IMG/VR virus record: IMGVR_UViG_3300003155_000119 | Span: 1 to 64,000 of that record | Length of the DNA stretch: 64,000 bases | From: a virus | Taxonomy: Duplodnaviria; Caudoviricetes | Direction: 5' to 3' (one strand) | Shown: piece after piece, positions 1 to 64,000 of the stretch | Layout: the number at the start of each line of letters is the position of its first letter | Position numbering within the stretch: the stretch's first letter is position 1 | The notes under the pieces: model-generated | Seen by the model: only the letters and a program-made list of their open reading frames with translations | Databases searched by the model: none | Told to the model about the DNA's origin: nothing | Position numbers and translations under genes: made by a program

Positions 1-408
1 CAAGTCATCTTGCTTTTTATCCTTTAAGAATTCTTTATCAACTATACCTAACTGTGTTTTGCCCACATAAGGGATATATCTTCTATCATCCTTTGCTGTT
101 GTTATCACCTTCAATCCCTGCTCATCCCCCCTTTGAGTCTTTTCTTCTCTTGTAATCTATTATCACGTCCCATTTCTCTTCAATGTAAGAAGAGAATTTT
201 TTCCAGTTATCCGTTCTCATTGAGAGTCTCTCTATAGAGCAACAAGCAAAATTCCTCTAATAGTGGAATAGCCTACTCCGCTTTCCTCTGACATTACTTT
301 ATACGGGATGCCGTAATCTTTTAAATCCCAGCATTTTCCGCGGATGGTTTCTTTATAGTCTGTATTCTTGTTGCTCTTGTTCTTAAAATCTCTATGTCTA
401 TAATCCAT
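1..408 (-). pseudogene. HTH-like protein, apparently frameshifted near 255, running off the window edge
   Basis: GGAG SD + ATG at 408 gives MDYRHRDF...GIPYKVMSEESGVGYSTIR (HTH-like). That frame stops soon after, while another frame (NFACCSIERLSM...) stays open to position 1. Confidence 0.35.
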
Positions 409-689
409 GTTTCTTTTCTCCTTTGCTGTTCATTGTTTGTTGTTTGTTAATATATATCTTTTGCCACAATGTTTTCCTTTAAAAATCAGGATTTCAGGAG
501 AGAACCAAAACCCTGATAAAAAGGAAAACGTAATGTAACAAAATTATGACTTTAAATAAAAAGGATTTAATCCTTTAGGTCATATTTGTTTGATACTTCT
601 ATTATGCCACAAAATTTTTATGTTGTCAAGAGGCAAATAAGCAAAAATAAAAAGAGAGGAAAACTGCTTGTTTTCCTCTCCTGGCCGCA

Positions 690-1043
690 TTAAATTAAAT
701 TATACTTAACTAAGAAATCTTGTAAGGGGCTACCACTTTGCTCCTTTACTTTCTTCTCCCTGGGCGCAAATGCCGCCTCAAATTGGTCAAAGATGGAGTC
801 AATGCTGTTAAAGGTTGCGTCATCAATATGGTCTGGATTAATATCGGCAAGTTCGCAGACATAAGCAACTAAAGCAGTTTTTGCTGCTTTCCGCGCCTCC
901 GCTAGCTTAGTCTTTTTGCTATTGTCCTCTAATACTTTATTAACTTGGTCCGCAATAGACTTTAGAATCTGCTCTTTGGAAAGCCCGTTATTAATAGCAT
1001 CAACTAAAGCCGTATTATTGATGGTTAAGATATCATTATTCAT
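690..1043 (-). CDS. hypothetical protein (117 aa)
   Basis: ORF with AGGAG SD, sigma-A promoter at ~1088-1116 and terminator hairpin at ~654-681. Confidence 0.75.
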   Translation of the reverse strand: MNNDILTINNTALVDAINNGLSKEQILKSIADQVNKVLEDNSKKTKLAEARKAAKTALVAYVCELADINPDHIDDATFNSIDSIFDQFEAAFAPREKKVKEQSGSPLQDFLVKYNLI

Positions 1044-1138
1044 ATATATTATTTATCTCCTTTTGTTACTATTTATTTTATGTTCTTATTATAGCAGATT
1101 TTTGTTTATTTGTCAAGGTGCTGAAATTTTTATTATTT

Positions 1139-1185
1139 TTGGACAAGTTTGATTAAGGCGGTTTGAGGAATTTTTATATATAAGT
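1139..1185 (+). promoter_or_regulatory. putative phage late-type promoter motif (TTGGNCAAA-N-YAA-N19-ATATA)
   Basis: Same spaced motif recurs about 11 times ahead of TAG-containing genes (see findings). Confidence 0.55.
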
Positions 1186-1231
1186 GAAGGATGACAAGAA
1201 TAGAAGATGTTGTTGTCCTTTAAATTAGATA

Positions 1232-1291
1232 GTTGTTACCATTTTTGCAGGGCGCTAAAAGACACTATGAGACAGCAAAAATGGTAACAAC
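1232..1291. repeat. perfect 17-bp inverted repeat (GTTGTTACCATTTTTGC / GCAAAAATGGTAACAAC), 26-nt spacer
   Basis: Read directly; AGATA abuts the left arm; degenerate copy at ~3071-3131. Confidence 0.9.
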
Positions 1292-1345
1292 CTCTTGATT
1301 TGGATATTTTATTAAATTATTAATTATAAGAAGGAGTATGAAAAT

Positions 1346-2200
1346 ATGAAAATACTAGAAGTTAACAGAGAAAGAAAAGTAAGCTCATTAGAATTAGCTG
1401 ACTGGTTTGGTATCGCTTATGGGACTTATCGTAAGTAGAAGAAAAAGAGACTAGAAGAATTAAAAGATTTCTGTGACTATGAGGAGGTATATGGTGGAGT
1501 TATTATTAAAAAGGTTTATTTTGATGAATATTATAAATATCAAGATGACGAGAACAGAGTATTAAAAGTAATAAATGATAAGTATTTCAATATGGATGGT
1601 CAAGGGAAAACTGCTTATGATGAATTGAATAGTATTTCAGGAATTGCAAAAGTGTTACAAAAGCAATACTCAAAAGATTATGGCAATAAAACATTTAGCA
1701 CAATAGAAAGAAGAGTTAGTAGAGTTATGAAGAAATGTTTTGGAGTTATAACAAAAGAGAATCCCTTGGCGCAAAGCGGCATAGGGGTAAGAGAATATGT
1801 TTGGGCTGTTAAGCTGGAAGGAGATAATAATTACCGCTATAAAACAAGAGAAGAAGATGAATTATTTAAAGAGATAATTAAAGTGGCTTATGCGGAAAAT
1901 GCCAAAGAGCGCATTGAGGAAGAAGAGTTATTGAAAGATGCAATGCGGGAGCGCATTTCTTTAGGTGAAGAAGTTAGTTTCGCCGATTATGAAAACGCCA
2001 GACGGCGCGGTAAATATTATGTTGACTTTAAGAGTGAGGTGTTAGATGTATTTAGAGAAAAGACTTCTTGTCTATTGGTAAGAGCTACTAGATACGAGGT
2101 TGAAAGAAGCATTAGGCGCAGATAGATGGAAATGCTATATGGAGATAATTGGAACAAGGGAATGATAGAAAGTGCTTGGCAAGAGGAAGATGATGAATGA
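1346..2200 (+). CDS. paralog 1 of uncharacterised HTH-domain family (284 aa, TAG=Gln)
   Basis: AGGAG SD; ATG 1346 in frame with ORF 1592 through one TAG; N-terminal LELADWFGIAYGTYRK HTH-like motif; ends at TGA 2198-2200 after a second TAG. Confidence 0.8.
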
Positions 2201-2258
2201 TACTTTTCTATATATAGATGAAAAAAATAAAAAAGGTGGAAAAAAGTTCTGTAAGGAG

Positions 2259-2326
2259 AGTTGTTCTGATTTTTTTACTTATATATAACTCTATAAATAG
2301 ATTAAAAAAACGGAACAACTTTATCT
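2259..2326. repeat. imperfect inverted repeat followed by TTATCT, upstream of paralog 2
   Basis: AGTTGTTCTG...T7 / A7-CGGAACAACT around an AT-rich spacer. Confidence 0.65.
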
Positions 2327-2364
2327 ATAGCAAAAATTATTAAAAAGGAGATTAGAGAAATAAT

Positions 2365-3069
2365 ATGGGTGTGTTAAAAAAAGGTAAAATGGTAAGTAAA
2401 GATCTAGCCGCATGGTTTAGTATTTTTTATAGTACTTATAGAAAGCATAAAAAAGAAAAATTAGAAGAGCTAAAGTCTTTCGTTAAAGAAATGGATAAAA
2501 TAGATGATGAAATCTTTTTGCGCGAGGTGAGAAGGACTGGGAATATGCTATCATCTGTGACGGGTATAGCTAATAAACTAATTCAAGAAGGAGATAAGAA
2601 TTATATGGGTCTTGATTTTAATCAAGTCCGCTATAGGATGAACAAAGCTGGGAATAGGTGCTTTGGCTGCTTCGGCGATGAGAATGTTTTATTTGATGGC
2701 CTTAAGTCAGCAAATCCCTCTGTCGGCGAGCGAGAAAAAGTGTGGGCTATAAAGGTATATGGTGGTAATCCCAATAGGTATAGGTATCTAACTTATGACG
2801 AGATGAAATTATTTGATACTTTAATTACTGATTTCTATGAGGGAATAGATGCGGATAAAATAAAAAGAATTGCGCTACTGGAAGATGATTTGAAAAATGA
2901 GGAAATTAGTATAGATGAATATTTTACTAGATTGAAAGTTATTAGAGGATTTGATTTTTTTGATATAATTGCCGCGTTTAAAAGTTAGACGGGTGAGCAG
3001 TTGGTAAAAGTGGCGCAACATGAGATATATGGGGATGTAGATTCTATTGATTGGGGAGACGAGGACTAA
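2365..3069 (+). CDS. paralog 2 of uncharacterised HTH-domain family (234 aa)
   Basis: DLAAWFSIFYSTYRK N-terminus; VWAIK...NRYRYLT motif shared with paralogs 1 and 6; reads through TAG 2986-2988 to TAA 3069. Confidence 0.8.
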
Positions 3070-3238
3070 AATTAGATAGTTGTTATGTTTTTTGCAGGGC
3101 GCTAAAAGATAGCAATTTTTTGATTTGGATACTTTATTATTTAAGCAGCTTTTGCTGCCCTTGGCGCGCGTTGTGACTAGAGGTGAGGACGCCCTCCTCT
3201 AAGGTAAAAATCTGATTTTTTTAAGGAGATTGATATAT

Positions 3239-3496
3239 ATGAATGAATTAATTAAAGAAAATAAGGAAAAAGAATTAAAAGAATTAAAGGAGGGAAAAAT
3301 TAGTTTAAAAGAATTAGCAGAATTCTTTGGAATTGCTTATGGAACAATAAGAAGAGAAATTTCTAAAAGAAGAAAATTAAAATTATTAAAAGAAAAATAT
3401 GCAGATTTTCATATTATTTATAGGAAAAATGGAAGTATTGATTATATTGTTATTGATAAAGTAAAAAAACCTTTTTATGAAGAAGAAATGAAATGA
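3239..3496 (+). CDS. paralog 3, N-terminal HTH domain only (~85 aa)
   Basis: ISLKELAEFFGIAYGTIRR...YADFHI...IVIDKV matches the family N-terminus; terminator hairpins at ~3518-3549 and ~3571-3606. Confidence 0.7.
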   Translation: MNELIKENKEKELKELKEGKISLKELAEFFGIAYGTIRREISKRRKLKLLKEKYADFHIIYRKNGSIDYIVIDKVKKPFYEEEMK

Positions 3497-3737
3497 ATGA
3501 TTGATTTTATAATATGAAAGATAAGATTATATACATCTTATCTTTTTTATTTAAGGAAAATATTTAAGTTAAGAGATAAGAAATGTGCAATCTTATCTCT
3601 TTTTTATTTATTTTTTTTAGATAAAATTTGAATTTAGCAATATTATATAAAAATTTTGGGCGACATTGGTTAATTGATTTTTTATAAAATTTAAAATATA
3701 ATGAGAGGTTTTAAAATAAAAACTTTCAAATTAAGGA

Positions 3738-3801
3738 AAAACCTCACTAAAAATCTAACTCTATATATATATAGGGTTGTAAAAGTTGAGAGGTTTTATC
3801 T
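3738..3801. repeat. imperfect inverted repeat around (TA)n followed by TTATCT, upstream of paralog 4
   Basis: AAAACCTC...TATATATATATA...GAGGTTTT-ATCT. Confidence 0.6.
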
Positions 3802-3841
3802 ATCCAAGAAAAATATATGATTAAGAAAAGGAGAATAAGAT

Positions 3842-4627
3842 ATGGAATTATATGAAGGGCAAGAATTAACATTAAAGGATTTAGCTGATTGGTTTGGAAT
3901 AAAAGTTAATTCTCTATGGGATAAAGAAAGACGCGCTAAAAAATTAGATGTTTTGAATCGTTATGCAGAATATCATATTGTTTATACTGGTAAAGATAAT
4001 AAAAAGATAAAAAAGATAGTTATTGATAAAGTATATGTACCTATTTATACAAAGAATCTTGAACGCGCTAACAAGAAGTTCGAAGAGTTTCTGTTAAGTA
4101 AAGATTATTTAGTTACCGGAACGCAAATGGGAAGAGCAGTGTATTGGTCTGATGAAATTTTATAGCATAGTATTAAAGAATCTACTTCTACTGATTATGC
4201 AAGAAGAGCTATTACTTTATGGTATGGACGACTATACTAGAAAGATGATACCGGGACAAAAGGTTACAGATATCCAGTTTGGTGTAGATATGATGCGCAA
4301 TTAGATAGTTATTTTATATTAGATGATGCGGAATGGGAAAAAATAAATAAGATATGTAATGAGGAAGGGTTAAGCGCAAATAAAAGTTTATTAATGCTAT
4401 GTCATGCAGAATTTGAAGATAAGAAAGAATTTAAAGCTAGTAAAGCAGAAGATATTTTAGCGGGAATTTGCAAGAATATAGGACGCAATAAATATTTTAA
4501 AATATTAGACCGTGCTTAGCAAGAGTTGGGCTTTAGACCTGTAATGGCTTCAAGATGTATTAATACAATATGGAGACCCTTAAAGCAGGAAGAAATAGAA
4601 GAAATGGGATTATCAATTAATGATTAA
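3842..4627 (+). CDS. paralog 4 of uncharacterised HTH-domain family (261 aa)
   Basis: Reads through 3 TAG; its YGRLY(TAG)KDDTGTKGYRYPVW aligns with YGKLYQKDTGTKGYRYPVW of paralog 5. Confidence 0.85.
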
Positions 4628-4850
4628 TGAATAATATTATTATAAGAGATAGGAAATGCGCAATCTTATCTCTTTTTTTAATGCGGAAATGGGGCAAATA
4701 TTTCATTTCAAAATTTTCATTTTAAAAAATTATAAGGAACTTTTAGATTTTTGATTTGAAAATTTTTGGTCAAAAAAATTCAAGTACTATGCTATAATAT
4801 TGATATAATGGTGAGAGACAAAATTTAGAAAAAATACGTCAAAAAATTTT

Positions 4851-4920
4851 AGATAAAACACGTCAAAAAATTAGGGTGTATATAAATATATAGGGTCTAA
4901 AAATTTGACGTGTTTTATCT
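4851..4920. repeat. perfect 17-bp inverted repeat (AGATAAAACACGTCAAA / TTTGACGTGTTTTATCT) with a third arm copy at ~4831-4848
   Basis: Read directly. Confidence 0.9.
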
Positions 4921-4960
4921 GATCAGATAAAAATCTAAAATAAAAAGGAGAAATGGAAAT

Positions 4961-5710
4961 ATGGAACTATACGATGGGCAAGAATTAACATTAAAAGATT
5001 TAGCTGATTGGTTCGGAATAAAAATAGTGTCTCTCCAAAGAAAAGATAGGAGAGAAAAGAAATTAGATATTCTATGGAGATATGCGGATTATCATATTGA
5101 ATATTCTGGAGCCAAGAAACAAAAGATAAAGAAAATAATAATTGATAAAGTATATGTTAGTGTTTATTAGAAGAATTTAGAGAGAGTTGAAACGAGGTTG
5201 ACAGAGTTTCTGTCAAGTAAAGATAATCTTGTTACAGGAGCGCAAATCGGTAAGGCTTTAAAGAAGAATGATAATATTTTAGGCGCGCTAAAAGAAAATA
5301 CTTTAATTAATTATTCAACAAGAACTCTTTGCTCTTTTTATGGTAAACTGTATCAGAAAGATACTGGTACAAAAGGCTATAGATACCCAGTATGGTGTAG
5401 ATACGAAGCTAGTTTAGATAGTTATTTCATGTTAGATGATAATGAGTGGGCTATTATTGATAAGATATGCAATGAGGAAGGATTGTTAGCGAATCAAAAG
5501 TTGCTAACTATGTGTCATGCGGAATTTGAAGATAAAGAGGAATTTAAGGCAAGTCGAGCTGAGGATATATTCCATGGGATGAGTCAATCTGTAGGTAAGG
5601 ATAAGTATTTTAGAATACTATCTCGGGCGGCCGAGGTACTTGGATTCCGTCCAGTTCTGGCCTCTAAGTGCGTTGATACAATATGGATACCCGTTAAGGA
5701 GGTAAATTAA
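4961..5710 (+). CDS. paralog 5 of uncharacterised HTH-domain family (249 aa)
   Basis: ORFs 4961 and 5198 are in one frame separated by a single TAG; close paralog of 3842-4627. Confidence 0.85.
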
Positions 5711-5712
5711 TT

Positions 5713-5976
5713 ATGTAGAGCAAAGAATTTGAAGAAAAGTATAGAGAAATAATTCTATCAAATGCGGAATTGAAATCTTTGGCATATGATTTTAATAAAA
5801 GATTCAATAAATATTCAAAATTTACTAGAAGCAAAGTGTTTAAAGAACTTCTTACTGAGGAGGAGTAGAAAAATGCTAAAGCTAGAGCATATAATCTTCT
5901 CTTTGAGAATGAAAAATATGAGAAGTTGTGGTCTGCAATTCACCAAGTGAAAGAAGAATCCGAACAATAGAATTAA
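5713..5976 (+). CDS. hypothetical protein (87 aa) beginning ATG-TAG
   Basis: AAGGAGGT SD; frame open to TAA 5976 if TAG=Gln; terminator at ~5985-6018. Confidence 0.6.
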
Positions 5977-6618
5977 CTAACACAAGAGATGAAAGATAGC
6001 TAGTTTCATCTCTTTTTTATGCGCAATTCACAAAAAAGTTACTATTTGTTCATAAATTTTTAATATTTTGGCCGCTTTTAATTATTTTTTACCTTTTTTA
6101 CTTGACTTTTAATGAAAAATATGCCCTGGGTCGCACTTTTCTTTGCTTTTTGCTATTGTCTCTGGTCAAAATCAGTTAAAATTCATAAAAAGTTCATAAT
6201 TTTGTGGCAAAATTCTAAGAAAGTGCGCCATATGATGCGGTTTTAGTCAAAAATTCTAGGGATTGAGGCTATATAGGGGAGGTTTTCAGTTCAAGAGCAC
6301 AAAGTAATGCGGTCGTGGAGTTAGTTAGCGTAAACTAACTTTTGGGAAAAAGTACGAGGGTACGTAATTGTGAAAATTCTGTGAAAATTTGGTGAAAGAT
6401 ATTGACTTTTGGGAAAATCGGGCTTATTCAATCAATTTTTGCCCGTTGACACTCAACCTTCTATTATACCATACTTTAGAGATAATGTCAAGACTTTTTT
6501 GGATGAAATATTATCATTCCTTGCATGAAAGAAATTCACCTTTGCTGCATAGAAAAGAGAGCTTTTCAGCTCTCCAAAAAAGCCCAAAACAGATAAAACA
6601 TCTGCTTGGGCCGCGTCC

Positions 6619-6873
6619 TTAATCTACCGTAATTTCAACATCACAAGGAGTTGCGGGGGTATCAACATGAATGTATTCGAGATTGGTTTCTCCGCCATCG
6701 TTGACAGTGAAGCAAAGGATAGAGTCCTCCTCGTTCAGTTTATTAAAAAGACTTGCGTCCATCCATGCGCAAAAGGCAATCCTCCCATCCTCCAAAATGC
6801 AAGCGCTATTGTAATCAAAAATCTCTGCGATAGTGGGCTTCTTTTCTGCATGATTATTAGTAACTTTAACCAC
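6619..6873 (-). CDS. hypothetical early protein
   Basis: AAAGGA SD, GTG start, intact ORF. Confidence 0.6.
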   Translation of the reverse strand: MVKVTNNHAEKKPTIAEIFDYNSACILEDGRIAFCAWMDASLFNKLNEEDSILCFTVNDGGETNLEYIHVDTPATPCDVEITVD

Positions 6874-6947
6874 GATTATTATCCTTTCCTATTGTCTTTA
6901 TAAACAGGGGAGACTATTGCCTCCCCTAATTCCTGTTTGCTATTGGC

Positions 6948-7376
6948 TCACTCCTCTACTTTCGGAGTCCCGTCCTCATTATAATACTTCTCGTCATAAC
7001 CGCGGCCAAAGTAAGCCACGTTCTTCTCATGGGTGCATTTCACCAGACCGCCCTTGCGCGCCTTAATCAGGAGGCTATTCATGTGCTGATTGCTCTTGAT
7101 GCCCTTTGCGGCCAAGTCACCAGCCTCCATCAGCTCCTTAATGGTTGCGGGCTGGCCAATCACGTCCATGGCTTCCAGGATCGCCTGAATCAGCTTTTCA
7201 TTCTCTTCCTGCTTTGCAGTAGTCTTGCGGAGGCTGTTCTTCTTCGCGTCCAGAAGCTCCACCTCGTGGACCATAACTGCTTTCAGTTCCATCTCGTCCT
7301 TCTCGTCCAGAATATCAATAATCATGTTGAAGGCTTCGCGCTTAGTGAGCTTCTTTTCGTTAGTCATGTTAGCCAT
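6948..7376 (-). CDS. small winged-helix-like DNA-binding protein (paralog of 7802-8179)
   Basis: TKRE...T.KQ.EN...SNQ..NSLL...GLVK pattern shared with the neighbour; own promoter and SD. Confidence 0.7.
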   Translation of the reverse strand: MANMTNEKKLTKREAFNMIIDILDEKDEMELKAVMVHEVELLDAKKNSLRKTTAKQEENEKLIQAILEAMDVIGQPATIKELMEAGDLAAKGIKSNQHMNSLLIKARKGGLVKCTHEKNVAYFGRGYDEKYYNEDGTPKVEE

Positions 7377-7801
7377 AGTAGTTACTCCTTTTCATTATTA
7401 CCTTTGTCTATTGTTAAGAGGATTTCCTCTTGACGCTTTTATTATACCACGTTTTGCTTCGCTTGTCAAGTGCTTTTTTTAATTTTCTTATTTATTACCT
7501 CTTTCTCTTATCCCCCTTGGAACATCTATATTATAGCAAATTTTCTGCTTTGCCGCAATAGGTAAAGTACATAAAGAAGTAATAATTTTAGGATTTTTAT
7601 TTGTCTATTTTGCCTCTTGACTTTCGTGCAAAAATATGGTATAATAGAAGGTTATAATAAAAGTCGCCGGCGCACAAATGAAAGCCGGCCGCCCATTATA
7701 CCACATTTCTTTCCTCTTGTCAAGTGAAACTTCTTCATCTGTAGTATGAAATTTTTTCACCTTTGCCGCATAAAAAAAGGAGGGGCGAGCCCCTCCTTGA
7801 A

Positions 7802-8179
7802 TCACTCGTTAACTTCTTCGTTTTCGTTCTCATTGCCAATAGTGAAGAAAGAATCCTTCTTAATCTTAACCCTCTTCACCAGACCCTCCTTGCGAAGCTG
7901 AATCAGCAGACTGTTCAGCTTCTGATTGCTGGCGTCACTCAGGCCTTCCACGTTTGCGGCGATGTCGTTAATGCGTTTAGGCTCACCCTCTGCGGTCAGG
8001 TACGCAACAATACCCTCCTTTAGTGCCGCATTAGCTTCCTGATTTGCGGTAGGCTTACTCTTAGAGTGAGAAGTCTTGCTCAGGCGCTCGACCTCCTTAT
8101 TCACAACCTCCGCCCACTCGGTCTTGCCGCTCTCGGTCAGGAAATTTGCAATCTCAACGAAATATTCACGCTTAGTCAT
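7802..8179 (-). CDS. small winged-helix-like DNA-binding protein (paralog of 6948-7376)
   Basis: MTKREYF...KPTANQEAN...SNQKLNSLLIQLRKEGLVKR; own promoter, SD and terminator. Confidence 0.7.
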   Translation of the reverse strand: MTKREYFVEIANFLTESGKTEWAEVVNKEVERLSKTSHSKSKPTANQEANAALKEGIVAYLTAEGEPKRINDIAANVEGLSDASNQKLNSLLIQLRKEGLVKRVKIKKDSFFTIGNENENEEVNE

Positions 8180-8279
8180 AATTATTTTCTCCTTTTATCT
8201 CTTGTTAGTTTTATTAGTAGGGGATTTTCCCCTTTCGTGCTTCTATTATATCATTTTCTTTTTTGTTTGTCAAGCCCTT

Positions 8280-9275
8280 TTAGAGAAGTGCTTCAAGAAT
8301 TTTTGCTTGTCTCTCGATGTTGGTTCTAAAGGTGCTAGGCTTTGCGGTTTGCAGATACTGCAACATGGCGTTGTAGATATTAGATACTCCTTCTTTTGAA
8401 ATTCGATTCTTGAAACGCGGATTGGTGGCAAAGTCAACAGTTGTACCAAGTGCGCGGAAGGGGAAAGCTTCAATCCCTTTTTCAATCTTTTTCTTTCTCT
8501 TGAAATACATCAAAAGAATTTGCGTTTCAATCTCTGCATCCTCTAGCGCCGTGTGCGCTTCCTCGAAATCATAGTTATTATCAACGTAGCGGAAAACCTG
8601 TTCCGCACTCGTCTTAAAGTATGCGCCACTGTTAGAGATTGCAGGATATGCGGCACAGTCGTTCTTGTAGTTGAATACATTCACCATTTCAGACGCAAGC
8701 CGCCAGATGTCGACCAAATCAAATTTTTCGCCGCGCAAAATAAAATGGTCATTATCTGGATTGATATACTTGCTGTTTTTGCTCTTGCCAGTCTTTGCGC
8801 CTTCTTTATTAGTCAAATACCACTTTTGACCGCGAAGGAATTTATCAAAAGAATCAGAGTAAAGCGCCTTGATATATTTTTCAGTAAACGGAATTGCTTT
8901 CTTAAAATCAAAAGCCGCGTTGTAGGCAGAAACAAAATTGCACTTTCTGCAATCTTCTAAGAGTTCGTCCATGATGTCGTTCCAGAGCGCCGTCTTGATT
9001 TTGCCGCAGTTAAGTTTCTCAATATACTTAGGTCTTTTGCTCTTGTAATAAGCAGTTTCAAAGACTTGTGGAACAAAGAAAGTTTCCTGCACAAGATAAC
9101 TAGCTTTCTTTAAGATAGTACCGTCCTTTTGAGTGACCACCCAACCAATATCGTAGATAATGGGTCTTGCGATGGCAATTTTCTTGCGTTCCTCCTCCGT
9201 CACAGCCAACTCCTTGATAAAGGGAAGTGTTGCAGTCTCACAATCCAAAACCAGATAACTTGCTTTCTTACTCAT
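8280..9275 (-). CDS. DEDDh 3'-5' exonuclease (DnaQ-like superfamily)
   Basis: ExoI YLVLDCETA, ExoII AYNAAFD, ExoIII HTALEDAEIE; start at ATG 9275 downstream of the promoter. Confidence 0.85.
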   Translation of the reverse strand: MSKKASYLVLDCETATLPFIKELAVTEEERKKIAIARPIIYDIGWVVTQKDGTILKKASYLVQETFFVPQVFETAYYKSKRPKYIEKLNCGKIKTALWNDIMDELLEDCRKCNFVSAYNAAFDFKKAIPFTEKYIKALYSDSFDKFLRGQKWYLTNKEGAKTGKSKNSKYINPDNDHFILRGEKFDLVDIWRLASEMVNVFNYKNDCAAYPAISNSGAYFKTSAEQVFRYVDNNYDFEEAHTALEDAEIETQILLMYFKRKKKIEKGIEAFPFRALGTTVDFATNPRFKNRISKEGVSNIYNAMLQYLQTAKPSTFRTNIERQAKILEALL

Positions 9276-9617
9276 TTTTTCACCTTTCTGCAATTCGAGC
9301 TTAACATCTTTTCTCGACTGCACTTATTATACCATAGATTTTGGCTTTTGTCAAGCGTTTTGGAACATATCAAATAGAGATTTTCATTGTATTATTTCCT
9401 TTCTTTCTTCCTTTGTTGTTCCCCTTAGAACGATTATATTATATCATATAATAAGCTACTTGACAATAGACAAAGTATACAAACATACGGCTCTTTCAGG
9501 ATTTTTATTTGTACAAAATTACTACTTGACAAGGAATCAAAAATGTGGTATAATAGAGAGTTATGTAAAAAGATGCGGCCAAAGTAGATTTTTTTCTACT
9601 CCAGCCGCATTCCCTTT

Positions 9618-10028
9618 TTATTTTCCTTTTCTATGACAAGTGAGCGTCAAACTATACGAATTTTCCTTAATTTGGAAACTAATTTCCCTCTCTGGCTTTA
9701 CGATTTTGATATTTTCGATGACCAAGCCGTTTGGAGAATTATCATCTGCGAGAATAGAAGCCAAGGCCGCAATAATATTTTGCTTTTCAAGATTAGGTTT
9801 TCTTTCTTTTGCTGCGCCCGTGCGCTTTTTATCTCCGGCCCCATGCTGAATCTTTGTCTTTTTAGCCTCCTGGTCAAGAGTTTCCAGTTCTTCGTTTTTC
9901 TCCACCCCGTTATCTTCGAGCCAAAGCTGAACCGCCTCCATTTTAGACACACCAAGATTCTGCATCTGTTTACTGAGGTAATCATCGGGAATATTGAATT
10001 TCTTCCCTTGTGGATTAGTGTAAAGCAT
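9618..10028 (-). CDS. hypothetical early protein
   Basis: AGGAGG SD, own sigma-A promoter, intact ORF. Confidence 0.7.
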   Translation of the reverse strand: MLYTNPQGKKFNIPDDYLSKQMQNLGVSKMEAVQLWLEDNGVEKNEELETLDQEAKKTKIQHGAGDKKRTGAAKERKPNLEKQNIIAALASILADDNSPNGLVIENIKIVKPEREISFQIKENSYSLTLTCHRKGK

Positions 10029-10094
10029 TTAATCGCCTCCTATGCTCTTATTATACCAGATTCTTTTCCTCTTGTCAAGCGTTTAATGGAAAAT

Positions 10095-10565
10095 TTATGC
10101 GGCCTCCTTTAGAATGGCTTTCAACATAGGAATAATGTTTTCGTTTGCGTCAATCGTTGCGCCAAGCGTCCATTTACTACGAACTTCCGCATTGTCATCT
10201 ACCAGAATCTGGTACTTTGCTTTGCCGCGCGAGCATTTCGTTTTAGGCGTTCCATACTTTACAAGATGAATTTCATCATAAGGGAAGCCGTATTTCGCCA
10301 GCCATTCTTTTTTAGCTTCGCGTACTGCTGAATCGTACTCCTTCGTAGACCCCTTCGAGAGCCAAGAGGTAACAATAATGCGAAAACCGCGGTCTTTCAA
10401 TTCAGCAATCAGCGGAACTAACTCCTCTGCATCATAAATGGGCTTTGCCGCACTATAAGGAGTAGCATCATAGGAGCGCAACTTTTCAAGCCATTCGGGA
10501 ACGGAATATAAGTCCGCCAAAGTTCCATCTAAATCGAACACGATTGCCTTTCCCGCACACATCAT
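10095..10565 (-). CDS. HAD-superfamily phosphatase (nucleotidase-like)
   Basis: Motif I FDLDGTLAD, motif II IVTS, motif IV LVDDN. Confidence 0.85.
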   Translation of the reverse strand: MMCAGKAIVFDLDGTLADLYSVPEWLEKLRSYDATPYSAAKPIYDAEELVPLIAELKDRGFRIIVTSWLSKGSTKEYDSAVREAKKEWLAKYGFPYDEIHLVKYGTPKTKCSRGKAKYQILVDDNAEVRSKWTLGATIDANENIIPMLKAILKEAA

Positions 10566-10613
10566 ACTAATTACCTCTTTCTATTGTTTAGTTATCCTCG
10601 TGATTGTATTATA

Positions 10614-11108
10614 TCACACTTTGTCGCTCTTGTCAACCATTCTTTTTGCTTTTTCTGCAAGTTTCATATCTTCACGGAAGCTGTGAATAATCAGTTTTGC
10701 TTCTGCCATACAGATAAAGGAGGGATAGTTTTCGTCATTTGCGTTAACAGACGGAATAAAAATGAGAGTATCGGGCTTATTGTCATCGCAAACATTAGAA
10801 TCAAAAGGCTCAGGGTTAGTCCCATCTACTTCATACCAATAAGATTTGAAGTTGTCAATGAAGGCATGGGCCGTCTTCGCGGAGGGGAAGATAATAGCAT
10901 TAACTCTATCAGTGTTTAAGCCACTAACATAGCGGCTATCAAAGGCTTCAATAATATCTCCGATCCTACCATCGTCAAGAACAGTAATAATACCAGTATT
11001 ATCTTGGCTAAACAGGAATTTAGCTTCAGAATTGAAGCACTCCTCATAATCATCGAACATTTCACCAGTATAGTCGTTCTGGTATTTAACAGTTTTAATA
11101 GTAGTCAT
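10614..11108 (-). CDS. hypothetical acidic early protein
   Basis: SD, promoter, intact ORF. Confidence 0.7.
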   Translation of the reverse strand: MTTIKTVKYQNDYTGEMFDDYEECFNSEAKFLFSQDNTGIITVLDDGRIGDIIEAFDSRYVSGLNTDRVNAIIFPSAKTAHAFIDNFKSYWYEVDGTNPEPFDSNVCDDNKPDTLIFIPSVNANDENYPSFICMAEAKLIIHSFREDMKLAEKAKRMVDKSDKV

Positions 11109-11295
11109 ATTTAGTCCCTTTCTTTGTTGATGTTTCGTCCTTCAGTGTCTTTATTATATCACGTTAGGCGGCATTTGTCAATAGCAAAATCAAGAAATTT
11201 TAGAAAAATAAGCTATATATGCGGTAAAAATAGATTTTTTTCTACTTTGGGCGCACTTATTGATTTGCTATTGTTTTATACCTCCTTAGTCATTA

Positions 11296-11577
11296 TCAAA
11301 AAATATTCCAACCAAAAGGCCAATAGTCTGCTTTCGTTTTGAGGCAATTATTTTTATCAAAGTAATACTTCCCGGGCTTATTAAAATTACCTTCTGCAAT
11401 AGTAGTAGAATAATAATCTTGGTCAATGTGCTTAAGCATCCAATTCAGAATATTTGCGTCAAAGGAATTTTCAATAGTGAAGTACCCACTCTCCTGATGG
11501 AGCATCAAATACTTTTCAATGTCATTCAAATCATTGCAAGGAAGCTCTTCATCCATCCAAGTGTAAAATTTAATCAT
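11296..11577 (-). CDS. hypothetical protein
   Basis: AGGAG SD; ATG overlaps the upstream TAA (TAATG coupling). Confidence 0.65.
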   Translation of the reverse strand: MIKFYTWMDEELPCNDLNDIEKYLMLHQESGYFTIENSFDANILNWMLKHIDQDYYSTTIAEGNFNKPGKYYFDKNNCLKTKADYWPFGWNIF

Positions 11578-11705
11578 TAGTCCCACTCCTTTTTATTCTT
11601 GAATTTCTGTCTGTTATATGCGGTTTTAGGTGTGAAACGTACGGGACGCAATACAGGCAACCTTACATGAGCTTTGCCGCATTTCTTTTTGCTATTATTC
11701 TTCAT
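11577..11705 (-). CDS. 42-aa very basic peptide, loosely ArfA-like (...RPVRFTPKTAYNRQKFK...)
   Basis: AAGGAGG SD, ATG 11705, TAA coupled to the next gene; below the ORF-track size cutoff. Confidence 0.6.
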   Translation of the reverse strand: MKNNSKKKCGKAHVRLPVLRPVRFTPKTAYNRQKFKNKKEWD

Positions 11706-11730
11706 CCCGGTTTCCTCCTTACATTCAATA

Positions 11731-12177
11731 TTATATCACACAAGGTTCAAATTTGTCAATGCCTTTTATTTCTTTTTTCTCAATAATATTAGCTCTAAGA
11801 GTCTCTTTCCATGGAGTTGTTTCTTTTACTAAATCAGCCAGCTCCCAAGCAGAATATTTGAAACTTTTTTCAACAATAGTCTTAATACATTCAAACAAAT
11901 CATTATTGATATGAATATAATTTTTAGCTACTACGGGGTCATCAATATTAATAGGGGAGCCAATATAGCAACAAAAATCATTATACAAATCGCGGACAGA
12001 TGCGCCAAAACGCCATGCTTCTATATCGTCTTCAAAAGCTGGTTTGTCAAATTTTTTAAGACTTGCCGCTTGAATATAATACAGGACTTGCTGCAATTTT
12101 AAGTTGGTAATTCCTTTGCCTTTTGCTTCATATAAACGAATTACAACCGAGGCAATTTGATGCGCTGTATAAGTCAT
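11731..12177 (-). CDS. Panacea (DUF4065/SocA/GepA-like) antitoxin-domain protein
   Basis: ITNLKLQQVLYYIQA...FEDDIEAWRFG...SAWELADL...PW resembles the family signature. Confidence 0.8.
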   Translation of the reverse strand: MTYTAHQIASVVIRLYEAKGKGITNLKLQQVLYYIQAASLKKFDKPAFEDDIEAWRFGASVRDLYNDFCCYIGSPINIDDPVVAKNYIHINNDLFECIKTIVEKSFKYSAWELADLVKETTPWKETLRANIIEKKEIKGIDKFEPCVI

Positions 12178-12246
12178 TTTATTTCCTCCTTACGCATTCA
12201 TTATACCACCACAAAGGAACTTTGTCAATACCTGTTTGAAAATTTT

Positions 12247-12441
12247 TTATGCAAGCGGATAAGCAAATGCTCCTATGCCATGCAGAACGACGAATCCCAA
12301 CGCAACAAAAGCAAAAACCATAACAAAATTGCGCTTGGTCCCGTCCATGCTAAAAAGGGACGCAATACAAATGAGCGTTAAGACGGCGGCTGCCACACAA
12401 ACAATCAAAAAGCCAATAGAAGAAAGAATAGTGAGGAACAT
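12247..12441 (-). CDS. small two-TM membrane protein
   Basis: Two hydrophobic segments, SD, own promoter. Confidence 0.6.
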   Translation of the reverse strand: MFLTILSSIGFLIVCVAAAVLTLICIASLFSMDGTKRNFVMVFAFVALGFVVLHGIGAFAYPLA

Positions 12442-12753
12442 AGTAGAAACTCCTTTCAAATTGCGGTCTAGTGGTTTTTGGCCGCCTTCAGTATCTATAT
12501 TATATCACAGTCTAGTATCTTTGTCTATTGTCAGGGCGCACAAACATTTGTTTGTTTCAAGATTTTATTTTGGCGATTTGACTATTGATTTTCGTTTCAA
12601 AATGTGGTATAATAGACTGGGGTGCGCCTAAAACGGGAGTTAGTGGGCGCTAACAATAGCAACTCACTACAATACATCTAAACGCGGTTCATGAAATACT
12701 CGGAACTAAATCCTTTTTTTACATGCCGCTTTTTTATTTATTTATTTATTTGT

Positions 12754-12927
12754 TTACTTTTCTTTAGGAATGTAAAGAGTAACAACAATATTTGCGGCGG
12801 TGGCATTTCGGCGTTTGGCGGCTTTAATTGCTTCGATGGGAGACTCGTACCAACCGCGCATAACGACGGGCCGCGCAATTCCTTTTTCGTTTTTAATAGT
12901 GAAATAAATGTTGTATTTCTTTTCCAT
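12754..12927 (-). CDS. hypothetical small protein
   Basis: MEKKYNIYF... start within the longer ORF-track frame. Confidence 0.5.
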   Translation of the reverse strand: MEKKYNIYFTIKNEKGIARPVVMRGWYESPIEAIKAAKRRNATAANIVVTLYIPKEK

Positions 12928-12928
12928 G

Positions 12929-13084
12929 CTAGAACCCCCAAACATTATTGATGATTGCATCCTTCTTGTTGTTGACGAAAATAATAAAAGCAGAAAGCTC
13001 GTCTTTATTGCCGAAGAGTTGCACATTTTTGCGAATCTGATTCGCGTTATAATCTTTGTACGAATATTCAACATGATAAACCAT
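12929..13084 (-). CDS. hypothetical small protein (ends at TAG, or about 12 codons later if read through)
   Basis: MVYHVEYSYKD... ORF in the early cluster. Confidence 0.45.
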   Translation of the reverse strand: MVYHVEYSYKDYNANQIRKNVQLFGNKDELSAFIIFVNNKKDAIINNVWGF

Positions 13085-13142
13085 AATTAAAAATCGCGTG
13101 ATAAAGTATGCGCGCCCCACTCTATATAGAAAGAGGTATTTG

Positions 13143-13442
13143 TTAATGTCCAATAGAAAGAAGATAATAGCTTCCACTATCAGTGTTTATACAAACCAGC
13201 TCAACAACGAAGTTCTCAGAGTTAAGATACCCCAAAATCACTTGCGGAATAGCCTCAGCTTCAATCTCAGCAAACCCCCATTCAACGTAATCAAGAGTGC
13301 CCTCCTCAATGATATCAGGAGCGACAGGAGACCAAACGAAACGTTTCCCACTCTTACTCCCTGCCTTCTGAATCAGACGGTCAAGGCCGCTCATAATAGA
13401 GGACAAATTCTCCAGAAAAGTTTCATATGCTTCAAAAGCCAT
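13143..13442 (-). CDS. hypothetical protein
   Basis: GGGAGG SD before MAFEAY. Confidence 0.6.
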   Translation of the reverse strand: MAFEAYETFLENLSSIMSGLDRLIQKAGSKSGKRFVWSPVAPDIIEEGTLDYVEWGFAEIEAEAIPQVILGYLNSENFVVELVCINTDSGSYYLLSIGH

Positions 13443-13830
13443 AATTAATCCTCCCCTCTTTATCATTAAACCAAGACTTTTCTTCGATAATATCGTGAAT
13501 CACCGAAGGAAGAATATAACAGCGAATAGTTACATCAGCAGAGCGAATGTTTGACATAAGAGTGACTGCATCTACGTCTATTTCGAGCTCCTGAAATGCC
13601 TCTCTGCACAGGTCAAGATTCGTCATGACTGCGGTAATGGCGTCTTCCTCGTCGCTGTAGTAGTATGCGTAAGACCCGTTACCAGTCACTCCCGATGCCC
13701 AAAACGCATCAGTAAGCCGCCACTCATAATCAGTCGCATCTTCGTCCTTGCGCGGCAAAAGTTTGTCATCCTCCTCGATTGCCTTCAGAACATCTTCTTT
13801 GACCGCATCATAATAATCATATTTTTCCAT
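13432..13830 (-). CDS. acidic early protein (VTGNxS / DVTIRCY motifs), possible DNA mimic
   Basis: Strongly D/E-rich 132 aa; own promoter and SD. Confidence 0.7.
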   Translation of the reverse strand: MEKYDYYDAVKEDVLKAIEEDDKLLPRKDEDATDYEWRLTDAFWASGVTGNGSYAYYYSDEEDAITAVMTNLDLCREAFQELEIDVDAVTLMSNIRSADVTIRCYILPSVIHDIIEEKSWFNDKEGRINYGF

Positions 13831-13960
13831 GCTATGTTACCTCTTTCCTATTGTTTCTCTCTGTTTCTATATATATTATATCATAAAATAGATTTTTTGT
13901 CAATAAGGAATTTTTTGCTTTGTCAAATGGCGTGATATGGTATGCGCCCCCACCTTCTCC

Positions 13961-14221
13961 TTAAAGGCAATCAGAATCGTTATAGAGCTCAGGGTCGCCA
14001 TTAGCGCGGGCTTCCTCCTCTGCCGTCATGGCTTCCTCTGCGTCCAGATAATCAATCTGCGCGTCGATGCGGTCAAGCAGATTTTCGCACATATTGAAGG
14101 CTTCCTCATCGTCCATGGTATCGAAAGCGCAGGCCAGACGATCGACCACACTCTTCATTGCGTACAGCTCCTCCATGGTCAGAGTATTCAGTTCTTCAAC
14201 GAAAGTCTTGTAGTTCATCAT
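13961..14221 (-). CDS. very acidic small helical protein
   Basis: D/E-rich 86 aa; GAGG SD; stacked promoters upstream. Confidence 0.7.
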   Translation of the reverse strand: MMNYKTFVEELNTLTMEELYAMKSVVDRLACAFDTMDDEEAFNMCENLLDRIDAQIDYLDAEEAMTAEEEARANGDPELYNDSDCL

Positions 14222-14566
14222 AGTTAGTACCTCTTTTTCTTGTCTTGGTGGATTTCCTATCCACGCTCTTATTATAACTCCAAGTGGTTATTCTGTCAAG
14301 CACTTTTTTATCTTTTTGTTTTTTATCTTTTGCTTGACCTCTTGTTGTTCCCTCCTTGCATTATCATTATACCACCACGCGGCAATTCTGTCAAGTCAAA
14401 TATTTTTCCTCTTTTGCCGCGCCTTTTGTACAATGCGCCAAGAGTTAGTGTAGACTAATTTAATGGGTTCTCTCCCTCCTGCGCCCTCTCCTTGCCGCCC
14501 TTCTGATATTAGTATAGCACAAAATGGAGCGAATGTCAATAGCAAAATGCAAAAAGAAAAGGGGCT

Positions 14567-14737
14567 TTACAGCCCCATCATATAATCTTCATAGGCTTCA
14601 GCTTCCGCCTGCGCCTCCTCAAACATTGCATCCTCCTTAGCCGCTTCCCAATATGCGGCCTTTGCGAAACGCCGACCAAAAGGATAAGTAATATCGAGCG
14701 CCATTACTTTCTGATTTGCCATGCTGAAGTGTTTCAT
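14567..14737 (-). CDS. hypothetical small protein (56 aa)
   Basis: AAAGGAG SD before MKHFSM; promoter ~14787-14815. Confidence 0.6.
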   Translation of the reverse strand: MKHFSMANQKVMALDITYPFGRRFAKAAYWEAAKEDAMFEEAQAEAEAYEDYMMGL

Positions 14738-14908
14738 AATATTATCTCCTTTGCTCTTGTGTGTGTTTTTCTTGTCTCTGTATACATTATAACTCCGCGG
14801 CAAGTATTTGTCAATAGGAAAAAAGAAAATTCTAGGGGTTGACTTTTCCCTCGCCGCATGGTATAATAAAAGCGTAGAAAGCAAACAGCCCTAAAATAAT
14901 AGGAGGAA

Positions 14909-15121
14909 ATAAAGACGAAGGCTATCGGCTATAAGAGCATCAGCAACGTGTTTGGTATTGCGGTTTATGAAGTGAATGATGAAATGGCGGTTGCGGCTTT
15001 CGTCCAGATGGATAAAGCAGACGCGCCCCGGCGGCACAAAATCTATTATAATAAGGATGGGAACGCCTACTTTAATCTCCATGGTTGCCGTCACTATCTG
15101 AAAGACTTCATGCGCATTTAA
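14909..15121 (+). CDS. hypothetical protein with ATA (non-ATG) start
   Basis: Plus-strand promoter and AGGAGG SD; open frame KTKAIGYK...GNAYFNLHGCRHYLKDFMRI; terminator after it. Confidence 0.55.
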   Translation: MKTKAIGYKSISNVFGIAVYEVNDEMAVAAFVQMDKADAPRRHKIYYNKDGNAYFNLHGCRHYLKDFMRI

Positions 15122-15234
15122 GAAGGGTGAAACCCCTTCTTTTTTCATTTTACCTATTGACTTCTCTTTTGCCGTGTGGTATAATATAACCAGAAAGAGA
15201 GAAACACTTAGAAGAAAAAGGAAGAGGTAGAATT

Positions 15235-15444
15235 ATGAAAAAGCTGAAAAAACTCATTATTGTTCGGTTCTCTATTGGAAAGGAAGAAGGCTGGTACCAG
15301 GAGTGCGAAGAGAAAGAATTTAACGAAGTTTTTCATGGGAGCATGGATGAGCTTATTAAGTATCATGAAGCGGCTGGCCATGAAGTGAAAAATATCGAAA
15401 TTCAAAAATGTTATCCTTCCATCCACGAAATGAACGAGGGCTGA
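15235..15444 (+). CDS. hypothetical protein (69 aa)
   Basis: Promoter ~15157-15185, GAGG SD, terminator overlapping the stop. Confidence 0.65.
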   Translation: MKKLKKLIIVRFSIGKEEGWYQECEEKEFNEVFHGSMDELIKYHEAAGHEVKNIEIQKCYPSIHEMNEG

Positions 15445-15799
15445 AAAGCCCTTGTTTTTATATCCATTAGTTAGTTAGCTTAAACTAACCGCACCTTACA
15501 ATAGCGAAAGAATTAGTTCTTTAATTATTCATCCCGGCGGGCCAAAAAACTAGTGTTCATGCGGCTTTTCGGGATTTAGTTACTTATCTAATTTGTACGC
15601 ATTTCAAAAATAAAAGTAGTTAGTTAGTCATGACTAACCAGCGCCGGGCCGCAACTATGATTATCTAAAATATAACAAAATAAGCCGCATTTCAGGAAGC
15701 GGCTTAACTTAATTAAGAACAACTTTTTGACGCATTTTTACACCAGTTAGTACGCGCTAACTAAGGCTCGGCTAAACTCTTTCGAGTTCAGCTTTCATT

Positions 15800-15982
15800 T
15801 CAATCATCGTTTAATGACGACTGCAAGAAGGTGCATAACTAGACCAGTTCACTTGAACCGCTTGTATCATCATGCGCGGATTCAGATAAAAATCCTGCTT
15901 TGGCCGCATTGATTAGTTCGCTTAAACTAACTGATGATAACAATATATCTAATGCACCATACTCCTTGGGAGTTAAACGCAT
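15800..15982 (-). CDS. hypothetical protein (60 aa, one internal TAG)
   Basis: Promoter ~16029-16057, AAAGGA SD, hairpin at ~15770-15792. Confidence 0.5.
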
Positions 15983-16071
15983 CAAATAATCGTCCTTTCT
16001 TTATTCTTTATTCTATTGTTACATCTTTATTATAGCAAATATTTTTATAAAAAGCAAGGCGGCAAGAAGTT

Positions 16072-16189
16072 TGTGCACTTCAAGATAGATTTTTTCTTAC
16101 CCCTAAAGGGACACAAAGTGCACATTTTATCTAAACAGAAAAATGTACCAAAATCTATTCCTTAGAGGTAGAAGTCAGTACATTTTTCT
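16072..16189. repeat. two adjacent inverted repeats, each followed by TTATC
   Basis: TGTGCACTT/AAGTGCACA (16072-16124) and AGAAAAATGTAC/GTACATTTTTCT (16137-16189). Confidence 0.7.
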
Positions 16190-16192
16190 TTA

Positions 16193-17068
16193 TCATAATT
16201 CATTTATTTTTGTTAGGCCTTTCCGCAATGCTTCAATATCTTTTTTAATATCAACAAGCATGATTCCTCTTTTTAAATTATATTCTGTAGTTCTAACAAT
16301 AATATAACCAGTTTCTTTCTTAAAAATATCAATAATGTTTTTGAATTTAGATTTATACTTTTCTATTAGAGCAGAATAAACATCTGTACCATTAACTTGA
16401 TTTAAATCAACAACTTCAGGTAACCCAAATAAATCTAACAAATAATTAGAAAAATCTAACATCTATTCTTCTGATTGCGGAAAGAAGTAATTCTTTAAGC
16501 ATTTATTGAATAGCTTTATTTCATCTGCACTTAAAGCTCTATATTCATTCTTTCCCTCTAACTTAATAGCCCAAACATAATTCTTTACTCCATAGATTCC
16601 TTCTGTTATCTCTATTAGCTCCTTAAAAGTATATTCCTTTTTGGGATTAATAGTTGTACCAAAATATTTGTCTGCTATTCTCTTTACTTTTGTAATGATA
16701 GACCTATCAGACAATAGTCCATAATCTTTTGAATATATTTCTTTTAATACGGACGCCATACCAGAAAAAGAATTCATTCTATAGTTTGTTTCATCTCTTT
16801 CCTCTATATTAAGCTATTCTTGTTTCTCTGCATCTGATAATCTATCATATAAATAAGACAATATTCTATAAGCATCAATCTAATACTTTTCGTACGTTGA
16901 GAATATTACTTCATCAATTACTATTTTCTTTCCCTCTAAATGATAATCACAAAAAGAATTAAATAGCTAGAGTCTTTTTTCCTTAGTATGTTTGATTGTA
17001 CTATATGAAATATTAAAAAATACAGCTAAATCTTTTAAAGTTAATTTATCGCCTTTTCTTATTTCCAT
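16193..17068 (-). CDS. paralog 6 of uncharacterised HTH-domain family (291 aa)
   Basis: GGAGG SD, MEIRKGDKLTLKDLAVFFNISYSTIK; 4 TAG read-throughs join ORFs 16463 and 16193; NSFSGMASVLKEIYSKDYG and YVWAIKLEG match paralog 1. Confidence 0.85.
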
Positions 17069-17102
17069 TTATTTTTCCTCCATATCTTTTATCAAAGGTG
17101 CG

Positions 17103-17451
17103 TTGTCACATTTTGCTTCATCCCTTGCCCCGTCTTGTTGCTATTATTCTGAAGCAAAATGTGACAAATAAGAACTTTGTTAGGTTTATTAAAGTTATAA
17201 AGAACTATAAGAGTTAGCAAGTCTAACAAAGTTCTTTGTCTATAGTTTTTTGTTGAGTCAGAAAAAGGTGCTGTTTTACTTCATCTCTTATAGTGTCATT
17301 TCTCTTCTAATGAAGTAAAACAGCACCTTTTTCTGCTCTATCATTTTAGAATATTGTCACATTTTGCTTCGTTATTTTTTCTGGTTAGATTTGGGTATTG
17401 ATTGTTAATCCTTTTATACTATGATAAACCTAGCAAACAATACCCAAATCT
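17103..17451. repeat. array of four different inverted repeats (14-26 bp arms, 25-39 nt spacers)
   Basis: 17103-17167, 17170-17236, 17259-17335, 17387-17451; extra copy of the first arm at 17354-17370. Confidence 0.9.
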
Positions 17452-17629
17452 GATTCATTACATTTTACTAAAATTGTACTTTTTTGCTTTTTAGTTCTCT
17501 TTCACTTATATATAAAAACACCATAAATCCTCTTAAATAAAAGCGCCCAAAGTCATCTAAGGAATCTTTGGATTGCGTCTAAATTGCAGAATAGGCTAAG
17601 GCCGCACATCCTTTAACATTACGTACTCT

Positions 17630-17712
17630 TTGCTCTTGTGGCGAACGAGCGGTAGCGAGTGAGCTAGCGAATGCGAGTGGTTTACCACGAGCATGAGCGA
17701 ATATGCCTAGTC
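17630..17712. other. GC-rich structured element resembling single-strand origin / primosome-assembly signals
   Basis: GCGAACGAGCGGTAGCGAGTGAGCTAGCGAATGCGAG contains two TAGCGA (CS-6-like) motifs in an AT-rich context. Confidence 0.4.
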
Positions 17713-17737
17713 TTAAGTATAATAAAAAGGCCAAGCC

Positions 17738-18016
17738 TTAAGCCTGACCATACTTCTGCATTAACTCTAGCAATACTTTACTTAGTTTTTCTCTTGTGAT
17801 AATTGCGTCCCTGGTTTCTATAAGCGCCTGGCCGCAATACACTAACACTTTATATCCGTCTATACTATTCTCTATCCAGATGCTAATAGAACTATTATTT
17901 AATTTATATTTCTTTACACTAACCCATGTATCATTACTTAAGTCGTAATTAGTACCTTCTATAAACAATAGATAATTATGAGTATTATTAGTATTAGTCA
18001 TATTATGGTTAATCAT
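17738..18016 (-). CDS. hypothetical protein
   Basis: AGGAGGT SD before MINHN; promoter ~18043-18070. Confidence 0.6.
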   Translation of the reverse strand: MINHNMTNTNNTHNYLLFIEGTNYDLSNDTWVSVKKYKLNNSSISIWIENSIDGYKVLVYCGQALIETRDAIITREKLSKVLLELMQKYGQA

Positions 18017-18302
18017 ATATATACCTCCTATATACTTACTTATTATACTATATCTTTTATCTATTGTCAAGAGATATGAAAGTATTTCATTTATCGATAA
18101 GTTATGTGAATTTACTTCATCATATGATTTAGTTATTTATTGAAATGAAGTTAGTGCAAGCTAACTAACTATTGTTAAGTCGGGCGGCTTTGTCTGTTAG
18201 CCGCCCGCTGAGCATGACTGACTACGGTAATGTACCGGGGGAGTATTTCGGGAAAAAAATAATTTAATTTAGTGAAAAGGGTTTTATCACGACAACTTCC
18301 TC

Positions 18303-18360
18303 ACAGAATTAAGTTTTGAAATCTAAAATCGGACAGAATTAAAATCTGAAATCTAAAATC
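18303..18360. repeat. 28-bp imperfect tandem repeat (ACAGAATTAA....TGAAATCTAAAATC) x2
   Basis: 18303-18330 and 18333-18360. Confidence 0.85.
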
Positions 18361-18361
18361 A

Positions 18362-18676
18362 TTAATTATTTGTTTCTTCTTTTCCGCGCCAATTAATAGT
18401 CAATTTATAAGTATCATAGCAGACAGATTCCCAATTATTTTTTGTAATAGAAACACAATACCCATTATTATTTAATACTTGTATAATAGCATCTATTTGA
18501 AATTTATTATACTCTTTCCCATTAAAATTAATAACAACAATATCATCACCTTTTTCCGCGGCCTTGTAGATTGTATCTTCTATTTTTTTATATCCTTCAG
18601 GCGGTACTGTGCTTAATTTTTCTTTATTCTTTTTAGTTATTTCATATGCAACTGATGCGTTCAAAAAATCAATCAT
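18362..18676 (-). CDS. hypothetical protein
   Basis: Intact 104-aa ORF. Confidence 0.6.
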   Translation of the reverse strand: MIDFLNASVAYEITKKNKEKLSTVPPEGYKKIEDTIYKAAEKGDDIVVINFNGKEYNKFQIDAIIQVLNNNGYCVSITKNNWESVCYDTYKLTINWRGKEETNN

Positions 18677-18924
18677 GCGCCAGGGCTCGTCTCAGCATCG
18701 TTAAGATGAGCCTCTCCACCTCCTTGTGTTTAGTTAAATTAGAAATTATGTGGTCCAGCCTCCTTCATTGTTAATATGCAATTTGCCGCTGCTTAAATGA
18801 GCTTTGGCATATTTCTTATTCTTTATTATTATAACATAACTTTTTAAAATCATCTATCTTAGCCGCTTGTATTGCGTAAAATTTTATGCTATACTAAATT
18901 TAAGAAGTAAAGGAGGTGATATGT

Positions 18925-20016
18925 ATTAAATTAGATTACTCTTTAAAAACGCCGCAAGAGCGGCTCGCCTTAGTTCAAAAGATATGCGCCTAGGCCCGTC
19001 CAGAAGATCTATCACCTTAGTATCTTGAGCAAATGACGGACTACCTAGTTTTTCCCATTGAGCGCGAAGAGCGCAAAAAGAAAGAAATTTTAACTGAAAA
19101 TAGAATGGTCACAATTAACAAGAGAGAAACATCTTATTAGGGATTGGCGGAAAAATTTGAGGGCGGCGAGGACGAACTTTATAATTTGTTCTCTAACTTA
19201 GGAAAAACAACTATATTTGAACCAAAAAACAAAAAAATAACGGAACGAGATATAGAAGAAGTTCCTGGTTTAAAAGAGTTGCGGCAAGAGATAGAAAAAA
19301 TAGAAGCGCAAGTAAAATCTGCCTCTGGCCGCAAAAAATATCTCTTAAAAAAGTAGTTAATATAGATGCGGCAAGACCAGTACATTTTAAAGAATGAGTA
19401 TCGTTAGCCTCTTGTTACGAATAATATGACCAGTAATAATAATAACTTAATCAGTTATAAGAATTTGGCCGCAGATGAAGATAATAGCATCATAGTAAAT
19501 GAAGTAACTGGTGAAGTAACAAGTACCAGTCCAATATCCTTATATAATGCTAAACATATTTCTGCGCTATTGTGCAATTATTCAAAAATTAAGCAAGAGT
19601 GCAAAGATGATTTTATGAGTGATGCGTATTATATAATAAAAAACTTAGACAATTTAGTAAACAATGTATTAAAACCCTCTTATCCTTTGCTGTTTGATAT
19701 ATTAGTATATAAGATTAAAGGAATGTCTAATTAGGAAATTTAGTCCGCAATAAAACAAAGATATAATATAAAATATTCACTTGAACATATTTCCTTCTTA
19801 TGGCGGAACAAAATTCCTAAATTGTTAGCGCAAAAGAATCAAGAGCAATACCTCTTATGGTACTATACTTATAAAGCACCAGAGAGGGCGGTTTGGAAGA
19901 CTTGCAGCAAATGCGGCAAGAAGAAATTAGCTAACAATGTTTTCTTTTCTCGTAACACAGATAGTAAAGATGGATGGTATAGTATTTGTAAAGAATGCAG
20001 AAACAAAAGGAAGTGA
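18925..20016 (+). CDS. putative transcription regulator: sigma region-4-like HTH plus C-terminal Cys4 zinc finger (363 aa, ATT start)
   Basis: ORFs 19144, 19426 and 19822 are joined by TAGs; KIKGMSNQEIQ...YSLEHISSLWRNKIPK HTH-like; CSKC...CKEC; AGGAGGTG SD 6 nt before ATT; sigma-A promoter ~18867-18895. Confidence 0.65.
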
Positions 20017-20025
20017 TATATTAGT

Positions 20026-21246
20026 ATGCCAGTTGAATTAGAGCGGAAAAAATGTAAAAAATGCGGAAAAACATTAAAAATTAGTTCTTTCTACAGAAAA
20101 AGAGATGGAGAGTATTTAGATTTATGTAAAGCGTGCTATACAATGCACATGGACTGCTTTGAGCCAGAAACTTTTCTATGGGCGCTTGAAGAATGCGATA
20201 TTCCTTATATACCTTCTAAATGGAACTCTGTAAGAGATAAATATTTTGACCGCGACCCAGATAATATTAACGTAACGGCTATATTTGGTAGATATTTGTC
20301 TGTCATGTGCTTAAATTAGTGGAAAAAATATGGATGGGCTGATACAGAAAGGCTCCAAGAGGAACTAAATGATAAGTACGACGCTCAGGAAGCGGCAGAG
20401 CGCAAATAGCGTGAAGAAGAATTGAGAATGCAGAAAGAAGCAGGCGAAATCTCTGATGCGCAATACTAGACTTATATGAGTACAGAGACTCAATACTAGG
20501 AATATTAGACGCGTCCGCCCGCATCACAAGAGGAAGCAATAGGCGCAGACAATTATTATAAAGAAGAAGATTTTCTTGATTTAGATGAATTACCTGACCC
20601 GGCCGCAGGACTAACAAAAAAAGACCAAATATGGCTGGTAATGAAATGGGGTAATATGTATAAACCAGATGAGTTACTTTCATTAGAGAAAAAATACAAT
20701 GAAATGATACGAGATTTTGACGTTAGTGAAAGTGATACAGAGTCTACTCTCATCCTATTGTGCAAGACCTATTTGAAAATGAACCAAGCCATTGACGCAA
20801 ATGATACTGAATCATATAAAAAATATGCTAGTGTATATGACTCTTTGCGGAAATCAGCAAAATTTACTGCCGCGCAAAAGAAAGAGCAAGAAAAAGACTT
20901 TATAGACTGCGTTGGTAATCTTGTTCTCTATTGTGAAAAAACAAAAGGGAAAATACCTAGATACGATACATCTATTGATTATGACGTATTTGATAAAGTA
21001 ATTAAGGATTTAAAGAGCTATAATAAGTCTTTAATATATGAAGATAAGTCATTAGCGCGGCAAATAGAAGATTATCTGAAAAAGTTGGATATACAGCAAA
21101 AGAGAAAAGCCGCGGAAAAGGAAGCACAAGAAAAAGGCATTAGAGCAAAAGACCTTCCTGTTACTGATGAAGAAAGAGCTTATTAGAGTGAGCTATTGTC
21201 AAAACAAAGAGAAAATGACGAAAAGGTTTATAAAGGAGAGATTTGA
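20026..21246 (+). CDS. zinc-finger protein directly upstream of TerL, probable terminase small subunit (406 aa)
   Basis: CKKC...CKAC N-terminus; ORFs 20026 and 20641 in frame via TAGs; position. Confidence 0.6.
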
Positions 21247-21249
21247 TAT

Positions 21250-24200
21250 ATGACTTTACAAGAGCTAATGAACCTCTCTAAAGAAAAATCTGTTTCCTCG
21301 TAGTTTGCGATAACTGAAGAAAGAATAAATGCTTAGATAGATAATATAAGAAAATTAATCGCTTTCTTTAGAGAGTATCCTGATATATTTATAGATTTTA
21401 TTAAAGGCCCTGATAGCAAATTTAAACTATATAATTATTAGCGAATTATATTAAGGGCGGCAATGCGACACAGGTATGTTTATATGACTTTGCCGCGCGG
21501 TTCATCTAAATCATTTTTGTCAATGCTAATACTAATGTTACGTTGCATTTTGTATCCTGGGTCGGAGATGTTCGTTACGACCGGCGGTGAGACGACTTGC
21601 CGCATAATAATAGCGGAATTAAGCTGGAACCCTGAAATGGGAATCAGAACCGAAGGCTGCAATATTGCGGTCAGGGGCAACGCATAGAAGGTGAAAAGAT
21701 ATAATCCTTCCACGAGGCCGCTACTCTTTTTCTATTGTTTAGAGAAAGATGAAAAGATATGCTGAGCTATTACAAATAGAAAGTAATAGAACTAAAGGAT
21801 AAAAAGCCTTTAGGATAACAATATTGAAGGAACAGGCCGCATCAATTACAATATCGAAAATTGAGCAGTTATGTAGTTTAATTCCTGCTCTTGATAATGA
21901 GCTAAATAGAGAGCGCGGCCAGACGCGAAATTCTACTAAAGATGTTAAATACATATTTAAGAATGGTTCGACTATTGATGTTTTGAGCGCAACCGAAAAG
22001 ACTAGAGGCTAGCGCCGAACGGGCGGTTTGATGGAAGAATGCGTGCTCATAGACTAGACCGCGCTAAATGAAATAATAATCCCCACAACTGTTATTGACC
22101 GACAACTTGCGGACGGGACGCGTTACCCTGATGAAGTAATTAACAAATCTCAGATTTTCATTAATTTTTTGGTCAAAGTTTACTAATTTTTATGAATATA
22201 TCCTTATATATAATATAAAGAGAAATATTATACAGTAAAGGAGATAAATAATGAAATATTATATTTATAAAATAGAAAATTTAATAAATCATAAAGTTTA
22301 TATTGGTTTAACTAATAATATAGAGAGAAGAAGAAATAGACATTTTTCAGATTTAAGACATAATAGACATGATAATCATTTTTTACAAAAAGAGTTTAAT
22401 ATATATGGTGAAGAAAATTTTTCTTTCTCTGTTATCTTTGAAAATGATATTACAGAAAAAGAAATAGGGGATAAAGAAAAATATTATATTAAACAATATG
22501 ATAGTTATAAAAATGGATATAATCAAAATGAAGGAGGCAATTTTGGTGCGTCAAATGGAGGGAGTCATTTGATAGAAAAAGACATATTTGAAATTCTTGC
22601 AGCTATTGAATTTGCTCCAAGCCGCCCTGGTGAAATTCTTTCTTAGATTTTTGGAGTAACAAAAACAACTATTAGCAGAATTAGGAAGAGTGTAAATCAT
22701 ATCTATTATATTGAAGAATATAATAATAAAACGTAGGAAGAAAAAAAATAGATATATCAAGAATTTTGTAAAAGGACTAATTTTGAATAGAAAGTTCTAT
22801 CTTCTACGAAGTTAAGAACAAAAAGAAGAATAAAAGATGAAGATGTTTATTTAATTTTATGTAATTTTGAAAAGAGAATAGTTTCTTTAAATACTCTAAT
22901 GAAATACTTAAATGTAAGTAGTAGTAATACTCTTTATAGTATAAGAAAAGGAGAAAGCTATAAAGATTGTGCAGAACAGTATAAATTATTTACTGACGAC
23001 CAAAAACAAAAGTTAGTGACCTTACTTAGAAATTTGTAAGTGAAAACCCCTTGAATTGCTGGAAAATCTTTTAAAATAGACAATCAGCAGCCAAGCCTCG
23101 AAAAAGAGGAAGGTTCAACGACTATCCTGAAAAGGAGTACATTGTAAGCGATTGACAATGGAAGCAGGGGGCACCCAAATAAGGGTGGTGATATAGTCTA
23201 ATCTCATATGTGAATATGAGCTGCCGTAAGGCGCGTATTAAGTAGCGATTAATACGGAATATAAATGAACGACCGCAGGCTACCGGAACTCGTTTGCGTA
23301 TAAGAAGTTGATTGAACTTTTAGTACAGTCTATACTAAAGCCAGATGAGGTAATGATTCTTGGCGGTACGTATCAGATTCCTGTTGTTGAGGGGTTGCAA
23401 GATGAGAACTGGTTGGATTAGTTAAAACTGCAAGATACATTCAACGAAGATTCGTTTGAACGAGAGTATAAAATAACATTGTACTCTATAAATACAATGA
23501 ATTGCTGGAAAATCCTTAGAGCTTTTCTTACTACAGCACAAATATGAAATATGGTTAATTGCGACAGTGAAAAAAAGGAAAGATTGGACAATCAGCAGCC
23601 GAGTCTCGAATAGAGAAAGGTTCAACGACTATCCAAAAGGAGTACACTGTAAACTGTTGACAGTGGAAGTATTGTACATAGAAGATATAGTCTAATCTCA
23701 TGTGAAAGCATGAGCAGCGAAAGCGCGTATGAAGTAGTGAATCATGCGGAATATAAATGATGAGCAAGTGGACTGGAGATGCCGATGGCGCATTCTACTC
23801 CTCTGAAAAATTTGACCAAGGCCGCGTTCTTAATTTACCAGAGTACGAATATAATAAACATCTATCTAAGTCCTCTTATTACGTTATTGGTGTCGATGTG
23901 GGAAGAATTGGGTTAATAGTTAGCTCAATTAAAATCTCTTTAATTGCTGGGAAGTCCTAACATCAAAGATGAGGGTAATCAGCAGCCAAGCTCTGAAAAA
24001 GAGAAGGTTCAACGACTATCCTGAAAAGGAGTAGATTTAAGTGAATCGAAAAGGGAGATTTCTGAAAAGAAAAAGATATAGTCTAATCTCATATGAAAGT
24101 ATGAGCAGTTCATAAGAGAACGCACATAGATTAACGACCTATGTGGAATGCAAATGGTACGACTGAGGCTTGCGTCTTCAAAGTCACTCCTCTAGCTCAG

Positions 24201-24860
24201 GGCGGCACGGTGAAGAGTCTAGTAAACATATATACTTATAAAGCGGAACATTTTGAAACACAAGCTATTAATTTAAAGCGGCTATTCTTTTAGTATCGCG
24301 CTCGGACCATCGCTTTGGATGCGAATGGCCTGGGGGTGGGACTAGTTGATTTTATGGTAAAACCGCAAACAGACCCCGAAACAGGCGAGGTATTTCCTTC
24401 TTTTGGCGTCTTAAATGATGATGATGGACTTTACCGAAAATATAAAACGATTGACACCGTTGCCGATGCAATGTATTTAATTAAAGCTAATGCGCCGATT
24501 AACACGGAAGCTTACTCTTATGCTCAAGTCCAAATGGCGAGTGGACGCATTAAATTTTTAATAGACGAGGCCGCGGCAAAAGTAAAATTAATGTCAACGC
24601 GGCATGGTCAAAATATGAACGCAGATGAAAGAAATGAATATTTAAAGCCTTTCGTTCAAACTTCCATACTTAGAGAGCAAATTTTGAATCTAGTACAATC
24701 TAATGAAGGAGTTAATATTATCTTAAAGCAGTCTTCAAGAGGAATACCTAAAGATAAATTCTCTGCGTTCATCTATGGATTGTATTATATAAAGAAGGAA
24801 GAAGAAAGGAAGAAAAAGCGTTCTAACTTTGATATTTCTGATTTGCTATTGTTTAATTAA
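21250..24860 (+). CDS. terL: terminase large subunit, 5 exons (21250-21588, 21827-22161, 23268-23469, 23760-23913, 24157-24860; 577 aa)
   Basis: Spliced product has Q motif LYNY(TAG)R, Walker A PRGSSKS, Walker B GLMEE, motif III ITTAG, FEREYMSKW, RNase H VIGVDVGR and KDKFSA. Confidence 0.9.
21589..21826 (+). mobile_element. group I intron TerL-i1 (238 nt, variant P7 GCAUA/UAUGC)
   Basis: Exon ends U, intron ends G; IGS GCCGC pairs with GCGGU; joins TTGG|KEQAA in frame. Confidence 0.8.
22162..23267 (+). mobile_element. group I intron TerL-i2 carrying a GIY-YIG homing endonuclease
   Basis: Core motifs AATTGCTGGAA, AATCAGCAG, TCAACGACTA, GATATAGTC; restores QIFI|TTAGY. Confidence 0.85.
22251..23039 (+). 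CDS. GIY-YIG homing endonuclease (262 aa, 4 TAG)
   Basis: YYIYKIEN...VYIGLT...R...H...E...GYN motifs. Confidence 0.85.
23470..23759 (+). mobile_element. group I intron TerL-i3 (290 nt)
   Basis: Core motifs; IGS GUACUCU pairs with AGAGUAU; restores FEREY|MSKW. Confidence 0.85.
23914..24156 (+). mobile_element. group I intron TerL-i4 (243 nt)
   Basis: Core motifs; IGS GCUCAAUU; restores DVGRIG-C-TTEAC. Confidence 0.85.
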
Positions 24861-24951
24861 AAATTTTTGGGCAAAAGAGATAAAGGAATATTATGAATAA
24901 ATTAATTATAATAAAGGATTTGATGATTCAATCAAGGAGGTGATTAATTGA

Positions 24952-25318
24952 ATGAGGTCTAGTAGAGGAGAAATTAAAATAGAAGAAATTCTGCAAGCCG
25001 CAGGATTAGATTTTCAAGAGGAATACAGTTTTCCAGATTTAACAACTAATACAGGAAGACCTCTTCGATAGCCGATTTGATTTTGCAGTATTTGATGATT
25101 GCGGCAAGTTAGATTTTTTAATTGAATTTTAGGGGATTTAGCATTATCAGCCGAAAGATAAGTTTGGTGGAGTTGCTGGTTTGCGGAAATAGCAGTATAA
25201 TGATATGTAGAAACGCATCTACTGTAAGAAACACGGAATTCCGCTTGTCTTAATTCCATACTACGATTAGAATCGCGTTAATTATGATTACATAATGAAA
25301 GCCGCGGGGTATTGCTAA
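24952..25318 (+). pseudogene. PD-(D/E)XK / Vsr-like endonuclease with a frameshift at 25069-25075
   Basis: SRGE..IEEIL...EEYSFPDL...PLR, then FDFAVF...IEFQGIQHY in the +1 frame. Confidence 0.65.
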
Positions 25319-25350
25319 ATATTAAGATATTAGAAAGGAGGGAATGACTT

Positions 25351-26898
25351 ATTAAAAATAGGATGGACGAGATAAAGAAAAAAGGATTCGATATGACACC
25401 AGATTCCTTTTAGTATTAGTCTCAAGATTTTAGTAAAATTAGAATCGGATAGAAAAACGTCGAGGATGCAATACTGAATCTTAGTGACTTTAAGCGTACT
25501 GATTCAAGACTAGGAGATAAAACAACTATATTGAATGCCATAAAAAATAATGATTAGCGGCTAATGAGAGAAATATCTAGCTTTTTTTATAGAACGAGTG
25601 GTATTTATAATCGGTTATGCAGGTATATGGCTTATATGTACAGATATGATTGGATGATAACTCCTTATATTAATTCAGAATCAATTAAAGAAGAAAAAAT
25701 CCTTGATGGTTTTAACAAAGCACTAGCTTATTTGGATAATTTTTGTGTAAAGAAATTTTTAGGAGAAGTTGCATTAAAGGTTATCAAGAATGGTTCTTAT
25801 TATGGTTACGTCATTAAATATTAGGATAGAGCTATTGTTTAGGAACTACCACCTAATTATTCGCGGTCAAGATTTGTTGCAGCGAATGGAACTCCTTTGA
25901 TAGAATTCAACATGAGATTTTTTGATGAAACATTTAGAGATACAAATTAGAGAATAAAAATGATTAATGCTTTTCCTGAAGAATTTAGAAAAGGATATAT
26001 ATTATATAAAAAAGGTTAGTTACCTCCTCAGTTTGCAGGAGATATATCTGGATGGTACTTGCTTGATTCTAATAATACTATAAAATTTAATTTAAATAAT
26101 GAAGATTATCCTCCTTTTATTGCAGTTATTCCAAAAATTATTGACTTAGATAACGCTCAAGGGCTAGACCGCAAAAAGATGCAATAGTAGCTACTGAAAT
26201 TAATTATTCAAAAGATGCCAATAGATAAAAATGGAGATTTAATATTTGATGTGGATGAAGCTAGATAGTTGCACTTGAATGCAAAATAGATGTTAGCTTA
26301 GACTATTGGATTAGATGTATTGACTACTTTTGCGGATATTTCGGTTGAGGACTTAGCTGATAATGTCACTACAACTTCAGCTGATGAACTAGAAAAGGTT
26401 GAGAGAACAGTTTATAACGAAGCTGGTGTTTCGCAAATGCAATTTAATACAGATGGCAACATAGCTCTTGAAAAATCTACTTTAAATGACGAAGCTGCTT
26501 TGTATAATTTAATTCAATAGTTTGAAAACTTCTTAAATTATTTATTAGAACCTTTTAATAAGAATCCTAAAAAGATTTATTATAAGGCATCTATACTAGG
26601 TACGACTATTTATAATTATAAAGAGTTATCTAAATTATATAAAGAATAGACGCAAATGGGCTATTCAAAAATATTACCATAGTTAGCTCTTGGACAATCA
26701 TAGAGTTCAATATTAGCGAATGCTTATTTCGAGAACACTATATTAGACTTGGTTCATGTTTTTATCCCTCCAATGACGTCTAATACTATGAATGCAGAGA
26801 GTTTAAGTTAGGTGAGTGGAAAAGAAAGCGGTCGGCCAGAAAAAGAAAATGATTAGAAATCTGAAAAAACTATTTAGAATAAAGAATCTGCAAGTTAA
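25351..26898 (+). CDS. portal protein (~515 aa; ATT start at 25351 or ATG at 25363)
   Basis: Long TAG-read-through frame after TerL and before protease and capsid; size and position. Confidence 0.75.
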
Positions 26899-26915
26899 AG
26901 GAGAGTGAAATAAAG

Positions 26916-28175
26916 ATGGTACATCAGTCAGTATCAGTCATAAAAGAACCAGAGTTTATCAATCTTTCTCCTAACGATATAAATCCATTGGTCTCTAACT
27001 GTTAGATAAAAGTTCTATATGTAGGAGAAAATAGAAATAGAAGCTACATCTCTAAGGAAGTTGCTGAAGATATGGCGAAATCTCTTAGAGGAACTCCTAT
27101 TGTTGGATACTATGTAGAAGATAAGAAAGACTTCGGCGATCATGGGGAGCAATTAGTTATAGATGGAGAAGGATTTCATTTTAATACATTGACTAAACCT
27201 TATGGGTTTGTTGCGCCTGATGCAAAGGTATGGTTCTAGGACTTTGAAGACATGGATGAGCGCGGAATAAAAACTGTTAGAACCTATTTAGTTACAGATG
27301 GCTATTTATGGACAGGACAATTTGAAGAATGTCGTAGTTTATTAACGAATGCAAAAAGCCAATCAATGGAGCTAGATAGTGAAACTTTAAATGGCGAATG
27401 GTCAAATGCGGTTAATAATAATTATGAACTTTTTATTATTAATGACGCAATATTTTCAAAGTTATGTATTTTAGGTGACGATGTAGAGCCTTGCTTTGAA
27501 GGAGCTAGCATTGCGCCTAAAGCATATAATTTAGATTTTCAAAAGACTTTATTCTCTATGGTGAAAGATTTACAAGAGATAAAGTCAGAAGGGAGAGCAA
27601 ATAGTATGAACACTGAAATTAATGAAAACAATGATTTAAATGCTGCGGCAAGTGCAGCAGAATCTGCTGCCGCAACTACTTTTACTGAAAACACTGAAAA
27701 AATCGAAAATAATCAAGAAAATTTGGGCAAAGCTAATCAAGAGGAATCGCCTAAAAATGAAAATACAATAACAGCGGAACAATTTTCTTTGTTAAGCCAA
27801 GAGTATGAAGATTTAAAGAATAAGAATGCGGAACTGCAAGAAAAATATTCTAAGTTAGAGCAAGACTATTCTGAGCTTTTGACTTTTAAGAAGAATGTTG
27901 AAAACGAAAAGAAAGACGAACTAATTAAGAGTTTTTATATGCTTTCTAATGAAGATAAGAAAGACGTTATGGAGAATAAAGAGAAGTATTCTCTAGATGA
28001 AATAGAAGCAAAACTTTCTGTTGTTTGCTTTAGAAAGAAAATTAATTTCGCCTCTGAGAAGGAAGAGGCCGAAGGAGAGCCAGCCGCGCCCGTTACTTAC
28101 TCACTACAGGACGAGACTGAAGATGTTCCAGCTTGGTTAAATTCTATCAGAGACGCACATAATAAAAATAAGTGA
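26916..28175 (+). CDS. prohead protease / scaffold fusion (419 aa)
   Basis: KVLYVGENRN...PIVG...DH...QSME...LCILG.DVEPCFEG protease-like domain followed by a coiled coil. Confidence 0.75.
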
Positions 28176-28202
28176 TTAAATACGAAAGGATGACATACTA
28201 GT

Positions 28203-28778
28203 ATGAAGAGAGTTGGATTCGGGCAAGTAGAAGCTAATCACTTGTCTGCACAGAGAACTGGTCAAATTTATGCACAGCTTCCAGCTAAGAATGATATTAA
28301 TTTACTGGAAAATGGTCAGTTCGTTAAATATAATTATGCTGATGGAGTTGTTGACTTCGAAGGCGAAGGCGAGTGGATGCTCGTTTATAACGAAGTTAAG
28401 TTATACGATGCGCCCTGGAGAGAGTCTTATAAAGATTTTGCTATGATTAAGGATAATTATACTCCAGGTAGCGATTCTATTACCCATGATGGACTTGGTC
28501 CTTTTAAGGGTCAAATGACTCCTCGCTTATTCAAGACTAATATTGGCGATATTTTTACGACTAACTGCTTAGAAAAAGCTAATACAAGCGGCAAGGCAGA
28601 AGTTACTTTAACAGATTTAACTGTTGGTGATGTAGTTGCTCCTACCAAAACAAATGGTTACTTAAAAAAGAGCGACAGTGGTACTACTACAGATGACACC
28701 GTTATGAAGTGGCAGGTAGTTAAACTCACCACAATGCCAGACGGCCAGGCCGCAGTCAAATTAATGAGAATACTGTAA
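28203..28778 (+). CDS. head decoration / capsid-associated protein
   Basis: Position between scaffold and capsid; ends TMPDGQAAVK; no TAG. Confidence 0.6.
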   Translation: MKRVGFGQVEANHLSAQRTGQIYAQLPAKNDINLLENGQFVKYNYADGVVDFEGEGEWMLVYNEVKLYDAPWRESYKDFAMIKDNYTPGSDSITHDGLGPFKGQMTPRLFKTNIGDIFTTNCLEKANTSGKAEVTLTDLTVGDVVAPTKTNGYLKKSDSGTTTDDTVMKWQVVKLTTMPDGQAAVKLMRIL

Positions 28779-28803
28779 TTGGGGAAAGGAGGAAAATTTG
28801 ATT

Positions 28804-29829
28804 ATGGCTTTAAATAAGAAAGATTTAATTACCCTAGGTAAAATGGCTGCTAATGCAGATTCTTCTTCTCCTGTTGCTTATTCTTTTGGTGAAGAGAAAT
28901 ATAGTTATGAAGATTTAAATAATGCTTTTAGAGCACAATTAAAAGAGATTGCTGGGACACCTGCTCTGTATAGAGAAAATAAAAATCTTGTATTTGAATT
29001 AATGGAAGAAATTATTGATGATGTTCTTCCTAAGAAAGTTTTAGATCAATACAGTCAGTTTGCGGAAATTAAGACTTATGCTCAGGGAGACCGGCCTGTA
29101 TTTACTCAGAGAATTACAGCTGCGGCTCGGAGACGTGCAAAGCAATTCATTACTAAAGTTGGTTTAGCTGGTAAGTACGAGGTCTTCAAGCTGGATGGAC
29201 GGAGCTATGAAGTTCCTACTAGCGCATTCGGTGGAGCTGCCCAGATTAGTATTGAAGAATATCTGGATGGCCGCATCGACATGGCAGACGTACTAGATAT
29301 TGTGATGGAAGGTCTAGATGAGGCTATTTATCTTGAGATTGAGCGTGCTTTAGTTGCGGCAGTAACCGATTTACCCGCTGCAAATCAAACTGTTCAAACC
29401 TCTTTTGATGAAGACGAAATGGATAAGTTAATTTCCATTGCTGATTCTTATGGTCAGTCTACTATTTACTGCACATACGAGTTCGCCGCCACAATGGTTC
29501 CTTCTGAAGGCTGGATTTCTGATAATATGAAAGACCAAAAGTGGAATAACGGATACCTAGCTAATTATAAGGGCCACAGAGTGATTGTTTTACCTCAATC
29601 CTACGAGGATGAGACCAATGCTAAGAAAGTTATTGACCCGTCTTATGCTTGGATTATTCCTACTGGCGCGGAAAAACCAGTTAAAGTTGCTTTTGAAGGT
29701 CAGACTATGGTGCGTGAATTTGAGAACCACGATTGGTCAAGAGAATTTCAAATTTATAAAAAGGTTGGCGTTGGCGCTATTTTCACCAACAATATTTGCG
29801 TCTATCAGAATACCTCTTTAACTAGATAA
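28804..29829 (+). CDS. major capsid protein
   Basis: 341 aa, strong SD, biased codon use, followed by a terminator, canonical position. Confidence 0.8.
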   Translation: MALNKKDLITLGKMAANADSSSPVAYSFGEEKYSYEDLNNAFRAQLKEIAGTPALYRENKNLVFELMEEIIDDVLPKKVLDQYSQFAEIKTYAQGDRPVFTQRITAAARRRAKQFITKVGLAGKYEVFKLDGRSYEVPTSAFGGAAQISIEEYLDGRIDMADVLDIVMEGLDEAIYLEIERALVAAVTDLPAANQTVQTSFDEDEMDKLISIADSYGQSTIYCTYEFAATMVPSEGWISDNMKDQKWNNGYLANYKGHRVIVLPQSYEDETNAKKVIDPSYAWIIPTGAEKPVKVAFEGQTMVREFENHDWSREFQIYKKVGVGAIFTNNICVYQNTSLTR

Positions 29830-29840
29830 TTTTATTGAGT

Positions 29841-29869
29841 GAGAGGAAAATTATTTCCTCTCCTTTTTT
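29841..29869 (+). terminator. rho-independent terminator after the capsid gene
   Basis: GAGAGGAAA/TTTCCTCTC hairpin plus U-tract. Confidence 0.75.
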
Positions 29870-29902
29870 ATAATACGGAGATAAAAGGAGTAAATAATTT
29901 AT

Positions 29903-30484
29903 ATGATTGAAAATAACGAAGTTATTAAAGTAAAAAATCGCGGAGCTTGTTCTGCTGGTTATAAGATTCCAGAGGATAGAATTGTTAGGAAGTTTGCGCC
30001 AAATGAGGAAAAAGAAATAACGATGGGCGAATTGAGAAAGCTTTCTTTCCAGCCTGGTGGGCAGTATTTGATTGAAAATTGCTTAATTATTGAAAATGAG
30101 CACGCAGTAAAAGAATTAATGCACCAAGTGGAGCCAGAATATTTTTATACAGACAAAGAAGTACAAGCAATACTTGAAAGAGGAACAATGTCTCAGTTTT
30201 TAGATTGTTTAGATTTCGCGCCGCAAGGAGTAATTGATATAATCAAAAAAGTAGCTGTTCAAATTAAATTAAATGATGTTGCTAAAAGACAAGCGATTAA
30301 AGACAAAACTGGCTTTGATGTAACAAAAGCAATCGAAATTAGCGAAGAGACTGAAGTGTTCGAAGATGCTATTCCAAGTGGTAGACGCACTGCCGCACCA
30401 GATTTTTCAACGACAGAGACTAAGCCAGAAAAGAAAAGACGTGAACCTATTTTGGCTAATTATGAAGTGATTATTAAGGAGTGA
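29903..30484 (+). CDS. hypothetical virion-module protein
   Basis: Intact ORF with SD. Confidence 0.7.
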   Translation: MIENNEVIKVKNRGACSAGYKIPEDRIVRKFAPNEEKEITMGELRKLSFQPGGQYLIENCLIIENEHAVKELMHQVEPEYFYTDKEVQAILERGTMSQFLDCLDFAPQGVIDIIKKVAVQIKLNDVAKRQAIKDKTGFDVTKAIEISEETEVFEDAIPSGRRTAAPDFSTTETKPEKKRREPILANYEVIIKE

Positions 30485-30490
30485 TGAAAG

Positions 30491-31299
30491 ATGGCCACTA
30501 CACCATTTTCACTCATTTATGATTTATTTTTATCTAAGATAACAGATGACCTTTATTTAGAATTAACAGAATTAGATACTTATCGCCTTTTATAGGATTT
30601 GCTCTTGTCCGCAATACCAAAATTTGAATTCCCAAGAAAACCGCTAGACGATTATAATTTGCAAGATGTAATTGATGTAGGCACTTATAATGGTGTAGAA
30701 AGTAATTCTGAGGACTGGGAATTGCTTATATATGGGCAAGGACAATTTAATGTTTTATTAACAGACGAAGAAATGAATATATTAGCTACTTACATGATAG
30801 TTGAATGGATTGGCTAGTAGTTAGCTAGTATAGAAAATACGCGAATGAAGTATTCAGGGTGAAGAATCTCGCCCCGTATATAAGAAATTATATAATGAAA
30901 ATTTTAGTAAAAAACTGGAACCCTGAGATGGGAATCAGAGCGGAAGTTAGATTTTAAAAGATTTAACACGCGCAGAGCATAGGATTATTAAACAATAAAG
31001 AATTTTTATTGAAATATAAATCCCACGAGACTAAAACATCTGAAAAGATGAAAAGATATGCCGAACTTACAAGAAAAAGAATTGTAAGAAGTAAAGATAA
31101 AAAACTTTACGATAACATATTTGAGGATTTTAAATTCACAAGCTAGGCCAATCATATGTAGAAACTAGTTACAGTTAAAAAAGAGTATGAGCGCGAAGGC
31201 TTTCATCTCCAAAGACTGTATAAACGCAGAGCGAAAGATAAAGATGGAATACCTCGTTCTACTTTCGGCGTAATTATGTACGGAGACCATTGGGCATGA
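30491..31299 (+). CDS. putative head-tail connector/neck protein, 2 exons (30491-30860, 31124-31299)
   Basis: Splicing joins MKYSG-(T|AG)-DFKFTSQANH; position after the capsid. Confidence 0.7.
30861..31123 (+). mobile_element. group I intron in the neck gene (263 nt, variant P7)
   Basis: Shares CTGGAACCCTGA.ATGGGAATCAGA, AAGATGAAAAGATATGC and GATAACA..TTG with TerL-i1; U and G at the boundaries. Confidence 0.8.
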
Positions 31300-31643
31300 G
31301 AGAGTTGTATGTTGAAAAAGATATAATTATAAATATGCTAAAGAAAAGACTTAATCTTATTTATAAATTATTACCGACAAGAGAAGAAAAATCTGATTGG
31401 GGTAAATTACTTTCTACTATTGTTGAAGAATTATCTGGATTATATATAATGTTTAATTCAGAAGAATTAAAGTATAATTTATTTATTATTATATGTAAAT
31501 TAGAAGGGCTTAATTCATTAGCCGAGCCAGATGATTTTTTTGATTATCGCCGCATAATATTTGAAGTTCTTAACTTAACTCAATAGTTAATAGATTTAGT
31601 TGACGAGAAATGTCAGGACTAGATTCCCTTAAAACTAGAATGA
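31296..31643 (+). CDS. hypothetical protein
   Basis: ATGA overlap with the upstream stop; TAG read-through to TGA. Confidence 0.6.
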
Positions 31644-32692
31644 GTTATTATGGCGGAAGTAATCAAGAGATAAGAATGTAGAAAGATAAATTAAGGTCTT
31701 TGCGCAAAGCGCTATTATATTCATATTAGTCTGTTACTATTGCTTTACCAGATGAAGAAGGAAATTTTTCTGAGTAGAGCCAAAAATTTAGAGCATTAAT
31801 AAATCCAGATAAAAATAAAAGCGATTATGATGATAAAATACTTTCAATTCCTTACGAGGACATCTGTTTGAATGATGCGGCGGGCGGCGTCAAAACGTCA
31901 GAGGGGCTGACTAAAATAGACATTAAGCCAGGTTCTGTATTCGAATGGGTTGAAACAAAGACAAAATGGTTAGTATATCTGCAATTTTTAGAAGAAGATG
32001 CCTATTTCCGCGCTGAGATTAGGCGCTGTGATTAGCAGACTCAAGTAGGGGATAAAAAATATTGGACTTATATACGCGGTCCAATGGAAACGTCTATCTA
32101 GTGGAATCAAAAAGGCGGTATTGAGTGGAATGACTTGAATTATTCTCTAGTTATGTACATTACTAAAGACGAATATACATCTGATTATTTTCATAGATTC
32201 AATTTAGTGAAAGTACAAGAGCCAGATACAGATGTACAGAAAACTTGGCAAGTGGTTGCGGTCAATCCCTATTACGGGGACGGAATTATACAAGTTTATC
32301 TGGACGAGTATTTTGAAAATACTATAGAGGAGACTGGGAAAGAGCCTGAGCCAGAACCGCCGGTGATTGACCCTAGTTCCATCTATATAGAGGGACCCGA
32401 TACTGCGGCCGCATATGATGAGGTTGTTTGTACTATTGTCAATGCCGCGGATGGGACTTGGGAAGCTATTTTAAAAGAAAGAGTTTATTCTGTTAAAGAT
32501 TTAGAGGCAAATACTGATAAGAGTAATAATGATACTTGGGTTCCTGTTCAAAAGACAGACGAGCTTGAATTAGCAAGAATTGATGATTATTCAATAAAGA
32601 TTTTCCTAAATATTTCTAGTGGTTCTATTGTTGTGAATTATTTAGGAGAAGATGATGGAATTCTTGCTTCAAAAACTATTACCGTGAAATAA
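31610..32692 (+). CDS. putative head-closure/neck protein (360 aa)
   Basis: Continuous frame through TAGs into ORF 32135; position. Confidence 0.65.
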
Positions 32693-32720
32693 AAAGAGAT
32701 AAAAGGAGATTTTAATTTTT

Positions 32721-33308
32721 ATGAAAGTAGATTTAGCTATGAAAAAGATAGATTTTAGTACATCTTTTCTCTCTTGTGAAAAAGATGCTGAATCTATTTT
32801 AAGAAAATTATTTATAGAAAGTAGACCTTATAGTGATTATTTAAAGCGTCTATTGGTTATTAATACAAAAGATTGCCTAGATAATTTAGATAATGAAGTC
32901 TATAATAAAAAAATTACTGAAATGACTTTGCCTAAATTGATAGAGGATGGTTATATAAAATTGGCACCTAAGATAAAAATGCCTGAACATGAAGAAATAA
33001 AATCTTATATTATCATTACTTTTGATGATTTTACTCAAACGTCAAATAATGAATTCAGAGATTGCACTATCAACTTTCATGTTCTAAGTCATACTGACTA
33101 TTGGGACTTAGGTAAATATAGATTGCGGCCAGTGAGAATTGTTGGTTATATAGACGGAATACTAAATAAAGCAAAGTTATCAGGAATTGGACGATTAGAA
33201 TTTTTAAGTTGCAGTTAGTTAGTATTAGACGAAACTCTATCTGGATATGTACTTAGCTATAGAGCGGTTCATGGTTCAGATGATAAAATAGAACAAGTGA
33301 ATGAATAA
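32721..33308 (+). CDS. putative tail-completion/terminator protein
   Basis: ORF extended through TAG 33216-33218; position before the tail tube. Confidence 0.6.
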
Positions 33309-34041
33309 TAAATTATTATTCTAGTCAAATAATGATATTCCTTTTCTTGAAGCAAAAGTTGTTGTGCATTAGCCAACTATAAAAGAAATTGCTCTTATTG
33401 GAGAAGATATTTTCTTCAGAGGGAGTGAGCTATTAACTTTATCTAAAGAAAATATTCCGAATGTGGGCAAAAATGATTTAAAGGGTTTTAGTAATTTTGA
33501 TATAATTATGTCAGTTATAAATAATAAAGATTTGAGTTCATAGAAAGAAAAAATAAATCTATTATTAACTTTGTCTCTTTTATTTCCTGATTATAAAATA
33601 AAATTATCTAATAGCTAGATAATTTTGACAAAAGATGAAAAAGAATTTTTTATTAATTCGTCTAATCACGAGTCTTTCAAGAAACTTTTAATACAAATGC
33701 TTTGTCTAGATTATAATAAGAAAGATGATAAAAAATATAATCCAGCAAATGGTAAAGCTGCGGAAATAGCAGAAAAAATAAGAAAAGGCAAATAGAAAGT
33801 AAACTAGTTAAAAAATAATAAATAGAATCAAGATATTCATATTTTATTATAGTATGTTTCTATTTTGTCTGTTGGTTTATAGAAAGATAAGAATTAGTTA
33901 ATGGAATATACAATTCCTCAACTTTATGACGAATATAAAAGATTTGAAATGAAATATTAGTATGATATGTACGTTCAACAGAAAATGCTTGGAGCAAAAA
34001 ATCTCAAAGAGATAAAATTCTGGATGGATGATATATATTAA
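33301..34041 (+). CDS. hypothetical tail-module protein (246 aa, TAG-rich)
   Basis: Open only if TAG=Gln; absent from the ORF track. Confidence 0.65.
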
Positions 34042-34088
34042 AATTTATTAAATTAATTTAATAACTTTTTTAAGGAGGAAAAAATCTT

Positions 34089-37000
34089 ATGAAATTTGGC
34101 GTGAAACTAAATTAAGTCTTGCGCTTATATACCTTATCCTAATACCATAGGGGTTCTTAAATAAGAGCTAACGGGGAATGGGTGTCAATGTCACCAGAAT
34201 CCCGTGTCATGGCCGCAAGGCAGCGATGTAGAGACTAGAATATATTCGTAGGTTTGCTATTGGTACGCAAATCGAAACAGGTATAGGTGCGGTTTAAGGT
34301 CTGGCCGCATTTAAGAGATAGTCCATAGTTAATACTATGAAGAGAAATATGTAATGTTGTATTCCGTGCTAAATCTCCTATGAAGATTGGCAAGACAACA
34401 TTCCAAACTGGACAACCAGTTATTATGCTTGATACTGCAACTGCTTCCACTCTGGAAGGCGCTGCAACGACAGTCTACGCGCAGGGTTAAAAATAGCTCC
34501 ATATATAAGTGATTATATATGAAAACTGCTCTAATTGCTGGAAACTCTTATAAAAAATATAAGACAATCAGCAGCGAAGTAATTAAGAATAAAATATTTT
34601 GGGAGGCATATTGATTATGTTATTACAAATTAATTAGTTTATTCCTGAAGTAAAAGACCGTTATTTCATTTGTGACAATGGCGATTTATTTACTGATTTT
34701 GGTCAAAGAAAAATGAAAAATAGTACAAAAAATGGATATGTAAAGAACTCATTAGTCTTAAAAGATGGAACATCTAAATCATTTTTTAGACACCGTCTAG
34801 TTATGTTATGCTTTTGTCCCAACGAAAAAGCAAATGAATTACAAGTAAATCATATAGACGGAAATAAAGAAAATAATAGTATAGAAAATTTAGAATGGTG
34901 TACTAATCAAGAGAATAGAATTCATGCTGTAAAAATAGGACTTGCCGCGAGATTAATCGGTGAAGAAAATCCTGCTAGTAAATTAAAGGAAGAAGATGTG
35001 CTAGATATTATAAATGATTTATTAAATCATATTCCTTATTCTCAAATAATGAAAAAATATGAATGTTCTAAAAGTACTATTTCATCAATAAAGAATAAAA
35101 GAAACTGGTCTTATTTGACTAAAGATATTGATTTTAATTAAACGTTCAACGACTATCCTTTATGGAGTAGATTACAAGCTATTGGTAATTGAAATGGGCA
35201 GTCTCTCTTGGCGAGAGAAAGATATAGTCTAATCTCATATGTGAATATGAGCTGTCGAAAGACGCATATAGTGTAGCGAACTATATGGAATATTAATGGG
35301 ACGCGGAAATGTTCGTTTAATTGCGTGGGATGAAAAGAAAATTACTCACCGGCTCACGAATCTTAGTAATAAGATAAAGAAAAATCTCGTGAATTGCTGG
35401 GACACCCAAAATCATTTTGGGCAATCAGCAGCCAAGGGGCGCATATAAAATAAATGCGTTCAAGGTTCAACGACTATCCTTTATGGAGTAGGGCTAAGCG
35501 GCCCGAAGCGCGAGACTCCTATTTTTAGGATGAAGATATAGTCTCATCTAAGTGGATATATAAAGACTTAGTAGTTCATTAGAGAACACATAGAAATTAG
35601 CGACTTCTATGGAAGATACACTCGTTATGAGGTGAGAAAACATTAACCTTCACCGTCACCGATGCTCTTCTCAGCGCTACTGGATTTGCAATCCTGTCTG
35701 GCGCTGGATTAATTACACAAAATACTGGAACTAAAGTTCACTATCATGTAACAACTAATACAACTTGTGCAGCTACTGAAATTGATTTAACTGATGCTCT
35801 CACACCTTTTGGCACAGGTGCTCAAATTTGTGATACTGCACCTATTTATGTCATTGAAACAGAAGCAGATGGTTCTATCACTGGAACTTTCTTAACTAAC
35901 GTAACTGTTGACGTGGGTGGAAAGAAATTAAAGGGTACCTTTACAGCGGGTAAAGCTGTCACTGTTGACTATTATGTGCTAGTCGATGGTGCTGGTATTG
36001 ACGAAATTCAGATTGATGCTGAGAACTTCGCAGGATACTTCTATGTAGAAGCGGATACTTTATTCCGTCGGCAGTCTGACGGTGTTGACCTGCCCTGCAA
36101 CATCACTCTACCTAACGTTAAGATTCAGTCTAACTTCACCTTCTCTATGGCTTCAACTGGAGATCCAAGTGAACTAATGCGCTTGGCGGCTTAAATAAAA
36201 GCTGAAAAATTTAGTTCTTTAATTGCGGGAAAACCCTTAGAGCTTTTACAACTAAAGCAATATAGAAATATATTGACTGGCGAGGGTAATGACTAAGGTA
36301 TAGTAAAATCGTAAAAGATTGGGTAATCCGCAGCAAAGATTTCGTATTTGACTTTTTATAAAATATAAGATATAATTAAAATAAAAAAAGGAGAAATGAA
36401 AGAGTGGAAAAACGTATACATGACTTCATTCCAGAAATAAAAGATTATTATACAATTACTTCAGATGGATTAATATACAGTGATAATTCTGGATTAATGA
36501 AAACTAGAGATAGAGCAGGAACTGACTATCAAATAATTAATTTAAGCAAATTAGACGGAAGTAAAAGGACTTTTAGGGTTCACCGTTTAGTAATGATGGC
36601 TTTCAATCCTGTTAAAAATATGAATGAATTAGAAGTAAATCATATAGATGGAAATAAAAAAAATAATAAATTAGAAAATCTTGAATGGTGTACTGCTAGT
36701 GAAAATCAAATTCATGCTTTTAAAACTGGACTAAATAAACCAAGAAAAGGAGAAGAAAGCAATCTCTCTAAATTGACTGAAGATGATGTAAAAAAAGTAT
36801 TTGAGTTAAGAGAAAAAGGTCTTTTACAAAAAGAAATTGCTGAAATAGTTGGATGTACAAAAAGTAATATATCTTGTATTTTAAGAAAAAAGTCTTGGAA
36901 GAAATAATGTTCAACGACTATCCTTTATGGAGTAGCTCTAAGTAGAGCGAAATGGGAACTTAAAAGATATAGTCTCAACTATACTGAAAAGTATAGCAGT

Positions 37001-37237
37001 TCATAAAGAACGCATATAGATTAACGACCTATATGGAAGATATTGACATTCGATTTCACAATGGACGCCTTCCCTGGCGTTACTTATTTCAATCCTGGAC
37101 GGCAAGTTTTGTGCGCAATGCAGGTGTTGAATAACTACAACGCTGGTGCGGATACTATTGAATCTGTATTCTTACATGATGATGCTGAAGTTATTGCGGA
37201 GGCAGAGAACGATTCTGCGGAAGGCGCCGGAGGTTAA
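34089..37237 (+). CDS. major tail tube protein, 5 exons (34089-34102, 34340-34487, 35299-35330/1, 35630/1-36170, 37046-37237; ~308 aa)
   Basis: Spliced MKFGVREICNVVF...YAQGGRGNVRLIAW(E/D)GEKTLTF...IQSNFTFSMASTGDPSTFDFTMDAFP; strong SD; terminator after it. Confidence 0.8.
34103..34339 (+). mobile_element. group I intron tube-i1 (237 nt)
   Basis: AGAGACTA / GATAGTCC P7; IGS GCGC with P10 UCUU; only 14 nt of exon upstream. Confidence 0.8.
34488..35298 (+). mobile_element. group I intron tube-i2 with an HNH endonuclease
   Basis: Core motifs flank the ORF; restores YAQG|GRGN. Confidence 0.85.
34617..35141 (+). CDS. HNH homing endonuclease
   Basis: HRLV...VNHIDGNKENN...NLEW.T..EN..H; one TAG near the N-terminus. 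Confidence 0.85.
35331..35630 (+). mobile_element. group I intron tube-i3 (~299 nt; one junction non-canonical)
   Basis: Core motifs; P10 CUCACC pairs with GGUGAG; frame requires either A at the 5' site or a terminal A. Confidence 0.75.
36171..37045 (+). mobile_element. group I intron tube-i4 with an HNH endonuclease
   Basis: IGS GCUUGG pairs with CCAAGU; restores GDPS|TFDF. Confidence 0.85.
36404..36907 (+). CDS. HNH homing endonuclease with C-terminal HTH
   Basis: VHRLV...VNHIDGNKKNN.LENLEW; own sigma-A promoter TTGACT-N17-TATAAT at 36348-36376. Confidence 0.85.
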   Translation: MEKRIHDFIPEIKDYYTITSDGLIYSDNSGLMKTRDRAGTDYQIINLSKLDGSKRTFRVHRLVMMAFNPVKNMNELEVNHIDGNKKNNKLENLEWCTASENQIHAFKTGLNKPRKGEESNLSKLTEDDVKKVFELREKGLLQKEIAEIVGCTKSNISCILRKKSWKK

Positions 37238-37377
37238 TAAGGAAGCTTTATAACAATTCCTTTTATGAGCAAATAAGTAGGAAAAAGATATAATAATTAC
37301 AGGCTATGTCTTAATCAGGCATAGCCTTTTTTGTAAAATGGAGATTTATACGTTACTAATAAAAAAAGGAGCAAAAA

Positions 37378-38745
37378 ATGAGCGCAATAGGAGATTACAT
37401 ACATTTGCACGCTGCGAATTATCTAACTTATGGAACTTTTAGACGCGGCCAAGGAGAAAACTCTTGGGTAGATAGTTATAATGCCTAGATGCAAATAAAC
37501 AAAAACAGAATAGATGCCTTGGCCGCGCATAATAAAGAAATTAATGAAGAATTAGTTCGTTTAAAAGAAATAATTAAAGACGAAAGTTTAAATACTGAAA
37601 ATACGGGCAGACAAGAGCTAGAAAGAAAATGGTAGCAGGACGCAAATCGAGCAGTACAAGAGTGCTAGAGTTATATAATAAACTAGATGTCTAATACCAT
37701 AATAAGCAAGAGCGCAATTAAAAAAAATATTCAAGAATCATCTGATTAGACTGATTATAAAAATTTAATGAAAGCGGTCTAGGTAAGAAATAATATATAT
37801 AAGAAAATAGACCAAATAAATAAAAACGATAATGCAGTTCCGCAATCAACTATTACTTAGCTATTGAATTTATTTGACGAATTCTTTGCGCTATTGGGGA
37901 TGAAATCTTTTAGAAATGTTTATAAAGGAAGTCTTTCAAATAGAAATACTTTAAATTAGCTATATAATATGTTAAGGAATATGTAGATTAGTAAATTTCA
38001 GTTATCTACATATAATGGCGAATTAGGTGAATATATTATTGCCTCTTGCGGCAATATTGCGTTAAAAGAAGCTGGTCAAGCAATTAATGACTCCCTTACT
38101 TCCTTAATAAGAGGAGATGAAAAGTCTTCTTTCTCTTTAGATGAATCACTATTACCTAAAAAGATTCAAGAGGAATTAGTAAAAATTACTGATGGACAAT
38201 ATAACCTATACAGAATTTAGAATACTTAGAATAAAGTTGATGTAGAAATACAATTTAATGACATGAACTTAGGGGTTTCGGTAAAGAACTATAAAAGAAG
38301 AAGAAAATCAAAAGGTGCGCACTTACAAGATGTTAATCTAATATATCAGTTGGCTGCGGCGGCAGATAATTTTGGTAATCACTGGCTAAATATTCATTCA
38401 TTGGATATAAAGCCTGGCCGCGATTATATGGACGATGCTTTGACTCAGTCTATTAGATATGAAGCATTGGTCAGTGGTAACTTAATGAAAGGCGCGAGTG
38501 CTAGTTTAGCTAATGTGTTTATTGCTATTGATGCGCAAAACGGTTCTGTTATAACTAAGACCTCTTATGATATTTTGACAAAATCTAATGAAATATCTAA
38601 CTTTATTATTAAGCCATTGGTTTCCTCTATAAATTTATCTAGTGCAAATGTTTTTGTAGAAGAATCATACGAAGCTAGAATAGCGAATATATTAAACGCA
38701 TTAAGAAGATATAAAATTGCTGTAAATTATAAGCTGAACTTCTAA
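37378..38745 (+). CDS. hypothetical protein (455 aa)
   Basis: AGGAG SD; TAG read-through in frame with ORF 38263. Confidence 0.65.
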
Positions 38746-38856
38746 ACTCTGAGGATTCCTTACTTGACAAAAGAAAAATTTTATGGCATAATTAACCTAA
38801 GAGGGAAGGAAAGAAAAAATTTCTCAAACAAAAAAGAAGGAGAAAATAATATTATT

Positions 38857-39384
38857 ATGAATAGAATTACTTTTAATAAATTAAATATAAAACAACAAGA
38901 TACTATTAAGACTATTAAATATAATGATTGTACAATAGAAGTCTTACAATCATTACCTACTAGAGATATTAATGATTTTATATATGCGGTTTTAGCTAAA
39001 TCTGAACAAGATGATGGAACTTATAATGAAGTATTACTAAATGCTTATTTTCATTTATATTTAATTTATCTTTATACAAATATTACTTTTACACAAAAGC
39101 AAAAGGAAGATGAATTAAAATTATATGATTTAATTAATAATTCTGGCTTATTAGATGCGGTTTTAGGTGTTTTTCCTGAAGAGGAATACAATGATTTACT
39201 TGATTATTTAAATAAAACAAGAGAAGAGAAATCTACTTATAAAAGGTCTGTTGCAGGTGTCCTAGATAAAGTAATTAATGATATGCCAAAAAATGCTGAG
39301 GCCGCAGCTAAAATAGTTGATAATTTTGACCAAGAAAAATATCAAAATGTTCTTAAATTAGCAAAAGCCACTGGGATGAAATAA
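38857..39384 (+). CDS. putative tail assembly chaperone
   Basis: Directly upstream of the tape measure; sigma-A promoter 38764-38792; AGGAG SD. Confidence 0.5.
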   Translation: MNRITFNKLNIKQQDTIKTIKYNDCTIEVLQSLPTRDINDFIYAVLAKSEQDDGTYNEVLLNAYFHLYLIYLYTNITFTQKQKEDELKLYDLINNSGLLDAVLGVFPEEEYNDLLDYLNKTREEKSTYKRSVAGVLDKVINDMPKNAEAAAKIVDNFDQEKYQNVLKLAKATGMK

Positions 39385-39482
39385 ATTCGGACAAAAATAA
39401 TTAATTTATATACCTCTATGATTAAATATCATAAAGGTATTTTTTTTATACTTTTTCCGCGGAAAGGAGATAAAAGGATTAT

Positions 39483-42400
39483 ATGGCTAATAATATTAGA
39501 TTTAATATAGGCTTTGATGTAGATAAGAAAGGTCTTGAAGAAATCAAGAATGAATTGAAATCTATTCAAAGCACTACAACAGAAGAATATCTAAAAATAA
39601 ATATTAATTAGACTGATTTAAATTAGGTTACTAAAGATTTAGCAGAAATTAACTATGCGGCGTCTACTGTACAAAATGCACTAGATAAAGCATTTAATGC
39701 TAAATTAGATACTTTTAATATTTAGACTTTTAATAATTATTTAAAAGATGCAGATTTGACTTTAGATGAAGTATATTCATCTTTTAGTAAGTTAGGGACG
39801 CAAGGACAAAGCGCGTTTAGAAAATTAAGTTAGTAGATTTTAACAACTAATACTTAGCTTGATAAAACTTCTACAGTATTAGATGACTTATTTTAGACTT
39901 TATCTAATACTGTAAAGTGGAATGTCGCGTCAACAGCGGTAAATGCTTTGGCGGGTCAAGTATCTTAGGCTTTTGGATACGTTAAAAATTTAGACAGTTC
40001 GTTAAATGATATTAGAATTGTTACAGGTGAGTCTGCTGAATAGATGGATGAATTTGCTCGCAAGGCTAATGATGCGGCGATTGCGTTAGGACAACAAACA
40101 ACGGAATACACGAACGCTAGTCTAATCTACAGACAATAGGGATTGGATACGGAAGAGTCCGATGTGCGTGCCAGATTAACTTTGATGACCGCCAATGTTA
40201 CTGGACAGGACGCGTAGGACGTATCAGAGTAGCTAACTGCGGTTTGGAACGGGTACCAAGTATCCGCAGAAGAGGCTGAGATATACATTGATAGGCTTGC
40301 AGTTGCGGCAGCAGCTACAGCCGCAGACCTGGAAGAACTATCCACTGGTATGTCAAGAGTAGCTTCAACTGCAAACGCAATGGGTGTGCAAGAAGAGTAG
40401 TTAGCCTCTATGCTAGCTACAATTATCTCTGTTACTCGTCAGGCACCAGAATCTGTAGGCACAGCTGCCAATACTGTCTTAACAAGAATGGCTGATATAA
40501 CCGCGGATTTAAATGACGAGGTATCTTTGGATAATTACACCAAGAAAATGAATGAACTTGGTATAAACGTCTTAGATGCTAACAATAATTTGCGCGAAAT
40601 GGGAGATGTAATCACTGAGATTGGGTCTAAATGGACAGACCTCTCAAGAGAACAACAATTAGCTTTGGCGCAAATTATTGGTGGAACTCATCAATTCAAT
40701 ACCGTCTTGGCGCTATTCGATAACTGGGACCAGTATCTTTCTACTCTTGAACAAGTGAATAATGCAGAAGGCGCACTTCAAGAGCAGCAAGATATTTATA
40801 TGGAGTCTACTAGAGCGCATTTAGATGCTTTAACCGCACAGTGGGAGGACTTATTTGATTCTCTATTGGACTCAGATTCTATTAATGGAGTAACAGATTT
40901 CTTAAGAGGATTAGTTGGATTAGTAACTAATTTAGTTGATTCTCTTGGCGGCGGTGAGGAAGTATTTATTGCTTTTGGTTCAGTTCTAACAAGAGTATTT
41001 AGTTCTTAGATTTCCGCTGGATTAAATACTTTCATTTCTAATATTCAAGTTGCGCTTTAGAATGTTTAGAATGCAAAAGATTAGTTGCAGTTAGGGCAGT
41101 CTTTAAGTGACGGGAACTATGATTCTCTTACTAATGAGATAAATCAAATGAGCGCCGCGTATCAAAAATATTCAAAATATTTAACTGAGGCGCAAAAAGA
41201 AGAAGTAAAAAGAACTATTGAATCAAGAGAAGCAATTATCACTGAAGCGCAAGCTTGGGAACAAGCAAAGAAGTCTCTTGAAGAATATTATAATACTTAT
41301 GTACCCGCAGATGATAGAGTAGGTGGAGATAATACTTAGATTATATCTGCGGCAAATTTAGATTCTTATAGTGAAGATGAGCTATTAGATATTGAGACTT
41401 CTTTGGAGAACGCCCAAGACAGATTCCGTAGGTCTAATGATAGAGCTAAAGAATTTAATAATACTATTAATCAACTGACTTAGGGACTTAAACAAAATAG
41501 TTTAAGTTTGGATGAAATCAACGAAGGCTACAGATAGGTTTATATTGAACTAGATAGAACAGAAGAAGCTGTTCAAAATTATCTAAATAATTTAGACCAA
41601 GAGTCTTAGGCATATATACAATTAAATTCTCTATTAGACCAATATAGACAATAGAGAGAAAGAGTAGTCTCAACTTATGGCGAAAGTAGAATAGGTGAAG
41701 GCTTTGCTACAGATGATAAAGCTAGAATCTCTTTATAGAATTTAATAAGAGGCTGGCAAAAAGAAACAACTAATTCAGTTACTGCCGCAGAGGAGTCATT
41801 AGATACTGTATACAATGCTTTAGCAGAAAAAAGTTCTTAGATTAATGTTTAGATGCAAAAATCTAATGAACAGGTAAAAGCTCTTTGGAAGACTTTCTCT
41901 CAACCAGAGGCAATAAACGCCTTAACAGAAGTGGTTGCGGCAAGTGGTTCTGCTTTAAGTATTTTTACCTAGATAAAATAGTTAGGTTCTATTTGGACGG
42001 ATGAAAATTTATCTGATGGTGAAAGATTTTTACAAACTTTATTTGGTATCGTCAACATTGGGGGCCAAGCTGTATCAATATTAAGCAGCATAGCAAGTAT
42101 ATCTAATGCTGCATCTGCCTTCTCCGGCATTGCTTCTGCCGTTACTTCTTTTGCCGCAGTTAATCCTATCTTAATTGGAGTGGGTGTCGCCATAGCCGCA
42201 ATCGGCGGAGTTTATGTTGCGGCAACAGATGCCGCTGAAAAATATGATGAGGCGTAGAGAAGAGCGTTTTCAGAATCTCTAAGCGCTGTAGAGGAAAATA
42301 AAACAAAAATACAAGAACTTTCTTCTTAGTTAGAGGACAATAGACAAAAGATAGAAGAAATAAATGAAGCTGGTCCATTGTCTATAACAGATGAGCAAGA

Positions 42401-45400
42401 TATAAGAAATCTATAGACTTAGAATGAATTACTTTCTATTCAAATAGATTTAGAGAAATAGAGATAGAAGGTAGCATATCAGGATGCCGCAGACACTTAT
42501 AAAGAAACTGCTCCAACAAGAAGAAAAGACTATGAGAAGGCGGCAAATGAAACTGCTTATAGCGGTCTTGATGATTATAGAAGAAACATTGGTATTGCGG
42601 CATAGGGTGAGACTAGCCTATACGATATAAAGGCGAGTGATACTTAGGGATTTAACCAGTGGCAAGAGCAAAGACTGAATGAAATAAAAGAGTATAGAGA
42701 GAAAGCCGCAAAAGCTGGTTCTGATGTAGAAAGAGCTTACTTTGAAGAGCGCGCTGATTATATGGACCAGCTCTTCCAAGACGATATCGAAAGATGGAAG
42801 TATATCAATACTAATTTCGTCGATTATTTAGGCTAGGCCGCACAAGAGGCTACAAACTATCTTGCTCTTGACTCTCAATTCCAGGACGACGAGGCGGTTA
42901 AAGAAGCGCAAGAAACTATTCGTCAATACTACGAAGCAACTGGAGTCTATCAATAGAAAGTTGCGGAACAGGTAAATGAATTAATAACGGAGAATAAAGT
43001 AGCTTGGAAAGATTTTGTTGATGATACTTAGTCTATTGATTTTAATCAAATATTTGCTCAATAGAATCCAGAACAAGTTCTATAGAGCGTATTTGGTGAT
43101 GATTTATTTGATGCAATTCAACAAAAGGCATAGGAATTAGGGTTATCCCTATATGCGTTCTTACAACCTCTAGCTGACGATTCAGGTATTATTAATCTTC
43201 AGTCTATTGCGGAATGGATTAATATAATAGCAGAAAATACTGAGTCCGCAACCGAGACCGCAGATGATTATGCTTCTAAATTAAGTTTTATAAAGACTTT
43301 ATCTTAGACAATCTCTACTTCTGGAATAAGCAGTATTACTGATGACGAAGATTTAAAACAACTACAAGAATTAGAAAGTGAATATTCTGTTCTTGCAAAT
43401 ATCCAAGATAAAAATTCTCATGATTATCTTGAAGCACTAAGATATATCCAAGAACAACTAGAAGATAATCATAGAGCGGAACTAAATAATATTAAAGATG
43501 AAGCGTCTGAAAGAGCTAAGACCGCGGCTCAGAACCTAAAAGATTTGGAAGCGCGGAAAGAGGAACTGGAAGGGTTAAATGACGCTCTATCCTAGAGTGA
43601 ATTAGACGACGTTATAGTTGATATACAGGCTAATACCAATGAGCTACAAAACGCAATTAATGACGTTATCAGCGCAGACTATGAGTTAAAAGTATCTATT
43701 AATGCGCAAGACCTAGCTTCCGATGTGTCTGATGCTTTTGATTTCGCAACAGAAATATCCAATATTGGTCAATTCATTACAGATGATTTAAAAGTGTCTG
43801 TCGATGAAATGAGACAGATTGTAAATGCTGGATATGGCGCAATGTTGATTGATGCTTAGGCCACAACAGATGGAATGGTTCAATTAAATGCGGCCCAAGT
43901 AAATGCTTTTATTGATGGAAAATAGTCTGAGGTAGAGGCGTCTCGTTAGGCTTATATTGCGCAACTAGAACAGTCATTAACCTACTTAAATGGACAAAGA
44001 GAATACATTTCTTTAGAGCTTCAAGCAGTAGAATCTGCTTTGGCCGCAAAGAATACTGCCTAGGCGCAAAGTAGTCTGTATGAATTGAGAGCTAGACAAA
44101 ATGGTTATGAACATTATGTTTAGCTATTGTCTGAACAACTGAGCGCGGAGGATGATTACAGATACTAGAGTGAGAATATCTCAGACTAGCTGAACGAGTT
44201 TAAGGCGCAATAGTCAGAGATTGCTTATCTGAATCAATAGAAAGATGAAAGTGATGCAACTACTCAATAGGCGCAAGAAGTAAAGAGAAGAATTGAAAAC
44301 CTTGAAAAATATTATAATTCACTTGTTTCTATTGGTCTAGCTACTAAACAGGCAATGTCTGGAACTGAAGTTACAGTTAAATTCTCTTCTGGTAGCCCAG
44401 TTGGTGGAGGCGGAATAGTTGATTCTGGTAATTTTGAAATGCAGAATCCGCTTGACCGCGATTAGAGTAGAGATTATGCTATTAATACCGACTTTGATAT
44501 TGGTGCGTTATTAGACGAATGGATGGGCTCCGATTGGTCTGAGGCTGGGCGGCAAGAGTTAGAAGATTTAAGAAAAGGCTTATCAGATACTTTAGCTTCT
44601 CTTGATGCACAAGCTGGTGCGCTAAGAGGAAGTATTGAAGCGCTTAAAGCTGCGAACCTTGGCGTTGATTATTAGCAAGCTGGCTCAGGTGGTAGTTCTG
44701 GAAGTAAAAGCGGAGGCTCAACACCTAACTAGAAGGAATTAGACTTATATAATGATAGGCTTGATGTCTTCGCAGCAATAAACGAAGAAATTGATAAGTA
44801 TGAAGCTGGTTTAAAAGCGTTACAAGAGGCAGAACAAAATGCTTATGGCGCTGAATACGCTAATAATTTAAATAAACAGCTTGACTTAATTAAAAAACTA
44901 AAAGAGGCGCAAGAAGAAAGACTTGAAATCGCAAAGAATCAAGAGTCTTAGCTAAAAGACGAGCTAAGCGGAATTGGTTTCACTTTTACTGACGAAGGAG
45001 TTCTTGACAGAAGCAGATTAACTGAGCTAAAGAATTTATATGACCAGGCCGCGACTGTTTATAATAATATGTCTGGTGAACAACAGCAATCAGAGTAGGG
45101 TCTTGCTCTTGAAAAACAATTAGAAGATTAGAAAGATTATATATCTTAGATAGAAACCCTAATTGGTTTGTGGGAGGAAGCGCAAAAAGAAGGTAATGAC
45201 GCAACTACATAGATTTCCTCTTATGAGCAGCAAATTATAGAAGTAATGGATAAGCTCAAGCCAGGCGAACAAATTGAGCTTTGGGAAGAGTTTAATAAAG
45301 TAATTCAAGAATTTGGCGACATTACTGATTTAGTTGATTCAAAATTAAGTGCTTTATCTGACGAGCAAGATCATCTTGCAGGAAATGACTGGATAGAAAA

Positions 45401-48248
45401 TATTAATAAACAGATTGATGCTCTTAATTTAAAGAAACTTACTTCCGTTGTTGATGCAGTAAAAGATTTAGGTTCTGTGGCTATTGATGTTAAAAAATCC
45501 TCAAAAGATTTTAAAGACTTAATGAACAGCTTAAAAGAGCTAGCTAAATAGAATGATAAGTTGGCGGCCTTTGATATAAATATTGACCCTGACCAAATTA
45601 ATGCTAGTGCAGATGGAATAAAATATATATCAGATACTTTAATGCAGCTATTTAATGCCTACAATAGCATGGAGGCTGGCTAGCAGGATTTAAATTTATC
45701 AAAGACAATAGGAGATATACTTGGAGCAGCTTCTGGAAATATCTTAAGTATAATTTCTTTAGCAGTAGATGTAATAAATATTATAACTAATCTTGCAGAT
45801 ATACTACATAATATAAGAGAATAGATTATTGAATTGAGAATTGAAAAATTTAATAAACCAGTTGATGTTACTCTTGATTTATATGATATGCAACAGCAAT
45901 GGAATGAATTTAGGCGGCAAGTGATAGATGATTTAGCTGAAGATGACTTTGTCGGCAAGATGAAACAAAGTTTACGCGAAATTAAACAATACTATGAAGG
46001 ATTAGACTTTAGCATTGGAGATTCATTATTTGATGAAGACAGTATTAATGGAAGCATGAATTTAATGGATACTTTAAGTTCTCATCTTGGTCAAATTATG
46101 CAAGAAATTCAAGTCATGATGAGCGGAGAAAAATCTGATATATATGGAGATCATATGCAAGATGCTTTAGATGACCTTAAAACATATATGACTTCACTTC
46201 AGGATGCATTAATTGATGTTGCGGAACTAGAGGACGAAATATATCAAGCATACTTAGATGGATGGGACGATATACAAGACGGACTCCAAGATTAGTTAGA
46301 TGAGTATGACAGAATTATGAACGAAATAGAGCATAATAAGAATATTCTATCTATGCTTTATGGAGACGACGCTTATGACCAAATGAACCAATTCTATGAG
46401 CTAGAAGAGAAAGCGAATAGTGGGCGTTTGCAGTATTTGACTTAGACGGTAGCCTACTGGGAACAAGTACGAGCAGAGATGGAAGCTTCTGGAGAAACAA
46501 GCGGAGAAGCATGGGATAAAGTAGTCCAAGCGCAAAAAGATGCGCAAGAAGAATTGAATGCGGCTTTGGAAGAAGCAATTCAGACAATCATTGATAAATA
46601 CTAGAATACCATAGCTGGCATATTTAATGACATGACTGATAAACTAACTGGCGGCATGGGGCTAGATTATATAAGCGATTAGTGGGATTTAATAAATCAA
46701 AGAGCTGATAAATATTTAGATGATGTTAATGCAGCTTATGCAATATCTGAATTGCAAGCAAAAGTTCAGGATGCAATCAATAAGAATGACGGAAACGTAG
46801 AAGCCCAAGAGCAAATCAAAGATTTGATGGACGAGCAATTATCTTATTTGCAAGATAAAGAAAATTTAACTCAATATGACGTAGAGAGAGCTGAAAAGCT
46901 ACTTGATATTGAATTAAAACGTATTGCACTATAGAATGCACAACAGAACTAGACCTCTATGAGATTGCGGCGGGACGCGAATGGAAACTATTCATACGAA
47001 TTTGTGGCTGATGAAGATGCCGTCTCGTCAGCGGAACAAGACCTGGCCGCAGCTGAGAATGAGCTATATAACTTTGACAAAGACCAGTATAATTAGAATT
47101 TGCAAGAGATTTTTTAGATGTATCAAGAGTACAATTAGAAAGTTCAAGAAATAGCTTCTGATAATACTTTGTCAGAGGAAGAGCGTTAGAAATATATATT
47201 AATGTTAAATGAGGAATACTAGAATTAGCTTACTGCATTAGTGCAAGATAATGAAACTATTCGTCAGAATTTAACTCAATCTGCTTTGGCCGCGTATGCT
47301 GAACTGTATGGACTAAGTAAAGATGAGTTTATTAATATGACAGAAGAATAGAAAGAAGCATTTATGTCTAATTTAGTTGAAACATGGAATAGCGGACTAC
47401 AATAGATGGCTGATGCTATTGCTGGAGAAGGTGGCTTTGAGAGTATAGCTAATGAGGCGCTAGAAAAAATTAAAGAAGCTCAAGATGCTTATAACGAATC
47501 TATTGAATAGACAAAAGAAGATATTGATGGACTAGATTTTACAGATTTTTAGACTTCTATTGATAATATATTAGCTACTACCGAGTAGACTATCGCATCA
47601 AATGAATCTCTAATTAATAGCTATAAGTAGGAGGCATCTCAATTAATTTAGACCAATCAATAGGCTCAAGAATATTTGGCTACTTTGCAGGCTCAAAATG
47701 AAGCAATGTATAAATAGATTGCACTAGCACAATAGTTGTATGCACAAAACGCGGCCGGAACAACTGAGGATGAATCGGCTCCCGGGTGGTTTGACGCCTT
47801 GGTTAATATAGCAGCACCAGGAGGACTAATTGGTAATATAATTACAGGCGGAGGCGTGTCAGATTCTTTATGGGAGGGAATTCAAAATTGGTTTGGATTC
47901 GACACAGGCGGATATACAGGGGACTGGAACGATAATAAAGGAAGACTTGCGGTCTTGCATGAAAAAGAACTAGTATTAAATAAAGATGATACTGAGAATA
48001 TTCTTTCTACAGTTGACATAGTTAGAGGAATATCTGATTCTATTTCAGATAATTTATCTGCTTTGGCCGCATCTTAGACACCAATTCTTTCAAACCCGTT
48101 GCCGCAAGAGAAAGAACCCGATACTTTGCAGCAAGAAGTTCATATTACGGCAGAGTTCCCGAACGCAACAGATAGAGACGAAATTATGGCGGCTTTCGAC
48201 AATTTAGTTAATGTTGCTTCCTAGAGAATTATGACTATTAAAAAATAA
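39483..48248 (+). CDS. tape measure protein (2921 aa)
   Basis: Six ORF-track fragments (40410 to 47736) share one frame with ATG 39483; TP901-type TMP core (AAATAADLEELS...VGTAANT), long coiled coils, C-terminal FDTGGYTG...LHEKELVLN. Confidence 0.85.
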
Positions 48249-48370
48249 TAAATAAACAACAGAGGGCAGAGAAATGAAAATCTGTCCTCTTTTTTTGGTC
48301 ATTTAAGGTTAATTATATTTATTCTATTTTATATATATTTATAAGAGATAAAAGGAGATGAATAACACTA

Positions 48371-51300
48371 ATGTCAAAATAGATAGAAGATATTTTTTGT
48401 GACGCAGTACAGTTGATGGTAGATAATGCCGTTAGTAAAGCTGGGTATGACGCAACAATAAAAGCGACTATTCTAAGTTGTTCTAATGCTTTGACGGGAG
48501 AATATAAAATTAAGTATTAGGATAATACTTTAACAGTTTATTCTCTTAGCGCTGATACCACTTATAAGAAAGGCGCACTCGTATACGTCCAAGTACCAAA
48601 CAATGATTTAAAGAATAGAAAATCTATTATTGGCGCGGTTAAATCTGACGATGAAAATTATAGTATCTCAGTAGAGCAAGACGCAACTTATGACTTTATA
48701 GGGACTAATGTTGTATCTAATGGAGCTGCAACTCTAAATTCATATCATACAGAATCAAAAGAATTATATAATTATTCAAATGACGCAGAAGATAATGCTC
48801 TAACGTTAGATACTTTTGCTGTTGACGAGTATATAAAAGAAAATGGTAGTATTTACTGTGCGGCAGATTTTTAGACCTCCTTGCCGCAAGAACAATAGCT
48901 ACAAGGAAATTATGGAATTATCTTTGCTCTTGATTTTAATAGTAATAATAATGAGGAGGATGTTATTACCAAATATTATTCTATTAATGTGAATAATATG
49001 ACTGGCAATCCTTATAAATTATTATAGCCAACGCGGCAATATGCTTTTTTTGACATAAATAATGCTAATTTTATAAGAGTAAATTCTATTACTGCTTTTG
49101 TTTAGAATTTCCCTAATCAAGATTAGTTCAATACTGTAGAGGATATTTTTATAACTAATATATCACTTCAGGCCGCAAATAAGATGACGTCTGACGAGCT
49201 TGCTGGATATAGTATTAATTTAACCACACCTGAAGGTTCAATCTTTACGACAGAGGCCAGTCCAGATGCGGAATTGCCTATCGCCGCAACAGTTAAATTG
49301 CGCGGACAAGAGATAGACGATACTAATATCGAGTTCTATTGGTTCGTGGAAGATGCGACTATTAAAACAAATAGTTAGTATTACAGTTTATATGGCGGCC
49401 TAGGGTGGAAATGTCTAAACGAGTTATCCTCCACTGGTACTTTCATTGCAGGAAAGAATGAATTTAGCATAAAATTTTCTGATGCTACGGCAAGGAATAA
49501 TACTTTCAAATGTGTAGCTGTCTACAATGGAAATATCTTTAATAAAACTATTAATATAAAGAATTACTTAGCAGTAAATGTTACGATAGTATCAGATAGC
49601 GGAACAAATTTTTATTATGACTAGGGCAATCCTATTTTATCTTGCTTAATAGACGGAGTGGCTCATCCTGAATATTCTTATATCTGGTTAAAGACGGATG
49701 ATAACGGAGTAGAGGAAATAGAGAACACTACATATTAGTATAAAGTTAATATTGGCCAATTAACAAATTATGCAATTTTTAAATGCGCCGCGGTTAGCAA
49801 TGGTTTTAGTTTAGGAACGGCATCAATAACATTAACGAATAGTTTAGAAAGCGAATCTGGTTACTCTTTGACTATTGTCAATGGAACGCAAGTCTTTAAA
49901 TATGATGAAAATGGGGTAAGCCCAACTAGCTAGTCTAATGATGTGCCAATGGTATTAGAACCTTTGCGGCTTTAGTTAACATCTGCGGACGGGGCGGCGA
50001 TAGCAGATAGCGTTTTAGAAAACTTGCCTATATCGTGGGAAATTCCGACAGAGGACACTTTGTTGATTGTAGAGGAAAATAGCCTATCAAGAATAGAACT
50101 TTCATATGACATTGCCGCATCTTATAGCTATCAAAAAACAAATAATACAATTACCGCTTCTGTTACCTACTAGGGTTAGCGGTTAAGCGCAAGTACGAAT
50201 TTCTTATTCTTGAAAGATGGAGACCCAGGAACAAATGGTACTAATTTCGTATGTAAGATAATACCAAATGTAGCAAGCAATGTAACGCCCCCTGACCGCG
50301 TAATATATGATGTAACGCATGGAAGATTAAATTACACCCCGTCTGGCGCGAATACTTAGTGGGTAAGAGCTTAGCTTTGGGAAAATGGAGAGTTAATTTT
50401 TGATGGGGTAAGTAGCTAGAATAATTTTGATGTAACTTGGAGTTTATTAGCTAATAAATATAATTATAATACTTCAGATATTTCAACTCTTTAGATAAAT
50501 TCCATTACTGGATAGATTAATTGTAGTGGATATAATGAATTAAATCACGTGGCTGACATTATTAAAGTAGTAATTTCTTATTAGGGAGTAGAATATGTAG
50601 GTGTCTTGCCTATTGTACTTGTAAGTATTAAAAATTTGAGTTATAATATTAGTATACCAGAAAAATCAGGATTTCAATTCGTTACTTATAGCTCAGATGG
50701 GACTAACCCCTCTTATGACAAGTCTAATCCATTTGAAGTACGAATTTTAAATAATGGTACTGATGTGAGCGAAAATAATAATACTACTTACACATGGAAT
50801 ATAAAAGGCGCAATATACGAAGACAATAGCTGGAAAGAACAGTCTTTATTAACTGTCTCAAATAATGATAGTGATGCTTTAAATAAGAATTAGTAGAATT
50901 TAAAACCCTCTAGCTCTTATAATGGACTATGTGTAACTAATGCAGTAGAATGCGTTGTCCGAATAAGCGGGGCAGAAACTGCGAGAGTTCATATCCCAGT
51001 ATATCTAGGATTAAATCGTTACGGACTGGCCGCTTTAAATGGTTGGGACGGAAACAGTATACAGACTAGTGCGGAAGGCGGCTTTATTTTAGCTCCTTAG
51101 ATGGGGGCTGGCCGTAAAGAAACAGATAATAGTTTCACTGGTTTAGTGATGGGCGAGGTCAAAGAAGGCGGTAGCTCAACTAGTGAAGTTGGTTTATTTG
51201 GTTACAATAAAGGATAGAGGTCCATATTCCTTGATGCCGAAACGGGCACTGCCGCATTTGGAGTAGAAGGGAAAGGACAAGTAATAATTGACCCAACAGA

Positions 51301-52081
51301 GGATAGAGCGCTATTAAGGAGTGGGAACTATAGACAAGGTTACTCTGGTATGGCTATTGATTTAACTACTCCTCAAATTACGTATGGGAACGGAAATTTT
51401 ACAGTGGACAATGAAGGTCATCTGTATGCGTCCGAAGGAGAGCTGGGAGCTGGAAGTTCAAAAATTCACCTTGGAGGACAAGGGAGTAGAAGTTATGTCT
51501 ATAGTGGCAATAAAAATACATTAACATCTACTTCTACTGGTTTCTATTTGGGAACGGATGGTTTTGCTATGGGCGCAGGAAGTTCTGGCTAGAGCGCGTT
51601 TTAGATTGATACAACTGGCGCGGTTAAAGCAACTAATATATCAGTTTAGAATGCAGCCACGAGTAATGGTAGAATTGAAATAACAGCAGGCAGCTCTTGG
51701 TCTTAGATAAACTTTTATTATGGAGGCTCAAGAAGAGGCTATATCTATGGAGGTTCTAATGGCCTAGAGATATGGGGATCTCCAACTTATATTGGAGGCT
51801 CTAGGATGGATATTTCTGCCAGTTCTTTAGATATTAGTTCTTCTTCTATGTCAATTACGTCTAGTGTATTATATCTTAGACCAGGCACTTTATATGCGAG
51901 AACAAATTCTGGGTCAGGATATGCCCCAGCTATTAGTGCTACTTACTAGGTTTTATCATTAAAAACCCATGCTAACCCTGGAGTACCAGGCTTTCCAACT
52001 TTAACCAAAGTTTATTATAATATGACTTTTTATAATGGAATATTGGTAAATACTTCTTCTGGAGAAGAAACAGATGAATAA
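48371..52081 (+). CDS. large tail-tip/baseplate or central fibre protein (1236 aa)
   Basis: Fragments 49184, 50606 and 51350 in frame; beta-rich with a G/S-rich C-terminus. Confidence 0.7.
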
Positions 52082-52110
52082 TATTTTTATGGAGGTCAAA
52101 AGGAGATAAT

Positions 52111-52434
52111 ATGACAGAAAAAGAAATTTATGATTTACAGAGAGACATATATTGGTATCTTTCAAATAGATTTTAGCAAAAAAATATTCCTCCTATTATT
52201 TAGAAATTAATAATAGAAGGTATATACTGTAAAATTTAGATGCTTGCAGAAAGTTATGATTGGAACCTTTTCATAGAAAAAAGAGTAAAAGAGAAAGAAT
52301 TAAAAAATAAACAAGAAACTGAAATAATAGTTCCTGATTATATGAAAGATGAAGAGTAGTAGCCTATACCAGATTATATAAGGGATTCAAAAGGAGTAGC
52401 TGAAGAAACTTCAGAGGGGGTTACTTATAAATGA
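52111..52434 (+). CDS. hypothetical protein
   Basis: AGGAG SD; open with TAG=Gln. Confidence 0.55.
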
Positions 52435-52937
52435 GTAGAATTAAAAGTTTAAAAATAAAGATAACTGATACTGATTTTGGTGAGCCAATTCCTCTTGGCG
52501 CAGATGCTACGAATGTAGATATGTCAACAGGCGAAAGTGTTGAGGAAGCAATGTTGAATAGAGTTGAGCAGGAATTCGATAACACCGCACAAGGGGACGC
52601 ATCTTTAATAAATGCTGATACTGTACAAGGAGAAGGACTAGCTCATTTATATTCGGATTTCATAGTCATAAATGTTCCAGCCTCATCTGAATAGCCAAAT
52701 TAGGAAGATATGTATTTTGCGGATGTTACTGTAAGCGGGATGACGCCTCAAAAAGCTATACTCGGAATACAAATGAGTTACGATACTAGTATAGACACTC
52801 AAAAAGCTAAGGCCGCCTACTCATGGGATTATTTAGAGACTGGAACAGATAAAATATCTTTTTATGGGACCAGCTCATGGGTTGATTCTTTTACTATTGT
52901 TGGAGTTGTGGTTTAGGCAGAGGAAGGTGAATATTAA
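52431..52937 (+). CDS. tail-associated protein
   Basis: ORFs 52431 and 52710 joined through TAGs. Confidence 0.6.
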
Positions 52938-53491
52938 TGCCAGAAGCGCAATATTTAAAACCTTAGATTCCGTTGAAGAAGGGAGAAGATTACTTTTATC
53001 CCTTAACAACAGATGACTAGGTAATTTTATCAGATGGTCGAAGACTTAACTAGGTAGATTTTAATAACGAGCAAATAATTTTCGTTGGGTCAAATGAAAG
53101 TTTCCCAACAAGAGGAGATTCTGGTAAAATATATGTAAAGAATAATTATTTATATATATGGAATGGTGTAAATTATTAGATACTAAGTGTTTAGACAGTA
53201 AACGGGAAGTCTGGTTAGGTAGAATTGACTGCGGCGGACGTGGGAGCTTTAAACCATCCTTCTGATATTTCTGGTGCTGCTGTAGGGTCATATTTAGTCA
53301 TATAGAGTATTACGAATGGAAGAATTAATGTAGGGTTTGCGTCAATGTCGGATATTACTGGAGGCTTTATAGAAGCAGCGAATGGTAGCGAACCAGATGT
53401 TTCGTCTAGGCGCGCAAATACTCTGTATGGTGTTCAAATGAGAGTAATTAGCGGAGACAATGAATAGTCTGTTATTAGTTATAATAACTAA
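52937..53491 (+). CDS. tail fibre-like protein
   Basis: SVQTVNGKSGQVELTAADVGAL phage-tail repeat (both Q encoded by TAG). Confidence 0.65.
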
Positions 53492-53502
53492 GGAGGTTAT
53501 TC

Positions 53503-55488
53503 ATGGGAAATAGATATTTATGGTCGCAATATGACCTTGAATCAGTATATCGGTATGATTATAATGCAGTTTCTAATAAAATAGTCCGTATAGCAGTAAG
53601 TTCTAGTAGTAATCCTTCATACAGTAATTATTAGATACTAGCGATGGCAGATAGACCTGATCCAGTAGGACGGAATCGGTGGACGTATACCGGAAAATAT
53701 AAAATAGGACGCACTTATATGTATACAGATGATTACCCCTACTGCATAGTTTTATATACAAAGGCCAGTTCTAGTTTAATAAATTCGTTGTTAGGTAAAA
53801 CGTCTATTAGCACAGGCACATTTAGTGGTACTTTAAATATTGATTTTAATATTATTGGCGGAAGCACTAATTCTTCTCTCATTTGGGGAGGCGACTATAT
53901 ATATTGGTCTATTATGACCGCAGCAAAGACATGGGAAATAGATAAACAAGCATATACTGGTTCTTCTTCTGGATACGAAGGAGAAGTTATATTAGTATGT
54001 AGTAGTTCAGCAAATTCATCAGCAGAATCTTATAGACAAGGATTTGAATATCTTTATACTACATTAGAATATAATAAAGGAGATAAACTTGGATATAGAA
54101 CTAGTAGTTCGTCATCTGCATATCCAAGTAATGATTATAGAGGCGGATATTGGTATGAATATGCTTATTACAGTGGTAATAGATATGACAATATAGACCC
54201 AACAGCTATTTCTATTCCAGATACTATAAATGCCAATGATTATATAACCGTAACAATTACACCTAATACCGCAGGTAACGCAAATAGCGGGATGGGAACT
54301 AATACTTATTATACTTATGAATATAAATTTGGTTCTAGTGGTTCATGGACTTAGTTCCAGCGAGCGACGACATCAACAACCGCAACTTTATAGATTCCAG
54401 CAGGAACAAAAAGTGTTCAAGTTAGAGCTAGAGCGTCAGATACTTTAGGATTCACTTCAACAACATATGTTACTTCATAGACCGTAGAAGTTATTAATAA
54501 CTACCCACCCTCCGCGCCAGACTCAATTACCGTTACTGGAGTTCAAGTTGACCAAGAGGCGACTATAACCATAACGGAAGCAACTGATACCGATGGATAT
54601 ATTACTAACTACTATTGGGAGAGAAGCATAGATGGCGGGTCTTTTACTTAGATTCAAGAAACTACAAATTTAGTATTATCAATAAAAGATTAGATTAGTG
54701 CGGACTGGGGTACGGTAACTTATAGAGTTAGAGCTAAAGATGATTATGGCGAGTATGGCGATTATGCGACTTCAACTACTTACGAAGTTCAAGAAGGTGT
54801 TTTAATGATTTCAACACCTTCGTACAACTTAGGAGAACAAATTAGTCCATTTTATTTCATCTTTTAGATAAATGTCACTGGAACTCCTTCTGATACAAGC
54901 GTTCATGTGGATGTATATTTAGATGGGAGACCAAAAGAATCGAAAGATACAAACTTTGCAACTGATATATCAATACCAATAGACCCAAGATTACTAAGCG
55001 CAACAACGCATACCATAACAATTACAGCTGAGAAGGAGGGGTATACTACGGCGCAATCATCAAATGTTTTTTATATATCTGGAATAACTGCTCCAAATGG
55101 TGGAGTAGTTGAACAATTATAGAACCCTGCGGGCCAGACTGTTTTGCCGATGACACTAGGTCAATGTGTGATTGGACGAGACGGCAAAGACATGAATACT
55201 ATTATAGAAGAAGTTGAGGCGGCCCAAGCAAAAGTTTACTCTGGAAGTTATGTTGGGACTGGAACCTATGGTTCAGGAAGTCCCAATACCATTTCTGTAC
55301 AGGGGACGCCTAAAATGGCGTTTATTGCTGAGTCAGGAAGCAGTTCTGGTTTAATGTGGGGAGGAAGTCCAACCGTCGGAAATGTTACTTTTAATGCGGT
55401 AGATGGAAATTTGACTTGGTATGCTTCATCTGCTTCAGCGCAGTATAATACGACAGGAACTAATTATTATTATATGATATTAGTATAA
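53503..55488 (+). CDS. tail fibre / receptor-binding-like protein with FN3/Ig-like repeats (661 aa)
   Basis: Fragments 53644, 54907 and 55144 in frame; YTYEY...W..., VQVRARASD and YRVRAKDD FN3-type motifs. Confidence 0.7.
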
Positions 55489-55501
55489 GGAGGAAATATA
55501 T

Positions 55502-55795
55502 ATGAAGATAATTAAAAATACTCCATTTAAGAACGGAGCTTATCCATCTATTTAGAACTGGGACGGGATTTCCGCTCCAGAAGGCTATTATATATGGCTA
55601 GATGGGCTAGACACAGAAAATTTTTACCAGTATAATGGTTTTGTAACATTAAATGTTTTAAGAGGAGCTGTAATTAGCTATACTCCTAATGAAGAGGCTT
55701 GGGAGGCATGGAAAGCCACATTGCCGCCAGAACCAGAACCTGAAACAACAGATACTGAAATATTAAATATGCTTTTAGGAATGGAGGAGGAATAA
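55502..55795 (+). CDS. small tail-associated protein
   Basis: AGGAGG SD; open with TAG=Gln. Confidence 0.6.
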
Positions 55796-55798
55796 TTT

Positions 55799-56428
55799 AT
55801 GGCTATAACAAGAAAACAAGCAGCTGAGCAACTAAGAAAAGCTATTCAACTATTTATAAATTCATTAGATGAAGAAACCGCACTAGAGGTTGCTACAGTC
55901 TATCCTGCGTGGAAAGTCAACACTTATTATGCGAAAGGCTAGATTATCAGTTATGGGACTAATTCTGTTGGGGACCCTCAACTATATAAAGTAATTACTG
56001 GACATACTTCTCAGGCGGATTGGACTCCAGACACCTAGGCCGCATTATTTGATGCTTTTGGTTTGGACGAAAGCGGCTACTCTATTTGGGCGCAACCCGC
56101 TGGAGCTCATGACGCATATAATATTGGAGATGAAGTGAATTATAAAGGTTCTATATATCGCTCTTTAATTAATGGAAACGTATGGGCGCCAGATGTTTAT
56201 ACGGCAGGATGGGAACTTGTAAAAGAGAGTCCAGAAGAGCCAGAGGGACCTGACGAGCCTATTACCGAGGAATATCCAGATTGGGTGAGACCTACTGGCG
56301 CGCATGATGCTTATAATATTGGAGATATAGTTAAGTATAATGGAAAACTTTATCAATCTACTATTGATGGAAACGTATGGGCGCCAGATGAATATCCAGC
56401 TGGATGGACTTTATACGAGGAAACATGA
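55799..56428 (+). CDS. protein with tandem CBM5/12-like (chitin-binding type) modules
   Basis: Repeated W..P.GAHDAYNIGD.V.Y.G..Y.S.I.GNVWAPD.Y.AGW. Confidence 0.75.
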
Positions 56429-56553
56429 AAATAGTAAATCCTTTATTATATTAGGAAGTTTATAATACAGCTGTAAGCGTTCGATAGTAGGTGCCGCAAG
56501 AGATAGTAGACGAAGAAGAGGAGGAAGATGTGTTAAATGAAAATAATAAATAA
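56425..56553 (+). CDS. 42-aa acidic peptide
   Basis: ATGA overlap; 3 TAG; N-terminus like that of the next two genes. Confidence 0.4.
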
Positions 56554-57904
56554 TTTGCGTTTTAAGACATATATTCCTCCTGTAATAAAAGCAACTAATT
56601 TATACGTTACAGAAGAAAATATAAATCTAGGTAATGATAATTATATTCTTACTTATTACTTAGAACCAGAAGATGTTGACACGAAATCTATTGATTGGTA
56701 CTATTTGCCGAAGGATGGAAATTTAATTATTACCGCGTTAGATAATAATAGAATATCCATATATAGAGCGCCAACGATTTAGCCAAATACAACTTATACA
56801 CTAGTACTTCAAACAATAGACGGAAGTAATTTAGAAGATTCTGTTTCTATCTTTATAGAAGATACTACTGTCTATGTAAATAATATTACTTTTAGTCCAA
56901 GGTCTTTAGAAATTCCTGTGGGCGGTCAAGGGCAATTTGCTTTTACGGTACTGCCGTCTGACGCGACGAATCGCAATATAGAATTAAAAGTAACGAGCGC
57001 CGCAGGTGGGAATACTAGCGGAATAACAGTGTCAAAAGAATCAAGTATTGTGACCGTTTAGACGACAGACTCTGCGGAATTGGGCCAGTATACAATTACT
57101 GGAACCGCGTAGGACGGAAGCGGTGTTACTGGTTCTTGCTCTTTTACTATTGTTAAGGCAAGTAGTTCTGAGGAAGAGATAGAGGAGCATAGAAGCACAT
57201 GGCGCGGAACAGATTTATTATCTAGCGGACATTTTTCTGACATAGATGAAATTGCTGATGCTGTTGCGACAGGAGATTTTTCTGATATATGGGTTGGTGA
57301 TTATTTCACTATTAATGGGCCTATATTTAATAATAGCAGTATCTTAGGTTATGATGAGTATAATTTAGTTGTAATGGACATTAATACTATTTCTAGTTTG
57401 AGTTAGCCTCATCTTGTTTTAATGCCAGACCACATTATTGGAGTAACTAATTCATTATAGCCAAATAGATATAACTTATATGAAGCAGCTGTTTCCAATA
57501 TGCTGCAAGTTTATTCTCAGTCGTTGAAAGTCTATCTAGGAGAGAATAATTTAATTGATTTTACAGACAGGATGCCTACAGAAACTTAGTATTCAGCTAC
57601 CTTCCCTGGAATTACGCTACCAAGTGTAAAGAGTTTAACTAATTCTTATTCTAACGTGAATCCTCTTTCTATGAGTTCAGTATTTGTATCAGTCCTTCCA
57701 GGAATTTCATTAAGTAGTTCAGGAGCTGGACGACCTACTCTTTCAGCTTTAGCTTCCTATTAGGCTATTGCCATGTATGCGGTTAGTGATTTAAATAATA
57801 CGAATGAGTACTTAATTACGGTTATGAATAATGGATAGCTAATGTCTAATGCAATGTTTCAAAATATGTCTTTAGGTATTTGTCCATTATTAATTTTTGG
57901 TTGA
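56537..57904 (+). CDS. Ig-like (Big_2) repeat protein with a C-terminal C-type-lectin-fold-like domain (455 aa)
   Basis: TIDGSNL and TAQDGSGV Ig motifs; GDFSDIWVGDYF and terminal GICPLLIF resemble DUF6273/CLec domains. Confidence 0.65.
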
Positions 57905-57924
57905 TAGGAGGGATAATAAAGAAA

Positions 57925-58293
57925 ATGAGAATATATAATCCAATATACCCTTCCATTAAAGACAATTTAGAAGAATTATTTGGGAAGGCTCCTACCTCAA
58001 TTACTTTAACATCTTATTCCGCTTAGTATTCTATTGCGGATCAAGGTACTTGTAAAATAAAAGGGTACGTTTATCCACAAGACGCATTAAATTAGCAGGT
58101 GCTAATAACTTATACGTCTTAGAAAGAAGGTTCTGTCTTAACATATTCTATTAACTATGGAGAAGATTCTACAGGAAAATATTTTGAGATTTCTGTTTCG
58201 ACAACAATAGAAGATGTTTATAGTATAAGGGTTAAAGCAAAAGGGAATTCGTCTGTACAAGCAGATATTTTTACTTTGACCGCAGTTAGCTAA
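57925..58293 (+). CDS. Ig-like domain protein
   Basis: GGAGG SD; VYPQDALNQQV Big_2-like motif. Confidence 0.6.
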
Positions 58294-58495
58294 ATATCTA
58301 GTTCAGGATATTATCCAGTCCGACTATGAGGAAGGACCAGTCTGTCCTATAATTATATTTGGCTGATAGAAAAATAAAAAGGAAATATGTTAAAATTACT
58401 AGAGGATGGTCTAAAATAGATTATCCTCTTTTATCTTTTTTCAATATATTTATAATAATTTTTAAGAGTAGAGGAGGAGGAGGAGGTCTAGCAAG

Positions 58496-59056
58496 ATGAT
58501 AGACTTATTAGAAAAATATTCTATTACAGACATTATAATATTTTTAGTTTTTCTTGCTCTTGCCGCAAAAGAACTAATTACCTTCATAGAATGGTCAAAA
58601 AGTAAAATAAGAGAAGCAGGGTTAGAAGCCACAATGGATAAGAGAGAAGAAGAGAAATTAGATGGTTATGACGAAGCTATAAGAAAGAATAATTCAAGAA
58701 TAGTAAATTTAGAGAAGGAGTTAGAATCATTATCAGAAGAAGTAACTAAATTAGAAAAAGATTTTAATGAGCACTTAGATGAGACTAAAGAAATAAAAGA
58801 TAGTTTAAGTAGATTGAATACTAATATTTCTTTGCTCTTGGAATCTAATAGAGATATTATTAAAACTACTTTAACAGAAAAACATCATTATTATTGTTAT
58901 AGTAAAAAGTGGATTGATGACTACAGTCTTGAATGTTGCGAAAAATTATTTCAACATTATAAATAGGAAGGCGGGAACTCTTTTATTGAGCACTTCATGG
59001 AAGATTTAAGAAGTTTACCTACTTCTGAAGAAAAAAGGAGAGAAAAGGATGGCTAA
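58496..59056 (+). CDS. putative holin-like protein (N-terminal TM, coiled coil, YxxxGGN motif; 186 aa)
   Basis: Hydrophobic N-terminus; YK(TAG)EGGNSFIEHFMEDLRSLP C-terminus. Confidence 0.55.
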
Positions 59057-61670
59057 TTTAAATATTACTTTATACCCACCACAAATACCCACATATCAGA
59101 ATGCTTTTGTTCTAACGTCTAAATGCCGCATTTATTTTTCTTTATCTATATACAATAGCTATAAAGATATATAGAATAATGCGCAAGTAACAGTATCGAA
59201 TTAGAATACGAATCAATCAGTTCTTTCTTTAACTAAGTATCCTAATGAAATAAAGTTATGTGATGTGAAAATAGATAATACTAAGAGTTCTGATAGATAT
59301 TATATAGAAATTGAGCCAGAAGACTTATAGAATGGCTTTTAGATAAATCAATATTATAAAGTTTAGATAAGATTCACTAGTGCGGATGCGCCGACTCCAC
59401 CAGATTCTGCGGCTATAAATAAATGGTTAGTTGATAACGTTGACTATTTTTCTGAATGGTCTACTGTATGTTTAGTTAGAGCTATCAGTTAGCCAATTTT
59501 AACTCTATAGAATCTTTCTTCTAGCTCAGGAGAGGAAGGCTCTAATGTCGCTATTACAACGAATACCTTGGATATAGTAGGTAGTTTAACTTTTCAAGAT
59601 TCACACGAGAGTGATTCACTAAGTAGTTATTAGATAAAACTATATGACGAAGATAATAATTTACTGACTGATAGTAGAATTATTTATACTAGTGCATACA
59701 ACAATCCAAATGAAATAAATTATACTTTAAAATATATTTTAGAAAACGGGTCTGCTTATACAGTAACTATTGATATTGCAACTAATAACTATTATTATTA
59801 GACTTTTACTTATAATATTATTGTTATTTAGACACATGAAAATCCATTAAATGCGTTAGTTGTTGCGGAAAATGAAAAAGAATCTGGCCGCATTAAATTG
59901 ACAATAGCTAGTACCACTACAGATACTTTCCAAGGTAGCGTCATTATAAGACGGACTTCTAATAGAAGTAATTTCACTATATGGGAAGATATTTATACGA
60001 GAGTTTATCCTACCAAAGAATTAATTAACTTTACTTGGTATGATTGCACTGTTGAGAGCGGAATCTGGTATAATTATTCAGTGCAGAAAAAAGACGTATC
60101 TGGACAAAGAGGGGAAGAGACGTACATCGAGAAACCGGTTTCAGCGTATTTCGAAGATATGTTCTTAAATGCGGAAAAACAATAGCTAAGAATAAGATAC
60201 AACCCCGCGGTCTCAACTATGCGGCAAAACGTATCTGAAGCCAGAGCCGAAACACTTGGTTCTTAGTATCCTATTATTAGACGAAATGGATATATTAACT
60301 ACCGTTCTTTAAATATTTCTGGACTAATTACTGCACTTGATGACTTTAAGGATATTTTTACAAGTAAAGAAGAATTGTATGGCAAGGAAGCAACATCTTT
60401 ATATGATGATTATAATGAGGAAGAAAGAATTACTGAATATAATGATTATATACTAGAGAGAGAATTTAGAGAAAAAGTAATTACTTTCTTATATAAAGAC
60501 AATATAAAATTGCTTAGAACACTTACAGAAGGCAACGTCTTAGTAAAATTAATGAATATTTCCTTAACTCCGCAAACTACTTTAGGAAGAATGATTTATT
60601 CCTTCTCAGCTGAGGTGTATGAAGTAGCAGAATGCTCTTTAGATAATTTTATCAACTATGGAATTATTGAAACAGAGGAAGATAATATAATATTTGAACA
60701 AGAGGAAGAAGAAACAGTTACGCGGAAAGAGGTACTTGGTTAGATTCAGGATACTATCTCCGCAGATACTAATATCGTTGAATTGATTAAAGAGAAACAC
60801 GAAACAGATGCGGTTTCAGTTGAGTTGATACAAGATATTAAGTTCTCCTTTTATGATGACCCGTATTAGATAAAAGAGGACCCGTCAGGTAATTTATTGC
60901 CCCTGGCCGCAACAGATGATTAGTCTTTGTCTATTGGTTTAGGCTATATCATTTATATAAATGGAGAGTCAATAATGGTAAGCGAGGACGGCGTATATTC
61001 TCTTATGGATTTAAATGAAATGTTGACGTCAGTTACTTTTCCTATTGATTCGTTTGTGTCTATTGACTACATTGCGGTCTTAGCTGAAGAAAAAAGTGTT
61101 GAACCAGAGAGTTAGATAACGAGTTCTATCTATTATTATAATGATATTGTTGGTCAAATCTGGGGAGGCTTTAACTACGGAGAATCTTTATATGAGTATA
61201 TTGAAGCTAAGTACGCATTCAATTATGATAACTATAACTAGAGATTAATCTATATAGGAGATATTTCAATAGAAGCAAATACTAATATGGTATTTTATAT
61301 ATAGACAGATGAAGAATCTACCCCTTTGCGCAATGTTATAAATGAAACAAATGTTTTAACTATTCAAGATAAAACTCTAAAAATAAGAGATATTTTATTT
61401 GGAGGTATTCATCTTGACAAAGAAACAGATAAAAATAAAGAACTTGTTAATTCAAATAAATATTATCAAGAAGATAAAGAATATAGTTCCTTGGCCGCAA
61501 TAGGATACCCCCAAGCCAACCATGTATATGTAGTTGATAATGAGAGATATATATGGTATAATGAAAATTGGGAAAATATAAATGAGAATGATGATGTAGA
61601 AATTCCTACTAGCGGTCTTATTGATTATTATTGTAGAATTGTAAGGGAGGTTTATTTATTGAATGAATGA
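59049..61670 (+). CDS. large structural (baseplate/distal-tail-like) protein (873 aa)
   Basis: Fragments 59898, 60375, 60927 and 61326 in frame with ATG 59049. Confidence 0.65.
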
Positions 61671-63711
61671 TAGACCTTATTTAAGAGATAAAAATTTTCT
61701 AAAGACAATAGACAGAATCTCTTTAAAAGAAGAATTTGCTAAAATAACTATACTAAATTGGCAAGAGCGCCCAATAGAAGACATACAAGGAAAAGTTAGT
61801 TCTGGTACTTTAAATATTAATGGTAATTCCTCCTTGCGCCGCACTTGCAATCTAACTATCTTAATTGACGAAAATAATTCAAATATTACTAGTGTAAAAA
61901 ATTCTTTGTCTATAAATAAAAAAATAAAATTAGACATTGGGATAAAAAACAATACTAGCCAGTATTCAGAGTATGACATTATATGGTTTTCTCTTGGGAC
62001 ATATATAATATCTAGTGTTTCAATTACAAATACAAATAGCTAGATAACCTCAGCATCTTTGCAACTGAAAGATAAAATGTGTTTATTAAATGGGGAATGT
62101 GGCGGGCTCCTTCCGGCGAGCGTTACATTTAGTTCTTATGATACTTTAGACGCCAATGGCGCATATCAAACAGAGCAGCCTACGATTTATACAATTATTA
62201 AATATGTTGTTAATTATTTTGGCGGAGAGTAGCTACCTAAAATTTTAATTAGTGATGTAGACGAGAGAGTTAGAAAAGTTATGAAATGGACTGGTTCTAA
62301 TCCTTTATATATTACTCAATACACTAGCACAACATCTGGTGTATAGTATGGAGCTACTACAGATAAAGAGCAGGTAGACGAAGCACTTGCCGCGGGAACG
62401 ATTGATTCTTATACAGAATATAAAAGCGGCCAAGATGTAGGATACATTTATACAGATTTTATTTATCCAGGAGAATTAATTGGAGACGCTGGAAATTCTG
62501 TCTGTGATATATTAGATAAGATAAAAAGCGCTTTGGGCAATTATGAATATTTTTATGATTTAGATGGGAATTTTATTTTTCAAGAGATAAAGAATTATTT
62601 AAATACATCTAAATCAACTACTGATTTGAATGACATGGAATAGAACAATTATTTAATAGATATTACAAAAGGAAAGTCTGTTTATACCTTTGATGATAGT
62701 TTCCTAATTTCCTCTTATTCAAATGCCCCTTAGTATAGTATGATTAAAAATGATTATATAGTGTGGGGGATGAGAGAAGATGCTACAACAGGAGCTACAT
62801 ACCCTATACGGTATCATTTAGCTATTGATACAAAACCCTAGACAGGTAATACTTACAAAGTGTTCTTTTATGATGACCCAGATGACGGAATACGAAAAGC
62901 AAAGCGGCCAATACAATTTTCTACTAGAAACGGATTTCCTGCTTAGGGCGCGGAAGATACATTTTATCTTGCTCTTGATACTAATATTGTATATAAATGG
63001 GATACTGAATAGAACACTTATGTGAGGTTCGCTACACAGACAAAAGATATAACAACTACTGATTGGCGGACAGAGCTTTATTTATCTGGAGCGCAGGCAG
63101 AAGGTTTTAGTTTAGATACAAACAATTATTATACTGAGTTAAATAATGAATGGCCTAAAATGTATGATATAGAGAACGGGGAATTTTATGAGGGATACGA
63201 GAAAGACCCCGCTTCTTTAGATTATTTTTTAGATTTTATAGATTCGTCTGCGGCAATAGGTGAACTTAGTATATCGAACATTGGGAAGCGTTCTAAAATA
63301 GTTGTAGACGAGGACATCAACTGCATATTTGAAAGAGAAATTCCTAATTTGGTAATGATAGATGCTAGTTAGGATTCTGCTATTGTAACGGAATAGAGAG
63401 AGGAAGCATAGCGCAAAGGGCAAGATTATATACAAGTCACTGGGGCTATTTACAACTTATTAGCTACTGGTGGGACTTAGAATTCTGCTTTTGAGCGGGT
63501 TAAGGAACTAATATATTAGTATACTAGTTATAACGAAAGTATTACTTTACAATGCTTACCTATATATTACTTAGATGTTAATTAGAGAATTACTGTTAAT
63601 GATTCAAAAAGTAATATCTATGGAGACTATATGATTAATTCGATTTCAATTCCTCTTAATATATCTAGTATGATGACAATATCTGCAACGAGAGCGTTAG
63701 AAAGATTTTAA
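61663..63711 (+). CDS. putative baseplate hub / tail protein (682 aa)
   Basis: G.LNING.S..RRTC.L, YEYFYDLDGNFIFQE and LPIYYLDVN motifs; fragments in frame. Confidence 0.65.
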
Positions 63712-63724
63712 GGAGGCAAATAAA

Positions 63725-64000
63725 GTGATTGGACAATTAAGAAGAAATAAAATAAATGATTATATATCTGATATAGATACTTCTTTTTCAGATAATATTA
63801 TTACAGGAAATTTTATTGCCGCAAAGCATTACTATATAAGCATTGATATAAACACAACAACTCAATAGGAGTAGAATATTTCAATAGTTTTAAAGAATTC
63901 TGAGAACGAACAACAAGAGCAAACAATAAAAAGAATGAAAATAATAAATGGAAATAATGAATCTATTGAAACGGTTTTCGTTCCTAATGCGGCATATGAT
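63725..64000 (+). CDS. hypothetical protein, truncated by the window edge
   Basis: AGGAGG SD, GTG start, open with TAG=Gln. Confidence 0.5.

Follow-up and report, generated by a model that had tools for sequence, protein, structure and literature searches.

Paralogous winged-helix genes of a recoded gut phage and their divergent leader palindromes point to a family of self-recognising protein/site pairs

Six paralogous genes (P1-P6) of a large, recoded and apparently virulent gut phage, together with the long palindromes in their leaders, point to an uncharacterised and widespread family of self-recognising protein/site pairs. We favour, with about an even chance of its being right, the reading that these are cognate protein/operator pairs which, through predicted binding, would autoregulate late-transcribed single-gene cassettes; their specificity diversifies, probably because this limits cross-talk among paralogs and with rival phages. 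The genes lie in the window, the stretch of 64,000 nucleotides that was analysed (Table 1), and the genome searched was the 113,778-bp (113.8 kb) contig, anywhere in which no seventh copy was found. TAG is reassigned in this phage, the longest open frame growing from 353 aa to >2,900 aa with TAG as sense, and genes were translated with TAG = Q.

Table 1 Cassette features, with positions in the window.
Feature	Positions	Strand	Description
P1 bipartite promoter	1138-1192	+	Phage-specific, TTTGGACA-N28-TTATATATAAGTG; genome motif scan
P1 inverted repeat	1232-1291		Perfect 17-nt arms, 26-nt spacer (GGGCGCTAAAAGA...), ends 54 nt before ATG
P1	1346-2200	+	284 aa, 2 in-frame TAG; tandem winged-helix; A group; AF2 model
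P2 inverted repeat	2259-2320		17-nt core arms (29 nt at 79%), TTATATATA in spacer
P2	2365-3069	+	234 aa
Degenerate P1 left arm and start of P1 spacer	3079-3115		Upstream of P3; present in L023 too
P3	3239-3496	+	85-88 aa (85 from ATG), wHTH (HTH + wing) only, no TAG
Terminator-like hairpin 3' of P3	3571-3601	+	AAGAGATAAGA...TCTTATCTCTT + T run
P4 bipartite promoter	3655-3709	+	Motif scan
P4 palindrome	3738-3797		33-nt arms (73%), centre TATATATATATA, outer arms AAAACCTC[A/T]C
P4	3842-4627	+	261 aa, 3 TAG; B group
Terminator-like hairpin 3' of P4	4643-4673	+	Near-identical to 3571-3601
P5 bipartite promoter	4765-4819	+	Motif scan
Third, direct copy of P5 arm	4827-4843	+	2 mismatches
P5 inverted repeat	4851-4920		Perfect 17-nt arms, 36-nt conserved spacer (TTAGGGTGTATATAAATATATAGGGTCTAA), ends 40 nt before ATG
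P5	4961-5710	+	249 aa, 1 TAG; B group; AF2 model
Conserved ORF directly after P5	5713-5976		87 aa
Terminator after the conserved ORF	5984-6014		Similar to those of P3 and P4
Terminator-like inverted repeat of P6	16137-16189
P6	16193-17068	-	291 aa, 4 TAG; A group
P6-proximal inverted repeat	17103-17167		Perfect 18-nt arms, 29-nt spacer, 34 nt before ATG
Three more P6-leader inverted repeats	17170-17236, 17259-17335, 17387-17451		Unrelated arms
Third copy of P6-proximal arm	17354-17371
P6 bipartite promoter	17497-17551	-	TTTGGGCG-N28-TTATATATAAGTG; motif scan

The six genes, initially grouped from the letters and their translations, are true paralogs. BLASTP aligned P1 with P6 (1e-31), P1 with P2 (6e-20) and P4 with P5 (1e-108); pairwise matches between the A and B groups were limited to the N-terminal ~70 aa, and profile-profile comparison established full-length homology (hhalign probability 99.9%, E 1.7e-33, 227 columns). 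No Pfam, PHROG, NCBIfam or PADLOC family covers the proteins, and tblastn found the family in none of 50,697 GenBank phages; a profile search matched 801 metagenome clusters. The N-terminal wHTH was modelled at pLDDT >90 and is followed by further winged-helix-like units. Structure matches were solely to winged-helix DNA binders (VIA Z up to 7.0), with no catalytic fold among them, and the modelled fold class is that of tandem winged-helix DNA-binding proteins. P3, which is HTH-only, matched the HTH_DeoR profile (2.4e-5) and is kept in three strains (window, L014, L023); as suggested earlier, it may act as a dominant-negative.

A whole-genome scan for the promoter motif TTTGG[T/G/A]C[A/G]-N28-T(T)ATATA returned eight good sites, of which four precede P1, P4, P5 and P6 and the other four precede structural-region genes, bearing out the late-type promoter previously proposed for these paralogs. 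Given this structural-gene promoter and the in-frame TAG codons of paralog genes, set against replication genes nearly free of TAG, the paralog genes look late. The near-identical terminators reported after P3 and P4 were recovered, with a similar third one downstream of P5. The paralog clusters flank an early block of distinct composition, which the sequence-only reading suspected of being a terminal repeat.

The repeats are associated exclusively with these genes. With strong inverted repeats defined by an arm score ≥14 and a spacer of 8-45 nt, the whole genome holds six, all within paralog leaders (1.5% of the genome), and 20 composition-preserving shuffles held none; the arm sequences are absent elsewhere in the genome. 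Homologues elsewhere also carry upstream repeats: at 15 loci of other phages, 17 of 35 strong repeats lay ≤400 nt upstream of family genes (7.2% of sequence; p=5e-11), 14 of 24 family genes had a strong upstream repeat, and proximal repeats stopped 27-54 nt from the ATG. This gene family and hairpin-like repeats occur together in phages of three different genetic codes. The arms had been described as sequence-divergent between paralogs, which holds for a variable part but not wholly, as A-group arms share an inner ATTTTTG beside the spacer and B-group arms an outer (G)ATAAAAC. The sequence-only reading had also noted TTATCT/AGATA abutting an arm, third arm copies, and a degenerate P1 repeat at P3. 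Scored as TTATCT/AGATAA, the motif occurs 11 times in leaders where 3.1 are expected (~3-fold enrichment, P=4e-4), and in P2, P4 and P5 it lies directly against the right arm; the other elements were located (Table 1). In most family members, the spacer carries TATATA...AGG, an element similar to the -10/start region of the phage promoter.

Comparison of close strains shows variation in the recognition helix and in both arms of the repeat, and conservation of the spacer. Residues 21-40 of P5 homologues vary at 12 of 20 positions, whereas most other stretches of the protein have 0-3 variable positions per 20. Helix and arms agreed in 10 of 10 ortholog pairs (same with same, or changed with changed), helix alleles tracking the upstream arms. 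In the P5 set, helix QRKD occurs with arms CACGTC (two strains), WVKE with CCTTACTGA, and WDKD with CCTCTCC, the last resembling window P4 (WDKE, CCTC[A/T]C); all of them keep the spacer, and the arms are replaced in L023 and L024 and the same in L025. For P2, the window and L023 have the same helix and the same arms, and both are changed in L014, as they are for P1, where the spacer is again conserved. Where helices differ, dN in codons 1-40 was 2.5-8 times that of the rest, which was not so in same-helix controls; for P2 (window-L014), omega was 0.69 in codons 1-40 and 0.12 in the rest. These results support the earlier suggestion of a diversifying lock-and-key family of proteins and sites, through the concordance, the helix-focused variation and the tie of repeats to genes here and in unrelated phages. 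In the P1 and P5 sets, codons 1-40 also show elevated dS, and with helix and arms lying within ~250 bp, linkage in old haplotype blocks could give concordance without physical interaction.

Such linkage could explain the concordance if the repeats were nucleic-acid hairpins independent of the proteins, a reading we judge distinctly unlikely: 17-26-bp 5'-leader RNA stems (RNase III substrates or mRNA stabilisers), or DNA cruciforms or stop signals like those suggested for phage T5 in its repeat-rich injection-stop region. Arms would then be free to vary if complementary, and helix variation would be unrelated but linked. Hairpins would suit the array's place near the edge of the early block, the four leader repeats of a single gene (P6), the perfection of 12 of 27 repeats, the unconstrained arm sequence between alleles, and the repeats of P1, P4, P5 and P6, which are probably transcribed because they lie downstream of the bipartite promoter. 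However, mismatches in imperfect arms show no sense-strand excess of G.U-type over A.C-type (7 vs 7) and are mostly non-wobble (25 other), a pattern more in keeping with a DNA site of dyad symmetry than with an RNA hairpin formed by the sense strand. Conservation is higher in the spacer (loop) than in the stem, opposite to most structural RNAs, and the arms of each group retain their own constant submotif. Hairpins also leave unexplained why protein variation focuses on the recognition helix and why the repeats are tied to one gene family across three genetic codes.

Under the autoregulation that we favour, each paralog's cognate site would be the long palindrome in its own gene's leader. One of two protomers would sit on each arm, whose variable part would be read by the hypervariable recognition helix at the protein's N-terminus; the conserved spacer would lie between the protomers, and binding would set the transcription level of the paralog's own gene. 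With 27-54 nt between it and the start codon, the site would either follow the phage-specific late-type promoter or surround a second promoter located in the spacer. Each gene would form an insulated cassette of promoter, operator, gene and terminator. Between strains, cassettes undergo duplication, loss and degradation, and diverging pair specificity would keep paralogs and the homologues of co-infecting relatives from cross-reacting. Several observations count against autoregulation. Arms of 17-26 nt at 20-40 nt separation are unusual for a simple HTH operator; no partner protein is assigned in this genome to three of the P6-leader repeats; the TATATA box is missing from the spacers of P1 and P6, in which a promoter-like motif (CTC(T)TATAGTG / CTCATAGTG) faces away from the gene; and the flipped P5-type spacer of L023 shows that the orientation of this spacer can change. 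Moreover, binding nowhere but at its own leader would give a protein no evident function, which implies that the site itself is functional or that targets lie outside the genome. The sites may also be incompatibility or superinfection-control operators.

The variability of the cassettes bears on a further alternative, that they are selfish or competitive modules in which a break- or recombination-prone palindrome and a self-recognising protein spread by gene conversion between co-infecting phages or exclude same-site rivals. Cassette content differs among close strains (window, P1-P5; L014, P1-P3...; L023, P2, P3, P5-like and a new type), degraded copies exist (P3 is truncated, and window P2 lacks the wing hairpin that its L023 ortholog has), orphan repeats are present, and mosaic alleles have raised dS. 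The L025 assembly breaks exactly within the P5 repeat, but a break of this kind at a palindrome is an expected assembly artefact. Neither the paralogs nor their neighbours were found to contain a nuclease, recombinase or transposase domain, target-site duplications were not seen, and cluster synteny beside the early block is kept in a TGA-recoded relative. Such modules are very improbable, and the lack of a mobility enzyme leaves the selfish cassette raised earlier less well supported.

If the site itself is functional, the palindrome could be a cis-acting genome element and the paralog its specificity factor, as in lambda cosB/TerS-like packaging marks or, similarly, an origin or partition site; diversified specificity would confine each phage's action to its own DNA in co-infection. 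We consider this unlikely. The architecture matches lambda cosB (R3-I1-R2; PMC4669245), with a late N-terminal wHTH protein, inverted sites around a conserved middle beside its own gene, and helix/site pairs differing between relatives. The confinement of the arms to these sites, clusters flanking the suspected terminal repeat, weak matches of P3 and P6 to TerS PHROGs at HTH level (E 0.006, 0.075), the lack of a recognisable TerS adjoining TerL in this phage, and the winged helices of Orc1/Cdc6 and RepE among weak fold matches all point the same way. However, six pairs per genome with strain-variable copy number are hard to square with a single pac/cos site or origin, paralog genes lie 4-20 kb from TerL, no significant TerS, Rep_3 or replisome-organiser profile match was found, and the constant spacing from the ATG suggests a link with gene expression. 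For an origin in particular, the P1-type spacer lacks AT-richness, and the Rep-iteron module proposed earlier is weakened by structure, profile and fold searches that returned no Rep, HUH, nuclease or recombinase fold, by the absence of iteron arrays, and by the late promoter and in-frame TAGs, set against almost TAG-free replication genes.

In lambda, the late wHTH protein gpNu1 (TerS) binds as a dimer to inverted R3/R2 flanking a bend site beside its own gene and marks DNA for packaging, and recognition-helix/site pairs of lambda-like phages differ between relatives, giving self-specificity (PMC4669245). Unlike TerS, the paralogs are present in six copies, none adjoining TerL, and are longer (230-290 aa), with extra winged-helix units in place of an oligomerisation ring and arms of 17-26 nt. 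Rep_3 initiators (RepE, pi, RepA) are likewise ~250-aa winged-helix proteins with ~20-bp sites, whose dimers repress their own promoter by binding an inverted repeat there, an arrangement that the paralogs may share. The paralogs have neither a Rep_3 profile match nor a direct iteron array, the alignment of their N-terminal domain with RepE WH2 is weak (Z 5.2, rmsd 2.5, 61 residues) and no better than with generic winged helices, and their late expression signals argue against a replication-initiation role. In archaea, long (~20-30 bp) inverted ORB elements flank a central region immediately upstream of the Orc1/Cdc6 initiator gene, each site again pairing with a linked winged-helix protein, whereas the paralogs are phage-borne and lack an AAA+ domain, and their spacers are far shorter and not always AT-rich. 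Autoregulated HTH regulators of phages and mobile elements (immunity repressors, R-M controller C proteins, Aca) are encoded just downstream of an own-promoter palindrome, and their specificity classes differ between related elements, limiting cross-talk. The paralogs have no sequence relation to these regulators and differ from them in much longer arms, a conserved 20-40 nt spacer, tandem winged-helix proteins, a late-type promoter, and up to six insulated paralogs with no regulated cargo gene besides the regulator, but they share the gene downstream of a palindrome and the diversified specificity classes.

Under the standard code the frames were short and broken, the longest reaching 353 aa; once TAG was read as a sense codon, the longest exceeded 2,900 aa. 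With TAG translated as glutamine, the six paralogous genes proposed by the sequence-only reading (P1–P6) were all intact, and no seventh copy was found in the 113,778-bp virus contig, of which the window is the initial 64 kb. P1, P2 and P6 (A group) were joined by BLASTP (1e-31 to 1e-4), P4 and P5 (B group) share 65% identity, and profile comparison revealed full-length homology between the two groups (99.9%, E 1.7e-33). P3 is truncated, retaining the N-terminal winged helix-turn-helix (HTH) alone, and P2 is without the wing present in its ortholog on L023, a contig of another phage. A small ORF directly 3′ of P5 (87 aa, three TAG codons) is kept in two further relatives (L024 and L025) and matched no family.

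The window portal shares 36% identity with its counterpart in Phass-1, a TAG-recoded gut phage, and ~34% with the portals of large Enterococcus siphoviruses (PMC10607447); a crAss-like identity was rejected, given this kinship with Phass-1 and large Firmicutes siphoviruses. One 10-kb block looks like an early region, judging from its GC content (0.40 vs ~0.30 elsewhere), minus-strand genes, absence of in-frame TAG and reversed GC skew. P1–P5 flank this block on one side, P6 and a repeat array on the other, and the order of family gene, minus-strand block, and 363-aa and YonG_N-like genes is conserved in a TGA-recoded relative (L002). The contig has no terminal repeat, and no tRNA genes were found in the window. 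A 366-aa gene matches a PHROG ‘sigma factor’ family (5e-39).

Positions of the paralogs and associated features (window coordinates unless another contig or the genome is named)
Feature	Position	Strand	Remark
P1	1346-2200	+	A group
P2	2365-3069	+	A group
P3	3239-3496	+	HTH and wing alone
P4	3842-4627	+	B group
P5	4961-5710	+	B group
P6	16193-17068	-	A group
P5 repeat	4851-4920
P5-type spacer	4868-4903
Perfect 20-bp palindrome	4913-4932
Distal P6 repeat	17387-17451
Terminator	3571
Terminator	4643
Terminator	5984		third similar copy
87-aa ORF	5713-5976
Candidate early block	6000-16000
366-aa gene	18916-20016
TerL region	starts ~21.25 kb
GIY-YIG endonuclease gene	22251-23039
Replication genes	~72-101 kb (genome)
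Bipartite promoter-like site	1138		motif scan
Bipartite promoter-like site	3655		motif scan
Bipartite promoter-like site	4765		motif scan
Bipartite promoter-like site	17551	-	motif scan
Bipartite promoter-like site	22168		motif scan
Bipartite promoter-like site	24866		motif scan
Bipartite promoter-like site	48294		motif scan
Bipartite promoter-like site	66432 (genome)		motif scan
Flipped P5-type spacer	L023:5909-5948		reverse complement
P5-type repeat, partial	L025:1-54		contig start
Repeat sharing an arm core with the distal P6 repeat	L001:9704-9746

The inverted repeats were found where they had been described, as long palindromes with two arms around a spacer. With a fixed criterion (arm score ≥14, spacer 8–45 nt), there are six repeats genome-wide, all six in paralog leaders, which make up 1.5% of the genome sequence, and none passed in 20 composition-preserving shuffles; the repeats are thus far beyond chance. 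The reported third arm copies, the degenerate P1-type repeat upstream of P3 and the near-identical terminators (now joined by a third similar one) all hold, and the TTATCT/AGATAA motif is enriched ~3-fold. The stems of the three terminators are likewise built from GATAA/TTATC motifs, and the P5 repeat shares part of its right arm with a perfect 20-bp palindrome, TTTTATCTGATCAGATAAAA. The claim that arm sequences differ between paralogs stood for a variable part of each arm and failed for the rest: A-group arms have ATTTTTG in common beside the spacer, and on the outer side of B-group arms (G)ATAAAAC is constant. This suggests a putative half-site of one constant and one variable part, matching the expectation if a multi-domain protomer covers the whole arm. 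The P6 leader holds three repeats with no partner protein. The distal P6 repeat shares an arm core, GGTATTGTTT, with a repeat on another phage contig (L001), ~260 nt upstream of a distant homologue; because this core is common to both, repeats of this class may bind a conserved rather than a variable factor.

A profile search recovered 801 clusters at 50% identity in metagenomes, mostly viral, 573 of them at E≤1e-10. We detected no member by tblastn of family queries in 50,697 GenBank phage records, no blastn match of the window region to GenBank phages, and no member in Phass-1 with the family profile; an IMG/VR scan with query P0034 and a scan of genome contigs with query P0065 likewise found no relative, and searching metagenomes for the pattern of the conserved P1 spacer gave only chance matches in unrelated DNA. 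Homologues occur on contigs read with TAG as glutamine, with TGA as tryptophan or with the standard code (L002, L007, L012 and L013 among them), so the family either is older than recoding events or cuts across them. Most homologues stand alone or in tandem groups of two to four; often they lie amid small genes of opposite orientation, flanked by long non-coding DNA on either side. The doubt that homologues elsewhere might have no upstream repeat was not borne out: 14 of 24 family genes (15 loci) have a strong one, and of the 35 strong repeats, 17 fall in the 400 nt 5′ of a family gene, a zone that makes up 7.2% of the DNA (p = 5e-11; 15 non-redundant loci). Proximal repeats end 27–54 nt 5′ of the start codon, and most spacers include TATATA and then (T)AGG, like the downstream half of the phage promoter. 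The palindrome immediately 5′ of an HTH protein gene, at or near its promoter, is a real and statistically strong feature and matches the layout of an autoregulated HTH transcription factor with a palindromic operator; the family is uncharacterised.

Among homologues 86–95% identical, amino-acid variation is densest in the N-terminal domain, above all in the predicted recognition helix, and this variation is matched in the repeats. Within the P5 set, the helix ..SLQRKDRR.. of the window and L025 occurs with arm ..AAAACACGTCAAA, ..SLWVKERR.. of L024 with ..AAAAACCTTACTGA, and ..TMWDKDRR.. of L023 with ..AAAACCTCTCC; the last is close to window P4 (helix ..SLWDKERR.., arm AAAACCTC[A/T]C). The 30-nt spacer core is identical throughout this set and flipped in L023, where either inversion or template switching at the palindrome could have produced the reverse complement. 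For P2, the window and L023 have the same helix and the same arms, and L014 departs from them in both; for P1, L014 again differs in both and the spacer core GGGCGCTAAAAGA is kept. Helix and arms were concordant in all ten ortholog pairs, bearing out the proposed lock-and-key diversification in that the two change together. Since they are closely linked, concordance by itself is no proof of contact. When helices differ, dN in codons 1–40 is 2.5–8 times that of the rest, and it is not raised in same-helix controls; the P1 and P5 sets have raised dS as well, so exchange and old allelic blocks play a part there. Between the P2 genes of the window and L014, omega is 0.69 vs 0.12 at similar dS. The 19.7-kb metagenome contig L025 begins inside its P5 repeat, with the end of the spacer and the right arm; the assembler probably broke off at the palindrome, a physical DNA end being possible.

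AF2 models (n = 2; mean pLDDT 73–74, above 90 for the N-terminal domain of the B-group model) predict an N-terminal strand-helix-helix-helix-hairpin unit (residues ~10–65), a winged HTH, followed by more helix-helix-helix-hairpin units. HTH_DeoR matches P3 (2.4e-5), and Pfam, PHROG, NCBIfam and PADLOC hold no fitting family, giving weak N-terminal HTH similarity only. Structure searches, in which a Rep, recombinase or nuclease fold had been a prospect, returned winged-helix DNA binders (PadR, Fur, CodY, Orc/Cdc6 WH, RepE WH2; Z ≤7, none outstanding) and no catalytic fold, and nuclease, recombinase and HUH Rep folds were rejected. Foldseek against PDB found nothing below E 0.1, hmmsearch of the family profile against PDB sequences gave one chance hit, and a BFVD search yielded uncharacterised gut siphovirus proteins only, at low TM.

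The late-type promoter noted before P1, P4, P5 and P6 proved to be a bipartite element, TTTGG[T/G/A]C[A/G]-N28-T(T)ATATA (fuller form TTTGG[T/G/A]C[A/G]-N28-T(T)ATATA(A/T)(A/G)TG), with eight good sites in the genome: these four and four in the structural region. One structural-region site precedes a GIY-YIG endonuclease gene (Pfam 3e-11) within the terminase region, which fits the earlier remark on introns there. TTTTTATATATAAGTGAA was rejected as a general genome-wide promoter, its exact form occurring only before P1 and P6; the bipartite motif is the general element. Because its upstream box stands ~14 nt farther out than a sigma70 −35 would, counted from the −10-like element, the arrangement suggests use of an activator or a phage sigma-like factor; sigma70-type promoters in the cassette regions did not exceed shuffled expectation. 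The bipartite promoter stands 5′ of the P1, P4, P5 and P6 repeats and probably drives transcription through them. The paralogs would be expressed late, judging from the structural-gene promoter and in-frame TAG codons, in contrast to the almost TAG-free replication genes (0–1 TAG each).

These late signals, together with the absence of any array of three or more direct copies in the whole genome and of any Pfam Rep hit at E≤1, cost the earlier Rep-iteron suggestion ground; RepE (2z9o) aligns only to the N-terminal winged HTH, at a Z of 5.2 inside the generic winged-helix range. A Rep_3/iteron initiator would be expressed with early or replication genes, and the paralogs carry a structural-region promoter and 1–4 TAG codons. 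Our best reading, on which we are evenly balanced, is that the pairs are putative cognate protein/operator pairs autoregulating insulated, late-transcribed single-gene cassettes; the concordance of helix and arms lends indirect support to such binding and self-regulation. Mismatches in imperfect arms on the sense strand (7 G·U-type, 7 A·C-type, 25 other) show no wobble bias and the loop is better conserved than the stem, so we favour a double-stranded DNA site, a hairpin role also being possible. Each arm forms one inverted pair with at most one extra direct copy (P5, P6) and is absent elsewhere in the 113.8 kb; a self-referential loop alone would therefore be insufficient.

One way out would be that the palindrome is itself the functional element, as in lambda cosB/gpNu1, the closest known case, with the same layout and allele-specific recognition (PMC4669245). 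The likeness of the paralogs to TerS is their N-terminal winged HTH, but they are not adjacent to TerL (P6 lies ~4 kb away on the opposite strand, P1–P5 15–20 kb away); TerS profiles gave no significant match beyond the HTH level (phrog_509, E 0.006, P3; phrog_309, E 0.075, P6) and Pfam terminase families none. We regard this explanation, the main rival, as unlikely. The other way out would be action on other genomes, such as related co-infecting phages. Hypervariable winged-helix/palindrome pairs might form a hitherto unrecognised, widespread specificity system of large gut phages and serve as self/non-self tags on phage DNA (packaging choice, exclusion of related co-infectors, incompatibility). 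Phages would gather several cassettes, along with orphan sites, to serve as decoys or weapons in competition with one another, a proposal we advance tentatively and consider rather improbable. An accessory, fast-evolving function would fit better than a core one, because close strains vary in the copy number and content of the array and degraded copies occur.

The family spans about 800 clusters in TAG-recoded, TGA-recoded and standard-code phages, with no Pfam, PHROGs, NCBIfam or PADLOC entry and no detectable isolated-phage member. As a natural, compact set of matched putative DNA-binding proteins and ~60–75-bp sites of rapidly changing specificity, it offers a model for the evolution of protein–DNA recognition codes and a source of orthogonal regulatory parts. 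Should the pairs let competing phages recognise their own DNA, phage–phage conflict in the gut would gain a new layer. A further outcome is the definition of a phage-specific promoter in a recoded lineage, which bears on stop-codon recoding as a gate on late gene expression.

Integron- and MITE-like elements (attC, IS200/IS605 ends, MITEs) were rejected, with no integrase or transposase in or near the cassettes, and no target duplications were seen flanking the repeats. Systems that pair an HTH protein with a palindrome at its gene are known; the novelty lies in the tandem winged-helix build, in long arms that enclose a conserved spacer, in matched specificities that are hypervariable and in arrays of several cassettes within recoded gut phages.

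Follow-up and report, generated by a model that had tools for sequence, protein, structure and literature searches.

The window, a 64,000-nt stretch of DNA, belongs to the 113.8-kb IMG/VR record of an uncultured chicken-gut phage, whose lineage is akin to phAss-1, Enterococcus H1 and Geobacillus E3 and does not belong to the Crassvirales. In the late genes of this phage TAG is a sense codon, the portal gene alone containing 20 in-frame TAG triplets. The earlier note on this DNA was silent on TAG; the fragments of the split genes make sense only with TAG as a sense codon. Three late genes in a 16-kb block, encoding TerL, a head-tail ("neck") protein and the tail tube, lie in 12 pieces separated by nine introns, which take up about 27% of the block. 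Intron boundaries were set by combining alignment to uninterrupted homologues, the rule that U stands at position -1 and G at the last intron base, and exon-exon joints found in contigs of related strains. The TerL gene is made up of five exons and four introns (T1 to T4), the exons being collinear with the TerL proteins of Geobacillus E3 and Enterococcus H1:

21250 to 21588, + strand: TerL exon 1, 339 nt (collinear with E3 and H1 TerL)
21589 to 21826, + strand: intron T1, class B, without ORF, 238 nt (U at -1, last base G)
21827 to 22161, + strand: TerL exon 2, 335 nt (collinear with E3 and H1 TerL; homologue alignment)
22162 to 23267, + strand: intron T2, class A, with ORF, 1106 nt (RF00028, 92.2 bits)
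22251 to 23039, + strand: putative GIY-YIG homing-endonuclease ORF inside T2, 262 aa, 4 TAG codons (PF01541, E=3e-11)
23268 to 23469, + strand: TerL exon 3, 202 nt (collinear with E3 and H1 TerL; homologue alignment)
23470 to 23759, + strand: intron T3, class A, without ORF, 290 nt (RF00028, 59.8 bits)
23760 to 23913, + strand: TerL exon 4, 154 nt (collinear with E3 and H1 TerL; homologue alignment)
23914 to 24156, + strand: intron T4, class A, without ORF, 243 nt (RF00028, 83.1 bits; U.G pair at U23913)
24157 to 24860, + strand: TerL exon 5, 704 nt (collinear with E3 and H1 TerL; full-length homologue alignment)

The junction between exon 1 and T1 was scored against six intron-less homologues, and a contig of sequencing run X15 terminates at 21588. 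If TAG is read through, no stop closes the exon frame over the first 174 nt of T1, so that ribosomes could disturb the folding of this intron. The ribozyme core of T2 occupies 23005-23267, and the PF01541 match of its ORF covers the whole profile. A relative's contig joins 22149 to 23275. U is found at -1 of T2. Its candidate guide, the 7-nt GUGAAAA, sits on the far side of the ORF, some 880 nt 3' of the 5' splice site; P1 of this intron is uncertain, and GUGAAAA could match by chance. For T3 the Rfam alignment places a U.G pair in P1 at U23469. Excision of T4 creates the codon T^GT (the caret marking the splice junction) and the product GRIG-C-TTE, identical to the intron-less homologues.

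The neck gene is split once, by intron N1:

30491 to 30860, + strand: neck gene exon 1, 370 nt (phrog_3853; homologue of Enterococcus phage H1 gene 69)
30861 to 31123, + strand: intron N1, class B, without ORF, 263 nt (U at -1, last base G)
31124 to 31299, + strand: neck gene exon 2, 176 nt (homology)

In run X17, one contig connects 30859 and 31125, two letters standing between them. An orthologue of N1, present in another phage stretch (L030), is 92% identical and has the same U^AG junction codon.

The tail-tube gene lies between the head-tail genes and a 2921-aa tape-measure ORF. PF27173 (YomU_Tube, the Atlas name) is precomputed on all 120 homologues listed for an intron-less orthologue. 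The gene comprises five exons (14, 148, 32, 541 and 192 nt) and introns TT1 to TT4:

34089 to 34102, + strand: tail-tube exon 1, 14 nt, ATGAAATTTGGCGT (contigs join 34102 to 34340)
34103 to 34339, + strand: intron TT1, class C, without ORF, 237 nt (covariation; no Rfam match)
34340 to 34487, + strand: tail-tube exon 2, 148 nt (homologue alignment)
34488 to 35298, + strand: intron TT2, class A, with ORF, 811 nt (partial RF00028 matches at 34536-34621 and 35147-35251)
34599 to 35141, + strand: putative HNH endonuclease ORF in the P6 region of TT2, 180 aa, 1 TAG codon (PF13392, HNH_3, E=3.5e-11)
35299 to 35330, + strand: tail-tube exon 3, 32 nt, or 33 nt if the 5' splice site follows U35331 (homologue match)
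35331 to 35629, + strand: intron TT3, class A, without ORF, 299 nt (RF00028, 81.9 bits; ends not both canonical)
35630 to 36170, + strand: tail-tube exon 4, 541 nt (phrog_2729; homologue alignment)
36171 to 37045, + strand: intron TT4, class A, with ORF, 875 nt (U at -1, last base G)
36404 to 36907, + strand: putative HNH endonuclease ORF inside TT4, 167 aa, no TAG codon (PF13392, HNH_3, E=9.5e-12)
37046 to 37237, + strand: tail-tube exon 5, 192 nt including the stop codon (homologue alignment)

The two very short exons proposed in the earlier note (14 and 32 nt) were borne out: exon 1 joined to exon 2 encodes MKFGVREIC, exactly the N-terminus of the intron-less homologues, and exon 3 encodes GRGNVRLIAW(E/D), matching the 11 codons that 68 intron-less relatives have between exons 2 and 4. 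TT2 is missing from contigs that join 34487 to 35299. Removal of TT4, whose 3' half scores 31.8 bits with RF00028, gives GDPS^TFDFTMDAFPG, in agreement with homologues.

Excision of all nine segments yields ORFs of 577 aa (TerL), 181 aa (neck) and 308 aa (tail tube), with no internal TAA or TGA and with full-length alignment to uninterrupted homologues at 61-68% identity. The nine intervening segments are thus real and lie where the earlier note had put them or within a few bases, and its counts of four, one and four per gene agree with the homologue alignments and the related-strain joints; so does its tally of six introns without an ORF (T1, T3, T4, N1, TT1 and TT3) and three with an endonuclease ORF. 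Fragmentation itself is the one feature that might point to pseudogenes or to an assembly chimera. Since the exons are intact and conserved, full-length ORFs are restored and the same structure recurs in contigs from independent chicken-gut studies, we give such an explanation practically no weight.

At eight of the nine best-fit junctions, scored against 6-8 uninterrupted homologues, U at -1 is combined with a final G of the intron. A terminal G (omega-G) is found in all nine introns with the boundaries given above, in TT3 only by giving up U at -1. The 3' ends of the six class A introns read AUG or UUG, and U at -1 together with a G-containing guide was found for T1, T3, T4, N1, TT1, TT2 and TT4.

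Cleavage of the 5' splice site after the U of a U.G wobble pair is nearly universal among group I introns. In TT3, keeping both U at -1 and the terminal G would delete two conserved codons, intron-less alleles reading TGG GAA/GAG GGx at this site. If the terminal G is at 35629, as the family-wide AUG ending implies, the 5' splice site must follow A35330, and the cut then restores W-E-G-E-K as in every intron-less allele. The guide sequence, CUCACC-GG-CUCACG, pairs with both exon ends; with G as the last intron base, the base at -1 is A, opposite G. An orthologue of TT3 (in L259) has the same ambiguity at its ends and keeps the A-opposite-G mismatch, whereas the pair next to it has become U-A instead of U.G; this is what one would expect if cleavage were marked by the mismatch and not by the U. 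It is conceivable, at somewhat less than even odds, that TT3 is a natural group I intron predicted to cleave after an A opposite G. TT3 would then break the U.G rule for 5' splice sites, in a way that can be tested.

The introns fall into three unrelated sequence classes: A (T2, T3, T4, TT2, TT3 and TT4), B (T1 and N1) and C (TT1). The near-identical core segments noticed earlier exist only as short stretches of 18-33 nt (94-100% identity); over 80-240 nt the class A introns are 67-85% identical to one another. At the Rfam gathering threshold for RF00028 (50 bits), the covariance model recognised T2, T3, T4 and TT3 (60-92 bits); TT2 and TT4, whose cores are split by ORFs, gave partial matches below threshold (29-32 bits). 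T1, N1 and TT1 gave no Rfam match of any kind, also when short stretches were scanned at E<=10. The Rfam alignments show core helices P3-P9 in class A, along with a 31-38-nt insertion after the 5' strand of P7 that would make these introns IA-like. Like the phage T4 introns, they probably have additional helices in the interval from P7 to the 3' strand of P3, which is a hallmark of IA, and they have endonuclease ORFs in peripheral loops. The T4 introns (td, nrdB and sunY), of subgroup IA2, reside in nucleotide-metabolism genes, one per gene, whereas here late genes hold up to four each.

For the two classes that RF00028 misses, evidence comes from covariation. A hand-drawn class B fold (P3, P4, P5, P6, P6a, P7, P7.1, P8, P9 and P9.1), evaluated on 23 sequences, has 86% of cells paired, with 46 of 60 pairs changed on both sides and P3 paired in 100%; none of 500 shuffles reached the real value, and slid controls gave 28-45%. 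The class C fold, evaluated on eight TT1 orthologues at the same site, has 95% of cells paired, and both partners change in 37 of its 71 pairs. Its P1 shows a compensatory change from C-G to U-A between exon nucleotide 12 and the guide sequence, and the classic R and S elements are present as GUAGAGACUA and AAGAGAUAGUCC. In both classes covarying hairpins directly follow the 5' strand of P7. P7 itself is invariant within each class and differs between classes in a compensatory manner (GACUA/UAGUC versus GCAUA/UAUGC).

The silence of RF00028, the unusual class B P7 (the GCAUA/UAUGC version) and the off-textbook layout of class C, in which two hairpins separate the 5' strand of P3 from P4, might indicate that T1, N1 and TT1 are degenerate or protein-dependent, or some other intervening RNA, and thus not autonomous group I ribozymes. 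We think this quite unlikely. Strong covariation backs a group I topology with its P3/P7 pseudoknot arrangement, a terminal G and a U.G pair in P1 are present, and the exons are restored exactly. Moreover, both classes are widespread in IMG/VR, the class B motif occurring in 76 stretches and the TT1 R...S pair in more than 111. The assignment of all nine introns to group I, as the earlier note had proposed, is therefore supported, by RF00028 for class A (partial and sub-threshold for TT2 and TT4) and by covariation for T1, N1 and TT1.

Homologues from relatives lend further weight. Intron-less homologues align at the predicted junctions: from exon 2 to exon 5, 68 of 81 relatives' tube genes are uninterrupted, and some 10 of 25 TerL genes are intron-less at the sites described here. 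At T2, N1, TT1, TT2 and TT3 the exons are joined exactly in contigs of strains 90-95% identical; those joints that occur in "RNA" libraries come from such relatives and could be carried-over intron-less DNA. A DNA run from a closer strain (X3, 97-99% identical) contains a single 11.4-kb contig that spans T3, T4, N1 and TT1, and has ORF-less versions of the three introns with ORFs: T2 minus 22213-22972, TT2 minus 34584-35119 and TT4 minus 36340-36904, the last found also in run X19. The arrangement is thus not a product of assembly, and the ORFs prove to be insertions into peripheral loops, separable from the introns.

Orthologous introns also occupy the same sites in other phages. The T1 site is filled in three further stretches (L012, L018 and L019), and the TT1 site, after nucleotide 14 of the tube gene, in at least eight other contigs. 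Much of the intron load has thus been inherited, or exchanged among relatives, and did not arise in this genome. Nor are introns limited to the morphogenesis block: a tenth, of class B, interrupts an AAA_24 ATPase gene within its Walker A motif, in the other arm (genome positions 90916-91152). These results bear on the idea of the earlier note that introns proliferated locally, possibly moved in trans by the three resident endonucleases. The paralogy of the six class A introns, which lie in two genes and have cores 67-85% identical, is in keeping with it, as is the 82% identity over 110 nt between the HNH ORFs of TT2 and TT4. In addition, T4 and TT2 have in common the exon end GGGU^ and the guide UAGCUC, and N1 and TT2 the target CAGGGU^. 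However, three unrelated classes are involved, the orthologues elsewhere mean that many insertions are older than this genome, and further introns lie 55-65 kb away in the other arm. Homing endonucleases recognise long exon targets, yet the nine insertion targets are unlike one another beyond 4-6 nt, and short guide-matched targets suit reverse splicing equally; the GGGU^ target with its matching guides would fit reverse splicing or relaxed homing equally well. Local proliferation is supported in part; multiplication within this genome with the resident endonucleases acting in trans is, in our opinion, unlikely.

The earlier note had also suggested an added layer of late-gene control. In a more specific reading, some or all of the introns might have acquired a role as a gate on late proteins, for timing or quality: TT1, for example, would couple tube synthesis to RNA folding, and at N1 an in-frame UGA would become the sense codon UAG only after splicing. 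Conservation of TT1 at one position in at least eight phages together with its 14-nt exon, and of the U^AG codon of N1 here and in L030, would accord with such a role, as would the in-frame TAA or TGA that lies no more than 75 nt past the 5' splice site in seven of nine introns and at the splice site itself in N1 and TT2. But early in-frame stops are the usual device by which introns of protein genes keep ribosomes off the ribozyme (PMC3984707), and most relatives do without these introns, which are hence dispensable. Co-option as such a gate seems very unlikely.

We consider it highly probable (roughly 85%) that the nine segments are genuine group I introns of three classes, self-removing and selfish, and that the three late genes they occupy are those of a siphovirus-like phage of the chicken gut with recoded TAG. 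Late transcripts would be made with the introns in place; each intron would fold into a group I core, with P1 formed with the 5' exon, P3-P9 and a guanosine pocket in P7, and remove itself by two transesterifications. Such splicing would restore TerL, the head-tail protein and the YomU-type tail-tube protein. The sequences show the anatomy, the exact recovery of the ORFs, the conserved folds and, among related strains, the presence or absence of both introns and endonuclease ORFs; self-splicing, endonuclease activity and the route of spread are inferred. As selfish mobile elements, the introns would be spread into intron-less alleles of co-infecting relatives by the three predicted endonucleases (one GIY-YIG, two HNH), while the six ORF-less introns may persist because splicing leaves them nearly neutral.

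The view that phage group I introns reside mostly in DNA-metabolism genes, few per gene, is dated: introns in TerL, capsid and tail genes have been published, including four in one capsid gene (PMC7886860, PMC3706429, PMC11878797, PMC12880540). The TerL genes of Bastillevirinae (PMC11878797) and Jug phages (PMC12880540) are likewise split, by two or three group I introns, mostly IA, with HNH and GIY-YIG ORFs in loops and a ribozyme signature sometimes missing on one side of the ORF; there, no gene has more than three introns, whereas here two genes have four each. Cluster J mycobacteriophages, which are large siphoviruses, also have group I introns in capsid and tail genes, spliced in late expression; those are single introns with splicing demonstrated by RT-PCR, while the present ones are predicted from sequence (PMC3706429). 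In Staphylococcus phage Twort, orf142 is described as a late gene with three group I introns, a 23-nt exon lying between two similar IA2 introns, and with exon skipping (PMC10136302). The tail-tube gene is similar in having multiple introns and a micro-exon, of 32 nt, flanked by the similar IA-like introns TT2 and TT3; it differs in that four tube and four TerL introns, of three classes and three with endonuclease ORFs, are predicted here. The Zeta/Delta crAss-like phages (Yutin et al.) offer a further parallel as gut phages with stop-codon recoding in late genes and dense group I introns in structural genes, four in one of them; they represent a different lineage from the phAss-1/H1/E3 kin. 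Four-intron structural genes of recoded gut phages are thus already published, and the present case, real and extreme, is of the same kind as in other gut phages and leaves the known mechanism unchanged.

The closest published relatives of this lineage have been described without mention of introns, which the phAss-1 paper nowhere brings up. For annotation, recoding and nine introns together cause gene callers to overlook three essential virion genes. Of the nine introns, three escape the standard Rfam model, as does at least one elsewhere in the genome; their families number dozens to hundreds of copies in phage metagenomes, so that surveys based on RF00028 undercount introns. The near-identical chicken-gut strains, which vary in the introns and endonuclease ORFs they possess, provide a natural series for intron gain, endonuclease invasion and loss.

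The earlier note had proposed nine group I introns in this phage, four in TerL, one in the neck gene and four in the tail-tube gene, and this count is borne out by the junctions, the restored ORFs and the contigs of relatives. The genes are read with a recoded TAG. Under translation table 11, TAG is the sole codon interrupting the late genes on the plus strand; the portal gene carries 20 in-frame TAGs and no other stop. With TAG as glutamine, the block reads as an ordinary late operon of siphovirus type, running from TerL through portal, protease/scaffold, capsid and head-tail genes to the tube and a tape-measure ORF of 2921 aa. Between 18900 and 64000 on the plus strand of the window, sense TAG codons number 20 in the portal gene, 88 in the tape-measure ORF and 7 in TerL; the capsid gene (28798-29829), the genes at 28203-28778 and 29903-30484 and the spliced tube gene are free of TAG, and none of the late genes seen in this interval requires it as a stop. 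Neither the window nor the 113.8-kb IMG/VR virus record yielded a tRNA gene, suppressor tRNA included, an absence that says little because the record, of which the window is the first 64 kb, is only about 73% complete by estimate. Since GenBank phages gave no megablast match to the 17-kb block, relatives were reached solely at the protein level: phage phAss-1 (classified under "Caudoviricetes code 15 clade"), two human faecal scaffolds, Geobacillus E3, Alicyclobacillus KKP_3916 and Enterococcus phages of the H1/EF1 type. Public runs containing this DNA come from about ten studies of chicken-gut metagenomes.

The uninterrupted TerL proteins of E3 and H1 align with five collinear pieces on the window. 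To place the TerL junctions, every donor/acceptor pair around each gap was scored against six TerL proteins without interruption, taken from IMG/VR and GenBank and 63-67% identical; the junctions that scored best or tied for best also have U preceding the intron and G as its final base. The nine introns are:

21589-21826, plus strand, T1, first TerL intron (junction scan, six homologues)
22162-23267, plus strand, T2, second TerL intron (junction scan, six homologues)
23470-23759, plus strand, T3, third TerL intron (junction scan, six homologues)
23914-24156, plus strand, T4, fourth TerL intron (junction scan; codon U/GU formed by the splice)
30861-31123, plus strand, N1, splits the neck gene
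34103-34339, plus strand, TT1, tube gene intron
34488-35298, plus strand, TT2, tube gene intron
35331-35629, plus strand, TT3, tube gene intron
36171-37045, plus strand, TT4, tube gene intron

Spliced at T4, TerL reads GRIG-C-TTE, identical to the homologues; GRIG-W-NANG and GRIG-L-NANG were ruled out, the homologues having GRIGC-TTE. A splice of T3 after A23472 was likewise rejected, as the Rfam P1 places the U.G pair at U23469. With TAG read as glutamine, the frame of TerL exon 1 stays open for 174 nt into T1 (21589-21765), through P3-P8; under the standard code it would end at a TAG at +96. The eight other introns reach TAA or TGA within 115 nt.

The neck gene is a homologue of H1 gene 69 (phrog_3853). 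Removal of N1 creates the junction codon U/AG, a recoded sense codon, as it does in the orthologous intron of a related phage, L030 (window 30857-30862, 31122-31126). Unspliced RNA would have UGA here and UAA in L030; intron-less relatives have ACG. Exon 1 of the tube gene is a mere 14 nt, ATGAAATTTGGCGT, and together with exon 2 it encodes MKFGVREIC, the N-terminus of uninterrupted homologues. Spliced in silico, the three genes give ORFs of 577, 181 and 308 aa that are devoid of TAA and TGA and align with homologues over their full length. The introns total 4362 nt; their share of the locus is 52% for TerL and 71% for the tube gene. AlphaFold models of six tube homologues (pLDDT 55) were set aside for fold search, and a PDB sequence search with tube exon 4 found nothing.

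Between TerL and portal lies a 500-nt spacer (24861-25362) with only short ORF pieces in overlapping frames (e.g. 24952-25071 and 25043-25132). A Pfam search of it gave no match, and contig comparison showed that small insertions and deletions distinguish relatives there. The spacer may be a decayed free-standing gene.

Presence and absence of the introns were checked in relatives, and intron-less homologues and contigs align at the junctions. Among 81 tube genes of relatives, 68 are uninterrupted from exon 2 to exon 5, and the remaining ones have one or two introns at or adjoining the TT3 and TT4 sites. Among 25 relatives, about 10 have an uninterrupted TerL, and in the rest it contains from one to at least five introns. 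One relative (IMGVR_UViG_3300035522_000076) has TerL in at least six pieces, hence at least five introns (positions 1660-7977 of its stretch L028), and, on the same contig (stretch L097), a tube gene with an intron at the TT4 site. Contigs of four runs, three RNA libraries and one DNA run, were placed on the block. Those of the RNA libraries represent strains 90-95% identical, pieces of 7-41 kb among them, and contain exact exon joints for T2 (22149/23275, with 19 letters between), N1 (30859/31125 plus AC), TT1 (34102/34340), TT2 (34487/35299) and TT3 (35330, then A GGT GAA AAA...). These joints show the existence of intron-less forms and not splicing in this phage, because the contigs come from other strains and perhaps from carried-over DNA. 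The DNA run, from chicken gut (97-99% identical), provides a single 11.4-kb contig spanning T3, T4, N1 and TT1. In this run T2, TT2 and TT4 are present without their ORFs (skips 22212/22973, 34583/35120 and 36339/36905), and TerL exon 2 has an additional insert of 235 nt (window 22009-22025). The arrangement is therefore real DNA, and introns and ORFs are separately polymorphic. Neither differences in depth nor contigs ending at exon borders (21588, 23470, 34102) were counted as evidence.

By sequence the introns fall into three classes. Class A comprises T2, T3, T4, TT2, TT3 and TT4, with 67-85% core identity, a common P4 motif (AAUUGCUGG), AUG or UUG at the end and a subgroup IA-like insertion after P7. 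The group I model RF00028 scores above threshold for T2, T3, T4 and TT3; it also picks up TT2 in both halves and TT4 in its 3' half. Rfam has no match for T1 and N1 (class B) or TT1 (class C); short stretches around T1 and TT1 lacked a group I match under permissive filters too, and none of nine loci with TT1-like elements was recognised. For these two classes the group I fold is supported by covariation. The 23-nt P4-P5 motif of class B occurs in 76 IMG/VR stretches. When a hand-drawn group I fold was applied to an alignment of 23 ORF-less copies, 86% of cells were paired (slid controls, 28-45%) and 46 of 60 pairs showed changes on both sides; P3 was 100% paired, with all five of its pairs covarying. 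P7 is GCAUA/UAUGC in class B, versus GACUA/UAGUC in class A. Class C has eight orthologues, all inserted after nt 14 of a tube gene. Its consensus fold, P7 included, is 95% paired with both-side changes in 37 of 71 pairs, among them the pair of exon nt 12 with the guide sequence, which goes from C-G to U-A. The class has classic R and S elements and, unusually, two hairpins between the P3 5' strand and P4. The pattern GCAGCGRYGTAGAGACTA retrieved only 5 stretches; with a looser R...S pattern, the pair was found in more than 111 phage contigs.

The ends of TT3 are irregular. The end of exon 3 (CGUGGG) and the start of exon 4 (GGUGAG) both pair with the TT3 guide sequence, CUCACC-GG-CUCACG. Taking U35331 and G35629 jointly as splice-site bases breaks the frame. 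An intron with both ends canonical (U35331...G35636) was ruled out, as the conserved G-E would be deleted. The reading favoured on comparative grounds is that A35330 precedes the cleavage site and G35629 is the last intron base: every intron-less allele encodes W-E-G-E-K, the 3' ends of the class A family are ...AUG, and the TT3 orthologue in a related phage (stretch L259) retains the A-opposite-G mismatch while the adjacent pair has gone from U.G to U-A. The tube gene of that relative (L259:2720-3090) contains orthologues of TT1 and TT3 and then a further class A intron some 9-10 nt downstream, leaving a micro-exon of about AGGTGAAAA.

Three introns carry endonuclease ORFs. The one in T2 specifies a GIY-YIG protein of 262 aa and includes four TAG codons; those in TT2 and TT4 specify HNH_3 proteins, the first 180 aa long with one TAG, the second 167 aa long and free of TAG. 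The HNH ORFs are sited in the P6 region, and the GIY-YIG ORF lies between the T2 5' splice site and the core. If the candidate GUGAAAA (23040-23046) is the guide sequence, this ORF would sit within the loop of P1; a match of 7 nt in a stretch of 1.1 kb could, however, be due to chance.

Sequence profiles of the three classes were searched over the whole record. A tenth intron, of class B, 237 nt long and ORF-less, was found on the minus strand at 90916-91152 (L298:2417-2653). It has U at -1, ends in G and interrupts an AAA_24 ATPase gene of the replication arm within the Walker A motif (GGP/KVGKT). Rfam missed it and thus undercounts the introns of this genome. A weak class C-like match (nhmmer E=7e-7) on the minus strand at 99019-99219 (L299:2520-2720) falls within the 354 nt between gyrA and a gyrB ORF without its C-terminal domain, and may be another intron near the gyrB 3' end. 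These elements beyond the block indicate that the intron load is not specific to morphogenesis genes. The suggestion of local proliferation with mobilisation in trans by the endonucleases is only partly supported: the 67-85% likeness of the six class A introns speaks for it, but the load extends beyond the morphogenesis genes. That splicing adds a layer of late-gene control is a conjecture of the earlier note.

Comparable loads are on record. Three group I introns interrupt Twort orf142, which also has a 23-nt exon and shows exon skipping (PMC10136302). In Zeta crAss-like phages a genome may contain as many as 14 introns, the MCP gene is in five fragments and late genes are recoded (PMC7886860); in Bastillevirinae the TerL and DNA polymerase genes each have at most three introns (PMC11878797). 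The mean for Jug phages is 18.5 introns per genome, and metatranscriptomes show splicing (PMC12880540); capsid and tail introns of cluster J mycobacteriophages are spliced (PMC3706429). For phAss-1, which is related to this lineage, the published description nowhere mentions introns. The mechanism is ordinary for group I introns, and the present set is a rather extreme case of an already known phenomenon, whose notable details are two intron classes unseen by Rfam, a 5' splice site that probably departs from the canonical form and a UAG codon that arises by splicing.
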